Assembly (NCBI GenBank): GCA_030145305.1
Contig: JAQYVX010000001.1
Location: 299,357-329,356, forward strand
Origin: Halarcobacter sp.
GTDB taxonomy: Bacteria > Campylobacterota > Campylobacteria > Campylobacterales > Arcobacteraceae
Length of the DNA stretch: 30,000 nucleotides
Direction of reading: 5' to 3'
Shown here: in pieces, positions 1-30,000 of the stretch
Layout of the letters: each line of letters begins with the position of its first letter
Position numbering within the stretch: the first letter of the stretch is position 1
Made by a program: the position numbers and the translations under genes
The notes under the pieces: model-generated
The model's database searches: none
What the model was told of the DNA's origin: nothing
What the model saw: the letters and a program-made list of their open reading frames with translations, nothing else

Positions 1-2
1 AA

Positions 3-614
3 GAAATAGAAGAGATAATAACCCAAGAGTCAAATGCTATAAAAGTATTTGATGCCATAAAAAAAAGCTTTCCTAAGAAATGCTTTGAAATGATTCTAAA
101 TATCTTTATGTGTGATAGCAAAAATTTTGAAATGCCCCTTTTAAAATATATAATATTAGGATTTAAAAATAAAAATGAACTTTTTAATATAAATAATGAA
201 GAGGTATTTTTTTTACAAAATTTAGAAAAAGAACTTTTTAGGCAAGTACATAAAATGTGTGGTTTTACAAGATTTAAAGAGCTTGAAGATGGAAGTTTAT
301 ACGCAAAAATAGAGACAAAATTTAATGTCCTCTATTTTTTAGGCAAGTACTTTTTTAAAAGATTAAATAATCAAAAATATATAATCCATGATATAAATAG
401 AAAAATTGCATTTATAAAAAATGATACTTATGTAGGTATACAAAATATTGCATCTTTTGAAGAACCAAAACTATCAACAAGTGAAAAAAAATTTGACAAG
501 CTATGGCAAACATTTTTTGACTCAACAGCAATAGAAAGTAGAGAGAATAAAAGATGCCAACAGAATTTGGTGCCCTTACTGTATAGAACGTACATGAATG
601 AATTTAAAAAATAA
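3..614 (+). CDS. DUF4130 / TIGR03915-type putative DNA-metabolism (uracil-DNA-glycosylase-associated) protein, 5'-truncated by the window edge
   Basis: The frame is open from base 3 with no stop before the first ATG at 90. The C-terminal LWQTFFDSTAIESRENKRCQQNLVPLLYRTYMNEF matches my recollection of the DUF4130 C-terminal signature. Confidence 0.6.
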   Translation, partial: EIEEIITQESNAIKVFDAIKKSFPKKCFEMILNIFMCDSKNFEMPLLKYIILGFKNKNELFNINNEEVFFLQNLEKELFRQVHKMCGFTRFKELEDGSLYAKIETKFNVLYFLGKYFFKRLNNQKYIIHDINRKIAFIKNDTYVGIQNIASFEEPKLSTSEKKFDKLWQTFFDSTAIESRENKRCQQNLVPLLYRTYMNEFKK

Positions 615-635
615 GATAGAATATTTTATAGATTT

Positions 636-663
636 TATAAAGAGAGAAAAATCTCTCTTTATA
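636..663. terminator. Bidirectional hairpin between convergent genes
   Basis: TATAAAGAGAGA-aaaa-TCTCTCTTTATA forms a 12-bp stem with a 4-nt loop between the stops at 614 (+) and 666 (-). Confidence 0.6.
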
Positions 664-665
664 AT

Positions 666-1058
666 TTACCATTTATTCCCTTGACCTTGACCTTGGCCTT
701 TTTGACCTTGTCCTTGTCCCATGCTTTTTTTATTGGTATTTCTTTGGTTTAATTTATCAGCATATCTTTTTTCTTGATAAGTTGTTAACTCTAAAGGAGT
801 AACTTTCCCATCATTATTTACATCAATATCAGAAAAATTTGCTGAATTATTTACATTTCTCATTAACTTACCAGATTCTACTTTTTGATTTATTCTTTGT
901 ACTTTTATAGCATCAAACTCTTTTGAAGTAATAACACCGTTATTATCTTTATCATAAGTAGAAAATTGCAAAGGACCTCTTGCTGGTAAAATATCAGCAG
1001 CTAAGATAGTTGCACCTAATACACAAAAACTAATTGTTAAAAGTTTTAAAGCTTTCAT
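666..1058 (-). CDS. Secreted EF-hand calcium-binding protein with a Gly/Gln-repeat tail
   Basis: Signal peptide MKALKLLTISFCVLGATILA. Two canonical 12-residue EF loops, DKDNNGVITSKE and DVNNDGKVTPLE. C-terminal GQGQGQKGQGQGQG repeat. Confidence 0.75.
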   Translation of the reverse strand: MKALKLLTISFCVLGATILAADILPARGPLQFSTYDKDNNGVITSKEFDAIKVQRINQKVESGKLMRNVNNSANFSDIDVNNDGKVTPLELTTYQEKRYADKLNQRNTNKKSMGQGQGQKGQGQGQGNKW

Positions 1059-1360
1059 AATGTCCTCCTTCGAACTCTTATTCCATAATTATATAATACT
1101 TTTATGAATCGATTTTAAACTGAATCTTAATTCACTCTTGATTTAGATATATAAATTAGTCTAAATTTTAGTCTAAAACAACTATAATAATAAATCTATT
1201 TAATATAAAATTTTAGTGTAAAACACCAACTAAAAATCAAGGATTTCCCATTAAAAAACTACTTATTATAATCATATACATATCATTTTTTTCAAATTAT
1301 CTACTTGCAAGTAATAAAGAAATTCTTAAGGAAGAAATTATTAAAAAAAATATTGGGAAA

Positions 1361-2368
1361 ATGCTAATTGTAGGCTTTCGAGGTACTGATATTAAAGAGC
1401 TTGACAAATTAATAAAAAATATAAATAAATATAATATTGGTGGAATAATTCTTTTTGATATAGATAGTCCTAGTAAATCCTTTCCTAGAAATATTATCAA
1501 TAAACCTCAACTAAAAAAACTTATTTCTGATATAAAAAATAAAACAAGAAAAGACTTGTTAGTTTCTATAGATTTAGAAGGGGGAAAAGTAAATAGATTA
1601 AAACCCAAATATGGATTTGAATATATAAAAAGCCAAAATCAAGTAGCAAAAGAAGGAAAAGAAGAAGCAAATATAGTATCAAAAAAAATAGCCAAAGAAT
1701 TGAAAGAAATGGGAATTAATCTAAATTTCGCACCCTCTGTTGATGTAAATATAAATCCTAATAATCCAATTATTGGAAAAATTGGACGTTCTTTTTCATC
1801 AAATCCAAAAATTGTTGGAGAGTTTGCCAATATTTATATTAAGAATTTTCAAAAAGAACAAATTATTCCTGTTATAAAACATTTTCCGGGTCATGGAAGT
1901 TCAAATAAAGATAGTCATTTAGGCTTAGTTGATCTTACACAAACATATAAAGAAAAAGAATTATTACCTTTTAAATCAATTATTGAAAATAATTATAAAG
2001 GAATGATAATGACAGCACATATAATGAACAAAAATATAGATAAAAATTTTCCCGCAACTCTTTCTAAAAAATTCATTGAAGGTAAATTAAGAAAAACTTT
2101 AAAGTTTGAAGGCGTAGTAGTAAGTGATGATATGGCAATGGGAGCAATTGTAAATCATTTTGGTTTTGACAATGCGTTAACACTTGCAATTAATGCAGGT
2201 TGTGATATGTTAGTTTTATCAAACAATGGCAAAAATTATGATGATAATTTAATAAAAAAAGCTGTTAATTCAATCTATAATTCAATAAAAAAAGAGAAAA
2301 TATCAATAAAAAAATTAGAGCAAGCTAACAAAAGAATAAAGATATTAAAAGAAACATTTATATTATAA
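1361..2368 (+). CDS. nagZ: Glycoside hydrolase family 3 beta-N-acetylhexosaminidase (NagZ-like); the true start is probably upstream at 1250 (see findings)
   Basis: GH3 N-terminal domain features are present: IGGIILF, NLNFAPSVDV, KHFPGHG and VVSDDMAMGAI. Confidence 0.8.
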   Translation: MLIVGFRGTDIKELDKLIKNINKYNIGGIILFDIDSPSKSFPRNIINKPQLKKLISDIKNKTRKDLLVSIDLEGGKVNRLKPKYGFEYIKSQNQVAKEGKEEANIVSKKIAKELKEMGINLNFAPSVDVNINPNNPIIGKIGRSFSSNPKIVGEFANIYIKNFQKEQIIPVIKHFPGHGSSNKDSHLGLVDLTQTYKEKELLPFKSIIENNYKGMIMTAHIMNKNIDKNFPATLSKKFIEGKLRKTLKFEGVVVSDDMAMGAIVNHFGFDNALTLAINAGCDMLVLSNNGKNYDDNLIKKAVNSIYNSIKKEKISIKKLEQANKRIKILKETFIL

Positions 2369-2385
2369 ATAGATATTTTTTTAAA

Positions 2386-2979
2386 TTAAAGTATTTTTAA
2401 CCACTGTCCTATTATTCTTTGCTCAGCTTTTACTGTTGTAGTTGCTCCATGACCTGGATATATTGTCATATCTTCTTTAATATTTAAAAATTGTTTAATA
2501 CTCATTTTCATATCTTTAGGTGAACTAAAAGGAAAATCAACACGACCAATTGAACCTTTAAAAATAAAATCGCCAGTAAAAAAAGCTTTTCCAATTTTAA
2601 TTGCACTACAGCCAGGAGTATGTCCTGGAAAATGAAAATATTGAATATTTAAATCAGCAAATGAAAAAGGTTTTTTGTCATTAACTTTTACATCAGGTTT
2701 ACTTAAAGCATAACCTTCATTTTCAAAATCATTTTCTAATAAAAAGGCATCCCCAATAGGACAATAAATTGGAATATCAAATGCTTCTTTTAAAGCTTTA
2801 TTTGACCAAATATGATCAGAATGCCCATGAGTATTAAGAATTACTAAAGGGTTTTTAACATTAGCTTTTACCCATGATACAGCACCCATTCCAGGGTCAA
2901 TTATTATTTCTTGTCCATTATTTGAAACTATATAACAGTTAGTTTGATATGGGCCCATTGGTTTACACAATATTTTCAT
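2386..2979 (-). CDS. MBL-fold metallo-hydrolase (glyoxalase II-like)
   Basis: THGHSDH metal-binding motif, a downstream GHTPG and a C-terminal PGHG. The ~197 aa length is typical. Confidence 0.8.
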   Translation of the reverse strand: MKILCKPMGPYQTNCYIVSNNGQEIIIDPGMGAVSWVKANVKNPLVILNTHGHSDHIWSNKALKEAFDIPIYCPIGDAFLLENDFENEGYALSKPDVKVNDKKPFSFADLNIQYFHFPGHTPGCSAIKIGKAFFTGDFIFKGSIGRVDFPFSSPKDMKMSIKQFLNIKEDMTIYPGHGATTTVKAEQRIIGQWLKIL

Positions 2980-3032
2980 ATAATTCTCTTTCCTTTATTT
3001 TATTGCTATAAGATTATTATCAATAAAATTAA

Positions 3033-3416
3033 TTATTCATAATCACTAGCAATTAATTCGTTAGTAATGTGTTCAACATTATTTTTACTGTCAACTAATA
3101 CAACTGTTGGTTTATGATTTTCAATTTCATTTTCATCTAATGAAGCATAGGCAATAATAATTATATTATCTCCTATTTGAACTTTTCTAGCAGCTGCACC
3201 ATTAAGACAAATATCTCTTTTTCCAAAACTTCCTTTAATCACATAAGTAGAAAATCTTTCTCCATTATTAATATCAACAATATCTACTTTTTGCCCTACT
3301 CTTAATTTTGCTTCATTCATCAATTCTTCATCTATTGTAATAGATCCAACATAGTTTAAATTCGCATCAGTTATAGTTGCTCTGTGAATTTTACTATATA
3401 ACATTTCAAACTTCAT
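3033..3416 (-). CDS. panD: Aspartate 1-decarboxylase
   Basis: [25 protein letters not shown] contains the G-S self-cleavage site, and NGAAAR is also present. The 127 aa length fits. Confidence 0.93.
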
Positions 3417-3478
3417 CTAACTCATTCCTTAAATTTATTATTTTTTGTATAAAGAATTAATTTTATACAAACTTTATT

Positions 3479-4198
3479 CTAACTATTTTTTTTTATCAAT
3501 TTCGTATAGTACTCTTCCAATAAATGTTTATATTCAGGTTTTAGATAAAATCCAAATAATTGATAATAATATTTTATTGTCATAGACAATGCTTTCTCTT
3601 TATCTAAAATACCAATTTTCACATCTTCTAATATTGTTTTATTAAATCTCAAACAAATATCATTAAAAGTTCTTGCACTACATTTTTCTATATATCCATC
3701 TTTTACACAATTTTCTAACATTGTATAACTACGTGAATATAGATTATTTATATGAAACATCTTATCTAAAAATTCAGGACCCTCATGTTCATTTACTTCT
3801 GGATAAAGTTCATAATACTGTTTAGTATACTTTTCAAATTTCTCATCACCATGAGAGAAAAATAGTAATTCAAAAATTTCTGGCTTTTCATAAGCATGTA
3901 TTGAGAAACATTTACAAACTGACATATAAATTTCAATAGAATTTTTACAATCCGAAATACAGTCTACTAAACTGTTATTGTATTCTTCAAGATAATGCAT
4001 ATTTGCAAGAAAAATTAAATGTGATAAGTTATCAAAATAATTATAAAGAGTTGCACTAGTATAACCTGCAAGATTGGCTACATTTCTAATAGTTACTCCC
4101 TCTATTCCTTCTTTTTTTATTATTTCTTCTGTCGCTTCAATAAAATAATTCATTATTCGTTCTTGTTTGAGTTGTATACGTTTTTCTTTAATATCCAT
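3479..4198 (-). CDS. TetR/AcrR-family transcriptional regulator
   Basis: N-terminal helix-turn-helix TIRNVANLAGYTSATLYNYF. It is the last gene in the cai-side gene string and the only regulator in the window. Confidence 0.85.
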   Translation of the reverse strand: MDIKEKRIQLKQERIMNYFIEATEEIIKKEGIEGVTIRNVANLAGYTSATLYNYFDNLSHLIFLANMHYLEEYNNSLVDCISDCKNSIEIYMSVCKCFSIHAYEKPEIFELLFFSHGDEKFEKYTKQYYELYPEVNEHEGPEFLDKMFHINNLYSRSYTMLENCVKDGYIEKCSARTFNDICLRFNKTILEDVKIGILDKEKALSMTIKYYYQLFGFYLKPEYKHLLEEYYTKLIKKNS

Positions 4199-4342
4199 TT
4201 TTTTCCTTTTTATTTATCTAAATGTTATTAATATCTAAACAAATTGTATCAAAGAAATGATCAATAATTTAAATATAATCAAGATTATATTTAAATTATA
4301 TCTTGTTTTACTTATAAAAATATTCAATTTACAATGCCATGA

Positions 4343-5950
4343 TCAAAATAAAACATTTCCTATTGCTTCATTATATGGTAAAGCCCAATATTTTATTAAA
4401 AATATAGTAATAACTATTCCTGAAATAATTAAAACATTAGCATATATTCTATCAATTTTGTAATCTTTTGCTATGATTTCTGTCTTTGGTACAATATGTA
4501 AATTGTTTTGAAAAGATATTTCTTCTTCTGTTTTAATTTGACCACGAGACCCAAGAATTCCAAAAATAATACTAACGAATACTCCTATAAAAAAAGGATG
4601 GAAAAAATTATCAAAAGGCATATCAAAAAATTCTTTTAAACATTTACTAATCAAATATCCAAAAAAACCACCTAACATTGAGAAAAAAGCACCACGTTCT
4701 GTAAGTGTTTTACTCCATACACTTGCAAAGGCTACATAACCCCAAGACGCGGCAATAATAGTACTTGCAAACCAAGCAATAATACGAATTGATGAAAGTT
4801 CTAAATAAGCTAGTATCACAGCTACTAAACTAACAATAAATATTATAACTCTTGTAAAATTAACTTGTGAAGAATCATTTTTAAATTTTATATCAAACAC
4901 ATCAGCTGAAGTACAAAAACTAACTACTGAAAGAAAAGTAGAAGCTGAAGACAATCCTGCTGCCATAATACCTGTTAAAAGAAGAACACCAACAAACTTT
5001 GGAACTATTTCAAAAGCTGTCCATATAATTACTCTCTCTGGTTGAACCATATTTGGATTTAATTGAATAACACTAATAGCCATTAAGTACAAGTATAAAA
5101 GAAAAAATACAGTTAAAATCATTCCAATTGTACCTGCTCTAAAGATAACATGTTCATTTTTAACCATTAAATTTCGTCCAGCTTGCCAAGGACTAACTGC
5201 TAATGTAACCATCCAAACTATACCAATAGTTACTCCATAAAAAATCATATCCATAGCAGATTTTCCATTCGTATTTCCATGATAACTAAGAAGTCCCTCT
5301 GGGGTATTTGGATTATTAAGAAGATTTGTTAATAAATCACTTACTCCTCCTGCTGCTGAAAATATATATTGTCCAGCAATAACAGTTGAAACTAAGAAAA
5401 ATATACACATTATAGTATCTGTAACAAGTACACCACGAGAACCTGAATATATAGTAAAAAACATAATACTTGCCCAAACAAGGATTAAACAGGTTAATCT
5501 ATCAAAGCCTGTCATAGTTTCCATTAACTGACCCGTTCCTTGAAGAACACTCAATAAATAAGAACTTAATGAAAAGATTGTTATCAACCCAGCAAACACC
5601 CGAATTCTTCTACTATTAAATCTTTTCCAAAAATACGCTGGCATAGTATTTACTTTTGACCGCCTTATATAACGCCCAAAATACAATCCACCAATTATAT
5701 AACCACAACCACAAAGAGCATTAATTATAAGTAGTGTTGTGATATTTCCAGTGTAAGCATAAGCAGTATCTCCCATGAAACCATTTGTACTAAGCATCGA
5801 GGCAAACATAGTCCCAGCTATAAATATAGTTGAAGCATTACGCCCAGAAACGTAATAATCTTCTACACTTTTTACTTTTCTACCTACATAAATTCCTACA
5901 AGAAGATAAACAACCATACTAAGAACAACACCAAAAACAAAAACATTCAT
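4343..5950 (-). CDS. Sodium:solute symporter (SSS/SSF) family transporter, substrate unknown
   Basis: 535 aa polytopic membrane protein with the SSF-like N-terminus YYVSGRN and multiple glycine-rich TM helices. Confidence 0.75.
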   Translation of the reverse strand: MNVFVFGVVLSMVVYLLVGIYVGRKVKSVEDYYVSGRNASTIFIAGTMFASMLSTNGFMGDTAYAYTGNITTLLIINALCGCGYIIGGLYFGRYIRRSKVNTMPAYFWKRFNSRRIRVFAGLITIFSLSSYLLSVLQGTGQLMETMTGFDRLTCLILVWASIMFFTIYSGSRGVLVTDTIMCIFFLVSTVIAGQYIFSAAGGVSDLLTNLLNNPNTPEGLLSYHGNTNGKSAMDMIFYGVTIGIVWMVTLAVSPWQAGRNLMVKNEHVIFRAGTIGMILTVFFLLYLYLMAISVIQLNPNMVQPERVIIWTAFEIVPKFVGVLLLTGIMAAGLSSASTFLSVVSFCTSADVFDIKFKNDSSQVNFTRVIIFIVSLVAVILAYLELSSIRIIAWFASTIIAASWGYVAFASVWSKTLTERGAFFSMLGGFFGYLISKCLKEFFDMPFDNFFHPFFIGVFVSIIFGILGSRGQIKTEEEISFQNNLHIVPKTEIIAKDYKIDRIYANVLIISGIVITIFLIKYWALPYNEAIGNVLF

Positions 5951-5954
5951 AAGA

Positions 5955-6080
5955 TTATTTCCCTTCTGTATTTTTTGAACAATACTTTTTTTCTTCTTTG
6001 TACATCTTAATATTAAGGAGTACGCCTATAAAAAACAAACAACTGCCTATAAAAATAGAAAATAATATTTCCCCCATCAT
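5955..6080 (-). CDS. Small (41 aa) single-TM membrane peptide, putative accessory subunit of the downstream symporter (not in the ORF track)
   Basis: Translates as MMGEILFSIFIGSCLFFIGVLLNIKMYKEEKKYCSKNTEGK. A GGAG lies 5 nt before the ATG. The stop is 4 nt before the symporter ATG, with the symporter RBS (GAAGGGAAA) inside its 3' end. Confidence 0.55.
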   Translation of the reverse strand: MMGEILFSIFIGSCLFFIGVLLNIKMYKEEKKYCSKNTEGK

Positions 6081-6107
6081 CTCGCTCCAATAATTTTCAT
6101 GCTTTTA

Positions 6108-6141
6108 TATAAAGCTATATGTATTAACATATAGCTTTATA
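6108..6141. promoter_or_regulatory. Perfect 14-bp inverted repeat (hairpin or operator) between the hydratase gene and the small ORF
   Basis: TATAAAGCTATATG-tattaa-CATATAGCTTTATA. No U-run follows it on the minus strand. Confidence 0.4.
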
Positions 6142-6154
6142 ATTAATCTACTAG

Positions 6155-7006
6155 TTATTTATACTCTGCTAATGCAAAATTTAAATAAATTGTTGCTGGA
6201 TCATCTGCATTAATAACTCTAAAGTGAATAGAGTTATCATCCCATTTCCAAATTTGTGTTGTAACATTAACACCTGGTAATAGTGGTTTTGTAATTCTTG
6301 TTTTAAATCTAGTTAATCTCTCAGAATCACCATCTAATACAGAATTAATAATATGTCTACAAGCAACACCTGCTGTACTTACAGCATGTAAGATAGGTCT
6401 TTCATAACCAATTTCTGCTGCATATTCCCAATCAACATGTTGTGGATGATCATCTCCTGAAAGTCTGTAAACACAAGCTCTATCTTCAGAGATTTTTTCA
6501 GTGATTTCAAAATCTGGCTCTCTTTCAGGAATTTCTACGATATCTTTAGGTGCTTTTGGTCCATTCCAACCACCATCAAAAATACAACAATCTGTACTTT
6601 CATTAGTAAATAATAGTGTTCCATCTTCATCATAAGTTTCACCAAAGTGAACTGCTAAAGTTCCTTTACCTTCACCTCTGTCATATAAACCTTTTAATAA
6701 AACTTTTGTGCTTAATTTACCTTCAAGTTTTTTCATTGGATTAATCATTTTAATATCAAAACTCCAATGTAAAGAACCAGTATAATCATATCCCCAGTCA
6801 ATTGTTTTTGTAACTATTGACTCAACGATAGGACAAGCTGCATACGTAGGAAGCATTTTCATATCTTTTTCGTAAACATATTGTAAATCTGTTTTACCAT
6901 CATATGCTGCTCCACTACCTAGTGCAAATAAACTTAAAGATTTCCAATCATATTCTTTCTCAAACGGACCAAATGTTTGTCCTACCATTTCTGTTTTAAT
7001 TGCCAT
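6155..7006 (-). CDS. MaoC-like / hydratase-2 double hot-dog (R)-specific enoyl-CoA hydratase, in the position of caiD
   Basis: 283 aa. The hydratase-2 motif YRLSGDDHPQHVD lies in the C-terminal half (G184-H190 at 6437-6457). AAGGA RBS 7 nt upstream. Located 31 nt downstream of caiC. Confidence 0.75.
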   Translation of the reverse strand: MAIKTEMVGQTFGPFEKEYDWKSLSLFALGSGAAYDGKTDLQYVYEKDMKMLPTYAACPIVESIVTKTIDWGYDYTGSLHWSFDIKMINPMKKLEGKLSTKVLLKGLYDRGEGKGTLAVHFGETYDEDGTLLFTNESTDCCIFDGGWNGPKAPKDIVEIPEREPDFEITEKISEDRACVYRLSGDDHPQHVDWEYAAEIGYERPILHAVSTAGVACRHIINSVLDGDSERLTRFKTRITKPLLPGVNVTTQIWKWDDNSIHFRVINADDPATIYLNFALAEYK

Positions 7007-7037
7007 TTTTTATTCCTTTTTATATTTACTATTTTAT

Positions 7038-8612
7038 TTATTTATTTTTATTATCTTTTTCTCTAAGAAGATTTTTTCTTATCTTCCCCGTACTTGTTCT
7101 TGGTAAAGATTTACATATCTCAATAATAGAAGGTACTTTAAAGCAGGCTAAATGTTCAGAACAATATTCCAAAATCTGCTCTTCACTAAACTCTTCACCT
7201 TTTTTTATTACTACAAAAGCTTTAATTAATTCACTGCAAACTTTATCCGCAATGCCAATTACTCCAGCTTCAACTATTTTTGGATGTGCAGATAAAAAGA
7301 TTTCAAGCTCTTCACTTGAAACATTTTCACCAGCACTTTTAATCAAACTTGATTCACGGTCAACAAAATAAAAATACCCATCTTCATCTACATAAGCAAT
7401 ATCACCTGTATGAAGCCAACCATCAGCACTTAATACTTTTTTAGTTGCTTCAATATCATTATAATATTCTTTAAAAATAGTTTTTCCAGGTATCCCTTTA
7501 ACATAAAGTTCGCCTTGAGTATAAGGGCTTACTTCATTTCCTTGACAGTTAATAATTTTTGCTTCATATCCATCACCAACTTTTCCAATAGAAGGCCATC
7601 TACGTTCTTCTCCTGGTCTATCGCCAATTAATCCTACAATTGTTTCAGTCATACCATATGAAGTTAAAAGTCGAACATTAAATCGTTCAAGAAAAGCATC
7701 TTTTTCTTCATCTGAAATTGATAAATAATAAAATACTTCTCTTAAAGAATGTTCTTTTTCCCAAGATTTTGTTTCTTGCATCATTAAAGTGCATATAATC
7801 TTAGGAATACATTCAGTAATCGTTGCTTTATATTTACATACTTGCTTCCAAAACTTTCTCGCACTATATTTTTCAAGAAAAACAAAAGTTGCTCCTGAAA
7901 AAAAAGTAGGTAAAGTAGCTGTGCATTGAGAATCAATATGCCAAGCAGGCATAACTGTCAAATAAATATCATCTTCTTTAATTCTACCTTGCCAAGAAGT
8001 ATAATATCCTGCAAAAAGCATATTATAATGAGTAATTACAACTCCTTTTGGCAATGATGTCGTTCCAGATGTAAATAAAATCTCAACAGCATCTTCAACA
8101 TCTACTTCTACTATCTTATTTAAAGTTGAAGATTGTAATTTTAATTCATTATTGAAATTAATATATGTTTGGTGTTCAAAATTATCATCACGTGCAATTA
8201 AAATATTTTTAACTGAACTAAATCTTTCATTCTTTATTTTTTCATATACACTCAAAACATCATTTTCTATCACAACAAATTTTGGTTTACACTTATTAAC
8301 AATATAAGAACATTCTCGATACAAGTAATGTGCGTTAATAGGCACCATAATGGCGCCTATTTTAGCTAAACCAAACCAACTTATTAATAACTGTGGACTA
8401 TTATGAAGATGAATTGCTACTCTATCTCCTTTTTCAACGCCAAGAGAAAGAAATAAATTTGCAGCTTTATTAATTTCATTATTCAATTCTATATAATTAT
8501 ATTTATTAACTTTTCCATTAATATCTTCAAAAATTAATGCTGTTTTATCACTATAGATTTCCGCAAGAGAATCAAACATCTCTCTTAAGTTTTTATGCTT
8601 CATCTTATCCAT
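7038..8612 (-). CDS. caiC: Crotonobetaine/carnitine-CoA ligase (AMP-dependent synthetase)
   Basis: LFTSGTTSLPKGV AMP-binding motif, plus TSYGMTET, GWLHTGD and a C-terminal GKIRK. Stretches match remembered E. coli CaiC. The start was chosen at M8 because a GAAGGA RBS lies 7 nt upstream; the longest ORF begins at 8633. Confidence 0.85.
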   Translation of the reverse strand: MDKMKHKNLREMFDSLAEIYSDKTALIFEDINGKVNKYNYIELNNEINKAANLFLSLGVEKGDRVAIHLHNSPQLLISWFGLAKIGAIMVPINAHYLYRECSYIVNKCKPKFVVIENDVLSVYEKIKNERFSSVKNILIARDDNFEHQTYINFNNELKLQSSTLNKIVEVDVEDAVEILFTSGTTSLPKGVVITHYNMLFAGYYTSWQGRIKEDDIYLTVMPAWHIDSQCTATLPTFFSGATFVFLEKYSARKFWKQVCKYKATITECIPKIICTLMMQETKSWEKEHSLREVFYYLSISDEEKDAFLERFNVRLLTSYGMTETIVGLIGDRPGEERRWPSIGKVGDGYEAKIINCQGNEVSPYTQGELYVKGIPGKTIFKEYYNDIEATKKVLSADGWLHTGDIAYVDEDGYFYFVDRESSLIKSAGENVSSEELEIFLSAHPKIVEAGVIGIADKVCSELIKAFVVIKKGEEFSEEQILEYCSEHLACFKVPSIIEICKSLPRTSTGKIRKNLLREKDNKNK

Positions 8613-8640
8613 AGCTATTCCTTCTAAAGTCATTGTTAAC

Positions 8641-9864
8641 TTATGCCTTTTTCCCTACATTTACTATTTTACGCTCAGCAAAACCACTGATTTCTTCATC
8701 TGAATAACCAAGATCACTTAATATATCTGCTGTGTCCATACCGTATGATGGTGTTGCACGCCATACTTTACAAGGATTATTTTTGAACTTAGGCATAACA
8801 TTAGGACCTTTACATTTATCTCCTGACATTGTTTCCCATTCAGTAAATGAATCACGAGCTACATATTGAGGATTAGATTGAAGATCTTCTACATCTAATA
8901 CTTTAGCACCCGCAACTTTATAACTTGCAAGTAAAGCTAATGATTCTTCAATAGTTTTTTCTGCAAAGAATGCATCAAGTTTATCTTCTAAAATCTCACC
9001 ACAAGACATACTTCTAGCAATTAATTGTGTACCTTCTGGAATTTCTTCTGTACCAAGTAAATCTGAAATACCAAGTACTTCAAACATTGAACTAACTTGA
9101 GATCCTCCAACAATTTCAAAAACAATATATCCATCACTACATTTATAAAGTCCACAACCACAATATAAAGGATCTTTACCTTTTGTCATACGAGGACACA
9201 TTTCTCCACCATTTAAGTAATCCATCATATAATATTGACCAACTCTAAGCATAACTTCATACATAGCAACATCAATACTTTCACCAACACCTGTTTTCTC
9301 AGCACCATAAACTGCTGCTAAAACTGAACTAGTTACGGCAAATCCAGCCATATAATCAGCGGTATAAGGGAAGGCAGGCATAGGTTGATCTACATCACCA
9401 TTTTGCATTAAGTATCCACTAAATGCTTGTGCAATAGTATTATAAGCAGCTAAATTTGTATACTCAGCAGTACCATATTGTCCAAATCCAGATAAGTGAC
9501 CAATAACTAATTTTTTGTTACGTGCCCAAAGAAGTTCATCAGTAATTCCACGTTTAGCAAAAGCAGGACCTTTACTAGCTTCAATAAATACATCAGCATC
9601 TTCTATTAATTTTAAGAAAACTTCACGCCCTTCATCTGAAAAAACATTTAGTGATAATGCATGAAGATTTCTACGTGATAATTCTGGGTAATTTGGTTGA
9701 ACACGAATTGTATCTGCATAAGCTGAGTGCTCTATCCAAATTACTTCTGCTCCCCATTCTGCAAACATTTGTGCAGAGAATGGACCAGCAATTTCAATTG
9801 CTGAAAAAACAACTTTCATTCCAGCTAGAGGTCCAAATTTTGGTGTTTGTACTTTTTTTGTCAT
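8641..9864 (-). CDS. caiB: Family III CoA-transferase, L-carnitine/gamma-butyrobetainyl-CoA transferase
   Basis: [38 protein letters not shown] and [12 protein letters not shown] closely match remembered E. coli CaiB. Confidence 0.88.
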
Positions 9865-9917
9865 TTAAAATTCCTTTCTTATTCTTTGGAGTATGGAAAC
9901 CACACTCCTTAATTAAA

Positions 9918-11054
9918 TTATCTATATCTTTTTAAAACTTCTCTACCAATAGTTAAAATTTGCATTTCATCTGAACCACCTGATAGTCTATCTATTCTTA
10001 AATCTCTCCAGAAACGACCTACTCTATGTCCAGTTACACCAATTCCTCCAAGAACTTGCATTGATGAATCGATAACACTAAATGCTTCATTTGCACAAAA
10101 ATATTTACACATTGCAGAAGCTCCTGATGTTCCAATTCCTTGATCTGTTTTCCAAGCTGTTTCAAAAATCATATTTTTCATTGCATTTAACTTCATTTCC
10201 ATATGAGCAAATTTTTCTTGAATTAATTGAGTACGACCAATAGCTTCACCAAATTGAACACGTTGGTTAGCATATTTAGCAGCATCTTCAAATGCACATA
10301 AAGCTACACCATAGTTAGTACAAGCTACTAAGAAACGCTCATCATCAAACTCAGCTTTTACACGATTAAAACCTTGACCTTCTTTACCAAAAATATCTTT
10401 TTCTTCTAATTCAACATTATCAAAAACAATTTCACAACAACTATCCATTCTTAGACCAAGTTTATCAAGAGCAGTTAATTTAATACCAGGCTTAGACATA
10501 TCAACAAAGAATTCTGTAAATACAAGAGACTCAGCATCAGCATCTTTTGCCATAACAACTAAATATGGAGTATGTAAACTACTAGTAATAAAACATTTTT
10601 GTCCATTTAAATAAATTTTTCCATCTTTTCTTTTGTATGTTGATTTCATGCTTCCTACATCTGAACCAGCACTTGGTTCAGTAATAGCAGAGTTAAACAT
10701 TTGTTCACCTGTACCACGGAATTTAAAAATTTTATCTATTTGTTCTTGTGAACCATGTCTTAAGATTGTACTAAATCCAGGTAATTGATATAAAACATAC
10801 GTTGGCGCACCATGACGACCTAGTTCTGCCCAAATTGCAGTTAAAGTTACCATGCTTTCCGCCATACCACCATGCTCCTCAGGAAGAAGCATAGTATCAA
10901 TACCTAAATCAGCTAACTCTTTTACCCATCTAATTGGGTATTCATGTTTTTCATCACACTCTGCAAAATATAGTTCCCAATTTTCTCTTTCCATAAGGTC
11001 TCTTACACCTTCAACAAATAATTCTTGTTCATCACTTAATTTAAAATTTATCAT
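9918..11054 (-). CDS. caiA: Crotonobetainyl-CoA reductase (acyl-CoA dehydrogenase family flavoprotein)
   Basis: [54 protein letters not shown] and the terminal LKRYR closely match remembered E. coli CaiA. Confidence 0.88.
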
Positions 11055-11083
11055 TTTTTATATTTCCTTTTATTTTTTATCTA

Positions 11084-12601
11084 TTAATACCATTTGTTCT
11101 TTTTTGCATCTTTAAAGAAAGAATAAAGAACCAAGACATTAACAAAAATCAGTGGGAAACCACCGGCAATAATAGCAGTTTGAAGTGGTTTTAATCCTCC
11201 TAGTGCAAGTAAAGTAATACCAATAATACCTACAAGAACAGACCAACCAAGTCTTACCCATAATGGAGGCTCAGTATAACCATCAGCTTCTTTACAAGTT
11301 GACATTGCTAAAGTATATGAACAAGCATTGATCAAAGTAACTGTAGCAAGGAAACAAAGAATAAAGAATCCCCAGATTGTAATTGTAGATAAAGGTAATG
11401 CTGCCCATGCTTCAATAATAGCTCTTGGAACACCTTCATCTTTTACAATTTGAGGTATATTAATTAGATTTTGTTTCATAATATTAACTGTATTACTTCC
11501 AAGAATAGTCCACATAGACCAAGTAGTTGCAGTAAGACCAGCTACCATAACAAAACAAACTTCTCTAACTGTACGACCTCTTGAAATACGAGCTAAGAAG
11601 ATACACATTTGAATACCAAATGTAACCCACCATGCCCAATAGAAAACTGTCCAACCTTGAGGGAAACCACCATCACGGATAGCATCTGTATAGAAAAGCA
11701 TTCTAGAAAGACTATCTAACATAATCCCAACAGAATCTGTAAAATAATTTACTGTAAAAGTTGTTCCACCAATAATTAGTACCCATACTAACATGATAAT
11801 TGAAAGGTAACTTCTTACATCAGATGCCATTTTAATACCTTTTGTTAAACCAAAAGCAACACAAATAGCATTAAAAATAACCCAACAAGCAATAATTGCA
11901 CTATCAACTTGTAATGTACGTTCAATTCCAAATAACCACTCAATACATTCTGTAACAAGAGGAGTAGCTAAACCTAAACTTGTTCCCATTGCAAGAATAA
12001 GTGCAACAATATAGAAGTTATCAATTACAGTACCAAGCCATCCTTTAGAAAGCTTCTCTCCAATAGCCGCTTCAACACAACCACTAGGACGCATTACATT
12101 TATTTTTTTAACATAAATAAAATAACCAAAAGCAACAGTTAAAACAGCATATCCAGCCCATGGTAATGGACCCCAGTGGAATAAACTGTAAGCAACACCA
12201 AACTCTTGTGCTGCAGGAGAAAATGCCTCAATTGCAAATGGTGGATAAGCTATATAATAGTAAGCTTCAATAGTTCCCCAATAAAGAACAGCAGCAGATG
12301 TACAAGATGCGAACATCAAGAAAATCCAACTTCCCGTACTAAATTCTGGTTTTTCTTCACCAAGTGTATTATTTTTCATAGGACCAAAAGCTAGCCATGC
12401 CCAAATGATTCCAAAAATAACCATATACCACTCAAACAACCATCCCCAACTATTTGTTACATAACCAAATAATGAGTTAATAGCTGCATTTGCTGCATCT
12501 AAGTCTCTAACAACTAGGTAACCAAGAATTACCACGACAATAAGTGACGGGAAAAATATTTTAGGTTCAATACCTACTTTTTTCACTTCTTTCTCTTCCA
12601 C
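11084..12601 (-). CDS. caiT: BCCT-family L-carnitine/gamma-butyrobetaine antiporter
   Basis: [20 protein letters not shown] and [15 protein letters not shown] (BCCT signature) are present. The 505 aa length and long stretches match remembered E. coli CaiT. Confidence 0.9.
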
Positions 12602-12682
12602 AATAGACCTCCATCTAAAATTTTTTGTTTTTTATCTAATTCAATAAAAATCATTGTTTATAATAAATCATAAACATTTAGT

Positions 12683-12751
12683 AAATCACGATATTTTACA
12701 AATCGTGATTTTTACTACCGAAATCATACTCTCATTAGTTTTAATTGTCAA
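12683..12751 (-). promoter_or_regulatory. caiT promoter with two downstream operator copies
   Basis: On the minus strand: TTGACA (12746-12751), a 17-nt spacer, then TATGAT (12723-12728). Operators AATCGTGATT (12701-12710) and AATCACGATA (12684-12693) form the inverted repeat AAATCACGAT-N9-ATCGTGATTT. Confidence 0.6.
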
Positions 12752-12883
12752 GTAAAATTAACTTAAAATTCTAATTTTATAATTAATATTTAATTAAGGT
12801 AAAGAATTATTTACTTAAGTTAATTATAAGAGTAGTGTTTTTATGGGATTTTAAAAATATGATTTATTTAAAGTGTGTCATTT

Positions 12884-12899
12884 TATAATCATGATTATA
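12884..12899 (+). promoter_or_regulatory. ribB upstream 16-bp perfect palindrome overlapping a TATAAT box
   Basis: TATAATCATGATTATA contains TATAAT (12884-12889) and the AATCATGATT core (12887-12896). It lies 56 nt upstream of the ribB ATG. Confidence 0.5.
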
Positions 12900-12954
12900 T
12901 TTTAACTCAGGATTAATATGTTATTATACTTAAATATTAATATTAGGAAGAAAA

Positions 12955-14013
12955 ATGAATTTACTTAGAAATAATGATAAGTCAATTGAGGCAATTGAAA
13001 GAGTATGCCAAGCAATTGAAGATGTTAGACAAGGTAAAATGGTTGTTATGGTTGATGATGAAGATAGAGAGAATGAGGGAGATTTAGTTTATGCTGCTTC
13101 TTTCTCAACTCCTGAAAAAGTTAATTTTATGGCTTCACATGCAAAAGGGCTTATTTGTGTAGCCCTTTCAAAAAAAATAGCTTCACGTTTGGAGCTTACT
13201 CCAATGGTTAAGAATAATGATTCTTCTTATGAAACAGCTTTTACAATTTCTGTTGATGCAAAAGATGCAGAAACAGGGATATCTGCTATTGAAAGAGATA
13301 TGACTATTAAAATCTTATCTGACAATAATTCAGAAGCTGCAGAATTAGTAAGACCAGGACATATTTTCCCTCTTATTGCAAAAGAAGGTGGAGCATTAGT
13401 AAGAACTGGTCATACAGAAGGATCTGTCGATTTATGTAAATTAGCTGGATTAGGTGAAGCTAGTGTTATTTGTGAAGTTATGAAAGAAGATGGAACAATG
13501 GCAAGAAGACCTGATCTTGATATTTTCTGTGAAAAGCATGAACTAAATATTGTTTATATCTCTGACATTGTTGAATATCGTATGATGAATGAGTCATTAA
13601 TTAATCTTGAAAAAGAATCAACTCAAGTATTTCTTGGTGCACAAGCAAAAAAATATGATTTTCGAGATCATTTAGATAATAATCACATTGTTTACACTTT
13701 TGGAGAGTTTAGTAATCGTGCTGCTGTAAAATTTCATTCTATTATTCCTGATAATGAACTACTAGCATCAACTGAAAAATATGATGAAATGATAAATAGT
13801 ATTAAATATTTACAAAAAAATAGTGGTATTTTGGTTTTCATGGATAGCAATACTAAAAATATGACTCAAATTAGAGAATATGGAATAGGAGCACAGCTTC
13901 TTAAATATTTAGGAATAGAAGAGATTGAGCTTCTTAGTAATAGTAAAACAATAGAACTTGTGGGAATTAGTGGTTTTGGGTTAAGTGTAACAAAATTAAT
14001 TAGTTTAAAATAA
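12955..14013 (+). CDS. ribB: 3,4-dihydroxy-2-butanone-4-phosphate synthase with a degenerate C-terminal GTP-cyclohydrolase-II-like domain
   Basis: DDEDRENEGDL, RPGHIFPL and RTGHTEGSVDL are DHBP synthase motifs. The C-terminal ~150 aa lacks the Cys triad seen in RibA. Confidence 0.9.
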   Translation: MNLLRNNDKSIEAIERVCQAIEDVRQGKMVVMVDDEDRENEGDLVYAASFSTPEKVNFMASHAKGLICVALSKKIASRLELTPMVKNNDSSYETAFTISVDAKDAETGISAIERDMTIKILSDNNSEAAELVRPGHIFPLIAKEGGALVRTGHTEGSVDLCKLAGLGEASVICEVMKEDGTMARRPDLDIFCEKHELNIVYISDIVEYRMMNESLINLEKESTQVFLGAQAKKYDFRDHLDNNHIVYTFGEFSNRAAVKFHSIIPDNELLASTEKYDEMINSIKYLQKNSGILVFMDSNTKNMTQIREYGIGAQLLKYLGIEEIELLSNSKTIELVGISGFGLSVTKLISLK

Positions 14014-14026
14014 TAATAGAACTAAG

Positions 14027-14063
14027 AAAAGCCAAGTATTTTTGAATACTTGGCTTTTTTTTT
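14027..14063. terminator. Bidirectional rho-independent terminator (ribB / porin)
   Basis: AAAA-GCCAAGTATT-tttg-AATACTTGGC-TTTTTTTTT forms a 10-bp stem flanked by A and T runs. Confidence 0.8.
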
Positions 14064-15201
14064 AGATAGAGAATGGAAAAGTTAGATTAACTCTTAATTC
14101 TTTTTCATCTTTATCTCTACCTGCATCATCATAAAGAACAGCAACATTTAAATCTTTAAATACTCCTGCATCAAATGTATAATCTGCTGTAACACTTGTA
14201 TATGAGTATTCTTTATCATCATAATCATCAAGAACATAATTCATACCAACATTTAGTGCAGGCGTTAATTTATAAGCTACACCAATTTTATATGCATCAC
14301 TATTTGCACCATATGTATCTGATAGAATTGGAGAACCTGTATATGCATAATCTGCACCATTTCCTAATCCTGCATGTACATATGCATCACCAGTTGTTGT
14401 ATAAGCTGCTAATAATGATAAATTACCTAAATCAAAAGTAGCTTTTAAACCAAATAAATCTGTGTCTTTTGAACCCTCTTTTTCACTATCATAATATTGT
14501 GAAGCAAGTCCAAATATTCCTTTTTTAAATGAAGCTTCTGCATATGTAACTTCCATAAGATCTTTTGCATCTAAATAAGCTAAAGTAAGATTTACATTTG
14601 GAATTGAAGAATTTTCTACTACTGCTGTATAAGCACCATCTACTAATTCACCTTGCCAAGTAAAGTCTCTTGTAAATTTACCAAAGTTACCATCTCCATC
14701 TGTACGATTTTGCATTTTTTGAACATATCCAATAGTTACTTTTGTATCAGGGATATCTGAATTAGTAATTAAAGCACCTTCAAAAGATTCTCTATTCATA
14801 CGTGAACCACTTCCATAAATAAGTGGTGTAGCAAAATACATTCGCCCAATTTGTGCTGTAGTTTTGCCAGCAGCATATGAAAGATAAAGTTCTGATAATT
14901 GAGAACCTGACCCATACATATCACTATTAAATACACTTTCAGCATCATCATCTGAGAAAGGTGAAGATGAAGATTGGAAAGTTGATTTTAAACCAAAACC
15001 ATAGAAACGTCCTGTTTCATAACTAAGATCTAAACCAAAATTCATAATATCAGCATCTACACCTTTATCACGTTGCCAATAATAAGCCTGAACTTTACCT
15101 TCTACCTTACCTTCTTTAAAGGCATCTGCCAAACTATCTGCACCAAATGCAGATGAACTTAAAGCAATAATTGCTGCTAGACTAAATTTAACTAATTTCA
15201 T
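14062..15201 (-). CDS. Outer-membrane beta-barrel porin (OprD-like / Campylobacterota porin family)
   Basis: Start taken at MKLVKFSLAAIIALSSSAFG|ADS, which gives a signal peptide and has an AAGGAG RBS 5 nt upstream. Sequence is rich in G/Y/D/S/T with alternating beta-strand patterns. The ORF-track start at 15228 lacks an RBS. Confidence 0.75.
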   Translation of the reverse strand: MKLVKFSLAAIIALSSSAFGADSLADAFKEGKVEGKVQAYYWQRDKGVDADIMNFGLDLSYETGRFYGFGLKSTFQSSSSPFSDDDAESVFNSDMYGSGSQLSELYLSYAAGKTTAQIGRMYFATPLIYGSGSRMNRESFEGALITNSDIPDTKVTIGYVQKMQNRTDGDGNFGKFTRDFTWQGELVDGAYTAVVENSSIPNVNLTLAYLDAKDLMEVTYAEASFKKGIFGLASQYYDSEKEGSKDTDLFGLKATFDLGNLSLLAAYTTTGDAYVHAGLGNGADYAYTGSPILSDTYGANSDAYKIGVAYKLTPALNVGMNYVLDDYDDKEYSYTSVTADYTFDAGVFKDLNVAVLYDDAGRDKDEKELRVNLTFPFSI

Positions 15202-15222
15202 AATATCTCCTTGAAAATTTAT

Positions 15223-15308
15223 AATCACGATTAATAAAACATAGCGATGATTTAAAAATCATGATTAATAAGTTCTGAATTGTACTGTAATGTTTAATCA
15301 ATTGTCAA
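15223..15308 (-). promoter_or_regulatory. Porin promoter with operator copies
   Basis: On the minus strand: TTGACA (15303-15308), an 18-nt spacer, then TACAAT (15279-15284). Operators are AATCATGATT (15257-15266), a degenerate copy (15243-15252) and AATCACGATT (15223-15232). Confidence 0.6.
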
Positions 15309-15510
15309 GTAAACTTAAATAAAAAACTTAATTTTTGTATTAAATTTTAATTAAGGTTATTAAATAAAGTCTAATAATTATTTTTGTTTATATTTCAAAA
15401 TAGAGGATTTGGGGTTTAGTTCTTACTTAAAAAAGAGATTGCAAGTAAATTTTATTTTTCTTCAATGATAATAAGTATTGTTATAAATTAAGATAATAAT
15501 ATTTTAGAAA

Positions 15511-15535
15511 AATAAAAAAGAGGGAGTATCCTCTT
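15511..15535 (-). terminator. Rho-independent terminator after caiE
   Basis: The minus strand reads AAGAGG-atactc-CCTCTT followed by TTTTTATTTTT, 10 nt after the caiE stop. Confidence 0.6.
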
Positions 15536-15544
15536 CTTTATTTA

Positions 15545-16135
15545 TTAACTATTTTTAGGAGTATAGTCCATTTCAAATCTTTTAGCATTTCTAGCAGGAG
15601 TTAATTCTTTTAATGGCTCACAAGATTTAAAATCTTTTAAACATCGTGTGGTTAAATCAATATACGATTGTGTACTTTCTCTTTTCCACTCAATTTCTTC
15701 TTCACGCAACTCTCTTTTTACTTTTGCTGGAATACCAAGGGCAAGATGATTATCAGGAATATTCATCATCCCAGGAACAAGAGAAGAAGCTCCAACAATG
15801 GAATTACAACCAACTACAGCCTTATCCATTATCACAGCACCCATTCCAACCATTGCGTTATTTTTTATATGACAACTATGTAAAATTGCACTATGTCCAA
15901 TATGACCGTTTTCTTCAATAATAGTATCTATTCCTGTATATCCATGTAAAATGCAACAATCTTGTATATTAACATTTTTTCCAATGAGAATACGTCCAAA
16001 ATCGCCTCTTATAGAACTATTTGGTCCTATATAAGAACCTTCTTCAATAATTACATCACCTATAATTACAGCACTTTCATGAACAAATGCTTTTTCGTTA
16101 ATAACAGGTTTAATACCATCAATTTCATAAATCAT
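15545..16135 (-). CDS. caiE: Carnitine operon protein CaiE (hexapeptide-repeat / gamma-carbonic-anhydrase-like)
   Basis: FVHESAVIIGDVII, IRGDFGRILIG, NIQDCCILHG and ENGHIGHSAILH are present, and the sequence is collinear with remembered E. coli CaiE. Length 196 aa. Confidence 0.85.
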   Translation of the reverse strand: MIYEIDGIKPVINEKAFVHESAVIIGDVIIEEGSYIGPNSSIRGDFGRILIGKNVNIQDCCILHGYTGIDTIIEENGHIGHSAILHSCHIKNNAMVGMGAVIMDKAVVGCNSIVGASSLVPGMMNIPDNHLALGIPAKVKRELREEEIEWKRESTQSYIDLTTRCLKDFKSCEPLKELTPARNAKRFEMDYTPKNS

Positions 16136-16173
16136 ATTTTACTCACTTCTTATTTTAATAGTTTATCTTTTGA

Positions 16174-16461
16174 TTAACCGTAACGATACTCAACACCAAA
16201 TGTTCCATTTGGATATTCCCATTTTTTTAAAATAGTTTTACCACATAAAATACGGCATGTTCCACATTCTAAGCAACCAGCATAATCAAACTTGAAATTT
16301 CCATTGTCATCTCTTTTGTATAAGCCAGCAGGACACGCTGCTTCTAATTTTTTGAATTCAATTAAATCTGGTTTATCAACTAACTCAATATGAGCTTCAC
16401 CTTCATCAACAAAAAATTTATTAACACCTAGTTTAACATCAACATTTACTGAATTTTTCAT
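16174..16461 (-). CDS. fixX: Ferredoxin-like protein FixX
   Basis: 95 aa with CPAGLY and CLECGTCRILC cysteine motifs. It overlaps the fixC stop by 4 nt. Confidence 0.88.
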   Translation of the reverse strand: MKNSVNVDVKLGVNKFFVDEGEAHIELVDKPDLIEFKKLEAACPAGLYKRDDNGNFKFDYAGCLECGTCRILCGKTILKKWEYPNGTFGVEYRYG

Positions 16462-17744
16462 ATCGATTTCACCCCTTTAAATGCATCTTTCATTAGATTT
16501 ATAAATCCAACTTTCTTTAGATATGGCATAACCGTTTTTCGTAATGGTTGGCTAGGTCCGTTTACAGTAAACATTCCTTTCATAATACCAGTTGCCATTT
16601 CTGGATAATCATTAAACATACGTTTATTATCTAAGAATTCTGGTAAATCTTTATATAATTTTAAGTCTTTCATTACAAAACTATCATCTAATTCTTTTGT
16701 ATAAGAAGATAAAGAGTTTTCACTAAAATCATTTTTTTCTTTTGCCGCAAGAATTGCATTAGCAGCTGCTTCACCTGAAGCAATAGCTAAATCCATACCA
16801 CGAACTGTATATCCAACATTAAGACAAAGACCTGCTGCGTCACCTACAAGAAGAACACCATTACCAACCATTTTAGGTAACATGTTATATCCTCCTTCTG
16901 GAACTACGTGAGCAGAATACTCAACAGATTCTCCTCCTTTTACTAAAGGCTTAACACTTGGATGATTTTTAAAATCTTCTAACATTTGAGGAACACTTTT
17001 TCCAGCTTTCTCAATATTATGAAGTCCAAATACAACACCTAATGAAATAGTGTCTTCATTAGTATAAATAAATCCTCCACCCATATATCCATCAGAAGGT
17101 GTACCCGCAAAAAGCCAAGCTGTACCTTCATCATCAGTACAAGCGAAACGATCATTTACTTGTTCTTTTGTTAATTGTATAACTTCTTTAACTCCAACCG
17201 CGCAATTATGTGGAGTTACTTTTGAAACCATACCTAATTTTTCACCTAAGATAGAATTTGCACCATCAGCAAGGACAACGACATCTGCCTCCATCTCTTC
17301 ACCACCAGCAACAACTCCACAGACTTTTCCATTACGAGTTATAACATCGTCTACACGAACACCAGGAATAAGTCCAACACCGGCTTCTTCTGCCTTGTCC
17401 CCTAACCATTGATCAAATTTAGTTCTTAATACTGTATATGAACGATTTGATTTTTCATCATCCTTAGGAGCAGCATAATCCATAGTAACACTACTTTTCT
17501 CTTCCATAAAAGAAATCTTTTCATGAACAATCGCACGTTCAATAGGAGCCTCTTCTGCAAAATTTGGAAAAATTTTTTCAATACTATGAGCATAAAGCCT
17601 ACCACCAGTCATATTCTTAGACCCTGCAAAGTTTCCTCTTTCAATAATTAGAGTTTCTAAACCTGCTTTTGCAAGAATATAACCAGTAATACAACCAGCT
17701 ATTCCTCCACCTACAATAATTGCATCAAATTTTTCTTCAGCCAT
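16458..17744 (-). CDS. fixC: FAD-dependent ETF-quinone-type oxidoreductase FixC
   Basis: FDAIIVGGGIAGC dinucleotide-binding fold. 428 aa. Sits in the fixB-fixC-fixX order. Confidence 0.88.
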   Translation of the reverse strand: MAEEKFDAIIVGGGIAGCITGYILAKAGLETLIIERGNFAGSKNMTGGRLYAHSIEKIFPNFAEEAPIERAIVHEKISFMEEKSSVTMDYAAPKDDEKSNRSYTVLRTKFDQWLGDKAEEAGVGLIPGVRVDDVITRNGKVCGVVAGGEEMEADVVVLADGANSILGEKLGMVSKVTPHNCAVGVKEVIQLTKEQVNDRFACTDDEGTAWLFAGTPSDGYMGGGFIYTNEDTISLGVVFGLHNIEKAGKSVPQMLEDFKNHPSVKPLVKGGESVEYSAHVVPEGGYNMLPKMVGNGVLLVGDAAGLCLNVGYTVRGMDLAIASGEAAANAILAAKEKNDFSENSLSSYTKELDDSFVMKDLKLYKDLPEFLDNKRMFNDYPEMATGIMKGMFTVNGPSQPLRKTVMPYLKKVGFINLMKDAFKGVKSI

Positions 17745-17772
17745 AATTCTACCTTATATAAAAATTTATATA

Positions 17773-18714
17773 TTACTGTTTAAGGGCATTAATTACAGCA
17801 GGTAGAATAGTATAAAGATCCCCTACTATCCCATAATCAGCATAGTCAAAAATTGGTGCATTTTTATCTTTATTCACAGCTACAATTATCTGTGAATCTT
17901 TAGCACCTACCATATGTTGGATTTGTCCAGAAATACCAACTGCAAAATAGATTTCAGGTTTAGCCATAACACTTGAAATACCAATGTAACGTTCATGTTC
18001 CATCCATTTTTCACCTTCTGCTATAGGTCTTGAACATCCTAATTCTGCATCGAATAAAGAACAAAGTTCTTCTGCAATTTTAATATCTTCTTCTTTTGCA
18101 ATACCACGTCCAATTGCAACAATACGTTTTGCTTTATTTAAATCAACACTACTTCCTTCTTTAGGAAGTCTATTAATACATTTAACACCACTATTGTTTT
18201 CAACAAAATCTACAACTTTAGCTTCACCAGATTTAGAAGTATCAATCTCTTTTCCTTCATATAATCCACCTGATATTACAGCAATAGAAACATTTGTTTT
18301 TATTAATTCTTCACTAATTGCTAATCCACCATATGCTAAATGTTTACATTTAACACCAGCTTCATCAATCTCAATATTAGATACTTCTGTTACAACACCA
18401 GCGTTTAATTCAGCACCAAGTAATGAAGCTAATGCTTTACATCTTTTTGTTCCTGGCATTAATACTAATGATTTACCTTCACTTGCTGCAATAACTTTTG
18501 CAATAGTTTTAGAATAACTTTCTATGATTTTACTAGAATCATATTCTCCTAGATTATAAACTTCATTTGCTCCATAAGCATATGCATCTGACACTTGTTC
18601 AGAACCAATAACTAATGCAGAAACATTTTCTCCTAATTCTAAACCTCCAGCTATTACTTCTGGTAAACGTGCAGAGGTATCACTAAAAACCCATATATTT
18701 GATAACTTACTCAT
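17773..18714 (-). CDS. fixB: Electron transfer flavoprotein alpha subunit FixB
   Basis: The C-terminal FAD-binding region reads PEIYFAVGISGQIQHMVG...IVAVNKDKNAPIF. Length 313 aa. Confidence 0.88.
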   Translation of the reverse strand: MSKLSNIWVFSDTSARLPEVIAGGLELGENVSALVIGSEQVSDAYAYGANEVYNLGEYDSSKIIESYSKTIAKVIAASEGKSLVLMPGTKRCKALASLLGAELNAGVVTEVSNIEIDEAGVKCKHLAYGGLAISEELIKTNVSIAVISGGLYEGKEIDTSKSGEAKVVDFVENNSGVKCINRLPKEGSSVDLNKAKRIVAIGRGIAKEEDIKIAEELCSLFDAELGCSRPIAEGEKWMEHERYIGISSVMAKPEIYFAVGISGQIQHMVGAKDSQIIVAVNKDKNAPIFDYADYGIVGDLYTILPAVINALKQ

Positions 18715-18729
18715 TCTATCCTCCGACTA

Positions 18730-19488
18730 TTAAATAATTTTTCGTAAATGACTAACAAACTCAGAAATTTTATCATCTGAGTCACCTTCGATAATAATAT
18801 GTTGTCGTTCTTTTTTCTTAGGTGCTTTAATATCAACAAGCTCCACTAAATCTTGATTATCTTCTTCACTACTCATAGTATTAACAGGTTTTTTACCTGC
18901 TCCAATAATAGCTTTCATTCCAGGAATTGAAGGTTGATTAATATCAGCAGAAACAGAAATTACAGCTGGTAAAGAAACTTCTAAAACTTCAATTTCGTTT
19001 TCTAAAGCTCTTTCTACTACTAATTTATCTTCTTCAACAGATACAATTTTAGATACTGAGTTAACAACTGATACATTTAAAATAGCTCCAAGTCTAACAC
19101 CTGTTTGCTGTGCATAAATATCACCAGAACCGTCACCACAAAGAATTAAATCAAAACCAACATTTTTTGCAGTTTCAGCAAAAATTTTTGCTGTTTGATG
19201 TGGTAAAATATTTTCATATTTTTCATCACTTACAATAACTAATTCATCTGGTCCACGAGATAGCATATCTTTTCGTGATTTTACATTATCAAGAGATTTC
19301 CCCCCAATACTTACCGCACAAATAGTAGATTCTGCATTATTTTTTTTGATTTCAACTGCTGCTTCAATAGCATTAAGGTCAAATTGACTTATTTTTGGTG
19401 ATGCCTTACTAGTATCAAGACTACCATCATTATTAACTTTAATATCTTGATCTTCGGGTACTAACTTACACCCAACTAAAATTTTCAT
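18730..19488 (-). CDS. fixA: Electron transfer flavoprotein beta subunit FixA
   Basis: ETF-beta features are present: MKILVGCKLVPE, NAIEAAVEIK and LILCGDGSGD. Length 252 aa. Confidence 0.88.
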   Translation of the reverse strand: MKILVGCKLVPEDQDIKVNNDGSLDTSKASPKISQFDLNAIEAAVEIKKNNAESTICAVSIGGKSLDNVKSRKDMLSRGPDELVIVSDEKYENILPHQTAKIFAETAKNVGFDLILCGDGSGDIYAQQTGVRLGAILNVSVVNSVSKIVSVEEDKLVVERALENEIEVLEVSLPAVISVSADINQPSIPGMKAIIGAGKKPVNTMSSEEDNQDLVELVDIKAPKKKERQHIIIEGDSDDKISEFVSHLRKII

Positions 19489-19542
19489 TTAGATCTCCTT
19501 CCAATTCTTAATTTTTACTTTCATAATCTAATCAGATTTAAA

Positions 19543-19596
19543 AAATCATGATTTATTTATAATCAGAATATTACACTAATCATGATTACTTGTCAA
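19543..19596 (-). promoter_or_regulatory. fixA promoter with one operator inside the spacer and one downstream
   Basis: On the minus strand: TTGACA (19591-19596), a 17-nt spacer, then TAATAT (19568-19573). TAATCATGATTA (19577-19588) lies within the spacer and AAATCATGATTT (19543-19554) lies downstream. Confidence 0.6.
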
Positions 19597-19660
19597 GGAT
19601 TTTACTTAATTTATTTAACATTAATTAAAATTTAATATTAATTTAAGTTTTGTGGGTAAT

Positions 19661-20539
19661 TTATCTATATCTTTTTAATATCGTATGGTACATTGCATTA
19701 GCAAATATTTTATTAGTTGTATAACTAAAATGCCATTCATCCCAAAAATAATACTCACTTTCATCACCAGAAGAAGTCATAATTTCAGGGTAAGTACTTT
19801 GATACTCTTTTGTTAATACTTTTAAATCATATTTATTAGGATTTTGTACAATATCATTACTTACAGAAGTATGATCAAATTCGATTATTGATACATTTAA
19901 TTCATTTTGCAACTCTTTTAAATTTCTTGGAAGATTTTCATTAACAATTTTTACAAACTCTTTTGCAGAATTTATTCTATTCATAGTATTTTCATAAGGA
20001 ACAAGAGATAAATCACTACAATTTACAACAAAAAACTTTTTGCCACCAATTTTTGCTAGTTTTTTTATAGCATTCTTTATATTATCAATTACAGTATAAG
20101 CTAACTCTTCAATACTTCCTTGTTTGTTGAAATCCATATATGCAAAATAGTCATTTTCAGAAGCAAAAATAAAATAAAGAGTATTTGAATCTATTTCATT
20201 TGTAGATAAATTCTTTTCAAATCTATCAATTTGTCCTAGCACTCCTGTATCACCTAAATAATCCATCCAGTCTGTATAATTTTCTTTACCAGAAGTTGCA
20301 CCACCTGTTGCATAACTTACTAAGTTTACATCAAGTCTTTTTGCTAATAATTCAACAGCTGCATACCCATTTGAATATCTTCCATTCCAATATAATCCTT
20401 CTGTTGGTTTTAAAAACGCATCTTTTGGACTATTTTCTTTAGATAAAATTGTTGAAGATATTCTTCTTGCTTCTCCATTATCTGAATAACTATTACCAAA
20501 TGCAATTACTTGACTTATTTTATTTTCATTTTTTGACAT
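19661..20539 (-). CDS. SGNH/GDSL-family esterase/lipase with no signal peptide
   Basis: Block I is AFGNSYSDNG, block II-like is NGRYSNG, and block V is FWDEWH (D-x-x-H). AAGGAAA RBS. Located 19 nt downstream of ribA. Confidence 0.75.
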   Translation of the reverse strand: MSKNENKISQVIAFGNSYSDNGEARRISSTILSKENSPKDAFLKPTEGLYWNGRYSNGYAAVELLAKRLDVNLVSYATGGATSGKENYTDWMDYLGDTGVLGQIDRFEKNLSTNEIDSNTLYFIFASENDYFAYMDFNKQGSIEELAYTVIDNIKNAIKKLAKIGGKKFFVVNCSDLSLVPYENTMNRINSAKEFVKIVNENLPRNLKELQNELNVSIIEFDHTSVSNDIVQNPNKYDLKVLTKEYQSTYPEIMTSSGDESEYYFWDEWHFSYTTNKIFANAMYHTILKRYR

Positions 20540-20558
20540 AAATTTTCCTTTTTATTAA

Positions 20559-21164
20559 TTAAAGAAGATGACCCATTTGTTCTTTTTTTGTTTTAAGATA
20601 TTCAGCATTATATTTATTACTTGAGATAATTATGGGTAGTCTTTTAATAATATCAACACCCTTTATTGAGTTTATTTTCTTAGGATTATTAGTAAGTAAA
20701 TTTATTTTTTTGATATTATAATATGAAAGTATAAACTCGACAACTTGGTATGAGCGTTCATCTGCTTTAAATCCTAATTGATGATTAGCTTGAATTGTGT
20801 CATATCCTTGATCTTGCAAAGCATAAGCATTAACTTTATTAAACAATCCTATATCTCTGCCCTCTTGTCTTAAATAAATTACCATGCCTTTCTCTTCAAA
20901 TATAGTTTTCAAAGAATAATCAAGTTGTTCACCACAATCACATTTTAACGAGCCAAAAGCATCTCCTGTTAAACATTCACTATGAATACGAATTGTTGGT
21001 ATTTCAGTCATCTCTTTTGAAGATACAACCAAATGTTCTTTGTAACCTTCTTGAAAAGATTGAATATTAAATGTTCCAAAAGATGTAGGTAAGTTTGCAA
21101 TATTTGAAACTTTTATTTCTGCGTTTTGTTTTATTGTGCGTATAGTCATTTTATCAACTCTCAT
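20559..21164 (-). CDS. ribA: GTP cyclohydrolase II
   Basis: IHSECLTGDAFGSLKCDCGEQL zinc-site motif and YLRQEGRDIGL. An alternative start exists at M6 (21149). Confidence 0.9.
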   Translation of the reverse strand: MRVDKMTIRTIKQNAEIKVSNIANLPTSFGTFNIQSFQEGYKEHLVVSSKEMTEIPTIRIHSECLTGDAFGSLKCDCGEQLDYSLKTIFEEKGMVIYLRQEGRDIGLFNKVNAYALQDQGYDTIQANHQLGFKADERSYQVVEFILSYYNIKKINLLTNNPKKINSIKGVDIIKRLPIIISSNKYNAEYLKTKKEQMGHLL

Positions 21165-21244
21165 TCTTAAATTTAAAAACTAGCATAAATGAGTTTTGTT
21201 TAATAAAAATATTTCAATTATAGCAAGTCTATTTTTTATCACGT

Positions 21245-21273
21245 ATTATAAAATAATCATGATTATTTGTCAA
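21245..21273 (-). promoter_or_regulatory. ribA promoter with an 18-bp perfect palindrome filling the spacer
   Basis: On the minus strand: TTGACA (21268-21273), a 17-nt spacer, then TATAAT (21245-21250). AAATAATCATGATTATTT spans 21251-21268. A half-site-like ATCACGTAT lies just downstream (about 21237-21245). Confidence 0.6.
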
Positions 21274-21388
21274 GAATTTTAATGAATCTTAGTTTTTAAA
21301 ATTTATTTTTTTTAGAAGATTTTATTTTATTTATACCTATTTTATATATAATTAGTTTGAAAATAGAATAAAACTTAGGAAAATTATT

Positions 21389-22345
21389 ATGAATGTTGTC
21401 GTTATTGGAGCTGGTGGAATAGGAGCTTTTTATGGAATGCTAATGCATAAAGTTGGTTGTAATGTGAAATTTATTGCAAGAGGGGCAAACCTTGAATACC
21501 TAAAAAACAATAAAATGAAAGTAACTCATCTAGATTATACTATTGAAGATAAGATTGAAACCTATGGCATTGATGAATTTATAGAAACTTGTGTACCTGA
21601 AGAAATTGATGCAATAATTATAGCTACAAAAGCCATGTCTACAGAAGCAATCTCAAAAAAACTTGCCACTTGGACTAAAGATGCATCTAAAATTCCATAT
21701 TATATTTCTTTACAAAATGGGGTTGAAAATGAAGATATAATGAAACAGTATTATAATGAAGAGTATGTAATTGGTGGAATTACTAGACTTATTGTATCTC
21801 ATCTTGTGTCATTAGGACATGTTCATTGTGAAGGAGAAGTTCAAACACTAATTGGAGCTATAATTAAAAATGAAGAAAATAATAAATTTTTAAAAGAGCT
21901 AAAAAAAGTTTTAGATAAAACAAAAACAAGCACTTTTATTTGTGAAGATATTAAATTAGAATTATGGAATAAATTAATTATTAATAATGGAGTAAATGCT
22001 ATTTGTGCCTTAGTTCAAGAAGAATCAGGGCCATTAATAAAAAATAAAAAAACAGCTAAATTAATATATGGATTGATGAGTGAAGCAGCAAAAGCCGCAA
22101 ATGCAGCAGGTGTTAATCTTAGACAAGAGGATGCAAATAAAATGTTTGAGTTAATGACAAGTTTTCAGTCTGTAAAACCATCAATGTGGGTTGATACTGA
22201 AAATAATCGAGATTTAGAACTTGATGAAATTTGTGGAGTTGTAATTAAAAATTGTGAAAAGCTAGGAGTTGATGCTCCATATACAAGAGCAATTTCAACT
22301 ATACTTGAATTTACTTACAATAAGAAAAGAAAACAATTATCTTAG
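21389..22345 (+). CDS. panE: 2-dehydropantoate 2-reductase (ketopantoate reductase, ApbA/PanE family)
   Basis: N-terminal VVIGAGGIGAFYG Rossmann motif. C-terminal VKPSMWVDTENNRDLELDEICGVV matches the K-x-S-M...E-x-D signature. Confidence 0.8.
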   Translation: MNVVVIGAGGIGAFYGMLMHKVGCNVKFIARGANLEYLKNNKMKVTHLDYTIEDKIETYGIDEFIETCVPEEIDAIIIATKAMSTEAISKKLATWTKDASKIPYYISLQNGVENEDIMKQYYNEEYVIGGITRLIVSHLVSLGHVHCEGEVQTLIGAIIKNEENNKFLKELKKVLDKTKTSTFICEDIKLELWNKLIINNGVNAICALVQEESGPLIKNKKTAKLIYGLMSEAAKAANAAGVNLRQEDANKMFELMTSFQSVKPSMWVDTENNRDLELDEICGVVIKNCEKLGVDAPYTRAISTILEFTYNKKRKQLS

Positions 22346-22360
22346 GTGAAATTTTTAGCT

Positions 22361-22414
22361 AAAAAAAAAGCTTCTAGATAAAAGAACTAATGTTCAAATA
22401 TCTAAAAGCTTTTT
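22361..22414. terminator. Putative bidirectional hairpin between panE and the tRNA genes
   Basis: A8-AGCTTCTAGATA-(18 nt)-TATCTAAAAGCT-TTTT. The 12-bp stem has one mismatch and the loop is large. Confidence 0.4.
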
Positions 22415-22415
22415 A

Positions 22416-22490
22416 TGGCTCCGGCACCTGGATTCGAACCAGGGACCAAATGATTAACAGTCATCTACTCTACCGCTGAGCTATGCCGGA
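22416..22490 (-). tRNA. tRNA-Asn (GTT), copy 2 of a tandem pair
   Basis: 75 nt folded by hand. Acceptor TCCGGCA/TGCCGGA, anticodon loop CTGTTAA, T-loop TTCGAAT, and an encoded CCA. Confidence 0.93.
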
Positions 22491-22525
22491 ATTTGTATAT
22501 TGTAAGATTTAAAATTGAAGCTAAA

Positions 22526-22600
22526 TGGCTCCGGCACCTGGATTCGAACCAGGGACCAAATGATTAACAGTCATCTACTCTACCGCTGAGCTATGCCGGA
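22526..22600 (-). tRNA. tRNA-Asn (GTT), copy 1
   Basis: Sequence identical to 22416-22490, with a 35-nt spacer between the copies. Confidence 0.93.
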
Positions 22601-22628
22601 ATCTATCTTCATTCTTAAATAGGACGGA

Positions 22629-22657
22629 ATTATATATAAAAAAATACTTTTTGTCAA
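22629..22657 (-). promoter_or_regulatory. Consensus sigma70-type promoter for the tRNA-Asn pair
   Basis: On the minus strand: TTGACA (22652-22657), a 17-nt spacer, then TATAAT (22629-22634), about 28 nt upstream of the tRNA 5' end. No AATCATGATT element is present. Confidence 0.7.
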
Positions 22658-22705
22658 GGCAATTTTGATTTTTTATGTTAAAAAAACCAAAATTGCAATA
22701 TTTTA

Positions 22706-23743
22706 TTATTTCTTAGAAACTCTTTTACATTCACTCACAAAATGAATAGCATTTTCAACTGGAACATCTGGTAAAATACCATGTCCTAAATTAAAGATAT
22801 GCCCCTCACCTTGCATTGTTTCTTGAATTTTCTCTACACATTTTGTAGTTTCTTCTTTTGAATATAATCTGCAAGGTTCCATATTCCCTTGAAGAACATA
22901 TTTATCTCCAAGTTTTGCTTTTGCCATAGACATTGGAGTTCCCCAATCTACACCAAATACATCAAAGTTTCCATAAACTCCATCCATATTAATAAATGCA
23001 GATACACCTTTTGGGAACATTATTATTGGAGTTTCTGGGTATTTTTCTTTTATATAATCAGCTATCTCAACCATATATTTCCATGAAAATTCATTATATC
23101 GTCCAGGTTCTATTGCAGCAGCCCATGAGTCAAAGATTTGAACAACATCAGCACCTGCTTCAATTTGTTTTATCATATAGAATTTTACTACTTCTGTTAC
23201 TTTTCTAAGAATTTTATGTAAAAGTTCAGGATTTGAATACATCATTTTTTTACAAAGATTATAAGTCTTAGTCCCTTGACCTTCAATCATATATGTAGCA
23301 AGAGTCCAAGGAGCACCTGTAAATCCAATAAGAGCCTTATCTTCTGGTAATCTTTCTTTTAAAAGTTTGATTGTATCATATACATATGTAAGTTTATCAG
23401 CAGCAGCTTCACCACCAAGTAAAGCATCAATATCAGCTTCGCTTACAATAGGATCTTTAAAAATTGGACCTTCACCTTTAATAAACTCTAAGTGCATTCC
23501 CATTTCATTAGGGATTACTAAAATATCAGAAAATAAAATTGCAGCGTCAACTCCCACTATATCAAGTGGTTGAATTGTAACTTCACAAGCTTTTTCTGGA
23601 TTATGACAAAGGTTTAAAAAGTTTCCAGCTTCTGCTCTAACTTTCATATACTCAGGAAGGTATCTTCCTGCTTGTCTCATCATCCATACAGGAGTATAAG
23701 GAGTTTCTTTTCTTAGACATGCATCTACAAATATTTTTGACAT
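22706..23743 (-). CDS. hemE: Uroporphyrinogen decarboxylase
   Basis: N-terminal [15 protein letters not shown], plus FDSWA and a C-terminal [10 protein letters not shown]. Confidence 0.93.
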
Positions 23744-23765
23744 TTATAACCTTTTTTTAATCTTT

Positions 23766-24278
23766 TTATTTTTTTCCAACTTTTCCTAAGAAGAAAAGTC
23801 CAATGGCTATTACCATTATTGATAATGCAAAATATAACATTTCTAAAGCTGTTGTATATTTCATATGTAATACTCTTTGAAAAAATCCAACTACAAGTAC
23901 CATAATAATTACTTTTGCTATTTTGTCTTTTAATTGGTCAAGAGAAGAAATAGCAAGTATGTTATTTCCTACCTCTTTATTTTCTGCTGCTTCTATTTTA
24001 GATATAAATAATTCATATATTCCAAATGCAAAAATTAACATAACAATCGCAATAAGGTACAAATCAACTGCACCAATTATTTTACTCACGATAACTTCAT
24101 GAAAGTCTTTTGGATGTAGAGCATTTACATATACATTAAAAGTATAAGTTAATACTTCATAAATATCAACAGAGGCTACAATAAATAAAATTACTGAGCC
24201 AATAAGACCAAAGACAACAGCTAGAAGAATAAATAATCTAGACTTCCACATCAAACTTTCAAAAAGTTTTTCTATCAT
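23766..24278 (-). CDS. yqhA: YqhA/UPF0114-family inner-membrane protein
   Basis: 170 aa with four hydrophobic segments and the UPF0114-like N-terminus LFESLMWKSRLFILLAVVFGL. Its ATG shares one base with the asd stop (TAATG). Confidence 0.65.
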   Translation of the reverse strand: MIEKLFESLMWKSRLFILLAVVFGLIGSVILFIVASVDIYEVLTYTFNVYVNALHPKDFHEVIVSKIIGAVDLYLIAIVMLIFAFGIYELFISKIEAAENKEVGNNILAISSLDQLKDKIAKVIIMVLVVGFFQRVLHMKYTTALEMLYFALSIMVIAIGLFFLGKVGKK

Positions 24279-25315
24279 TAAATATCGCTTTCCATTTCAA
24301 TCCATTTTAGAGCAATTCTAACAGAGTTTGTAGCAGCTCCTACTCTAACTTGATCAGCCACATTAAAGAAATGAAGCATGTTTGGAGCATAAATATCTTT
24401 TCTAATTCTTCCTACAAAAGTAGTATCTGTATCAGTTGAGATAATAGGCATTGGATAAGCATTTTTATCTAAATCATCAATTACTTCTACATTTTCAAAT
24501 CTTTCTAATGCTTCTGTAACTTCATCTATATCTACATCAACACTATCTTCAAATGTAACAGTTATAGATTCACTATGCGATCTTAAAACTGGAACTCTAA
24601 CACAAGTTGCAGCTACTTGAATTTCTTTATGCAAGATTTTTTGAGTTTCAAGTACCATTTTCATCTCTTCTTTTGTGAAAAGGTTTTCTTGTTTAACATC
24701 AATTTGAGGAATAACATTATTTACAATTTGATGTGCAAAAGCTTCAATTTTTGATTCATCTAATTTAAAAGTTAACATATCTTGCATTTGTCTAACAAGT
24801 TCTTCCATACCAGCTTTCCCAGCACCTGAAACAGCTTGATAAGTTGAAACATCAACTCTTTTAATTCCATATAATTCATCAAGTGGTTTAAGTGATAAAA
24901 CCATTTGAATTGTTGAACAATTTGGGTTTGCTATAATTCCAGTTTCTCTCCATAAAGAAATATCATCAGGATTAACCTCAGGAACTACTAAAGGTACATT
25001 TGCATCCATTCTAAAGTGACTTGTATTATCAATTACAACGGCACCAGCTTCAACAGCAAATTTTGCAAACTTTTCAGAAATTGAACCCCCTGCACTAAAA
25101 AATGCAATTTCAATTTCATTTTCTTCAAAACAAGTTTCAGTTAATTCTAAAACTTTAATCTCTTTTCCTGCAAATTCAACTTTACTTCCTGCACTTCTTG
25201 CACTAGCAAGTGGTATTAATTTATTAATAGGGAAATTATATGCCTCTAAAACTCTAAATAGTTCTTCCCCAACAGCACCAGTTGCCCCTACAACTGCAAC
25301 ATTAAATTTTCTCAT
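24278..25315 (-). CDS. asd: Aspartate-semialdehyde dehydrogenase
   Basis: VAVVGATGAVGEE, IANPNCSTIQM (active-site Cys) and YQAVSGAG. Confidence 0.92.
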   Translation of the reverse strand: MRKFNVAVVGATGAVGEELFRVLEAYNFPINKLIPLASARSAGSKVEFAGKEIKVLELTETCFEENEIEIAFFSAGGSISEKFAKFAVEAGAVVIDNTSHFRMDANVPLVVPEVNPDDISLWRETGIIANPNCSTIQMVLSLKPLDELYGIKRVDVSTYQAVSGAGKAGMEELVRQMQDMLTFKLDESKIEAFAHQIVNNVIPQIDVKQENLFTKEEMKMVLETQKILHKEIQVAATCVRVPVLRSHSESITVTFEDSVDVDIDEVTEALERFENVEVIDDLDKNAYPMPIISTDTDTTFVGRIRKDIYAPNMLHFFNVADQVRVGAATNSVRIALKWIEMESDI

Positions 25316-25318
25316 TTT

Positions 25319-27928
25319 TTAATCTTCCCCTTTTTTTTCTAAATCATCAATTAAAGATGGTGTATGATTAACATCCAACTCTAAACCTGCATTTACATCT
25401 GAATTTGCTAAATCTATTTTTTCAGTTGGAATAATCTCTCCATCTTCTGTATATCTTATAACATTTCCATGTTCATCTACTTCAATTTCTTCTGCCTCTT
25501 TTGGACATTTTGCAATTGAAACTACTTTATCTTTTGCATCTACATTTACAATTATTACACCAGAAGTATTTCTTCCAGCTTTTCTAATAGTTTGCATATC
25601 AACTCTAATCATTTTTCCTATTGAAGTTAAAATCATTAGATCTTGTGCTTCATCAACTAGTACAGCACCTACAACACTTCCAGTTTTTGTGCTTAATTTC
25701 ATTGAAATTACACCTGAACCTGCTCTATTCGTTTCTCTATATTCTTCTACAGTTGTTCGTTTTCCAATACCTTTTTCAGATACTGTTAATAATTCTTGTT
25801 CGATATTATCAACTACGTTTGCATCAACTACAAAGTCAGAATCAAGTTTAAACTTAATACCTCTAACCCCTCTAGTACTTCTTCCTTGTTCTCGTGTTTT
25901 CTCAATATCAAATCTAATACACTGCCCCAAGCTTGTAAATATCATTAAGTATTGTGAATTAACATTTGTAATTTTAGCTGTTACAATTTCATCTGCCTCA
26001 TCTAAAACAATAGCTCTTACACCATTTGATCTAATATTTGAGAACTCAGATAATGATGTTCTTTTTACAACACCATTTCTTGTAAAGAATGCTAAAGATT
26101 TTGATTCATCAAAATCAGTTGTTGGAATAATTTCCATAATTTTTTCATCAGGTCTTAAGTTGATTAAATTTACAACCGCTTTACCTTTAGCTGTTCTACT
26201 TCCTTCAGGAATTCTATAAACTTTCAACCAGTATAATTGTCCCATATTTGTAACAAACATCAAGGTATCATGGGTATTAGTCACAAAGAATCTTTCAATA
26301 AAGTCATCATCATGAGTAGTAACAGCAACTTTACCTTTTCCACCACGTCTTTGTTTTTCGTATGATTTAATTGGAACTCTTTTTACATAACCATTATGAG
26401 TAATAGTAACTACCATTGGTTCATTTGGAATTAAATCCTCAATATCAATATCATCATAAGAATCTTCAATATCAGTTAATCTTGGAGATGAATATTTTTC
26501 TTTAATTTCAAGAAGCTCTTCTTTTATAATTTCATTTAATCTTTCTTCAGATTTTAGAATTTCTTCAAGCTCTGCAATAATTATTAATAACTCTTGATAT
26601 TCAGCTTCTAATTTATCTCTTTGAAGACCTGTTAATCTTCCAAGTCTCATATCTAAAATAGCTTGTGATTGAATGATACTTAAGCCAAATCTACTTTGTA
26701 AATTCTCTTTAGCTTCAGCATCATTAGAACTTGCTCTAATAATTTTTACTACTTCATCAATATTATCTAAGGCAATTTTTAAACCTTCTAAAATATGAGC
26801 TCTAGCTTTTGCTTTTTCTAATTCAAAAATAGTTCTTCTAATAATTACTGTTTTTCTATGTGATAAGAAAACATTCAAAATCTCAGGTAATTTAAATATC
26901 TTTGGTTCTTTATTATGAACTGCTAAAAGAATAATTCCAAAAGTAGTTTCCATTGGAGTTGATTTGTAAAGATTATTCATTACAATTTCACTCATGGCAT
27001 CTTTTTTAAGTTCTATAACAACTCTAATTCCATCTCTATCTGATTCATCTCTAACTTCTGAGATTCCTTCAATAGCTTTATCTTTTGCTAAGTTTGCAAT
27101 TTGCTCTATTAATCTTGATTTATTAACTTGGTAAGGAAGTTCATCTAATACGATTACTTCTTTTTTACCTTTTGTTTCAATATGATGTTTTGATCTAATT
27201 TTAACTCTACCACGACCTGTGTTATAAGCATCAATTATTCCACGTCTACCAAAAATAGTTCCACCTGTTGGGAAATCTGGCCCTTGAATAAACTCCATCA
27301 ACTCATCAGCTGTTGCTTCAGGATTATCAATTGTATGTAAAATAGCTTCTAATAATTCACCTAAGTTATGTGGTGGGATTTTTGTAGCCATACCAACAGC
27401 AATACCTTCAGAACCATTCATAAGAAGTGTTGGAACACGAGTAGGAAGAACCGATGGTTCTTTTAACGTATCATCGTAGTTTTGAGTAAAGTTTACAGTA
27501 TCTTTATCAATATCTTTTAAAATCTCTTCAGAAATTTTAGTAAATCTTGACTCAGTATATCTCATAGCCGCAGCGTTATCTCCATCAACAGAACCAAAGT
27601 TTCCTTGTCCGTCAATTAAAGGCTCTCGCATAGAGAAACTTTGTGCCATTCTAACTAGAGCATCATAAACTGAAGTATCACCATGTGGGTGATATTTACC
27701 AATTACATCACCAACAATTCTTGCTGATTTTTTATATGGTGCACGTGCAGTCATATTTAAATCATGCATTGCGAATAAAATTCTTCTATGAACAGGCTTT
27801 AAACCATCTTTTGCATCAGGTAATGCACGCCCTATAATTACACTCATTGAATAATCTAAATATGAAGCTTTTATACTATCTTCAATATTAATATCTATGA
27901 TATCTTGATTCTCGAAAAGGTTTTCCAT
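25319..27928 (-). CDS. gyrA: DNA gyrase subunit A
   Basis: [11 protein letters not shown], the [29 protein letters not shown] (catalytic Tyr), C-terminal beta-pinwheel repeats and an acidic tail. Confidence 0.97.
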
Positions 27929-28000
27929 TAAAAAATGCCTTTATAATAAAATTTAGGTATTTTATCTAAAAAAGACTTAGTAACTGGTGTTTCTAAGCAA

Positions 28001-28037
28001 AAAAAAAGGATGAAAGTTAAAAAACTCTCATCCTTTT
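28001..28037 (-). terminator. Rho-independent terminator after the DUF465 gene
   Basis: The minus strand reads AAAGGATGA-(14 nt)-TCATCCTTT followed by a T-run (plus-strand A8 at 28001-28007). Confidence 0.55.
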
Positions 28038-28056
28038 TTATAAACAATTTTAAATA

Positions 28057-28278
28057 CTATAAATTGTTGTCTTTTTTATATTTGATAATCATATTATGAA
28101 CATCATCTTTTAGTTTTAACTTCTCTTTTTTCTTCGTTTCAATTTCAATCTTATCTACATGATTTTTTTCCATTTGGATAATCAGTTCGTCTAATTCATT
28201 GTGTTTTTCAAATAATGACACAAAGTGTCCATCATTTTGTTTTAATTGTGTAATAATATCTCTATATTCGTGAAACAT
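28057..28278 (-). CDS. DUF465 (YdcH-like) small coiled-coil protein
   Basis: 73 aa. MFHEYRDIITQLKQNDGHFVSLFEKHNELDELI matches the DUF465 pattern. Confidence 0.7.
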   Translation of the reverse strand: MFHEYRDIITQLKQNDGHFVSLFEKHNELDELIIQMEKNHVDKIEIETKKKEKLKLKDDVHNMIIKYKKDNNL

Positions 28279-28364
28279 AAGTCTTCCTTTAATCGAATTT
28301 TGTAAGTAAATTATATCAATGAAAGGCTTAATAGTTTGTAAAAATTATTTTTTACTGATTATCT

Positions 28365-29546
28365 TTATGTTCGATAATCAGCATTAATTTCTACATACTC
28401 ATAACCCAAGTCACAACCGTATGCAGTAAATTTTCCTTCACCTAATCCAATATCACAGATTACTTTATATTTATCATTTCTTAGCACGTTTGAAGCTTTT
28501 TCTTCTTGAGCTTTGTCAAAAGAGATTTCTCCATGTTTGAAGACTACAACATCATTGTATGATATTGTAAGTCTATTTTCATCACATTGAATTCTACTAG
28601 CTCCAATAGTTGAAGCAATACGTCCAAAGTTTGGATCCTCACCATAAAGTGCTGTTTTTACTAAAAGTGAATTTGAAAGAGCTTTTGCAGCTGTTTGGGC
28701 TTCTTCATTTGAAGTAGCATTTATTACTTCAAAGGCAACTGCTTTTTTTGCACCTTCTCCATCTGCTACTATTAACATAGCCATATCATGCATTACAAGT
28801 CGTAAAGCTTCTTTAAAGGCCTCTTTATCATATGCTTTTGATTTTTTATTAGAAAGTAATAAAACAGTATCATTAGTTGATGTATCACCATCAACAGAAA
28901 TAGCATTAAAGGTTGTACTAGAATTAAGTTCTAATAACTCTTTCATATCTTCTTTTGGAACAGCAGCATCGGTACAGATAAAACAAAGCATTGTTGCAAG
29001 ATTTGGATTTATCATTCCAGCACCTTTTGCAACTGAACCTATTCTAAAAGAGCTTCCATCTTCAAGTTTTACTTCATATAATGCGGTTTTAGCATAAGCA
29101 TCTGTTGTCATAATTGCTTTTGATAGATTTTCACCATTTTTTACATTTAAATCAAAAGAGTTTGCACCATCAATTATTTTTTGCATAGGCAAAGGATTCC
29201 CTATAACTCCTGTGCTACTCATAATTGGGTTAACAGTTTTAAAATTTAATGAAGAGAAAATAGTATTTATATCTTCAATTCCTTTTTGCCCTGTTAAAGC
29301 ATTTGCATTTTTTGAATTTATTAATACAAAATTTGTTTGAAAGTTTTTATCATAAATTTTATAATGTCTAAGAGGAGCTGCTTGAAATTTATTTAATGTA
29401 AAAATAGCTTCCACATCACATAAAACATCACTATAAATAAATCCTAAATCTAATTTTTCATTTGATTTTAAACCAGCATGAATTCCATCACAATAAAATC
29501 CATCAACTTGGTCTATAAAACCTTTTATAGGTAAAATTGTAAACAT
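28365..29546 (-). CDS. argJ: Bifunctional ornithine acetyltransferase / N-acetylglutamate synthase
   Basis: KGAGMINPNLATMLCFICTDA contains the autocleavage T in ATML. Also ISVDGDTSTNDT and a C-terminal YVEINADYRT. Confidence 0.93.
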   Translation of the reverse strand: MFTILPIKGFIDQVDGFYCDGIHAGLKSNEKLDLGFIYSDVLCDVEAIFTLNKFQAAPLRHYKIYDKNFQTNFVLINSKNANALTGQKGIEDINTIFSSLNFKTVNPIMSSTGVIGNPLPMQKIIDGANSFDLNVKNGENLSKAIMTTDAYAKTALYEVKLEDGSSFRIGSVAKGAGMINPNLATMLCFICTDAAVPKEDMKELLELNSSTTFNAISVDGDTSTNDTVLLLSNKKSKAYDKEAFKEALRLVMHDMAMLIVADGEGAKKAVAFEVINATSNEEAQTAAKALSNSLLVKTALYGEDPNFGRIASTIGASRIQCDENRLTISYNDVVVFKHGEISFDKAQEEKASNVLRNDKYKVICDIGLGEGKFTAYGCDLGYEYVEINADYRT

Positions 29547-29591
29547 GTCATATATTCCTTAAAATAGTCCCTTTATAGGGATTTTTTCATT

Positions 29592-30000
29592 TTATAAATC
29601 TTCTGGTTTTTCTTTTAAAGATATCATTTTTTTAGCTTTTGCAATACCTTTTTGACTTCCTACTAATAAAAGTTTTGAGCCAACGGTTATTTTTACTGAG
29701 CCTTTTGGCATTTGAATAAATCTTCCCCTAGCTTCAGTAATCCCAATTATTGAAACTTTTAATCTATCTCTTAAATGTAAACTCCTAATCTCTTTATCAA
29801 CAGCCCAAGAATCTTCATTTACGAAAGCTTCTTCCATATCTATTGGAGTATCAGGTTTATATAAAAACTCATCTAAAACATTTTCCATATCAGGCCTTAT
29901 GGCCATAGCTGAAACTCTTTTTGCCATAAGTGATGGAGTAGCTACAACTTTATCTGCACCAAGTTTTTTAAGTCTAATTTTTTCATTTTGAGTTTCTGCA
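29592..30000 (-). CDS. RCK/TrkA-C domain K+ transport or channel protein, 5' part outside the window
   Basis: The frame stays open upstream of the first Met (29927) to the window edge (...LGADKVVATPSLMAKRVSAMAIRP). The C-terminal TrkA-C-like region reads VSIIGITEARGRFIQMPKGSVKITVGSKLLLVGS. Confidence 0.65.
   Translation of the reverse strand, partial: AETQNEKIRLKKLGADKVVATPSLMAKRVSAMAIRPDMENVLDEFLYKPDTPIDMEEAFVNEDSWAVDKEIRSLHLRDRLKVSIIGITEARGRFIQMPKGSVKITVGSKLLLVGSQKGIAKAKKMISLKEKPEDL

Follow-up and report, generated by a model that had tools for sequence, protein, structure and literature searches.

A cluster of genes that resembles the cai/fix genes of Escherichia coli while lacking caiD and caiF raises the question of whether it can encode a complete pathway of carnitine reduction, and which protein would then act as the dehydratase. 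The cluster lies in a 30,000-nt stretch of DNA from Halarcobacter sp. (from here: the window). A preliminary description had inferred a Campylobacterota-type host; this assignment holds, as identical or near-identical proteins carry the name Halarcobacter sp. in NCBI and GyrA clusters with Poseidonibacter, both pointing to the Arcobacteraceae. We consider that the locus is probably a working-type system for anaerobic carnitine (crotonobetaine) reduction with a MaoC-type architecture, organized as a repressor-controlled regulon. It represents a variant form of a known system and was partly anticipated for Propionibacterium freudenreichii.

Orthology of the Cai and Fix proteins

The genes named in the preliminary description were located as claimed, in agreement with the ORF list. 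On the minus strand we found the genes for CaiT (11084–12601; an antiporter for carnitine/gamma-butyrobetaine), crotonobetainyl-CoA reductase CaiA (9918–11054), carnitine CoA-transferase CaiB (8641–9864) and betaine:CoA ligase CaiC (7038–8633), with full-length BLASTP identities to the E. coli K-12 proteins of 69%, 73%, 69% and 54%, respectively. The fix unit (16174–19488, minus strand) consists of fixA (18730–19488), fixB (17773–18714), fixC (16458–17744) and fixX (16174–16461), the products of which are 55%, 47%, 58% and 62% identical to their E. coli counterparts. The unit is closed by the gene for a CaiE/PaaY-like hexapeptide-repeat protein (15545–16135, minus strand; 47% identity to E. 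coli CaiE). The reported resemblance to E. coli was thus borne out over the range of 47–73%, as were the sizes, since FixX (95 aa), FixC (428 aa) and FixB (313 aa) equal the E. coli proteins in length. The 4-bp overlap of fixC and fixX is also the same in both organisms. In contrast to the earlier view of caiE as fused to the end of fixABCX, it is a gene of its own that starts 38 bp beyond the end of fixX and is followed by a terminator-like hairpin with a T-run at 15518–15540.

For family assignment, the curated equivalog cut-offs of NCBIfam were used. CaiT (NF002887, 843.7 bits vs. 541), CaiA (NF002885, 694 vs. 540), CaiB (NF002914, 661.4 vs. 413), CaiC (NF005947, 790.7 vs. 651), FixA (360.8 vs. 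219) and FixC (614.1 vs. 610) scored above them, while FixB (347 vs. 549), FixX (136 vs. 166) and CaiE (226.5 vs. 305; PaaY model, 263.6 vs. 319.6) scored below. Generic acyl-CoA dehydrogenase, CoA-transferase or ETF paralogues, which would have spoken against the preliminary description, were ruled out by the equivalog scores together with the full-length identities. Judged by their sequences, the proteins are true orthologues of E. coli Cai and Fix.

Searching the 30-kb window by tblastn with the E. coli proteins yielded no match for CaiD or CaiF (best E values 5.6 and 2.0), consistent with their reported absence. The layout differs from the enterobacterial cai/fix arrangement, as had been noticed, and groups with loci of Desulfovibrionales and Endozoicomonas.

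A MaoC-type protein in the caiD position

The preliminary description noted nothing in place of caiD and overlooked an ORF of 283 aa (6155–7006, minus strand), which comes straight after caiC, in the caiD position. It encodes a double hot-dog protein with both hydratase-2 domains (Pfam PF22622 and PF01575) that had no match in the NCBIfam search. Comparison with human hydratase 2 (PDB 1S9C, E 4e-33) aligned Asp185 and His190 with the catalytic Asp and His, and an AlphaFold2 model reached TM scores of 0.83–0.84 against 1S9C and 3KHP. Throughout the family, an invariant His occurs where the hydratase-2 motif has Asn.

Relatives of this protein are encoded in the genomes of 233 species. Among the 80 best loci, caiA, caiB and caiC all occurred within 10 kb of the MaoC-type gene in 69 and at least two fix genes near it in 67, a pairing conserved across dozens of genera. 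The immediate upstream neighbour, scorable in 70 loci, was caiC in 53 and caiD in 14 (67 of 70 together). E. coli-type caiD and the MaoC-type gene coexist only in Shewanella and Ferrimonas (15 loci); outside these two genera, no crotonase gene was found within 10 kb in the best loci inspected. We infer that the pathway still possesses a dehydratase here and that the MaoC-type protein, unrelated to CaiD, fills its slot. Its role as carnitinyl-CoA dehydratase is predicted because of gene position, co-occurrence and intact catalytic residues.

The stereochemistry expected of such an enzyme bears on this prediction. (3R)-Hydroxyacyl-CoA is the product or substrate of canonical hydratase-2 enzymes, whereas L-carnitinyl-CoA is, by priority-rule reasoning, spatially like (3S)-hydroxyacyl-CoA, the crotonase product; therefore, an unchanged hydratase 2 would be expected to handle D-carnitinyl-CoA. 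The MaoC-type protein might then do a different job, acting on the D enantiomer, with CaiD and MaoC together constituting a carnitinyl-CoA racemase, or on another 3-substituted betaine-CoA, and MaoC-only clusters would serve a substrate different from free L-carnitine. The retention of both proteins in Shewanella and Ferrimonas, which argues against simple redundancy, would fit such a function, as would a second caiB2-maoC2 pair in some genomes and the MFS or SSS transporters that replace or supplement CaiT in several clusters. We nevertheless regard it as unlikely, since CaiT, CaiA, CaiB and CaiC of this locus are equivalog-level matches to L-carnitine enzymes and MaoC-only clusters would otherwise have no entry from carnitine. 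Moreover, acylcarnitines are depleted and carnitine and putative gamma-butyrobetaine are raised by those P. freudenreichii strains that have the complete caiABC-hydratase-MFS-fixABCX cluster together with a hydrolase (PMC11007987). That cluster has the same layout as the MaoC-type architecture, and its ‘enoyl-CoA hydratase’ would, from the gene order in other Actinomycetota, belong to the MaoC-type family.

Transport genes and esterase

A sodium:solute symporter of the SSS family (4343–5950, minus strand; Pfam SSF, 117 bits) scored under every NCBIfam equivalog cut-off, and its orthologues (59–85% identity) are found within the cai/fix loci of Desulfovibrionales, Endozoicomonas and Campylobacterota. 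The ‘mini-peptide’ reported next to it proved to be a real gene for a 40/41-aa single-pass membrane protein (5955–6080, minus strand), 4 nt upstream of the symporter gene. This ORF (MGEIIFSxFIGxCL...) precedes every symporter orthologue in genomes of 28% to 60% GC, is conserved in three phyla and encodes a probable small subunit of the symporter. The Opr/MOMP-type outer-membrane porin (14062–15198, minus strand; Pfam OprD, 51 bits; NF033923, 60.5 bits, below cut-off) probably starts with the ATG at 15198, which has AAGGAG in front; porin genes also occur in the related loci L006 and L008.

The SGNH esterase (19661–20539, minus strand) is a cytoplasmic homologue of ChoE (PDB 6UQV, E 8e-61, full length) with conserved FGNSYSDNG and DEWH motifs; the alignment begins at residue 8, and there is no leader. 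Some homologues bear the name cholinesterase ChoE. We predict from its sequence that it is an O-acylcarnitine hydrolase; carnitine operons of Pseudomonas and Acinetobacter are known to include genes for acylcarnitine hydrolases (PMC13631058). An alpha/beta-hydrolase stands in its place in loci L008 and L013, and in L013 ribA adjoins both this hydrolase and the fix genes.

A probable shared operator

The palindrome AATCATGATT occurs in five exact copies in the window (0.27 expected), all in the intergenic DNA of the locus (0.014 expected in 3.1 kb). The sites coincide with or are close to the best promoter matches of caiT, porin, fixA and ribA, and also lie upstream of ribBA; they are located within the −35/−10 spacer for fixA and ribA and past the −10 element for caiT and porin. 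At caiT (12684–12751, minus strand), a promoter match of 11/12 (TTGACA-17-TATGAT, 12751–12723) is followed by operator-like sites at 12701–12710 and 12684–12693, forming the inverted repeat AAATCACGAT-N9-ATCGTGATTT. This region is 78% identical over 67 nt to the porin promoter region (15222–15308, minus strand), where TTGACA-18-TACAAT (15308–15279) precedes operators at 15256–15267 and 15222–15233, 34 bp apart. The fixA promoter match (TTGACA-17-TAATAT; region 19543–19596, minus strand) holds TAATCATGATTA in its spacer (19577–19588), with a second site 34 bp downstream (19543–19554), and is 85% identical over 39 nt to that of ribA (21245–21273, minus strand), a 12/12 match (TTGACA-17-TATAAT) with TAATCATGATTA at 21254–21265 in the spacer. 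Another exact TAATCATGATTA (12886–12897) lies 58 nt upstream of ribBA, with sites at 51–54 nt in L006 and L012. Paired sites are spaced 17 or 34 bp both here and in L006, L008 and L012.

A TetR-family regulator (3479–4198, minus strand; Pfam TetR_N, 33 bits) with a weakly BetI-like N-terminus is the candidate repressor, in CaiF's stead. The operator-like palindrome TAATCAAGATTA (4276–4287), one mismatch away from TAATCATGATTA, lies 78–89 nt upstream of its gene, and sites with the same placement exist in L006, L008 and L013. Orthologues of 53–72% identity are encoded in cai loci of Campylobacterota, Desulfobaculum, Maridesulfovibrio and Geopsychrobacteraceae. Exact copies of AATCATGATT numbered 15 in 222 kb where the locus encodes a TetR orthologue, compared to 1 in 1335 kb where it does not, a correlative link between this protein and the operator.

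The genes preceded by these sites include ribBA (12955–14013, plus strand; NF006804, 544 bits vs. 432), encoding DHBP synthase with a partial GTP cyclohydrolase II domain only partly matched by Pfam, and ribA (20559–21164, minus strand; NF001591, 260.6 bits vs. 148), encoding GTP cyclohydrolase II and heading the ribA-esterase unit. Considering their common operator and near-identical promoters, the porin, esterase, ribA, ribBA, tetR and cai/fix genes look like one regulon, and the genes that had been described as interleaved are not unrelated insertions. We find it quite improbable that the locus is an enterobacterial-type set that was rearranged, lost caiD and caiF, acquired unrelated genes and now reduces only crotonobetaine or relies on a hydratase encoded elsewhere. 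That both proteins are absent from the window would suit such a history, as would the nature of ribBA, ribA, panD and panE as ordinary biosynthetic genes above family cut-offs and the fluid gene order at panE among relatives. It conflicts with a hydratase-fold gene in the caiD slot that accompanies caiABC and fix in about 70 genera-level loci, with one operator in four promoters that are pairwise 78–85% alike, and with an architecture that is not enterobacterial.

Membership of panD (3033–3416, minus strand; aspartate 1-decarboxylase, TIGR00223, 174.5 bits vs. 106) in the carnitine system is uncertain. It lies 62 nt downstream of tetR. In every Campylobacterota locus its neighbour is the gene for the symporter or for TetR, and in L008 its start and the stop of the symporter gene overlap; the locus sequence contains no separate operator for panD.

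Composition and gene order

The enzyme genes had been called less AT-rich, compatible with horizontal acquisition. Their GC content is indeed higher (0.326 vs. 0.293 in housekeeping genes), but the whole difference resides in codon positions 1 and 2. GC3 is 0.131 vs. 0.128, with a correlation of r = 0.97 between the codon-usage fractions of the two sets; hence, the GC difference is no evidence of transfer. Two tRNA-Asn genes lie 1.3 kb past the right end, and in L006, a relative of 91% identity, transposase remnants sit between porin and ribBA. A recently acquired genomic island between panD and panE could draw on both observations and on the very high cross-phylum identity to Desulfovibrionales (CaiA 80–84%, with 81% in Desulfobaculum; FixX 81–85%; FixC 76%). 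We hold it to be very improbable given the housekeeping-like GC3 and codon usage and, as already reported, neither integrase or insertion-sequence genes nor flanking direct repeats in the window. Furthermore, Arcobacteraceae relatives (MaoC 90–96% identical) retain the order ribBA / caiTABC-maoC-SSS-tetR-panD-MBL, and L008 and L013 (73–79%) have the same genes in another order. The proposed comparison between panD and panE also lacks a conserved boundary, as the panE neighbourhood differs in relatives at 75–82% identity. Conserved gene order and content together with housekeeping-like codon usage imply that any transfer is old; an old cross-phylum transfer is still likely from the protein identities.

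Proposed pathway and its regulation

We propose that (acyl)carnitine would enter through the Opr-type porin across the outer membrane and that CaiT, by homology, would move carnitine across the inner membrane in exchange for gamma-butyrobetaine, while the sodium symporter, together with the 40-aa subunit, may import a pathway substrate. The ChoE-like esterase would free carnitine from O-acylcarnitines in the cytoplasm. As expected from their homologues, CaiC would prime the cycle with CoA and CaiB would transfer the CoA of the product to newly arrived carnitine. Conversion of carnitinyl-CoA to crotonobetainyl-CoA is assigned to the MaoC/hydratase-2 protein, putatively replacing the crotonase CaiD, and crotonobetainyl-CoA would be reduced by CaiA with electrons delivered via FixABCX, following homology and E. 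coli genetics.

The TetR-family protein may repress all units by binding to the AATCATGATT palindromes, with operators overlapping or following the putative promoters of caiT, porin, fixA, ribA-esterase and tetR, and one preceding ribBA. Through these shared repressor sites, the two riboflavin entry enzymes would be induced together with the flavoproteins. These features point to anaerobic carnitine use by a marine bacterium of the Arcobacter family, in which the dehydratase would have been swapped and one repressor site would wire the esterase, porin and riboflavin genes to the pathway.

Organization of the cai/fix locus

Between 3.0 and 22.4 kb of the window, which has a GC content of about 29%, nearly all genes are located on the minus strand. 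In map order, the first half of this region consists of panD, a TetR-family gene (tetR, 3479-4198), a sodium:solute symporter gene with a preceding 41-codon ORF, an ORF of 283 aa, caiC, caiB, caiA and caiT. The second half comprises ribBA on the plus strand, a porin gene, caiE, fixX, fixC, fixB, fixA, an SGNH esterase gene, ribA and panE, the latter again on the plus strand. The cai and fix units are both encoded on the minus strand with ribBA and the porin gene between them, and the flanks carry the housekeeping genes nagZ, hemE, asd, gyrA and argJ. The host was rightly described as of Campylobacterota type: it belongs to the Arcobacteraceae, and the 90% cluster of its GyrA takes in Poseidonibacter lekithochrous.

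In BLASTP comparisons with the annotated cai/fix region of E. coli K-12, all matches were full-length, with identities of 73% for CaiA, 69% for CaiB and CaiT, 62% for FixX, 58% for FixC, 55% for FixA, 54% for CaiC and 47% for CaiE and FixB. Curated NCBIfam equivalog cut-offs were exceeded by CaiT, CaiA, CaiB, CaiC, FixA and FixC, while the scores of FixB, FixX and CaiE were below them; the CaiE-like protein reached 226.5 with the CaiE model (cut-off 305) and 263.6 with the PaaY model (cut-off 319.6). The order of the fix genes is the same as in E. coli, and the similar sizes of FixX, FixC and FixB mentioned in the preliminary description turned out to be exactly equal lengths, as is the 4-bp overlap between fixC and fixX. 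As full-length identities of 47-73% rather than low ones were found, its view of these genes as true cai and fix orthologues stands. The reported absence of caiD and caiF was likewise confirmed, since searches of the window with the E. coli proteins returned no match for CaiD (tblastn, best E-value 5.6) or CaiF (best E-value 2.0). The supposed fusion of caiE to the end of fixABCX does not exist; caiE is a separate gene located 38 bp after fixX. In Halarcobacter sp. MAGs with exact or near-exact copies of the proteins, CaiT and CaiA have already been so named by the NCBI pipeline. One metagenome contig with 98-99% identity to the window (L010) has caiB in two pieces (4049-5424), the result of a frameshift or pseudogene formation or of faulty assembly.

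A MaoC/hydratase-2 protein in the position of caiD

The preliminary gene inventory was correct for the Cai and Fix proteins but overlooked the 283-aa ORF at 6155-7006 (minus strand), which starts 31 bp past caiC in the slot of caiD. Its product, hereafter the MaoC protein, had no NCBIfam match and contains the Pfam domains PF22622 (MFE-2 hydratase-2, N-terminal; 44.7 bits) and PF01575 (MaoC, C-terminal; 57.9 bits; cut-off 27). It was matched to the hydratase-2 domain of human MFE-2 (PDB 1S9C; E 4e-33, residues 8-264), with GDDHPQH aligned to GDWNPLH of 1S9C. Asp and His of the hydratase-2 motif G-D-x-N-P-x-H are catalytic residues. In a 15-sequence alignment this His was invariant; Asp was found in 13 of 13 members of the first type and was replaced in both members of a second type, maoC2. 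The Asn of the motif is an invariant His throughout the MaoC family of cai/fix clusters. An AlphaFold2 model (mean pLDDT 73.9) gave Foldseek TM-scores of 0.83 to 1S9C and 0.84 to mycobacterial 3KHP. With hydratase 2 of the peroxisomal MFE-2 (1S9C, 1PN4) and with 3KHP the protein shares the double hot-dog fold, both Pfam domains and the catalytic Asp and His. It differs from them by an identity of only 25-31%, by the change of Asn to His and of an aliphatic residue to Gln within the motif, and by being a stand-alone, cai/fix-linked protein with a predicted substrate that carries a trimethylammonium group.

At E < 1e-10 the MaoC protein was matched by 273 database clusters, and the full-length matches listed, mostly of 50-92% identity, extend across phyla, an unusually high degree of conservation. 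A second pair of genes, caiB2 and maoC2, is present at 6222-8340 in L012, a Campylobacterota locus close to the window, at 10962-13046 in the more distant L013 and at 9108-9956 in the related locus L015; the window has none. CaiB2 is 60% identical to CaiB and MaoC2 49-55% identical to the MaoC protein. Members of the maoC2 clade, among them P0097 and P0106, have Cys, Ile or Asn instead of the catalytic Asp but retain the His. The spacer that separates the small ORF from the MaoC gene contains a perfect hairpin (6110-6139; stem of 12 bp, TAAAGCTATATG...CATATAGCTTTA) that is not followed by a T-run and may function in RNA processing or RNA stability or as a weak terminator.

Distribution of MaoC-type cai/fix clusters and predicted function

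In a scan with one genome per species, relatives of the MaoC protein were found in 233 genomes. Gut or host-associated carriers include Sutterella, Actinomyces, Winkia, Trueperella and Bacillus massilioanorexius, and marine carriers include Arcobacteraceae, Endozoicomonas and Desulfovibrionales. A relative of the gene was located on a plasmid only once, in Curtobacterium. The cultured type strain Malaciobacter halophilus DSM 18005 (L042) has a fragment of the MaoC gene (82% identity) on a 681-bp high-coverage contig, and Endozoicomonas elysicola DSM 22380 and Schinkia azotoformans LMG 9581 are further carriers.

Genomic context was mapped by tblastn for the best 80 loci from the 233 carrier genomes. 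The genes caiA, caiB and caiC were all located within 10 kb of the MaoC gene in 69 of these 80 loci, and at least two fix genes were present in 67. Both the caiABC and the fix sets were found in 47 of the 49 loci with full flanks; one of the two exceptions is L012, in which the fix genes are farther off, as in the window. The gene directly upstream of the MaoC gene was caiC in 53 and caiD in 14 of the 70 scorable loci. CaiD of the E. coli type (83-88% identity) occurred only in 15 Shewanella and Ferrimonas loci among the best 80. It was absent from the mapped loci of Campylobacterota, Desulfovibrionales, Geopsychrobacteraceae, Endozoicomonas, Sutterella, Bacillota and Actinomycetota, and the related Campylobacterota loci contained no ECH-family gene. 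The gene order is caiT-A-B-C-maoC-fixAB, symporter, fixCX in Desulfobaculum; MFS, alpha/beta-hydrolase, caiA-B-C-maoC, MFS, fixABCX in Salana and Arcanobacterium; and caiT-A-B-C-caiD-maoC-caiE in a Shewanella genome. By these co-occurrence counts the MaoC protein is characteristic of cai/fix clusters outside Enterobacterales, and most of them offer no other candidate enzyme for the dehydration.

By the priority rules, L-(R)-carnitine is spatially like an (S)-3-hydroxyacyl group, which is the product of crotonases, and canonical hydratase 2 is (R)-specific. A hot-dog-fold hydratase where a crotonase is expected raises a clear stereochemical question. The MaoC family of cai/fix clusters may have an altered facial selectivity; it has an invariant His at the Asn position of the motif. 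Alternatively, the MaoC protein may do a different job and act on D-carnitinyl-CoA or on another substrate. Coexistence of CaiD and the MaoC protein in Shewanella and Ferrimonas speaks for a different job, as does the second caiB2-maoC2 pair of some genomes with its MaoC copy lacking the catalytic Asp. We consider it probable, with a fair degree of confidence, that the MaoC protein replaces CaiD and is the predicted carnitinyl-CoA dehydratase.

A putative palindromic operator and a candidate TetR regulon

The four best matches to sigma-70-type promoters between 3.0 and 22.5 kb are located directly upstream of ribA, the porin gene, caiT and fixA, and all four have a perfect TTGACA. The perfect palindrome AATCATGATT occurs in the window in five exact copies, all of them in intergenic DNA of the cai/fix locus. 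From shuffled sequences, 0.27 copies were expected in the whole window and 0.014 in the 3.1 kb of intergenic DNA. One copy (19577-19588) lies in the spacer between the -35 and -10 elements of the fixA promoter, followed by a second exact copy 34 bp downstream, and another (21254-21265) lies in the spacer of the ribA promoter. At the porin gene the exact copy (15256-15267) is downstream of the -10 element, with a one-mismatch copy 34 bp on, and a further exact copy (12886-12897) is found 58 nt upstream of ribBA. Copies with one (12701-12710) and two mismatches (12684-12693) are positioned just downstream of the caiT -10 element, and a mismatched copy lies 78-89 nt upstream of tetR.

In a separate search for repeats, the fixA and ribA promoters proved 85% identical over 39 nt, and a 67-nt stretch of 78% identity was shared by the promoter regions of caiT and the porin gene. 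The latter similarity (12743-12809 and 15300-15366) extends about 60 nt upstream of the -35 element, includes TTAATTAAGG and could be bound by a second regulator. For the porin gene (ORF 14062-15228) the GTG listed as the start is probably wrong, as an ATG at 15198 that follows AAGGAG opens a typical signal peptide (MKLVKFSLAAIIALSSSAFG); with this ATG the putative operator at 15222-15233 falls within the leader.

In four other Campylobacterota loci the palindrome is found upstream of caiT, tetR, the esterase gene and maoC-fixA, often in pairs spaced by 17 or 34 bp, and palindromes with one mismatch precede caiT in Desulfobaculum, Geopsychrobacteraceae and Maridesulfovibrio loci, whose GC content is 48-60%. 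A TetR orthologue is present in each of these loci, those of Campylobacterota included. Exact palindromes numbered 15 in 222 kb of loci with a TetR orthologue versus 1 in 1335 kb of the 72 loci without one.

The TetR-family protein has an N-terminal helix-turn-helix domain (PF00440, 33.1 bits; cut-off 24). Its best, though weak, NCBIfam match was BetI, the choline-sensing TetR-family repressor of the bet genes, which governs quaternary-amine metabolism (32 bits against a cut-off of 201); the likeness is confined to the DNA-binding N-terminus, and the ligand domain is unrelated. Among solved structures only generic helix-turn-helix matches were obtained. From the enrichment of the palindrome, its overlap with promoters and its co-occurrence with the tetR gene, we infer that the TetR protein is a repressor in place of CaiF. 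The riboflavin entry enzyme encoded by ribA, and probably that encoded by ribBA, would then be co-regulated with the flavoproteins CaiA, FixAB and FixC. The accessory genes, previously regarded as merely interleaved, would rather form a candidate regulon, with one operator common to the ribA, porin, caiT and fixA promoters and also present upstream of ribBA. An Rfam search for a riboswitch or other known RNA near the rib genes returned only two tRNAs.

Accessory genes

The esterase is a full-length homologue of ChoE from Pseudomonas aeruginosa (PDB 6UQV; E 8e-61, residues 8-283), without a leader peptide. Its FGNSYSDNG aligns with FGDSYSDNG of ChoE, and the nucleophile block (Ser, block I) and the DEWH motif (C-terminal D-x-x-H) are kept. 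Some of its homologues carry the name cholinesterase ChoE. The place of the esterase is taken by an alpha/beta-hydrolase in L008 and L013, two more distant loci of Campylobacterota, and in L013 the hydrolase gene again adjoins ribA and fixA. Here, as in the caiD slot, an unrelated enzyme occupies the position. Acylcarnitine hydrolases occur inside carnitine operons of Pseudomonas and Acinetobacter (PMC13631058), and in Propionibacterium freudenreichii a cluster with a hydrolase gene is associated with acylcarnitine depletion (PMC11007987). Both precedents support a predicted role of the window esterase in the release of carnitine from O-acylcarnitines. ChoE cleaves short acyl esters of a quaternary-ammonium alcohol, and the acylcarnitine hydrolases HocS and ACH show by precedent that such an esterase can belong to a carnitine operon, in their case an aerobic one.

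The 41-codon ORF is real, as a protein starting with MGEIIFSxFIGxCL precedes every symporter orthologue in genomes ranging from 28 to 60% GC. The best NCBIfam family scores of the symporter were far below the PanF and PutP cut-offs. RibBA (12955-14013) has a C-terminal GTP cyclohydrolase II domain that covers no more than the last third of the Pfam model; hence the separate ribA (20559-21164) may encode the only active GTP cyclohydrolase II of the window.

The panD gene (3033-3416) adjoins the symporter or the tetR gene in every Campylobacterota cai locus, including L008 (7590-7955) and L013 (14924-15301), and is also found in the related locus L050 (14995-15345). Its start overlaps the symporter stop codon in L008, and in Ferrimonas loci it is located about 4 kb from the cluster. 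This placement may reflect a link to CoA supply or merely inherited synteny. An MBL-fold (glyoxalase-II-like) protein of about 200 aa is encoded next to cai clusters in the window (2386-2979), in the related locus L004 (762-1391) and in the Actinomycetota locus L005 (12263-12892), and the gene recurs in Campylobacterota, Desulfovibrionales and Actinomycetaceae. With an identity between lineages of only about 30% it is not counted here among the conserved accessory genes; its product may be a thioesterase, or its recurrence could be due to chance.

Origin of the locus

The cai/fix genes were rightly described as less AT-rich than the housekeeping genes (GC 0.326 versus 0.293), but this does not indicate horizontal acquisition. 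The excess is entirely located at codon positions 1 and 2, and silent sites are alike gene by gene, with GC3 values of 0.131 and 0.128, respectively, and codon fractions correlating with r = 0.97. The difference is therefore one of amino-acid composition and not of foreign DNA. No mobility genes and no flanking repeats were detected in the window, in agreement with the preliminary description. With GC3 and codon usage undeviating as well, a recent genomic island is unlikely; its sole island-like feature would be the two identical tRNA-Asn(GTT) genes (22416-22490 and 22526-22600), 110 bp apart from start to start, just past panE. In the close relative L006 (MaoC protein 91% identical), transposase fragments (HTH_21, rve) lie between the porin gene and ribBA (2343-3033), where the window has none.

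Arcobacteraceae relatives with a MaoC protein of 90-96% identity have retained the order ribBA | caiTABC-maoC-small ORF-symporter-tetR-panD-MBL, and L008 and L013 (73-79% identity) contain the same genes in another order. The interval from panD to panE, proposed as the frame for synteny comparisons, proved uninformative because the neighbours of panE in relatives are unrelated: among 15 loci from a metagenome scan with panE, the neighbourhood of the window was found only in the same species (98% identity), and in relatives at 75-82% identity no other gene of the window lay within 10 kb. Identities to the Desulfobaculum proteins were 81% for CaiA and FixX, 76% for FixC, 70% for the MaoC protein, 66% for the symporter and 54% for TetR. 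In content and sequence the locus is closest to the loci of Desulfovibrionales, a likeness that points to a possible old exchange among marine anaerobes.

Discussion

The locus was real and its core interpretation right, with the MaoC gene missed and the caiE fusion wrong. It belongs to a MaoC-type cai/fix architecture that is widespread but largely uncharacterised, and it is partly anticipated in the literature. Like caiTABCDE-fixABCX of E. coli and Proteus, which is activated by CaiF, it encodes CaiT, CaiA, CaiB, CaiC, a CaiE-like protein and FixABCX and has the same fixC/fixX overlap, and the same conversion of carnitine to gamma-butyrobetaine is predicted from these sequences. In the position of the crotonase CaiD of E. 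coli and Proteus stands a hot-dog-fold hydratase, and in place of CaiF a TetR-type gene with a putative palindromic operator. Whereas the cai and fix operons are divergent in E. coli and Proteus, here they are co-directional and 3 kb apart, with caiE after fixX. The porin, the esterase, the sodium symporter with its probable small subunit and the riboflavin genes are additional to the E. coli and Proteus system.

In P. freudenreichii, possession of a complete cluster is associated with depletion of acylcarnitines and with higher levels of carnitine and putative gamma-butyrobetaine (Roder et al. 2024, PMC11007987). That cluster consists of an MFS gene, an alpha/beta-hydrolase gene, caiABC, an 'enoyl-CoA hydratase' gene, a second MFS gene and fixABCX, and the authors remarked that the hydratase and the MFS protein 'might fill' the CaiD and CaiT gaps, giving no family, distribution or regulon (PMC11007987). 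The gene order of this cluster equals that of the Actinomycetota loci found here (L003 and L005; Salana, Arcanobacterium). Like the window, the P. freudenreichii cluster lacks CaiD and has another hydratase after caiC and an associated esterase; unlike the window, it has an MFS protein for CaiT, an alpha/beta-hydrolase for the SGNH/ChoE-type esterase and another regulator. In the full-text literature we found no paper joining a MaoC-family protein to the cai pathway and nothing on carnitine metabolism in Arcobacteraceae.

Gamma-butyrobetaine from bacterial carnitine use is an intermediate toward trimethylamine and TMAO. Surveys of gamma-butyrobetaine producers, such as the gamma-BMGC database, seek an intact enterobacterial caiTABCDE (PMC11857547). 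Such surveys would miss every CaiD-less cluster of the MaoC type, including those of human-associated Sutterella and Actinomycetaceae.

A wider proposal, for and against which we see the balance as even, is that, outside Enterobacterales, carnitinyl-CoA is usually dehydrated by the MaoC/hydratase-2 family during anaerobic carnitine reduction, with CaiD as a gammaproteobacterial addition, and that Arcobacteraceae have a TetR-controlled regulon co-inducing the acylcarnitine esterase, the porin and both riboflavin entry steps. Judged by its genes, the locus would in Arcobacteraceae be better described as a MaoC-type cai/fix architecture wired into a candidate TetR-controlled regulon with the porin, the ChoE-like esterase and the riboflavin genes. 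Through the common operator, the candidate regulon would couple a respiratory pathway to the provision of its flavin cofactor, and the locus suggests that animal-associated Arcobacteraceae may respire host-derived carnitine or acylcarnitine.

What the first reader, a model, noticed from the sequence alone, without database searches (positions are those of the whole stretch)
6155..7006. CaiD (crotonase) is replaced by a MaoC/hydratase-2 double hot-dog enzyme in an otherwise orthologous caiTABC operon
The gene order caiT-caiA-caiB-caiC is the same as in enterobacterial caiTABCDE. The next gene, however, is not a crotonase-fold enoyl-CoA hydratase. It is a 283-aa protein with two hot-dog halves and the hydratase-2 motif in the second half (YRLSGDDHPQHVD; codons G184-H190 at 6437-6457). 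The Asp and His of the G-D-x-N-P-x-H signature are kept, but the usual Asn is a His. No crotonase-like ORF exists anywhere in the window. Crotonases form L-3-hydroxyacyl-CoA, which is spatially equivalent to L-(R)-carnitinyl-CoA because the CIP priorities of C2 and C4 swap. Hydratase-2/MaoC enzymes characteristically act on the D-3-hydroxy series. The substitution is therefore either a non-orthologous displacement with altered stereocontrol, or a sign that the pathway handles D-carnitine or a different hydroxy/enoyl quaternary-amine CoA ester.
Basis: partly seen in the sequence, partly recalled or inferred. Interest (0 to 1): 0.8.

Follow-up and report, generated by a model that had tools for sequence, protein, structure and literature searches.

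The report
Hot-dog hydratase replaces CaiD in carnitine operon
In this bacterium's carnitine-respiration gene cluster, the usual dehydrating enzyme CaiD is missing and an unrelated "hot-dog fold" hydratase sits in its place; this uncharacterised enzyme family is tied to carnitine genes in at least seven bacterial phyla or classes, so current gene-based surveys of carnitine metabolism probably miss these clusters.

Summary
On the minus strand the window encodes caiT-caiA-caiB-caiC, all above NCBIfam equivalog cut-offs and 54-73% identical to E. coli. A 283-aa double hot-dog protein follows at 6155-7006. No crotonase-like sequence occurs anywhere in the window.

This is not a local oddity. The protein belongs to a tight, unnamed clade, at least 56% identical internally and no more than about 42% identical to other full-length MaoC proteins. 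In 83 loci from Campylobacterota, Desulfobacterota, Gamma- and Betaproteobacteria, Bacillota, Actinomycetota and Dormibacterota it always sits beside caiABC. It co-evolves with those genes and is as conserved as CaiA.

The most likely role is the pathway's carnitinyl-CoA dehydratase, a non-homologous analogue of CaiD. No biochemical test exists.

- **Co-occurrence.** In 15 Shewanella and Ferrimonas loci, CaiD and this protein sit in one operon, and both are under strong purifying selection. "Replacement" is therefore not the whole story.
- **Active site.** Asn-to-His is not unique to this clade. The distinctive change is the oxyanion-hole Gly, which is Ala in 67 of 67 caiD-less loci and Gly in 15 of 15 loci that have CaiD.

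The parts
6155..7006 (-). 283-aa double hot-dog (hydratase-2 / MaoC type) protein. It is the candidate carnitinyl-CoA dehydratase, here called the cai-linked MaoC clade.
   Evidence: Pfam PF22622 plus PF01575. The PDB sequence search gives human MFE-2 hydratase 2 (1s9c) at E 3.8e-33. The AlphaFold2 model has pLDDT 87 and pTM 0.87. Foldseek gives TM 0.87-0.89 to 3khp and 1s9c. No NCBIfam model matches. An AAGGA ribosome-binding site lies 8-9 nt before the ATG, and the gap after the caiC stop is 31 nt.
6437..6457 (-). Codons G184-H190 of the hydratase-2 motif (G-D-D-H-P-Q-H). The catalytic Asp185 and His190 are kept, the Asn is His187, and the [LIV] position is Gln189.
   Evidence: Translation. 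D185, H187 and H190 are conserved in all 82 main-clade sequences. Roles are assigned by homology to the Asp/His dyad described in PMC3823801 and PMC2698920.
6383..6385 (-). Codon Ala208, at the position of the conserved oxyanion-hole Gly (human MFE-2 Gly533, Phytophthora MaoC Gly217).
   Evidence: Alignment to 1s9c shows ILHA against ILHG. Ala occurs in 67 of 67 caiD-less loci and Gly in 15 of 15 loci with CaiD. Gly occurs in 125 of 128 outgroup representatives and Ala in none. A G217A mutation lowers activity in a canonical MaoC (PMC3823801).
7038..8633 (-). caiC, crotonobetaine/carnitine-CoA ligase.
   Evidence: NCBIfam NF005947 scores 790.7 bits against a cut-off of 651. It is 54% identical to E. 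coli CaiC.
8641..9864 (-). caiB, L-carnitine CoA-transferase.
   Evidence: NCBIfam NF002914 scores 661.4 bits against a cut-off of 413. It is 69% identical to E. coli CaiB.
9918..11054 (-). caiA, crotonobetainyl-CoA reductase.
   Evidence: NCBIfam NF002885 scores 694 bits against a cut-off of 540. It is 73% identical to E. coli CaiA.
11084..12601 (-). caiT, L-carnitine/gamma-butyrobetaine antiporter.
   Evidence: NCBIfam NF002887 scores 843.7 bits against a cut-off of 541. It is 69% identical to E. coli CaiT.
4343..5950 (-). Sodium:solute symporter (SSF family) that travels with this cluster type in Gram-negative lineages.
   Evidence: Pfam SSF. Homologues of 60-86% identity lie inside or next to the cluster in L003-L006, L008, L009, L011, L013 and L023.
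3479..4198 (-). TetR-family regulator with weak BetI-like similarity. It is the probable cluster regulator in place of CaiF.
   Evidence: Pfam TetR_N. There are weak BetI hits. Homologues of 53-71% identity lie beside the cluster in L003, L004, L005, L010 and L013. No caiF homologue was detected.
15545..16135 (-). caiE/paaY-like hexapeptide-repeat protein.
   Evidence: It is 47% identical to E. coli CaiE. NCBIfam CaiE scores 226.5 bits (cut-off 305) and PaaY scores 263.6 bits (cut-off 319.6), both below cut-off.
16174..19488 (-). fixABCX, the electron-transfer flavoprotein system that feeds CaiA. fixA is 18730-19488, fixB 17773-18714, fixC 16458-17744 and fixX 16174-16461.
   Evidence: Pfam ETF, ETF_alpha, FAD oxidoreductase/ETFQO and Fer4. 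The proteins are 55, 47, 58 and 62% identical to E. coli FixA, FixB, FixC and FixX.

Best explanation
The 283-aa protein is the dehydration enzyme of an alternative, widespread form of the anaerobic carnitine-to-gamma-butyrobetaine respiration pathway.

**Proposed pathway**
1. Carnitine enters by CaiT, and perhaps also by the SSF symporter.
2. CaiC and CaiB make carnitinyl-CoA.
3. The double hot-dog hydratase removes water to give crotonobetainyl-CoA, using Asp185/His190 as the acid-base pair as in hydratase 2.
4. [quoted passage not shown]
5. CaiB transfers the CoA to the next carnitine.

The protein is thus a non-homologous functional analogue of the crotonase CaiD.

**Stereochemistry**
Natural carnitine is the L isomer and canonical hydratase 2 handles the opposite series. 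The remodelled active site is therefore inferred to bind the trimethylammonium substrate so that the L isomer is processed. The remodelling comprises:
- Gly to Ala at the oxyanion hole;
- Asn to His187;
- Glu366-equivalent to Ser/Gly;
- invariant Trp81, Asp84, Asp139, Asp144 and Trp193 where human hydratase 2 has Gly, Tyr, Leu, Ser and Pro.

**Shown:** fold, motif, gene linkage, conservation, co-evolution.

**Inferred:** substrate, direction, stereochemistry.
For: **Fold and catalytic residues**
- Hydratase-2 fold and Asp/His dyad.

**Linkage to the cai genes**
- In all 83 loci the clade member lies with caiA/caiB/caiC.
- It is directly downstream of caiC or caiD in 77 of these. The 6 exceptions are explained by contig ends or an intervening paralogue.
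- The 67 caiD-less main-clade genes (64 loci plus the window and two near-identical metagenome contigs) have no CaiD-like sequence within +/-10 kb at E<0.01.
- Every other step of the pathway is encoded, so the dehydration step would otherwise be vacant.

**Conservation**
- The clade is discrete. Identity is at least 56% inside it and about 42% or less to other full-length MaoC proteins.
- It is as conserved as CaiA (median pairwise identity 0.70 against 0.67).
- Its pairwise identities track those of CaiA, CaiB and CaiC (Spearman 0.67, 0.85, 0.66) as well as those track each other (0.61-0.77).

**Support from another organism**
- Propionibacterium freudenreichii lacks caiD. [quoted passage not shown]
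- Strains with the complete cluster alter milk L-carnitine and acylcarnitines and raise putative gamma-butyrobetaine (PMC11007987).
- The actinobacterial loci here have exactly that layout, with this hot-dog protein as the hydratase.

**Operon structure in the window**
- The gap after caiC is 31 nt and the gene has its own ribosome-binding site.
Against: - No enzymatic, genetic or expression data exist for any member.
- Canonical hydratase 2 makes the D series, which for crotonobetainyl-CoA would be the unnatural D-carnitinyl-CoA. No (S)-type stereochemistry is documented for this fold in the sources I read.
- In 15 Shewanella and Ferrimonas loci a CaiD 83-89% identical to E. coli's sits immediately upstream of the hot-dog gene. 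Both are maintained (dN/dS 0.026 and 0.014), which argues that the two enzymes are not fully redundant.
- Ala at the oxyanion-hole Gly position lowers activity in a canonical MaoC.
- The rest of this organism's genome could not be searched for an unlinked crotonase.
- I did not verify that the P. freudenreichii hydratase belongs to this clade.
Confidence: 0.6

Rival explanations
1. The hot-dog protein is a hydratase of the canonical (D) stereochemistry, or one that acts on a different beta-hydroxy or enoyl betainyl-CoA. On this view it complements a crotonase rather than replacing it. In caiD-less hosts the L-carnitinyl-CoA step would be done by an unlinked crotonase, or the cluster would respire only crotonobetaine or another betaine.
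For: - CaiD and the hot-dog protein co-occur in one operon in 15 Shewanella and Ferrimonas loci. Both are under purifying selection.
- The family fold is characteristically R/D-specific (PMC2698920).
- Related modules (caiB2 plus MaoC2 plus a second BCCT transporter and a second acyl-CoA dehydrogenase) exist in Ferrimonas, Endozoicomonas and Campylobacterales. This suggests the family serves more than one betaine substrate.
Against: - D-carnitine is not known as a natural product (my knowledge).
- The 67 caiD-less clusters encode every other step but no alternative dehydratase.
- CaiA, CaiB and CaiT remain equivalog-level orthologues of the L-carnitine enzymes.
- P. freudenreichii was reported to lack any caiD homologue yet affects carnitine and putative gamma-butyrobetaine.
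- Conservation as high as CaiA's suggests a core step rather than an accessory one.
Confidence: 0.2
2. The protein is not a hydratase in this pathway. It would instead have an accessory role such as a betainyl-CoA thioesterase or proofreading enzyme, or act as a non-catalytic partner of CaiB or CaiA.
For: - Hot-dog folds include many thioesterases.
- The oxyanion-hole Gly is lost.
- The sister paralogue clade MaoC2 has lost the catalytic Asp (Cys, Ile or Asn). This shows the scaffold can drift away from classic hydration chemistry.
Against: - The best sequence and structure matches are all hydratase-2 or MaoC dehydratases, not thioesterases.
- The Asp/His dyad is invariant in all 82 main-clade sequences.
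- The pathway would still lack a dehydratase in 67 clusters.
Confidence: 0.08
3. The gene is a decaying or fortuitously adjacent passenger with no role in carnitine metabolism.
For: None beyond the lack of experimental data.
Against: - It is full length in all loci.
- Identity is at least 56% across seven phyla or classes.
- dN/dS is about 0.03.
- Linkage to caiABC is 100%.
Confidence: 0.02

Closest known systems
CaiD, crotonobetainyl-CoA hydratase / carnitinyl-CoA dehydratase of E. coli and Proteus (crotonase superfamily, EC 4.2.1.149)
   Same: - It holds the same operon slot, after caiC.
- It has the same pathway partners: CaiT, CaiA, CaiB, CaiC, CaiE and FixABCX.
- Its presumed reaction is the same, carnitinyl-CoA <-> crotonobetainyl-CoA + H2O.
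   Different: - The fold is unrelated (double hot-dog against the crotonase spiral), with no detectable sequence similarity.
- The catalytic residues differ: an Asp/His dyad instead of two Glu.
- The family-typical stereochemistry is opposite.
- It co-exists with CaiD in Shewanella and Ferrimonas.
Hydratase 2 domain of peroxisomal multifunctional enzyme type 2 (human 1s9c, C. tropicalis 1pn2/1pn4) and bacterial double hot-dog MaoC proteins (M. tuberculosis 3khp)
   Same: - The two-domain hot-dog fold matches (TM 0.87-0.89).
- Sequence identity is 25-32%.
- The hydratase-2 motif has the catalytic Asp and His in the C-terminal half.
   Different: - The motif Asn is His and the [LIV] position is Gln.
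- The oxyanion-hole Gly is Ala.
- The Glu366-equivalent is Ser or Gly.
- Several invariant Asp and Trp residues stand where the human enzyme has Gly, Tyr, Leu, Ser and Pro.
- The genomic context is quaternary-amine respiration, not fatty-acid or bile-acid oxidation.
- PGAP's name '...cholest-24-enoyl-CoA hydratase' for some members is almost certainly a mis-transfer.
Propionibacterium freudenreichii caiABC-fixABCX cluster described with Scoary2 (PMC11007987)
   Same: - caiD and caiT are absent.
[quoted passage not shown]
- An MFS transporter plus an alpha/beta-hydrolase pair lies upstream.
- This layout is identical to the actinobacterial loci found here.
   Different: - That paper only remarks that the hydratase 'might fill these gaps'. 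It does not identify its fold or family, its distribution or its stereochemical implications.
- The window's cluster keeps caiT, uses an SSF symporter, and has a GDSL rather than an Abhydrolase_3 esterase.
3-Hydroxyacyl-CoA epimerase activity produced by two hydratases of opposite stereospecificity (crotonase plus hydratase 2) in fatty-acid beta-oxidation (my knowledge)
   Same: Shewanella and Ferrimonas operons encode both a crotonase (CaiD) and a hydratase-2-type enzyme that could act on one enoyl-CoA.
   Different: There is no evidence here that the two act on the same substrate with opposite stereochemistry. This is an analogy only.

Membership tests
Hydratase 2 / MaoC dehydratase (R-specific enoyl-CoA hydratase) superfamily | Double hot-dog fold with an N-terminal non-catalytic half and a C-terminal catalytic half. 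| tested here: met
   Pfam PF22622 plus PF01575, both above gathering score. The AF2 model has pLDDT 87. Foldseek gives TM 0.87-0.89 to 3khp and 1s9c.
Hydratase 2 / MaoC dehydratase (R-specific enoyl-CoA hydratase) superfamily | Catalytic Asp and His of the hydratase-2 motif. | tested here: met
   D185 and H190 align with the catalytic Asp and His of 1s9c. Both are invariant in 82 main-clade sequences.
Hydratase 2 / MaoC dehydratase (R-specific enoyl-CoA hydratase) superfamily | Full motif [YF]-x(1,2)-[LVIG]-[STGC]-G-D-x-N-P-[LIV]-H-x5-[AS]. | tested here: not met
   The sequence is Y-R-L-S-G-D-D-H-P-Q-H-VDWEY-A, so the Asn is His and the [LIV] position is Gln. The Asn position is also variable in outgroups (N in 102 of 128), so this is a soft criterion.
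Hydratase 2 / MaoC dehydratase (R-specific enoyl-CoA hydratase) superfamily | Conserved oxyanion-hole Gly 18 residues after the catalytic His (human Gly533). | tested here: not met
   The residue is Ala208. Gly occurs in 125 of 128 outgroup representatives and Ala in none.
Hydratase 2 / MaoC dehydratase (R-specific enoyl-CoA hydratase) superfamily | [quoted passage not shown] | not testable with these tools
   This needs an enzyme assay with chiral product analysis.
CaiD (crotonase-fold crotonobetainyl-CoA hydratase) | Homology to the enoyl-CoA hydratase/isomerase (crotonase) superfamily. | tested here: not met
   There is no ECH Pfam hit and no NCBIfam hit. tblastn of E. coli CaiD against the window finds nothing at E<=10.
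CaiD (crotonase-fold crotonobetainyl-CoA hydratase) | Catalyses L-carnitinyl-CoA <-> crotonobetainyl-CoA. | not testable with these tools
   This is inferred only from gene context.
cai/fix anaerobic carnitine reduction system | CaiT, CaiA, CaiB and CaiC orthologues in one cluster. | tested here: met
   All four are above NCBIfam equivalog cut-offs. They are 54-73% identical to E. coli.
cai/fix anaerobic carnitine reduction system | FixABCX electron-transfer genes nearby. | tested here: met
   They lie at 16174-19488. Pfam ETF, FAD and Fer4 domains match. The proteins are 47-62% identical to E. coli FixABCX.
cai/fix anaerobic carnitine reduction system | CaiD present. | tested here: not met
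cai/fix anaerobic carnitine reduction system | CaiE present. | tested here: inconclusive
   The gene at 15545-16135 is 47% identical to E. coli CaiE. It scores below both the CaiE and the PaaY NCBIfam cut-offs.
cai/fix anaerobic carnitine reduction system | CaiF activator. | tested here: not met
   There is no tblastn hit to E. coli CaiF in the window or in any locus. A TetR-family gene is conserved beside the cluster instead.

The most novel reading that the evidence does not exclude
A single active-site residue may mark a stereochemical switch in this clade.

- **Ala-208 form (67 of 67 caiD-less loci).** This would be a hot-dog hydratase with inverted stereochemistry that dehydrates natural L-carnitinyl-CoA. 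It would be a rare example of an (S)-type reaction on the hydratase-2 scaffold.
- **Gly-208 form (15 of 15 Shewanella and Ferrimonas loci, where CaiD is adjacent).** This would keep the canonical D specificity. Together with CaiD it would make a two-enzyme carnitinyl-CoA epimerase, that is, a dedicated 'carnitine racemase' system.

The arrangement would parallel the 3-hydroxyacyl-CoA epimerase formed by two opposite hydratases.
Probability: 0.12. Interest if true: 0.85.

Novelty: new variant of a known kind. Interest (0 to 1): 0.62.

Why it matters
**Gut-microbiome surveys**
- Carnitine-to-gamma-butyrobetaine conversion is the first microbial step on the route from dietary carnitine to trimethylamine and TMAO.
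- At least one current gene-cluster catalogue defines the pathway by caiTABCDE, and its search models include CaiD (PMC11857547).
- If the hot-dog protein is the dehydratase, that definition misses a whole class of clusters.
- Those clusters occur in Actinomyces, Trueperella, Arcanobacterium, Sutterella, Bacillus, Sporomusa, Desulfovibrio relatives, Endozoicomonas and Campylobacterota. The species-representative genome scan returned about 240 hits.

**Enzymology**
- A crotonase and a hydratase-2-type enzyme normally give opposite enantiomers. Using one in place of the other on a chiral natural substrate poses a clean, testable question about how a hot-dog active site controls stereochemistry.
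- The Ala/Gly split at residue 208 gives an obvious first mutant to make.

Tried and rejected
1. **Unlinked caiD in this genome.** I could not search for one.
2. **Asn-to-His as the family signature.** I rejected this. The Asn position is variable in outgroup representatives.
3. **Membership of the P. freudenreichii hydratase.** I tried cluster look-ups of three family members. No P. freudenreichii name came back, so the link rests on identical gene order only.
4. **MBL-fold hydrolase as a recurring pathway component.**
   - It follows the hot-dog gene in Actinomycetaceae and on a Curtobacterium plasmid.
   - The window's copy (2386-2979) is only 29% identical and travels with panD in Sulfurospirillum.
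   - I judged it probably unrelated.
5. **Context of the closest outgroup (P0149, 42% identical, canonical motif).** It sits on a 1.3-kb contig, which is uninformative.
6. **Promoter and terminator scan.** Promoter-like sites were no more frequent than in shuffled sequence, so no operon boundaries were drawn from it.
7. **Literature.** Searches combining MaoC or hot-dog terms with caiD, crotonobetainyl-CoA, carnitinyl-CoA or carnitine/fixABCX found no paper linking the two. Subscription journals are not covered.
8. **Pocket residues.** Model coordinates are not exposed, so I could not measure which invariant Asp and Trp residues line the pocket.
Full report
**What is in the window**

The window is AT-rich, at about 30% G+C. 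A minus-strand block encodes, in transcription order:
- caiT (11084-12601), caiA (9918-11054), caiB (8641-9864) and caiC (7038-8633);
- a 283-aa ORF (6155-7006);
- a sodium:solute symporter (4343-5950);
- a TetR-family regulator (3479-4198).

The four Cai proteins pass NCBIfam's equivalog cut-offs by wide margins. They are 69, 73, 69 and 54% identical to the E. coli K-12 proteins.

Upstream on the same strand lie fixA, fixB, fixC and fixX (16174-19488). These are 47-62% identical to the E. coli proteins. A caiE/paaY-like gene follows at 15545-16135. It is 47% identical to CaiE but below both NCBIfam cut-offs.

An OprD-like porin and a plus-strand ribBA separate this block from caiT. So all parts of the enterobacterial cai/fix system are present except caiD and caiF.

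The organism is a member of the Campylobacterota. The nearest genome hit for the hot-dog protein is an uncultured Sulfurospirillum at 96% identity.

**The ORF itself**

- It matches Pfam MFE-2_hydrat-2_N (residues 18-138) and MaoC_dehydratas (residues 158-260).
- It matches no NCBIfam model.
- Its best solved relatives by sequence are human MFE-2 hydratase 2 (1s9c, E 3.8e-33) and a M. tuberculosis MaoC protein (3khp).
- An AlphaFold2 model (pLDDT 87, pTM 0.87) superposes on those structures with TM 0.87-0.89.
- tblastn with E. coli CaiD finds nothing in the window even at E<=10.

**It is a family, not an oddity**

A search of 5.8 billion proteins returned 273 relatives. Most of the 120 listed are full length, about 280-290 aa. 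They are 45-92% identical and come from many phyla. They are named only 'MaoC/PaaZ C-terminal domain-containing', 'acyl dehydratase' or, wrongly I think, a bile-acid enoyl-CoA hydratase.

A scan of one genome per species found 239 matches, and I examined the best 80 loci. Using window and E. coli proteins as tblastn probes, every locus with enough flanking DNA has the hot-dog gene together with caiA, caiB and caiC. In 77 of 83 loci it lies directly downstream of caiC or caiD. The six exceptions are contig ends or an intervening paralogue.

The taxa are:
- Campylobacterota;
- Desulfobacterota;
- Gammaproteobacteria (Endozoicomonas, Shewanella, Ferrimonas);
- Betaproteobacteria (Sutterella);
- Bacillota (Bacillus and relatives, Sporomusa, Desulfitobacterium, Syntrophomonas);
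- Actinomycetota (Actinomyces, Trueperella, Arcanobacterium, Cellulomonas, Oerskovia, Propionibacteriaceae);
- a Dormibacterota genome.

The clade is sharply bounded:
- Pairwise identity inside it is at least 56%, with a median of 70%.
- In a library clustered at 50% identity it collapses to one full-length representative. The next full-length relatives are 33-42% identical.
- Among plasmids the one member (54%) is followed by generic MaoC proteins at no more than 34.5%.

The protein is as conserved as CaiA and more conserved than CaiB or CaiC. Its pairwise identities correlate with theirs (Spearman 0.66-0.85) as strongly as theirs correlate with each other (0.61-0.77). This is the signature of a core catalytic component of the pathway.

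**Replacement, but not only replacement**

In the 67 caiD-less main-clade genes (64 loci plus the window and two near-identical metagenome contigs) there is no CaiD-like sequence within 10 kb. Since every other step is encoded, the simplest reading is that the hot-dog protein performs the dehydration.

However, 15 loci from Shewanella and Ferrimonas have the order caiT-caiA-caiB-caiC-caiD-hot-dog gene, followed by caiE in 13 of them. Their CaiD is 83-89% identical to E. coli's.

In those genomes both genes are under strong purifying selection. Median dN/dS is 0.026 for the hot-dog gene and 0.014 for caiD, compared with 0.024 for caiB and 0.028 for caiA. Two fully redundant enzymes would not both be kept like this. 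In that lineage, at least, the two must differ in substrate, stereochemistry or conditions of use. The lineage is a single clade nested within the Gram-negative branch of a neighbour-joining tree, so it counts as one evolutionary event.

**Active-site anatomy**

The catalytic Asp and His are invariant in all 82 main-clade sequences.

His187 is indeed invariant in the clade. But in 128 outgroup representatives where I could parse the motif, the Asn position is N in 102, F in 12, H in 5 and Y in 3, with singles of others. It is therefore not a hard rule.

The truly distinctive change lies at the third member of the 'catalytic triad'. That term is used for canonical enzymes: Asp, His and the oxyanion-hole Gly (Gly533 in human MFE-2). 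Mutating that Gly to Ala lowers activity in a canonical MaoC (PMC3823801).

| Group | Residue at this position |
|---|---|
| Outgroup representatives | Gly in 125 of 128, never Ala |
| caiD-less loci | Ala in 67 of 67 |
| Loci with CaiD | Gly in 15 of 15 |

Only one other otherwise-invariant position separates the two groups: Ile238 against Leu.

Other differences from the human enzyme are as follows:
- Human Glu366 aligns with Ser or Gly. From my recollection of Qin et al. 2000, which I did not re-read, Glu366 was reported as essential.
- The clade has invariant Trp81, Asp84, Asp139, Asp144 and Trp193 where the human enzyme has Gly, Tyr, Leu, Ser and Pro.

Acidic and aromatic residues are what one expects around a trimethylammonium group. 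I could not check their position in the model, so this is inference.

**Stereochemistry**

In 3-hydroxyacyl-CoA, C2 outranks C4. In carnitinyl-CoA, C4 carries nitrogen and outranks C2. So L-(R)-carnitinyl-CoA has the spatial arrangement of L-(S)-3-hydroxyacyl-CoA, the crotonase product.

Canonical hydratase 2 makes (R)-3-hydroxyacyl-CoA (PMC2698920). For crotonobetainyl-CoA that corresponds to D-carnitinyl-CoA.

There are two possibilities. The clade may have changed how the substrate sits relative to the Asp/His pair. Alternatively it does not act on L-carnitinyl-CoA. The data cannot decide between these, but two points favour the first:
- caiD-less clusters are otherwise complete.
[quoted passage not shown] Strains with the intact cluster change milk carnitine and acylcarnitines and raise putative gamma-butyrobetaine (PMC11007987).

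The actinobacterial loci here have exactly that gene order, with the hot-dog protein as the hydratase. I did not confirm that the P. freudenreichii gene is a clade member.

For background, E. coli CaiD has historically been credited with both dehydratase and 'carnitine racemase' activities (PMC2131755).

**Comparison with what is known**

This works like CaiD but is not a member of its family. It belongs to the hydratase-2/MaoC superfamily by fold and dyad but fails two of that family's motif criteria.

No paper in the searchable library links MaoC or hot-dog enzymes with carnitine. The only prior hint I found is the one sentence in the Scoary2 paper. A recent database of gamma-butyrobetaine gene clusters is built on HMMs for CaiT, A, B, C, D and E (PMC11857547). 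It would probably not recognise these clusters as complete.

I therefore rate the finding a new variant of a known kind. The pathway is known. The enzyme filling one step is an unrecognised, widespread, non-homologous family.

**Verdict**

| Explanation | Confidence |
|---|---|
| Cai-linked hot-dog carnitinyl-CoA dehydratase, a non-orthologous analogue of CaiD | 0.6 |
| D-specific or other-substrate hydratase that complements rather than replaces a crotonase | 0.2 |
| Non-hydratase accessory role | 0.08 |
| Passenger gene | 0.02 |

The most novel reading still open is that the Ala/Gly switch at residue 208 marks a stereochemical switch, and that CaiD plus the Gly form make a dedicated epimerase. 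I give that reading a probability of about 0.12.

Noticed in passing
L003 6222-8340; L004 10962-13050; L006 and L011 near 9108-9960; L085 and L086 7023-15865: A paralogous module is present in some genomes but absent from the window. It pairs a second caiB-like CoA-transferase with a sister-clade hot-dog protein (MaoC2), which is about 50-55% identical to the window protein. In MaoC2 the catalytic Asp is replaced by Cys, Ile or Asn, while both His residues are kept. In Ferrimonas the order is fixABCX-MFS-caiB2-MaoC2-BCCT-ABC-F-acyl-CoA dehydrogenase, next to the main cai operon. This may be a parallel pathway for another betaine.
   Followed up: partly
window 6108-6141: A perfect inverted repeat (15-nt arms, 4-nt loop) lies 14 nt after the stop of the hot-dog gene and before the SSF gene. 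It occurs only once in the window, against 0.01 expected by chance. It has no clear T-run, so it could be a terminator or attenuator, or a regulator binding site.
   Followed up: partly
window 4264-4299: A perfect 17-nt-arm palindrome (2 nt between the arms) lies in the gap between the SSF gene and the TetR gene. It is a possible TetR operator or a terminator.
   Followed up: no
window 5955-6080 (-): A 41-aa ORF with a hydrophobic N-terminal half (MMGEILFSIFIGSCLFFIGVLLNIKMYKEEKKYCSKNTEGK) ends 4 nt before the SSF symporter start. It resembles the small membrane proteins that often precede sodium:solute symporter genes (my knowledge).
   Followed up: no
window 19661-20539 (-): A GDSL-family esterase gene lies directly upstream of fixA. 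In 49 of 83 related loci an Abhydrolase_3 esterase sits beside the cluster, often with an MFS transporter. This is the pair that the Scoary2 study tied to acylcarnitine use. The GDSL enzyme may be a non-homologous acylcarnitine esterase.
   Followed up: partly
window 12955-14013 (+) and 20559-21164 (-): Riboflavin-synthesis genes (ribBA and GTP cyclohydrolase II) flank a cluster that encodes four or five flavoproteins (CaiA, FixA, FixB, FixC). This may be coincidence or co-regulated cofactor supply.
   Followed up: no
window 14062-15228 (-): An OprD-family porin gene lies between caiT and the caiE-fix block. It could serve outer-membrane uptake of quaternary amines.
   Followed up: no
L084 (Curtobacterium sp. 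plasmid NZ_CP126272.1) 5660-13672: A plasmid carries, in order, an IclR regulator, a hypothetical protein, an MFS transporter, a probably frameshifted caiB, caiC, the hot-dog protein (54% identical) and an MBL-fold hydrolase. It has no caiA or fix genes, so this is a cluster with the dehydration step but not the reduction step.
   Followed up: partly
L076 12288-12965 and equivalents in L053, L056, L058, L059, L066, L068-L082; window 2386-2979: An MBL-fold hydrolase follows the hot-dog gene and MFS transporter in Actinomycetaceae clusters and on the Curtobacterium plasmid. The window also has an MBL-fold gene nearby, but it is only 29% identical and is syntenic with panD, so it is probably unrelated.
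   Followed up: yes
L001 4049-5427: In a metagenome contig that encodes an identical hot-dog protein, caiB appears as two tblastn pieces and is called as a 195-aa fragment. This may be a frameshift or an assembly error.
   Followed up: no

What the first reader, a model, noticed from the sequence alone, without database searches (positions are those of the whole stretch)
12683..21273. One palindromic operator (AATCATGATT) sits on five promoters: caiT, porin, fixA, ribA-esterase and ribB
The perfect 10-bp palindrome AATCATGATT occurs at 12887-12896, 15257-15266, 19544-19553, 19578-19587 and 21255-21264. AATCRYGATT variants lie at 12701-12710 (AATCGTGATT), 12684-12693 (AATCACGATA) and 15223-15232 (AATCACGATT), with degenerate copies near 15243-15252 and 21237-21245. 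All copies are intergenic. Each lies in a repressor-type position relative to a readable minus-strand TTGACA-N17/18-TAxxAT promoter, or a plus-strand TATAAT for ribB. For fixA and ribA the copy is inside the -35/-10 spacer. For ribB it overlaps the -10. For caiT and the porin it lies exactly 12 nt downstream of the -10. Flanks extend the symmetry to 16 bp (TATAATCATGATTATA, 12884-12899) and 18 bp (AAATAATCATGATTATTT, 21251-21268). The equally good TTGACA-17-TATAAT promoter of the tRNA-Asn genes (22629-22657) has no copy, which serves as an internal negative control. A non-exhaustive scan by eye found no perfect copy inside any CDS. This looks like a single-repressor regulon joining quaternary-amine respiration, a porin and riboflavin synthesis. 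I am not aware of such a wiring having been described. The only regulator in the window is the TetR protein (3479-4198), whose family typically binds short palindromes. A distal regulator is equally possible.
Basis: partly seen in the sequence, partly recalled or inferred. Interest (0 to 1): 0.85.

Follow-up and report, generated by a model that had tools for sequence, protein, structure and literature searches.

The report
Carnitine-locus TetR repressor and its operator
The repeated palindrome AATCATGATT is real and is most likely the binding site of the TetR-type repressor encoded next door, which switches carnitine respiration, a porin, an esterase and vitamin-precursor genes on and off together; it is an uncharacterised but conventional kind of gene switch.

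Summary
AATCATGATT occurs 5 times, and all copies lie in the 3.1 kb of intergenic DNA (expected 0.015). Relaxed copies (AATCNNGATT) bring the intergenic total to 8.

The sites sit in the -35/-10 spacer (fixA, ribA), over the -10 (ribBA), or 12 nt after it (caiT, porin). Neighbouring sites are always 17 or 34 bp apart.

The same sites at the same promoter positions recur in related Campylobacterota. They also track orthologues of the window's TetR protein through Desulfobacterota and Bacillota. This holds in 47-57% GC genomes, next to a different carnitine pathway (carnitine dehydrogenase/BKACE), and next to a betaine-type reductase. The TetR recognition helix is invariant across this subfamily.

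Best reading: an autoregulated TetR-family repressor, probably released by carnitine or a close derivative. It controls caiTABC-maoC-SSS, fixABCX-caiE, a porin, ribBA, ribA-esterase and tetR-panD-MBL.

This is a new member of a known kind. The co-control of flavin and CoA precursor genes with a flavin- and CoA-dependent pathway is the moderately interesting part. DNA binding and the effector are inferred, not shown.

The parts
3479..4198 (-). tetR: TetR-family regulator, the proposed repressor that binds the operator
   Evidence: It carries Pfam TetR_N. The AF2 model has pLDDT 91.8 and a TetR fold. The orthologue family of 104 proteins is syntenic with carnitine genes.
4274..4289 (.).
   Evidence: Found (PWM score 16.5). 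An equivalent site lies upstream of tetR in L084, L085, L086, L095, L196 and L200.
2386..3416 (-). panD (3033-3416) and an MBL-fold hydrolase (2386-2979), downstream of tetR in the same orientation; probably one operon
   Evidence: The order tetR-panD-MBL is conserved in L084 and L085, with panB added in L085. In L002 an operator precedes MBL-panB.
4343..12601 (-). caiT-caiA-caiB-caiC-maoC-type hydratase-(small ORF)-SSS transporter operon
   Evidence: The same gene set occurs in Desulfobacterota and Endozoicomonas loci.
12684..12710 (.). caiT operators AATCACGATA (12684-12693) and AATCGTGATT (12701-12710), 17 bp apart, starting 12 nt downstream of the -10
   Evidence: Shown. The caiT promoters of L086, L156, L012, L198, L196, L081 and L049 also carry sites.
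12723..12751 (-). caiT promoter TTGACA-17-TATGAT
12884..12899 (.). ribBA operator TATAATCATGATTATA, overlapping a plus-strand TATAAT
   Evidence: Shown. The ribBA upstream regions of L002 and L156 carry arrays spaced 17-18 bp.
12955..14013 (+). ribBA (DHBP synthase fused to a GTP cyclohydrolase II-like domain)
   Evidence: NF006804 scores 544 bits against a cut-off of 432.
14062..15203 (-). Opr/OprD-family porin
   Evidence: Family hits. A porin follows the fix operon in L002, L086 and L134.
15223..15266 (.). Porin operators AATCACGATT (15223-15232) and AATCATGATT (15257-15266), 34 bp apart, with a degenerate half-site between them
   Evidence: Shown. The same 34-bp pair stands before the porin in L002 and L134.
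15279..15308 (-). Porin promoter TTGACA-18-TACAAT
15545..19488 (-). fixA-fixB-fixC-fixX-caiE operon
19544..19587 (.). fixA operators: 19578-19587 inside the -35/-10 spacer and 19544-19553, 34 bp downstream
   Evidence: Shown. The architecture is identical in L001, L002, L086 and L095.
19568..19596 (-). fixA promoter TTGACA-17-TAATAT
19661..21164 (-). ribA (GTP cyclohydrolase II) and GDSL esterase operon
   Evidence: Family hits. The same pair lies upstream of fixA in L001.
21251..21268 (.). ribA operator AAATAATCATGATTATTT inside the spacer of TTGACA-17-TATAAT (21273-21245, minus strand)

Best explanation
The 10-bp palindrome AATC-NN-GATT (extended consensus wwTAATC[A/G][T/C]GATTAww) is the operator of the TetR-family protein encoded at 3479-4198. 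Dimers of this protein bind single sites or arrays spaced 17 or 34 bp. The sites lie inside the -35/-10 spacer, over the -10, or on the first 30 or so transcribed bases. From these positions the protein would block RNA polymerase at six promoters: tetR-panD-MBL (autoregulation), caiTABC-maoC-SSS, ribBA, porin, fixABCX-caiE and ribA-esterase. When a trimethylammonium compound is available, most likely L-carnitine or a close derivative such as an acylcarnitine, crotonobetaine or a CoA ester, the repressor leaves the DNA. Uptake (porin, CaiT), release from esters (esterase), the CoA-dependent reductive pathway (CaiABC, MaoC hydratase), its electron supply (FixABCX) and the entry steps of riboflavin (RibA, RibBA) and pantothenate (PanD; PanB in relatives) synthesis then rise together. 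Shown here: site positions, statistics, conservation, and co-occurrence with the TetR subfamily. Inferred: which protein binds, repression rather than activation, and the effector.
For: 1. Enrichment: 5 perfect copies lie in 3.1 kb of intergenic DNA against 0.015 expected.
2. Position: the sites overlap the four strongest sigma-70-like promoters of the region, and the tRNA-Asn promoter has none.
3. Footprint across species: the fixA promoter reads TTGACA-N3-AATCRTGATT-N4-TAnnAT with a second site 34 bp downstream in the window, L001, L002, L086 and L095. The caiT, porin, ribA, ribBA and tetR promoters carry sites in relatives.
4. Link to TetR: an operator lies upstream of tetR in the window, L084, L085, L086 and L095. 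TetR orthologues at 54-57% identity sit beside caiT, with AATCGCGATT/AATCATGATC-type sites in that region, in Desulfobaculum (52% GC), Maridesulfovibrio (47%) and Geopsychrobacteraceae (57%). A 49% orthologue in Oscillospiraceae sits beside an L-carnitine dehydrogenase/BKACE cluster with ACATAATCATGATTATTA between them. Homologues at 51% and 36% identity in Clostridia still have AATCATGATT nearby.
5. The recognition helix AGY(T/N)SATLYNYF is invariant across the subfamily, which matches an invariant operator.
6. No other regulator is encoded in the window.
7. 73 FixC loci (1.29 Mb) without a TetR hit had no site scoring 13 or more.
Against: No binding or expression data exist. Only about 30 kb of this genome was available, so a genome-wide (global) distribution of the motif cannot be excluded. 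The Campylobacter pinnipediorum locus (L083) has the TetR orthologue but no clear site in the 20 kb retrieved, although its cai operon promoter lies outside the locus. A metagenome search for two sites 34 bp apart returned mostly unrelated DNA, 76 of 80 listed loci, so the 10-mer pair is not diagnostic on its own. If ribA and ribBA are the only copies in the genome, tight repression would be harmful, so control of them may be partial. The 73-locus control is confounded by the higher G+C content of many of those genomes.
Confidence: 0.8

Rival explanations
1. The motif is bound by a different regulator encoded elsewhere in the genome, for example a Fur-like metalloregulator, since riboflavin genes are iron-regulated in Campylobacter and Helicobacter. 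On this view the neighbouring TetR gene is coincidental.
For: ribA and ribBA belong to iron-responsive regulons in related genera (my own knowledge, not tested here). The motif is AT-rich and shares ATAATCAT with the classical Fur box. Only 30 kb of the genome could be scanned.
Against: The window has no match to the 19-bp Fur consensus within 3 mismatches. The half-sites abut (5-0-5 or 7-0-7) rather than following the Fur 7-1-7 layout. The motif co-occurs with TetR orthologues in three phyla and lies upstream of tetR. The other promoters in the window lack it.
Confidence: 0.1
2. The TetR protein binds these sites but acts as an activator or dual regulator, or responds to a signal other than a quaternary amine, such as flavin or CoA status or an acyl-CoA.
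For: The nearest structural matches include the acyl-CoA-sensing FadR proteins. The regulon contains flavin and CoA precursor genes. The effector was not tested.
Against: Sites inside the -35/-10 spacer and at about +6 to +30 are classical repressor positions. The feature shared by the subfamily's neighbourhoods is a quaternary amine substrate, not a shared intermediate: the reductive cai/fix pathway, the carnitine dehydrogenase/BKACE pathway and a Grd-type reductase with a BCCT transporter. The structural matches are remote, with TM about 0.6 and at most 19% identity.
Confidence: 0.07
3. The copies are leftovers of duplicated promoter cassettes and have no regulatory role of their own.
For: The caiT and porin promoter regions of the window align over about 150 bp. 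All four strong promoters share TTGACAA.
Against: The flanks of the other sites are not alike. The 10-mer is kept while its surroundings diverge in other species and phyla, including genomes of 47-57% GC. Its register relative to -35/-10 is conserved.
Confidence: 0.03

Closest known systems
BetI, the choline-responsive TetR-family repressor of betIBA/betT (E. coli and others; my own knowledge)
   Same: It is a TetR-family repressor of quaternary-amine metabolism. It is autoregulated, has a short palindromic operator overlapping the promoter, and is released by the substrate.
   Different: Similarity is limited to the HTH: BetI models score 32 and 27 bits against cut-offs of 201 and 118. The operator sequence is different. 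The regulon here is carnitine respiration plus cofactor genes, a porin and an esterase.
CaiF, activator of the E. coli caiTABCDE and fixABCX operons (reported to be activated by crotonobetainyl-CoA, abstract of PMC12083890; the rest is my own knowledge)
   Same: It controls the same target pathway genes (cai and fix) in response to carnitine metabolism.
   Different: CaiF is an activator of an unrelated protein family that acts on one divergent cai-fix control region. No ORF of 80 aa or more in the window matched a CaiF model. cai and fix are co-oriented here and separated by ribBA and the porin gene.
TetR-type FadR of Bacillus and Thermus, an acyl-CoA-responsive repressor with operators at several fatty-acid degradation operons (PDB 3anp, 5gp9, 3whb; PMC5397183 abstract)
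   Same: It is a TetR repressor that controls several dispersed operons of a CoA-dependent pathway through one palindromic box, sometimes in tandem.
   Different: The relationship is structural and remote only (TM 0.5-0.55, 11-12% identity). The operator and the likely effector class differ.
PocR control of cob (B12 synthesis) together with pdu (propanediol use) in Salmonella (my own knowledge)
   Same: The logic is the same: synthesis of a cofactor is co-induced with the pathway that consumes it.
   Different: PocR is an AraC-type activator, the cofactor is B12 and the pathway is unrelated. Here a repressor would couple flavin and pantothenate entry steps to a flavoprotein- and CoA-dependent pathway.

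Membership tests
TetR-family repressor/operator system | N-terminal TetR-type helix-turn-helix domain | tested here: met
   Pfam PF00440 TetR_N, E 4.8e-08, 33 bits against a cut-off of 24. PDB sequence hits are all TetR-family proteins.
TetR-family repressor/operator system | All-helical two-domain TetR fold | tested here: met
   The AF2 model has pLDDT 91.8 and is all helical. Its top Foldseek hits are all TetR-family proteins (Rv0078, EthR2, FadR) at probability 1.00 and TM about 0.6.
TetR-family repressor/operator system | Short palindromic operator at or next to its own gene and at adjacent target promoters | tested here: met
   A site lies at 4274-4289 upstream of tetR. Equivalent sites lie near tetR orthologues in L084, L085, L086, L095, L196, L197, L200 and L081.
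TetR-family repressor/operator system | Sequence-specific DNA binding that a small-molecule ligand relieves | not testable with these tools
   This needs EMSA or footprinting and ligand titration. The only supporting observations are an invariant recognition helix and conserved aromatic residues in the ligand domain.
BetI (choline-binding TetR repressor) | Score above the curated cut-off of the BetI equivalog models | tested here: not met
   TIGR03384 scores 32.1 bits against 201.3, and NF001978 scores 27.3 against 118. The match covers the HTH only.
CaiF-dependent cai/fix control (Enterobacteria) | A caiF gene and a shared divergent cai-fix control region | tested here: not met
   No ORF of 80 aa or more in the window hits a CaiF model. 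cai and fix are both on the minus strand, 6.9 kb apart.
Fur box / Fur regulon | 19-bp GATAATGATAATCATTATC-type box (7-1-7 inverted repeat) | tested here: not met
   The window has no match within 3 mismatches. The site consensus is a gapless palindrome centred on AATC-NN-GATT.
FMN riboswitch control of rib genes | RFN element in the 5' leader of ribA or ribBA | tested here: not met
   An Rfam gathering-threshold scan of the whole window finds only the two tRNAs.

The most novel reading that the evidence does not exclude
A previously uncharacterised TetR subfamily, spread by gene transfer across Campylobacterota, Desulfobacterota and Bacillota, senses trimethylammonium compounds directly and keeps a single operator (AATC-NN-GATT) everywhere. 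In Arcobacter-like bacteria it has expanded from a pathway switch into a provisioning regulon. That regulon turns on carnitine respiration together with the entry enzymes for FAD and CoA synthesis, an outer-membrane porin, esterases that could free carnitine from acylcarnitines, and, in a relative, a dCache chemoreceptor.
Probability: 0.5. Interest if true: 0.5.

Novelty: new member of a known kind. Interest (0 to 1): 0.4.

Why it matters
Bacterial carnitine reduction to gamma-butyrobetaine is a step on the route to trimethylamine. Outside Enterobacteria its regulation is essentially undescribed. A compact repressor/operator pair that appears to respond to carnitine-type compounds would explain control of cai/fix genes in Campylobacter, Arcobacter-like and Desulfovibrio-like bacteria. 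It would give a ready-made motif for finding such regulons in genomes. It could also serve as a biosensor part alongside CaiF. The co-regulation of riboflavin and pantothenate entry steps with a flavoprotein- and CoA-dependent pathway is a tidy example of cofactor provisioning. None of this changes how TetR-type regulation is understood.

Tried and rejected
- The single genome-contig scan went on FixC loci. It gave useful relatives (L001, L002, L012) and 73 loci without motif or TetR, but many of those are G+C-richer, so they are a weak control.
- A metagenome scan for two operators 34 bp apart was meant as a reverse test. Only 4 of 80 listed loci (L087, L095, L134, L156) were cai/fix loci. 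The rest were unrelated repeats and other AATCGCGATTAA-type arrays. I therefore dropped the idea that the site pair alone identifies the system.
- L003 (Malaciobacter halophilus) was uninformative, because fixA there is preceded by coding sequence at the contig edge.
- L083 (C. pinnipediorum) showed no clear site, but its operon promoter lies outside the locus.
- A Fur box, an FMN riboswitch, CaiF and BetI membership were considered and rejected.
- Literature searches for a carnitine-linked TetR regulator, for carnitine metabolism in Arcobacter and for the 10-mer itself found nothing relevant.
- Direct control of panE by the 21255 site was considered and left open. The site belongs to the divergent ribA promoter and lies about 85 bp from the likely panE -10.
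Full report
**Observation**

AATCATGATT occurs exactly five times in the window, at 12887, 15257, 19544, 19578 and 21255. Shuffles of the whole window give 0.27 expected copies. With one mismatch allowed there are 11 matches against 4.3 expected.

After assigning genes, all five perfect copies fall in the 3,069 intergenic bases. A Markov model of intergenic DNA alone gives 0.015 expected copies. The looser form AATCNNGATT occurs 8 times in intergenic DNA (0.15 expected) and 3 times in 26.9 kb of coding DNA. The window is 29.6% G+C. Its TetR protein falls in the same 90%-identity cluster as one annotated from a Halarcobacter sp. MAG.

**Gene map**

| Coordinates | Strand | Gene or product |
|---|---|---|
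| 2386-2979 | - | MBL-fold hydrolase |
| 3033-3416 | - | panD |
| 3479-4198 | - | tetR |
| 4343-5950 | - | SSS (PanF-like) transporter |
| 6155-7006 | - | MaoC-type hydratase |
| 7038-12601 | - | caiC, caiB, caiA, caiT |
| 12955-14013 | + | ribBA |
| 14062-about 15203 | - | Opr/OprD porin |
| 15545-19488 | - | caiE, fixX, fixC, fixB, fixA |
| 19661-20539 | - | GDSL esterase |
| 20559-21164 | - | ribA |
| 21389-22345 | + | panE |
| downstream | | two tRNA-Asn genes, hemE, asd, gyrA, argJ |

**Promoter architecture**

Read on the transcribed strand:

- fixA: TTGACA-AGT-[AATCATGATT]-AGTG-TAATAT, with a second site 34 bp downstream.
- ribA: TTGACA-AAT-[AATCATGATT]-ATTT-TATAAT.
- caiT: TTGACA-17-TATGAT-12 nt-[AATCACGATT]-7 nt-[TATCGTGATT].
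- porin: TTGACA-18-TACAAT-12 nt-[AATCATGATT], with a further site 34 bp on.
- ribBA: the site overlaps a plus-strand TATAAT.
- tRNA-Asn: TTGACA-17-TATAAT with no site.

A sixth site, TATAATCAAGATTATA at 4274-4289, lies 79 bp upstream of the tetR start codon.

**Conservation**

FixC-based loci from other genomes and loci around TetR homologues were scanned with an 18-bp matrix built from the window's sites.

- fixA promoter: the arrangement TTGACA-N3-site-N4-(-10), followed by a TGATTATA half-site and a second site 34 bp downstream, recurs in L001, L002, L086 and L095.
- caiT promoter: sites occur in L086, L156, L012 and L198.
- porin promoter: the 34-bp pair occurs in L002 and L134.
- ribA promoter: sites occur in L001 and L002.
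- ribBA promoter: sites occur in L002 and L156.

Further targets appear in relatives:

- an Abhydrolase_3 esterase (L002, L086);
- an MBL-panB operon (L002);
- a dCache methyl-accepting chemoreceptor (L002).

Across 15 loci, every pair of neighbouring sites is 17-18 or 34-35 bp apart. The 53 collected sites give the consensus wwTAATC[A/G][T/C]GATTAww.

**Who binds**

tetR is the only regulator gene in the window. Its homologue family of 104 proteins is tightly linked to carnitine genes. An operator lies upstream of tetR in the window, L084, L085, L086 and L095.

| Locus | Organism (G+C) | TetR identity to the window protein | Neighbouring genes | Sites found |
|---|---|---|---|---|
| L081 | Desulfobaculum bizertense (52%) | 57% | tetR faces caiT | TAATCGCGATT and ATAATCGCGATCAT repeated in the intergenic region |
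| L196 | Maridesulfovibrio (47%) | 54-55% | tetR-MBL, then caiT | one site before tetR; three before caiT, 34-35 bp apart |
| L197 | Oscillospiraceae (55%) | 49% | L-carnitine dehydrogenase (419 bits, cut-off 414), a BKACE enzyme, an SSS transporter | ACATAATCATGATTATTA in the divergent region |
| L199 | Clostridiaceae (31%) | 51% over two thirds of its length | Grd-type (betaine/sarcosine) reductase cluster, in-frame stop typical of a selenoprotein, BCCT transporter | two perfect sites and one variant |
| L200 | unnamed NCBI assembly GCA_018433765.1 (27%) | 36% | tetR | CTATAATCATGATTATTG upstream of tetR |

The recognition helix AGY(T/N)SATLYNYF is invariant across the aligned subfamily. Several aromatic residues of the ligand domain are conserved. 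The AF2 model is confident (pLDDT 91.8) and has a TetR fold, but no close solved relative exists. By contrast, 73 FixC loci (1.29 Mb) without a TetR hit had no site scoring 13 or more. Many of those genomes are G+C-richer, so this control is weak.

**Mechanism**

The positions in the spacer, over the -10 and on the early transcribed region are repressor positions. The site before tetR implies autoregulation.

The gene neighbourhoods of the subfamily use different chemistry: reductive cai/fix, carnitine dehydrogenase/BKACE, and a Grd-type reductase. What they share is a trimethylammonium substrate and a transporter. The simplest inference is therefore direct sensing of carnitine or a close analogue, rather than of a pathway-specific CoA intermediate. 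This step is inferred only.

The regulon content makes physiological sense:

- CaiA, FixA/B and FixC are flavoproteins, and RibA and RibBA are the two entry steps of riboflavin synthesis.
- CaiB and CaiC use CoA, and PanD (with PanB in relatives) feeds pantothenate and CoA synthesis.
- The porin and the recurring but non-homologous esterases (GDSL here, Abhydrolase_3 in relatives) fit uptake of carnitine and its release from esters.

Whether the island's rib and pan genes are extra copies is unknown. ribA travels with the island in different positions (window, L001, L002, L095), and a RibBA gene follows fixX in a Geopsychrobacteraceae locus.

**Rivals**

- A distal Fur-like regulator is unlikely. 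The window has no Fur box within 3 mismatches, the half-site geometry is different, and the motif tracks TetR.
- An FMN riboswitch is absent.
- No CaiF gene was found, and the cai/fix layout is not the enterobacterial one.
- Pure promoter duplication explains only the caiT/porin pair. It does not explain conservation across phyla.

**Limits**

- There is no experimental evidence.
- A metagenome search for the 34-bp site pair returned mostly unrelated sequences, so the 10-mer is not unique to this system.
- L083 shows the TetR orthologue without a clear site in the DNA retrieved.

**Comparison with known systems and novelty**

In kind, this is an ordinary autoregulated TetR-type repressor with a palindromic operator.

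- It works like BetI and like the TetR-type FadR proteins, but it is not a BetI member by score.
- It replaces the CaiF activator logic of E. coli.
- Co-inducing cofactor synthesis with the pathway that uses the cofactor recalls PocR control of cob and pdu.

Searches of the held literature found no description of this regulator, operator or wiring.

**Verdict**

It is a new member of a known kind, of moderate interest.

Noticed in passing
window 12760-12800 and 15320-15356 (minus strand): The caiT and porin promoter regions align over about 150 bp. Both carry ACCTTAATTAAA starting exactly 48 nt upstream of the -35. This may be a duplicated promoter cassette or a second shared binding site, such as an activator site. 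The element is absent from the orthologous promoters of L002 and L134, but CCTTAATTAA recurs just upstream of the tetR operator in L086.
   Followed up: partly
window 6108-6141: A perfect 14-bp-stem inverted repeat (TATAAAGCTATATG-TATTAA-CATATAGCTTTATA) lies 14 nt after the maoC stop codon and before the small ORF and SSS transporter. No T-run follows it on the transcribed strand. It could be an intra-operon RNA hairpin or another protein's site.
   Followed up: no
window about 5961-6086 (minus strand): A small ORF of about 41 codons sits directly upstream of the SSS transporter. Similar genes of 41-46 codons precede the SSS gene in L085, L086 and L197, which suggests a conserved small membrane subunit of this transporter.
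   Followed up: no
L002 5000-5710 and 7394-8131; L002 14852-17119: The related Campylobacterales MAG carries two TetR paralogues, each about 64% identical to the window's protein. One lies inside an operator-controlled esterase-ribA-tetR operon. A dCache-type chemoreceptor gene in the same locus has an operator downstream of its TTGACA promoter, which hints at regulated chemotaxis towards the substrate.
   Followed up: partly
L152 9873-10049; L125 8025-8119; L118 1235-1300: Unrelated metagenome contigs contain tandem arrays with a 17-bp period whose unit includes the same 10-mer (for example AAGACAAATCACGATTC, 10.4 copies at 98% identity). They lie among small ORFs next to other iteron-like repeats, so they look like phage or plasmid iterons. 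The 17-bp period matches the operator spacing seen here. That may be coincidence.
   Followed up: partly
L004, L005, L008, L081 compared with window 7038-12601: CaiA is 81-85% identical and FixC 71-76% identical between this Campylobacterota window and Desulfobacterota or Endozoicomonas loci. The SSS transporter and the MaoC hydratase are embedded in the cluster in all of them. This points to recent cross-phylum transfer of the whole carnitine module, with MaoC replacing CaiD.
   Followed up: no
L001 and L085: Both contigs come from the same assembly (ERZ3820729) and are about 90% identical to the window at protein level. There the fix-ribA part and the cai-tetR part lie on separate contigs, so the regulator may act on a physically separate locus in that organism.
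   Followed up: no

What the first reader, a model, noticed from the sequence alone, without database searches (positions are those of the whole stretch)
12884..14013. Riboflavin genes ribB and ribA are embedded in the locus under the same operator, with no FMN riboswitch
ribB (12955-14013) diverges from caiT, and ribA (20559-21164) lies just upstream of the fix operon. Both carry the longest versions of the palindrome on their promoters (16 bp over the ribB -10; 18 bp filling the ribA spacer). The 350-nt ribB leader region is extremely AT-rich. It has none of the G/C-rich conserved helices of an RFN/FMN element. The pathway next door is flavin-heavy: CaiA, FixA/B and FixC are all FAD proteins. 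A plausible reading is demand-coupled flavin provisioning. The alternative is an iron-linked explanation, since ribBA has been tied to ferric reduction and iron acquisition in Helicobacter and Campylobacter. The motif shares ATAATCAT with the classical Fur box, but its symmetry (ATAATC-AT-GATTAT) is not the 7-1-7 Fur arrangement.
Basis: partly seen in the sequence, partly recalled or inferred. Interest (0 to 1): 0.6.

Follow-up and report, generated by a model that had tools for sequence, protein, structure and literature searches.

The report
Riboflavin genes wired into carnitine regulon
In this Halarcobacter-like bacterium the two entry genes of vitamin B2 synthesis (ribA, ribB) sit inside a carnitine-respiration gene island and carry the same repressor-binding palindrome as the island's flavoprotein genes, so flavin supply is probably switched on together with the enzymes that need it.

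Summary
ribB (12955-14013) and ribA (20559-21164) are real. A perfect 16-bp palindrome lies upstream of ribB, and a perfect 18-bp palindrome fills the spacer of a 12/12 consensus ribA promoter. The core AATCRYGATT occurs 7 times in the window against 0.26 expected, always in promoter regions of the tetR/cai/porin/fix/rib island.

In independent loci the motif tracks homologues of the island's TetR-family regulator about 150-fold. This includes Campylobacter, Desulfobaculum and a Firmicute carnitine-dehydrogenase locus, so it is most likely that regulator's operator and not a Fur box.

rib genes with operators recur inside the island in at least six diverged lineages, twice with ribH. They are absent from TetR-cai-fix loci of Campylobacter and Desulfobaculum.

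There is no FMN riboswitch. None was found in 14 related Campylobacterota rib loci either, so that absence is ordinary for the lineage. The AT-richness is also normal intergenic composition.

Best reading: pathway-specific, repressor-mediated co-induction of flavin synthesis with FAD-dependent carnitine respiration, analogous to lux-rib operons. Binding, the inducer and the physiological effect are inferred. Whether these are extra rib copies could not be tested. I rate it a new variant of a known kind, of moderate interest.

The parts
3479..4198 (-). TetR-family regulator gene, candidate repressor of the island
   Evidence: Pfam TetR_N 33.1 bits. Only weak similarity to BetI: 32 bits against a cutoff of 201. 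Homologues at 47-100% identity co-occur with the operator in many loci.
4273..4290 (.). Operator upstream of tetR (ATATAATCAAGATTATAT), candidate autoregulatory site
   Evidence: 13.8 bits. An equivalent site lies upstream of TetR homologues in L082, L083, L089, L090, L092, L093, L095, L097, L099 and L102.
4343..12601 (-). SSS transporter, MaoC-type hydratase, caiC, caiB, caiA, caiT operon
   Evidence: NCBIfam: CaiT 843.7 bits (cutoff 541), CaiA 694 (540), CaiB 661 (413), CaiC 790.7 (651). MaoC domains by Pfam.
12679..12751 (-). caiT promoter (TTGACA 12751-12746, TATGAT 12728-12723; 11/12) followed by two operators 17 bp apart (12679-12698, 12696-12715)
   Evidence: 12.7 and 17.6 bits.
12884..12899 (.). 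ribB-proximal operator, perfect 16-bp palindrome TATAATCATGATTATA
   Evidence: 17.3 bits. The ATCATGAT core is invariant in the aligned ribB upstream regions of five lineages.
12904..12927 (+). Weak second box (AACTCAGGATTA, 12904-12915) and putative extended -10 (TGtTATTAT, 12919-12927) of ribB
   Evidence: Read. TCAnGAT and G-TA--AT are conserved in the window, L001, L003, L099 and L102. The promoter assignment is an inference.
12955..14013 (+). ribB (DHBP synthase with a degenerate, cysteine-free GTP cyclohydrolase II-like C-terminal domain)
14027..14058 (.). Hairpin terminator between convergent ribB and the porin gene
   Evidence: 14-pair stem, called on the minus strand; on the plus strand a T-run follows the hairpin.
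14062..15308 (-). OprD-family porin gene with promoter (TTGACA 15308-15303, TACAAT 15284-15279) and two operators 34 bp apart (15252-15271, 15218-15237) downstream of the -10
   Evidence: 17.2 and 18.6 bits.
15545..19488 (-). fixA, fixB, fixC, fixX, caiE operon (electron-transfer flavoproteins)
   Evidence: FixA 360.8 bits (cutoff 219), FixC 614 (610). FixB, FixX and CaiE are best hits but below the equivalog cutoffs.
19539..19596 (-). fixA promoter: TTGACA 19596-19591, operator in the spacer (19573-19592), TAATAT 19573-19568, second operator 34 bp downstream (19539-19558)
   Evidence: Same design in L001 and L099.
19661..20539 (-). GDSL esterase gene downstream of ribA, with no terminator predicted between them
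   Evidence: Non-homologous alpha/beta-hydrolase esterases sit next to ribA in L001, L082 and L096.
20559..21164 (-). ribA (GTP cyclohydrolase II)
21245..21273 (-). ribA promoter, TTGACA-17-TATAAT (12/12), with the perfect 18-bp palindrome 21251-21268 filling the spacer
   Evidence: 20.4 bits, the best site in the window. The same -35/operator/-10 design is seen upstream of the esterase-ribA pair in L001 and of ribA in L099; an operator also lies upstream of ribA in L102.

Best explanation
ribA and ribB belong to the regulon of the island's TetR-family repressor. The repressor (3479-4198) is proposed to bind 16-18-bp palindromes (consensus AATAATCrYGATTATT). These lie within or next to the core promoters of tetR, the cai operon, ribB, the porin gene, the fix-caiE operon and the ribA-esterase unit.

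Without its ligand it would occlude these promoters. The ligand is most likely carnitine or a pathway intermediate. When the ligand is present, all units would be derepressed together.

RibA and RibB catalyse the two entry steps of riboflavin synthesis (GTP and ribulose-5-phosphate branches). Co-induction would therefore raise flavin output just when FAD apoproteins (CaiA, FixAB, FixC) are made in bulk.

Shown: gene identities, sites, promoter geometry, conservation, and co-occurrence of the motif with the TetR family.
Inferred: physical binding, the identity of the inducer, and that the purpose is flavin provisioning.
For: - The motif is non-random and confined to island promoters: 7 against 0.26 expected. 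The PWM hits at 12 bits or more in the window are all in island promoter regions except one at 27108 inside gyrA.
- Classic repressor geometry. The operator fills the -35/-10 spacer at PribA (12/12 consensus) and PfixA, and lies just downstream of the -10 at PcaiT and Pporin. Tandem sites are spaced 17 or 34 bp.
- In loci not used to build the PWM, there are 33 sites of 15 bits or more in 238 kb of TetR-bearing DNA, against 1 in 1.08 Mb elsewhere. That one is next to a TetR gene fragment in L096.
- Sites occur in or beside TetR homologue loci in Campylobacter sp. AP024713 and Desulfobaculum CP090009 (cai/fix loci). They also occur in a Firmicute contig where the TetR is divergent from a BKACE gene, a 3-hydroxyacyl-CoA-dehydrogenase gene and an SSS transporter gene. 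This ties the regulator to carnitine loci of two different pathways.
- rib genes with operators recur inside the island:
  - window/L081;
  - L001 (ribB; esterase-ribA-tetR);
  - L003 (ribB-ribH);
  - L082 and L096 (esterase-ribA);
  - L099 (ribB; ribA-fixABCX);
  - L102 (ribB-ribH; ribA-GDSL-fix).
- ribA changes position and partners but never leaves the island. ribB keeps its operators in L001 even though caiT is not its neighbour there.
- A phylogenetic footprint of two boxes plus an extended -10 is conserved upstream of ribB.
- The pathway is flavin-rich.
- Precedent: in the lux-rib operon, rib genes are co-expressed with the FMN-consuming luciferase (PMC6279958).
Against: - There is no experimental binding or expression data.
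- The copy number of ribA/ribB in the source genome is unknown. If they are the only copies, tight repression without carnitine would starve the cell, so regulation would have to be leaky or supplemented by other promoters.
- In two related MAGs only one ribB was detected, although that scan would pick up only about 65% of close homologues.
- TetR-cai-fix loci in Campylobacter and Desulfobaculum work without embedded rib genes, so the coupling is not required for the pathway.
- The ribB promoter assignment is uncertain.
- NJ trees do not separate island and non-island rib copies cleanly.
Confidence: 0.6

Rival explanations
1. Housekeeping genes by accident of position. ribA and ribB are the ordinary, essentially constitutive riboflavin genes. 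The cai/fix island assembled around them, and the nearby palindromes control only the neighbouring cai, porin, esterase and fix genes.
For: RibB of the window falls in the same broad clade as the ribA-ribB operons of other Halarcobacter genomes, with no clean island clade. Only one ribB was detected in the L001 and L003 genomes. pan, tRNA and other core genes flank the island.
Against: The best operator in the window fills the spacer of the promoter directly upstream of ribA, the first gene of its unit. The ribB-proximal boxes are conserved in five lineages and persist in L001, where caiT is not adjacent. ribA is found in four different arrangements, always inside the island. Halarcobacter relatives without the island keep ribA-ribB as an operon without the motif.
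Confidence: 0.12
2. Flavins for export or for a non-cytoplasmic use. The co-induced rib genes supply free flavin as an electron shuttle or as a cofactor for envelope redox proteins, rather than FAD for CaiA/FixABC.
For: In relatives the same RibB clade sits as ribA-ribB(-ribH) directly downstream of cytochrome c3-like and NapC/NirT-type cytochromes. A FAD-binding flavoprotein or a porin-like gene lies there too, next to reductive dehalogenase genes in Sulfurospirillum CP021416. A porin gene is under the same operator in the window.
Against: No cytochrome, flavin exporter or extracellular reductase gene is in the island. All flavin-dependent products in the regulon are cytoplasmic or membrane-associated FAD enzymes. 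The porin is of the OprD substrate-uptake type.
Confidence: 0.1
3. Iron control. The palindrome is a Fur-type box and the rib genes respond to iron limitation, as reported for ribBA of Helicobacter pylori and for riboflavin synthesis in Campylobacter jejuni.
For: The motif shares ATAATCAT with the classical Fur box. The iron-riboflavin link in H. pylori and C. jejuni is documented (PMC6041382).
Against: The best matches to the 19-bp Fur consensus in the two rib upstream regions have 6-7 mismatches, no better than shuffles. The symmetry is 6-2-6 (ATAATC-AT-GATTAT), not 7-1-7. The motif follows a TetR family across Campylobacterota, Desulfovibrionales and Firmicutes. It is absent from ribA-ribB operons of relatives. 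No iron-uptake gene is in the regulon.
Confidence: 0.03

Closest known systems
lux-rib operons of Photobacterium (luxCDAB(F)EG-ribEBHA)
   Same: Riboflavin biosynthesis genes are recruited into, and co-expressed with, a gene set whose products consume flavin. The rationale is cofactor supply on demand (PMC6279958).
   Different: There the rib genes are simply co-transcribed at the end of the lux operon. Here ribB is a separate transcription unit and ribA heads or joins its own unit, and the coupling is through a shared repressor operator. The consumer is an FAD-dependent carnitine/ETF respiration system, not luciferase. Only the entry enzymes (RibA, RibB, sometimes RibH) are recruited.
Escherichia coli caiTABCDE / fixABCX carnitine system
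   Same: Same core enzymes and transporter (CaiT, CaiA, CaiB, CaiC, CaiE-like, FixABCX), arranged as separately transcribed cai and fix units.
   Different: E. coli uses the activator CaiF (PMC12083890 abstract) and carries no rib genes. Here the locus has a TetR-family regulator with palindromic operators, a MaoC-type hydratase in place of crotonase-type CaiD, an SSS transporter, an OprD porin, an esterase and the rib genes.
FMN riboswitch (RFN element, Rfam RF00050) control of ribB and rib operons
   Same: Both would adjust expression of riboflavin entry enzymes.
   Different: No FMN riboswitch is present, and none was found in 14 related loci. The signal proposed here is the substrate of a consumer pathway sensed by a protein, not the flavin pool sensed by RNA: feed-forward rather than feedback.
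Fur/iron-regulated ribBA of Helicobacter pylori and riboflavin-linked ferric reduction in Campylobacter jejuni
   Same: Same phylum and the same RibBA-type protein architecture. In both cases the regulator is a protein rather than a riboswitch (PMC6041382).
   Different: No Fur box above chance. The operator belongs to a TetR family linked to carnitine loci.
BetI, the choline-responsive TetR-family repressor of bet genes
   Same: A TetR-family local repressor of a quaternary-amine pathway, and the best (weak) NCBIfam match of the island regulator.
   Different: It scores 32 bits against a cutoff of 201, so it is not a BetI orthologue. The target genes and the operator are different.

Membership tests
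FMN riboswitch (Rfam RF00050) | Covariance-model match at or above the gathering score in the 5' region of a rib gene | tested here: not met
   No hit in the whole window. No hit at E<=10 in 12550-13050 or 21100-21450. Upstream RNAs fold no better than shuffles: z = -0.35 and +0.42.
Fur box | Match to the 19-bp consensus GATAATGATAATCATTATC (or 7-1-7 TGATAATnATTATCA) better than chance at the regulated promoter | tested here: not met
   The best matches have 6-7 mismatches of 19. A fraction of 0.45-0.95 of shuffles do as well.
RibB (3,4-dihydroxy-2-butanone-4-phosphate synthase) | Score above the curated cutoff of the family model | tested here: met
   NF006804 544.1 bits (cutoff 432), TIGR00506 248.2 (177.45), Pfam DHBP_synthase 271 bits.
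Bifunctional RibBA (active GTP cyclohydrolase II domain) | Zn-binding Cys triad (C-x10-C-x-C) and a full-length GCHII domain | tested here: not met
   Pfam GTP_cyclohydro2 matches only residues 302-348. There is no cysteine after residue 192.
RibA (GTP cyclohydrolase II) | Score above the curated cutoff and presence of the Cys triad | tested here: met
   TIGR00505 243.7 bits (cutoff 205.85) and NF001591 260.6 (148). C64, C75 and C77 are present.
TetR-family repressor with palindromic operator | N-terminal TetR HTH domain | tested here: met
   Pfam TetR_N 33.1 bits, cutoff 24.
TetR-family repressor with palindromic operator | Operator co-occurs with the regulator gene, including upstream of the regulator itself | tested here: met
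   About 150-fold enrichment in independent TetR-bearing loci. Sites lie upstream of the tetR gene in the window and in many loci.
TetR-family repressor with palindromic operator | Physical binding to the operator and release by a ligand | not testable with these tools
   Needs EMSA or footprinting with purified protein, with and without carnitine-related ligands.
BetI (choline-binding repressor) | Equivalog-level score | tested here: not met
   TIGR03384 32.1 bits against a cutoff of 201.3.
cai/fix carnitine respiration locus | CaiT, CaiA, CaiB, CaiC and FixABCX orthologues present | tested here: met
   CaiT 843.7 bits (cutoff 541), CaiA 694 (540), CaiB 661 (413), CaiC 790.7 (651), FixA 360.8 (219), FixC 614 (610). 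FixB, FixX and CaiE are best hits below the equivalog cutoffs. No crotonase-type CaiD is present; a MaoC-type hydratase takes its place.
lux-rib-type recruitment of rib genes to a flavin-consuming pathway | rib genes co-expressed with the consumer genes | tested here: inconclusive
   A shared operator and, for ribA, no predicted terminator before the esterase and fix genes. Co-expression itself was not measured.
lux-rib-type recruitment of rib genes to a flavin-consuming pathway | The recruited rib genes are additional to a housekeeping set | not testable with these tools
Exact-protein look-ups found no record.

The most novel reading that the evidence does not exclude
In Campylobacterota, which lack the FMN riboswitch, the entry enzymes of riboflavin synthesis are distributed as accessory modules. 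Each module is wired to a particular flavin-hungry respiratory island. One is the carnitine/ETF island described here, wired through a cross-phylum carnitine-sensing TetR repressor. Another is the cytochrome/flavoprotein and organohalide-respiration neighbourhood of ribA-ribB-ribH in Sulfurospirillum and Halarcobacter. Flavin supply would then be governed feed-forward by respiratory substrates rather than feedback by the flavin pool. In some genomes the island copies may even be the only ribA/ribB.
Probability: 0.25. Interest if true: 0.7.

Novelty: new variant of a known kind. Interest (0 to 1): 0.5.

Why it matters
Cells must match cofactor supply to apoprotein synthesis. For flavins, the well-described bacterial controls are the FMN riboswitch (feedback) and iron/Fur.

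This locus offers a clean, conserved and directly testable example of a third logic. A substrate-sensing repressor of a catabolic/respiratory pathway also gates the two committed steps of riboflavin synthesis.

It also defines, by comparative genomics, an uncharacterised TetR-family regulator and its operator. These are associated with carnitine loci in Campylobacterota, Desulfovibrionales and Firmicutes. That is relevant to microbial carnitine to gamma-butyrobetaine conversion and usable as a biosensor part.

If the rib copies prove to be accessory, it adds to the evidence that duplicated rib genes serve specific purposes rather than being redundant.

Tried and rejected
- FMN riboswitch or any other Rfam family in the window, in both rib upstream regions and in 14 related loci: nothing relevant.
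- Alternative structured leader: the folds are no better than shuffles.
- Fur box: not above chance.
- Locating the source genome to count rib copies. Exact look-ups of RibB and of the identical TetR cluster found no record. Cluster names only say 'Halarcobacter sp.' MAG. Copy number stays open.
- Phylogeny of RibA and RibB to separate island paralogues from housekeeping copies: the NJ trees interleave them and are inconclusive.
- Literature search for carnitine plus riboflavin genes, a TetR regulator of carnitine loci, carnitine in Arcobacter or Campylobacter, and riboflavin genes in the Sulfurospirillum organohalide region: nothing relevant found.
- PDB sequence search with the TetR: only generic HTH matches, E >= 1e-4.
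- A possible second, operator-independent extended -10 promoter (TGcTATAAT) between the operator and the ribA ATG. I considered it as a source of basal expression, but it is not evidently conserved in L099 and I did not rely on it.
Full report
**What is in the window.** The 30-kb window has 29.6% GC. Protein clusters identical or nearly identical to its proteins are labelled 'Halarcobacter sp.' MAG. It carries a compact island. From left to right:

- tetR (3479-4198, minus strand)
- an SSS transporter, a MaoC-type hydratase, caiC, caiB, caiA and caiT (4343-12601, minus)
- ribB (12955-14013, plus)
- an OprD-family porin (14062-15228, minus)
- caiE, fixX, fixC, fixB and fixA (15545-19488, minus)
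- a GDSL esterase (19661-20539, minus)
- ribA (20559-21164, minus)

The island is flanked by panD and a metallo-beta-lactamase-fold gene on the left. On the right are panE, two tRNA-Asn genes, hemE, asd and gyrA.

**Gene identities.** They are solid.
- CaiT, CaiA, CaiB, CaiC, FixA and FixC all exceed their NCBIfam cutoffs.
- The ribB product scores 544 bits on PRK09314 (cutoff 432). Its C-terminal GTP-cyclohydrolase-II-like part matches Pfam only over residues 302-348 and has no cysteine after residue 192. It therefore lacks the zinc site and should act as DHBP synthase only.
- The ribA product passes TIGR00505 and keeps the C-x10-C-x-C triad.

**Checking the observation.** The two palindromes exist exactly as described.
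- TATAATCATGATTATA (12884-12899) is a perfect 16-mer, 56 bp upstream of the ribB ATG.
- AAATAATCATGATTATTT (21251-21268) is a perfect 18-mer. It fills the 17-bp spacer of a 12/12 consensus promoter, TTGACA-17-TATAAT, upstream of ribA.
- The 10-bp core AATCRYGATT occurs seven times against 0.26 expected, and none of 100 shuffles reaches seven.
- A position weight matrix built from the sites finds ten hits of 12 bits or more in the window. Nine lie in the six promoter regions of the island and one is inside gyrA, probably by chance.

**Promoter geometry.** It is that of a repressor.
- At PribA and PfixA the operator sits in the -35/-10 spacer.
- At PcaiT and Pporin one or two operators lie just downstream of the -10.
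- At PtetR and PribB the palindrome itself contains TATAAT.
- Tandem sites are spaced 17 or 34 bp.

**No riboswitch.** No FMN riboswitch is present at gathering score anywhere in the window. None appears even at E<=10 in either rib upstream region. The upstream RNAs fold no better than shuffled sequence.

Three details of the finding need correcting.
- The '350-nt leader' is the divergent caiT-ribB intergenic region, not a leader.
- Its 17.8% GC is ordinary for intergenic DNA here (20% overall).
- An esterase gene separates ribA from fixA.

**Who binds the palindrome.** Loci holding homologues of the island's TetR protein were retrieved from metagenome contigs and public assemblies, and RibB loci from the genome collection. 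In loci not used to train the matrix there are 33 sites of 15 bits or more in 238 kb of TetR-bearing DNA. Elsewhere there is one in 1.08 Mb, and that one lies next to a TetR gene fragment in L096.

Sites lie upstream of the tetR gene itself in many loci. They also lie in the cai/fix promoter regions of Campylobacter sp. AP024713 and of Desulfobaculum bizertense CP090009.

In a sporulating Firmicute contig (L092) a 48%-identical TetR is divergent from four genes. These are a beta-keto-acid cleavage enzyme, a 3-hydroxyacyl-CoA-dehydrogenase-type enzyme, an ADP-forming CoA ligase and an SSS transporter. The first two are the enzyme types of the carnitine dehydrogenase route. The same palindrome lies between the TetR gene and this set.

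The motif therefore follows this TetR family across three phyla and two different carnitine pathways. That makes the TetR the likely binder and a carnitine-related compound the likely ligand. Neither has been shown physically.

The protein is not BetI: it scores 32 bits against a cutoff of 201. It has no close solved structure. I found no paper describing a TetR regulator of carnitine loci.

**Are the rib genes really part of it?** Island-bearing relatives answer this.

| Locus | rib genes in the island |
|---|---|
| L081 (97-100% identical to the window) | same layout as the window (left half, tetR to ribB, recovered) |
| L001 | ribB next to porin-caiE-fixXCBA; an esterase-ribA-tetR unit behind a TTGACA/operator/TATAAT promoter |
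| L003 | caiT, then ribB-ribH, then porin |
| L082, L096 | esterase-ribA behind operators |
| L099 | caiT, ribB, porin, fixXCBA, ribA; operators before ribB, fixA and ribA |
| L102 | as the window, plus ribH |

RibB identities among these are only 72-79%, so they are diverged lineages. An alignment of the five ribB upstream regions shows a footprint in otherwise diverged AT-rich DNA. It has an invariant ATCATGAT box, a second TCAnGAT box 17-18 bp downstream, and then a TGnTAwwAT extended -10.

In L001 these boxes persist although caiT is not next to ribB. They therefore serve ribB and not caiT.

ribA occupies four different positions but never leaves the island. It is always next to an esterase or to fix genes.

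By contrast, Halarcobacter relatives without the island keep ribA-ribB as an operon without the motif. TetR-cai-fix loci of Campylobacter and Desulfobaculum have no rib genes within 10 kb. The recruitment is thus specific to an Arcobacter/Halarcobacter-like group and is maintained there.

**What is ordinary.** The missing FMN riboswitch is not a feature of this locus. None was detected in 14 related loci. These include ribA-ribB operons of Halarcobacter, housekeeping ribB of Sulfurospirillum and ribB of Campylobacter concisus.

The Fur alternative fails. The best Fur-box matches at the rib promoters have 6-7 mismatches of 19, no better than shuffles. The distribution of the motif also follows the TetR and not the rib genes.

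**Most likely mechanism.** The TetR dimer occupies the palindromes and blocks RNA polymerase at all six promoters. A carnitine-derived ligand releases it. The cai, fix, porin, esterase, ribA and ribB units are then induced together.

RibA and RibB open the two branches of riboflavin synthesis, so their co-induction should raise flux to FMN/FAD as CaiA, FixAB and FixC are made. This is feed-forward cofactor provisioning.

The closest precedent is the lux-rib operon of Photobacterium, where rib genes are co-transcribed with the FMN-consuming luciferase genes (PMC6279958). Here the coupling is through a shared operator, the consumer is different and only entry enzymes are recruited.

I put about 0.85 on shared operator control of the rib genes, about 0.8 on the TetR being the binder and about 0.6 on the whole statement including purpose.

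**Main uncertainty.** I could not establish whether these are extra rib copies. Only 30 kb of the genome is available, and exact-protein look-ups found no record. The one genome-collection scan found a single ribB in the genomes of L001 and L003. Its peptide seeds would catch only about 65% of close homologues, and both are MAGs.

Duplicated ribA-ribB sets do occur in this group. One Halarcobacter chromosome has two operons 19 kb apart. In dehalogenating Sulfurospirillum, a ribA-ribB-ribH set lies beside cytochromes, a flavoprotein and reductive dehalogenase genes. Its RibB is 76% identical to the window's. RibB of other Sulfurospirillum genomes (L008-L020) forms a separate clade, so I take this set to be a second copy, although the same genome was not checked for the other one.

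If the island copies are the only ones, repression must be leaky or bypassed. NJ trees do not resolve the question.

**Verdict.** Co-regulation and the TetR link are well supported by comparative genomics. The riboswitch absence and the AT-richness are unremarkable. The iron reading is rejected. The physiological purpose is still inference.

I found no published description of rib genes in carnitine loci. I rate it a new variant of a known kind and of moderate interest. It is directly testable with EMSA, reporters and carnitine-induction transcriptomics.

Noticed in passing
L101 (Sulfurospirillum CP021416.1) 6399-14562; L100; L002, L004-L007: The RibB clade closest to the window's occurs as ribA-ribB(-ribH) directly downstream of cytochrome c3-like and NapC/NirT-type cytochrome genes. 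A FAD_binding_2 flavoprotein gene (or a porin-like ORF) lies there too. In Sulfurospirillum the set sits immediately upstream of two reductive dehalogenase (rdhA/rdhB) pairs. No TetR palindrome is present. This suggests accessory rib sets attached to other respiratory modules.
   Followed up: partly
L002 and L004 (Halarcobacter MAG chromosome OY781089.1, about 3.09-3.12 Mb): Two ribA-ribB operons lie about 19 kb apart on one chromosome, each preceded by cytochrome c3/NapC-like genes. rib gene duplication therefore occurs in this genus.
   Followed up: partly
L092 3796-10711 (termite-gut-type Firmicute contig): A 48%-identical TetR homologue is divergent from BKACE, 3-hydroxyacyl-CoA-dehydrogenase-type, ADP-forming CoA ligase and SSS transporter genes. 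The same palindrome (CATAATCATGATTATT at 9782) lies between them. The regulator/operator pair is shared by two different carnitine pathways in different phyla.
   Followed up: partly
window 19661-20539; L001 17908-18873; L082 10818-11771; L096 282-1253; L102 17587-18468: ribA is almost always adjacent to an esterase gene, but of two unrelated folds: GDSL in the window and L102, alpha/beta-hydrolase (Abhydrolase_3) in L001, L082 and L096. This may be an acylcarnitine esterase function recruited twice.
   Followed up: no
window 4343-12601 versus L003 2-9738: SSS, MaoC, caiB, caiA and caiT are 88-95% identical between the window and L003 (caiC is 73%). The adjacent ribB, porin and caiE are only 69-75% identical. 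This suggests recent lateral exchange or recombination of most of the cai operon alone.
   Followed up: no
window 6155-7006; L003 1122-1973 and 3631-4482; L097 5023-8084: A MaoC-type (hot-dog) hydratase replaces the crotonase-type CaiD of E. coli in these cai operons. Some relatives carry duplicated caiB plus MaoC pairs.
   Followed up: no
L001 7410-9839; L003 13568-15082: A dCache-type methyl-accepting chemotaxis protein gene is part of the island. In L001 it is preceded by two operators (7412, 7531), which suggests chemotaxis co-regulated with the pathway.
   Followed up: no
window 3033-3416 (panD), 21389-22345 (panE); L001 5953-6762 (panB), 19819-20202 (panD); L082 7669-8034 (panD): Pantothenate (CoA precursor) biosynthesis genes flank, or in L082 lie inside, this CoA-dependent island. 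The SSS transporter's best named (sub-threshold) match is the pantothenate symporter PanF. This may be a second cofactor link or plain synteny.
   Followed up: no
window 22416-22490 and 22526-22600: Two tandem tRNA-Asn(GTT) genes with identical Rfam scores lie 1.2 kb beyond the ribA end of the island.
   Followed up: no
window 27108-27123: A 14.1-bit match to the operator matrix (ATTAATCTTGATTTAT) lies inside the gyrA coding sequence. It is probably a chance hit.
   Followed up: no
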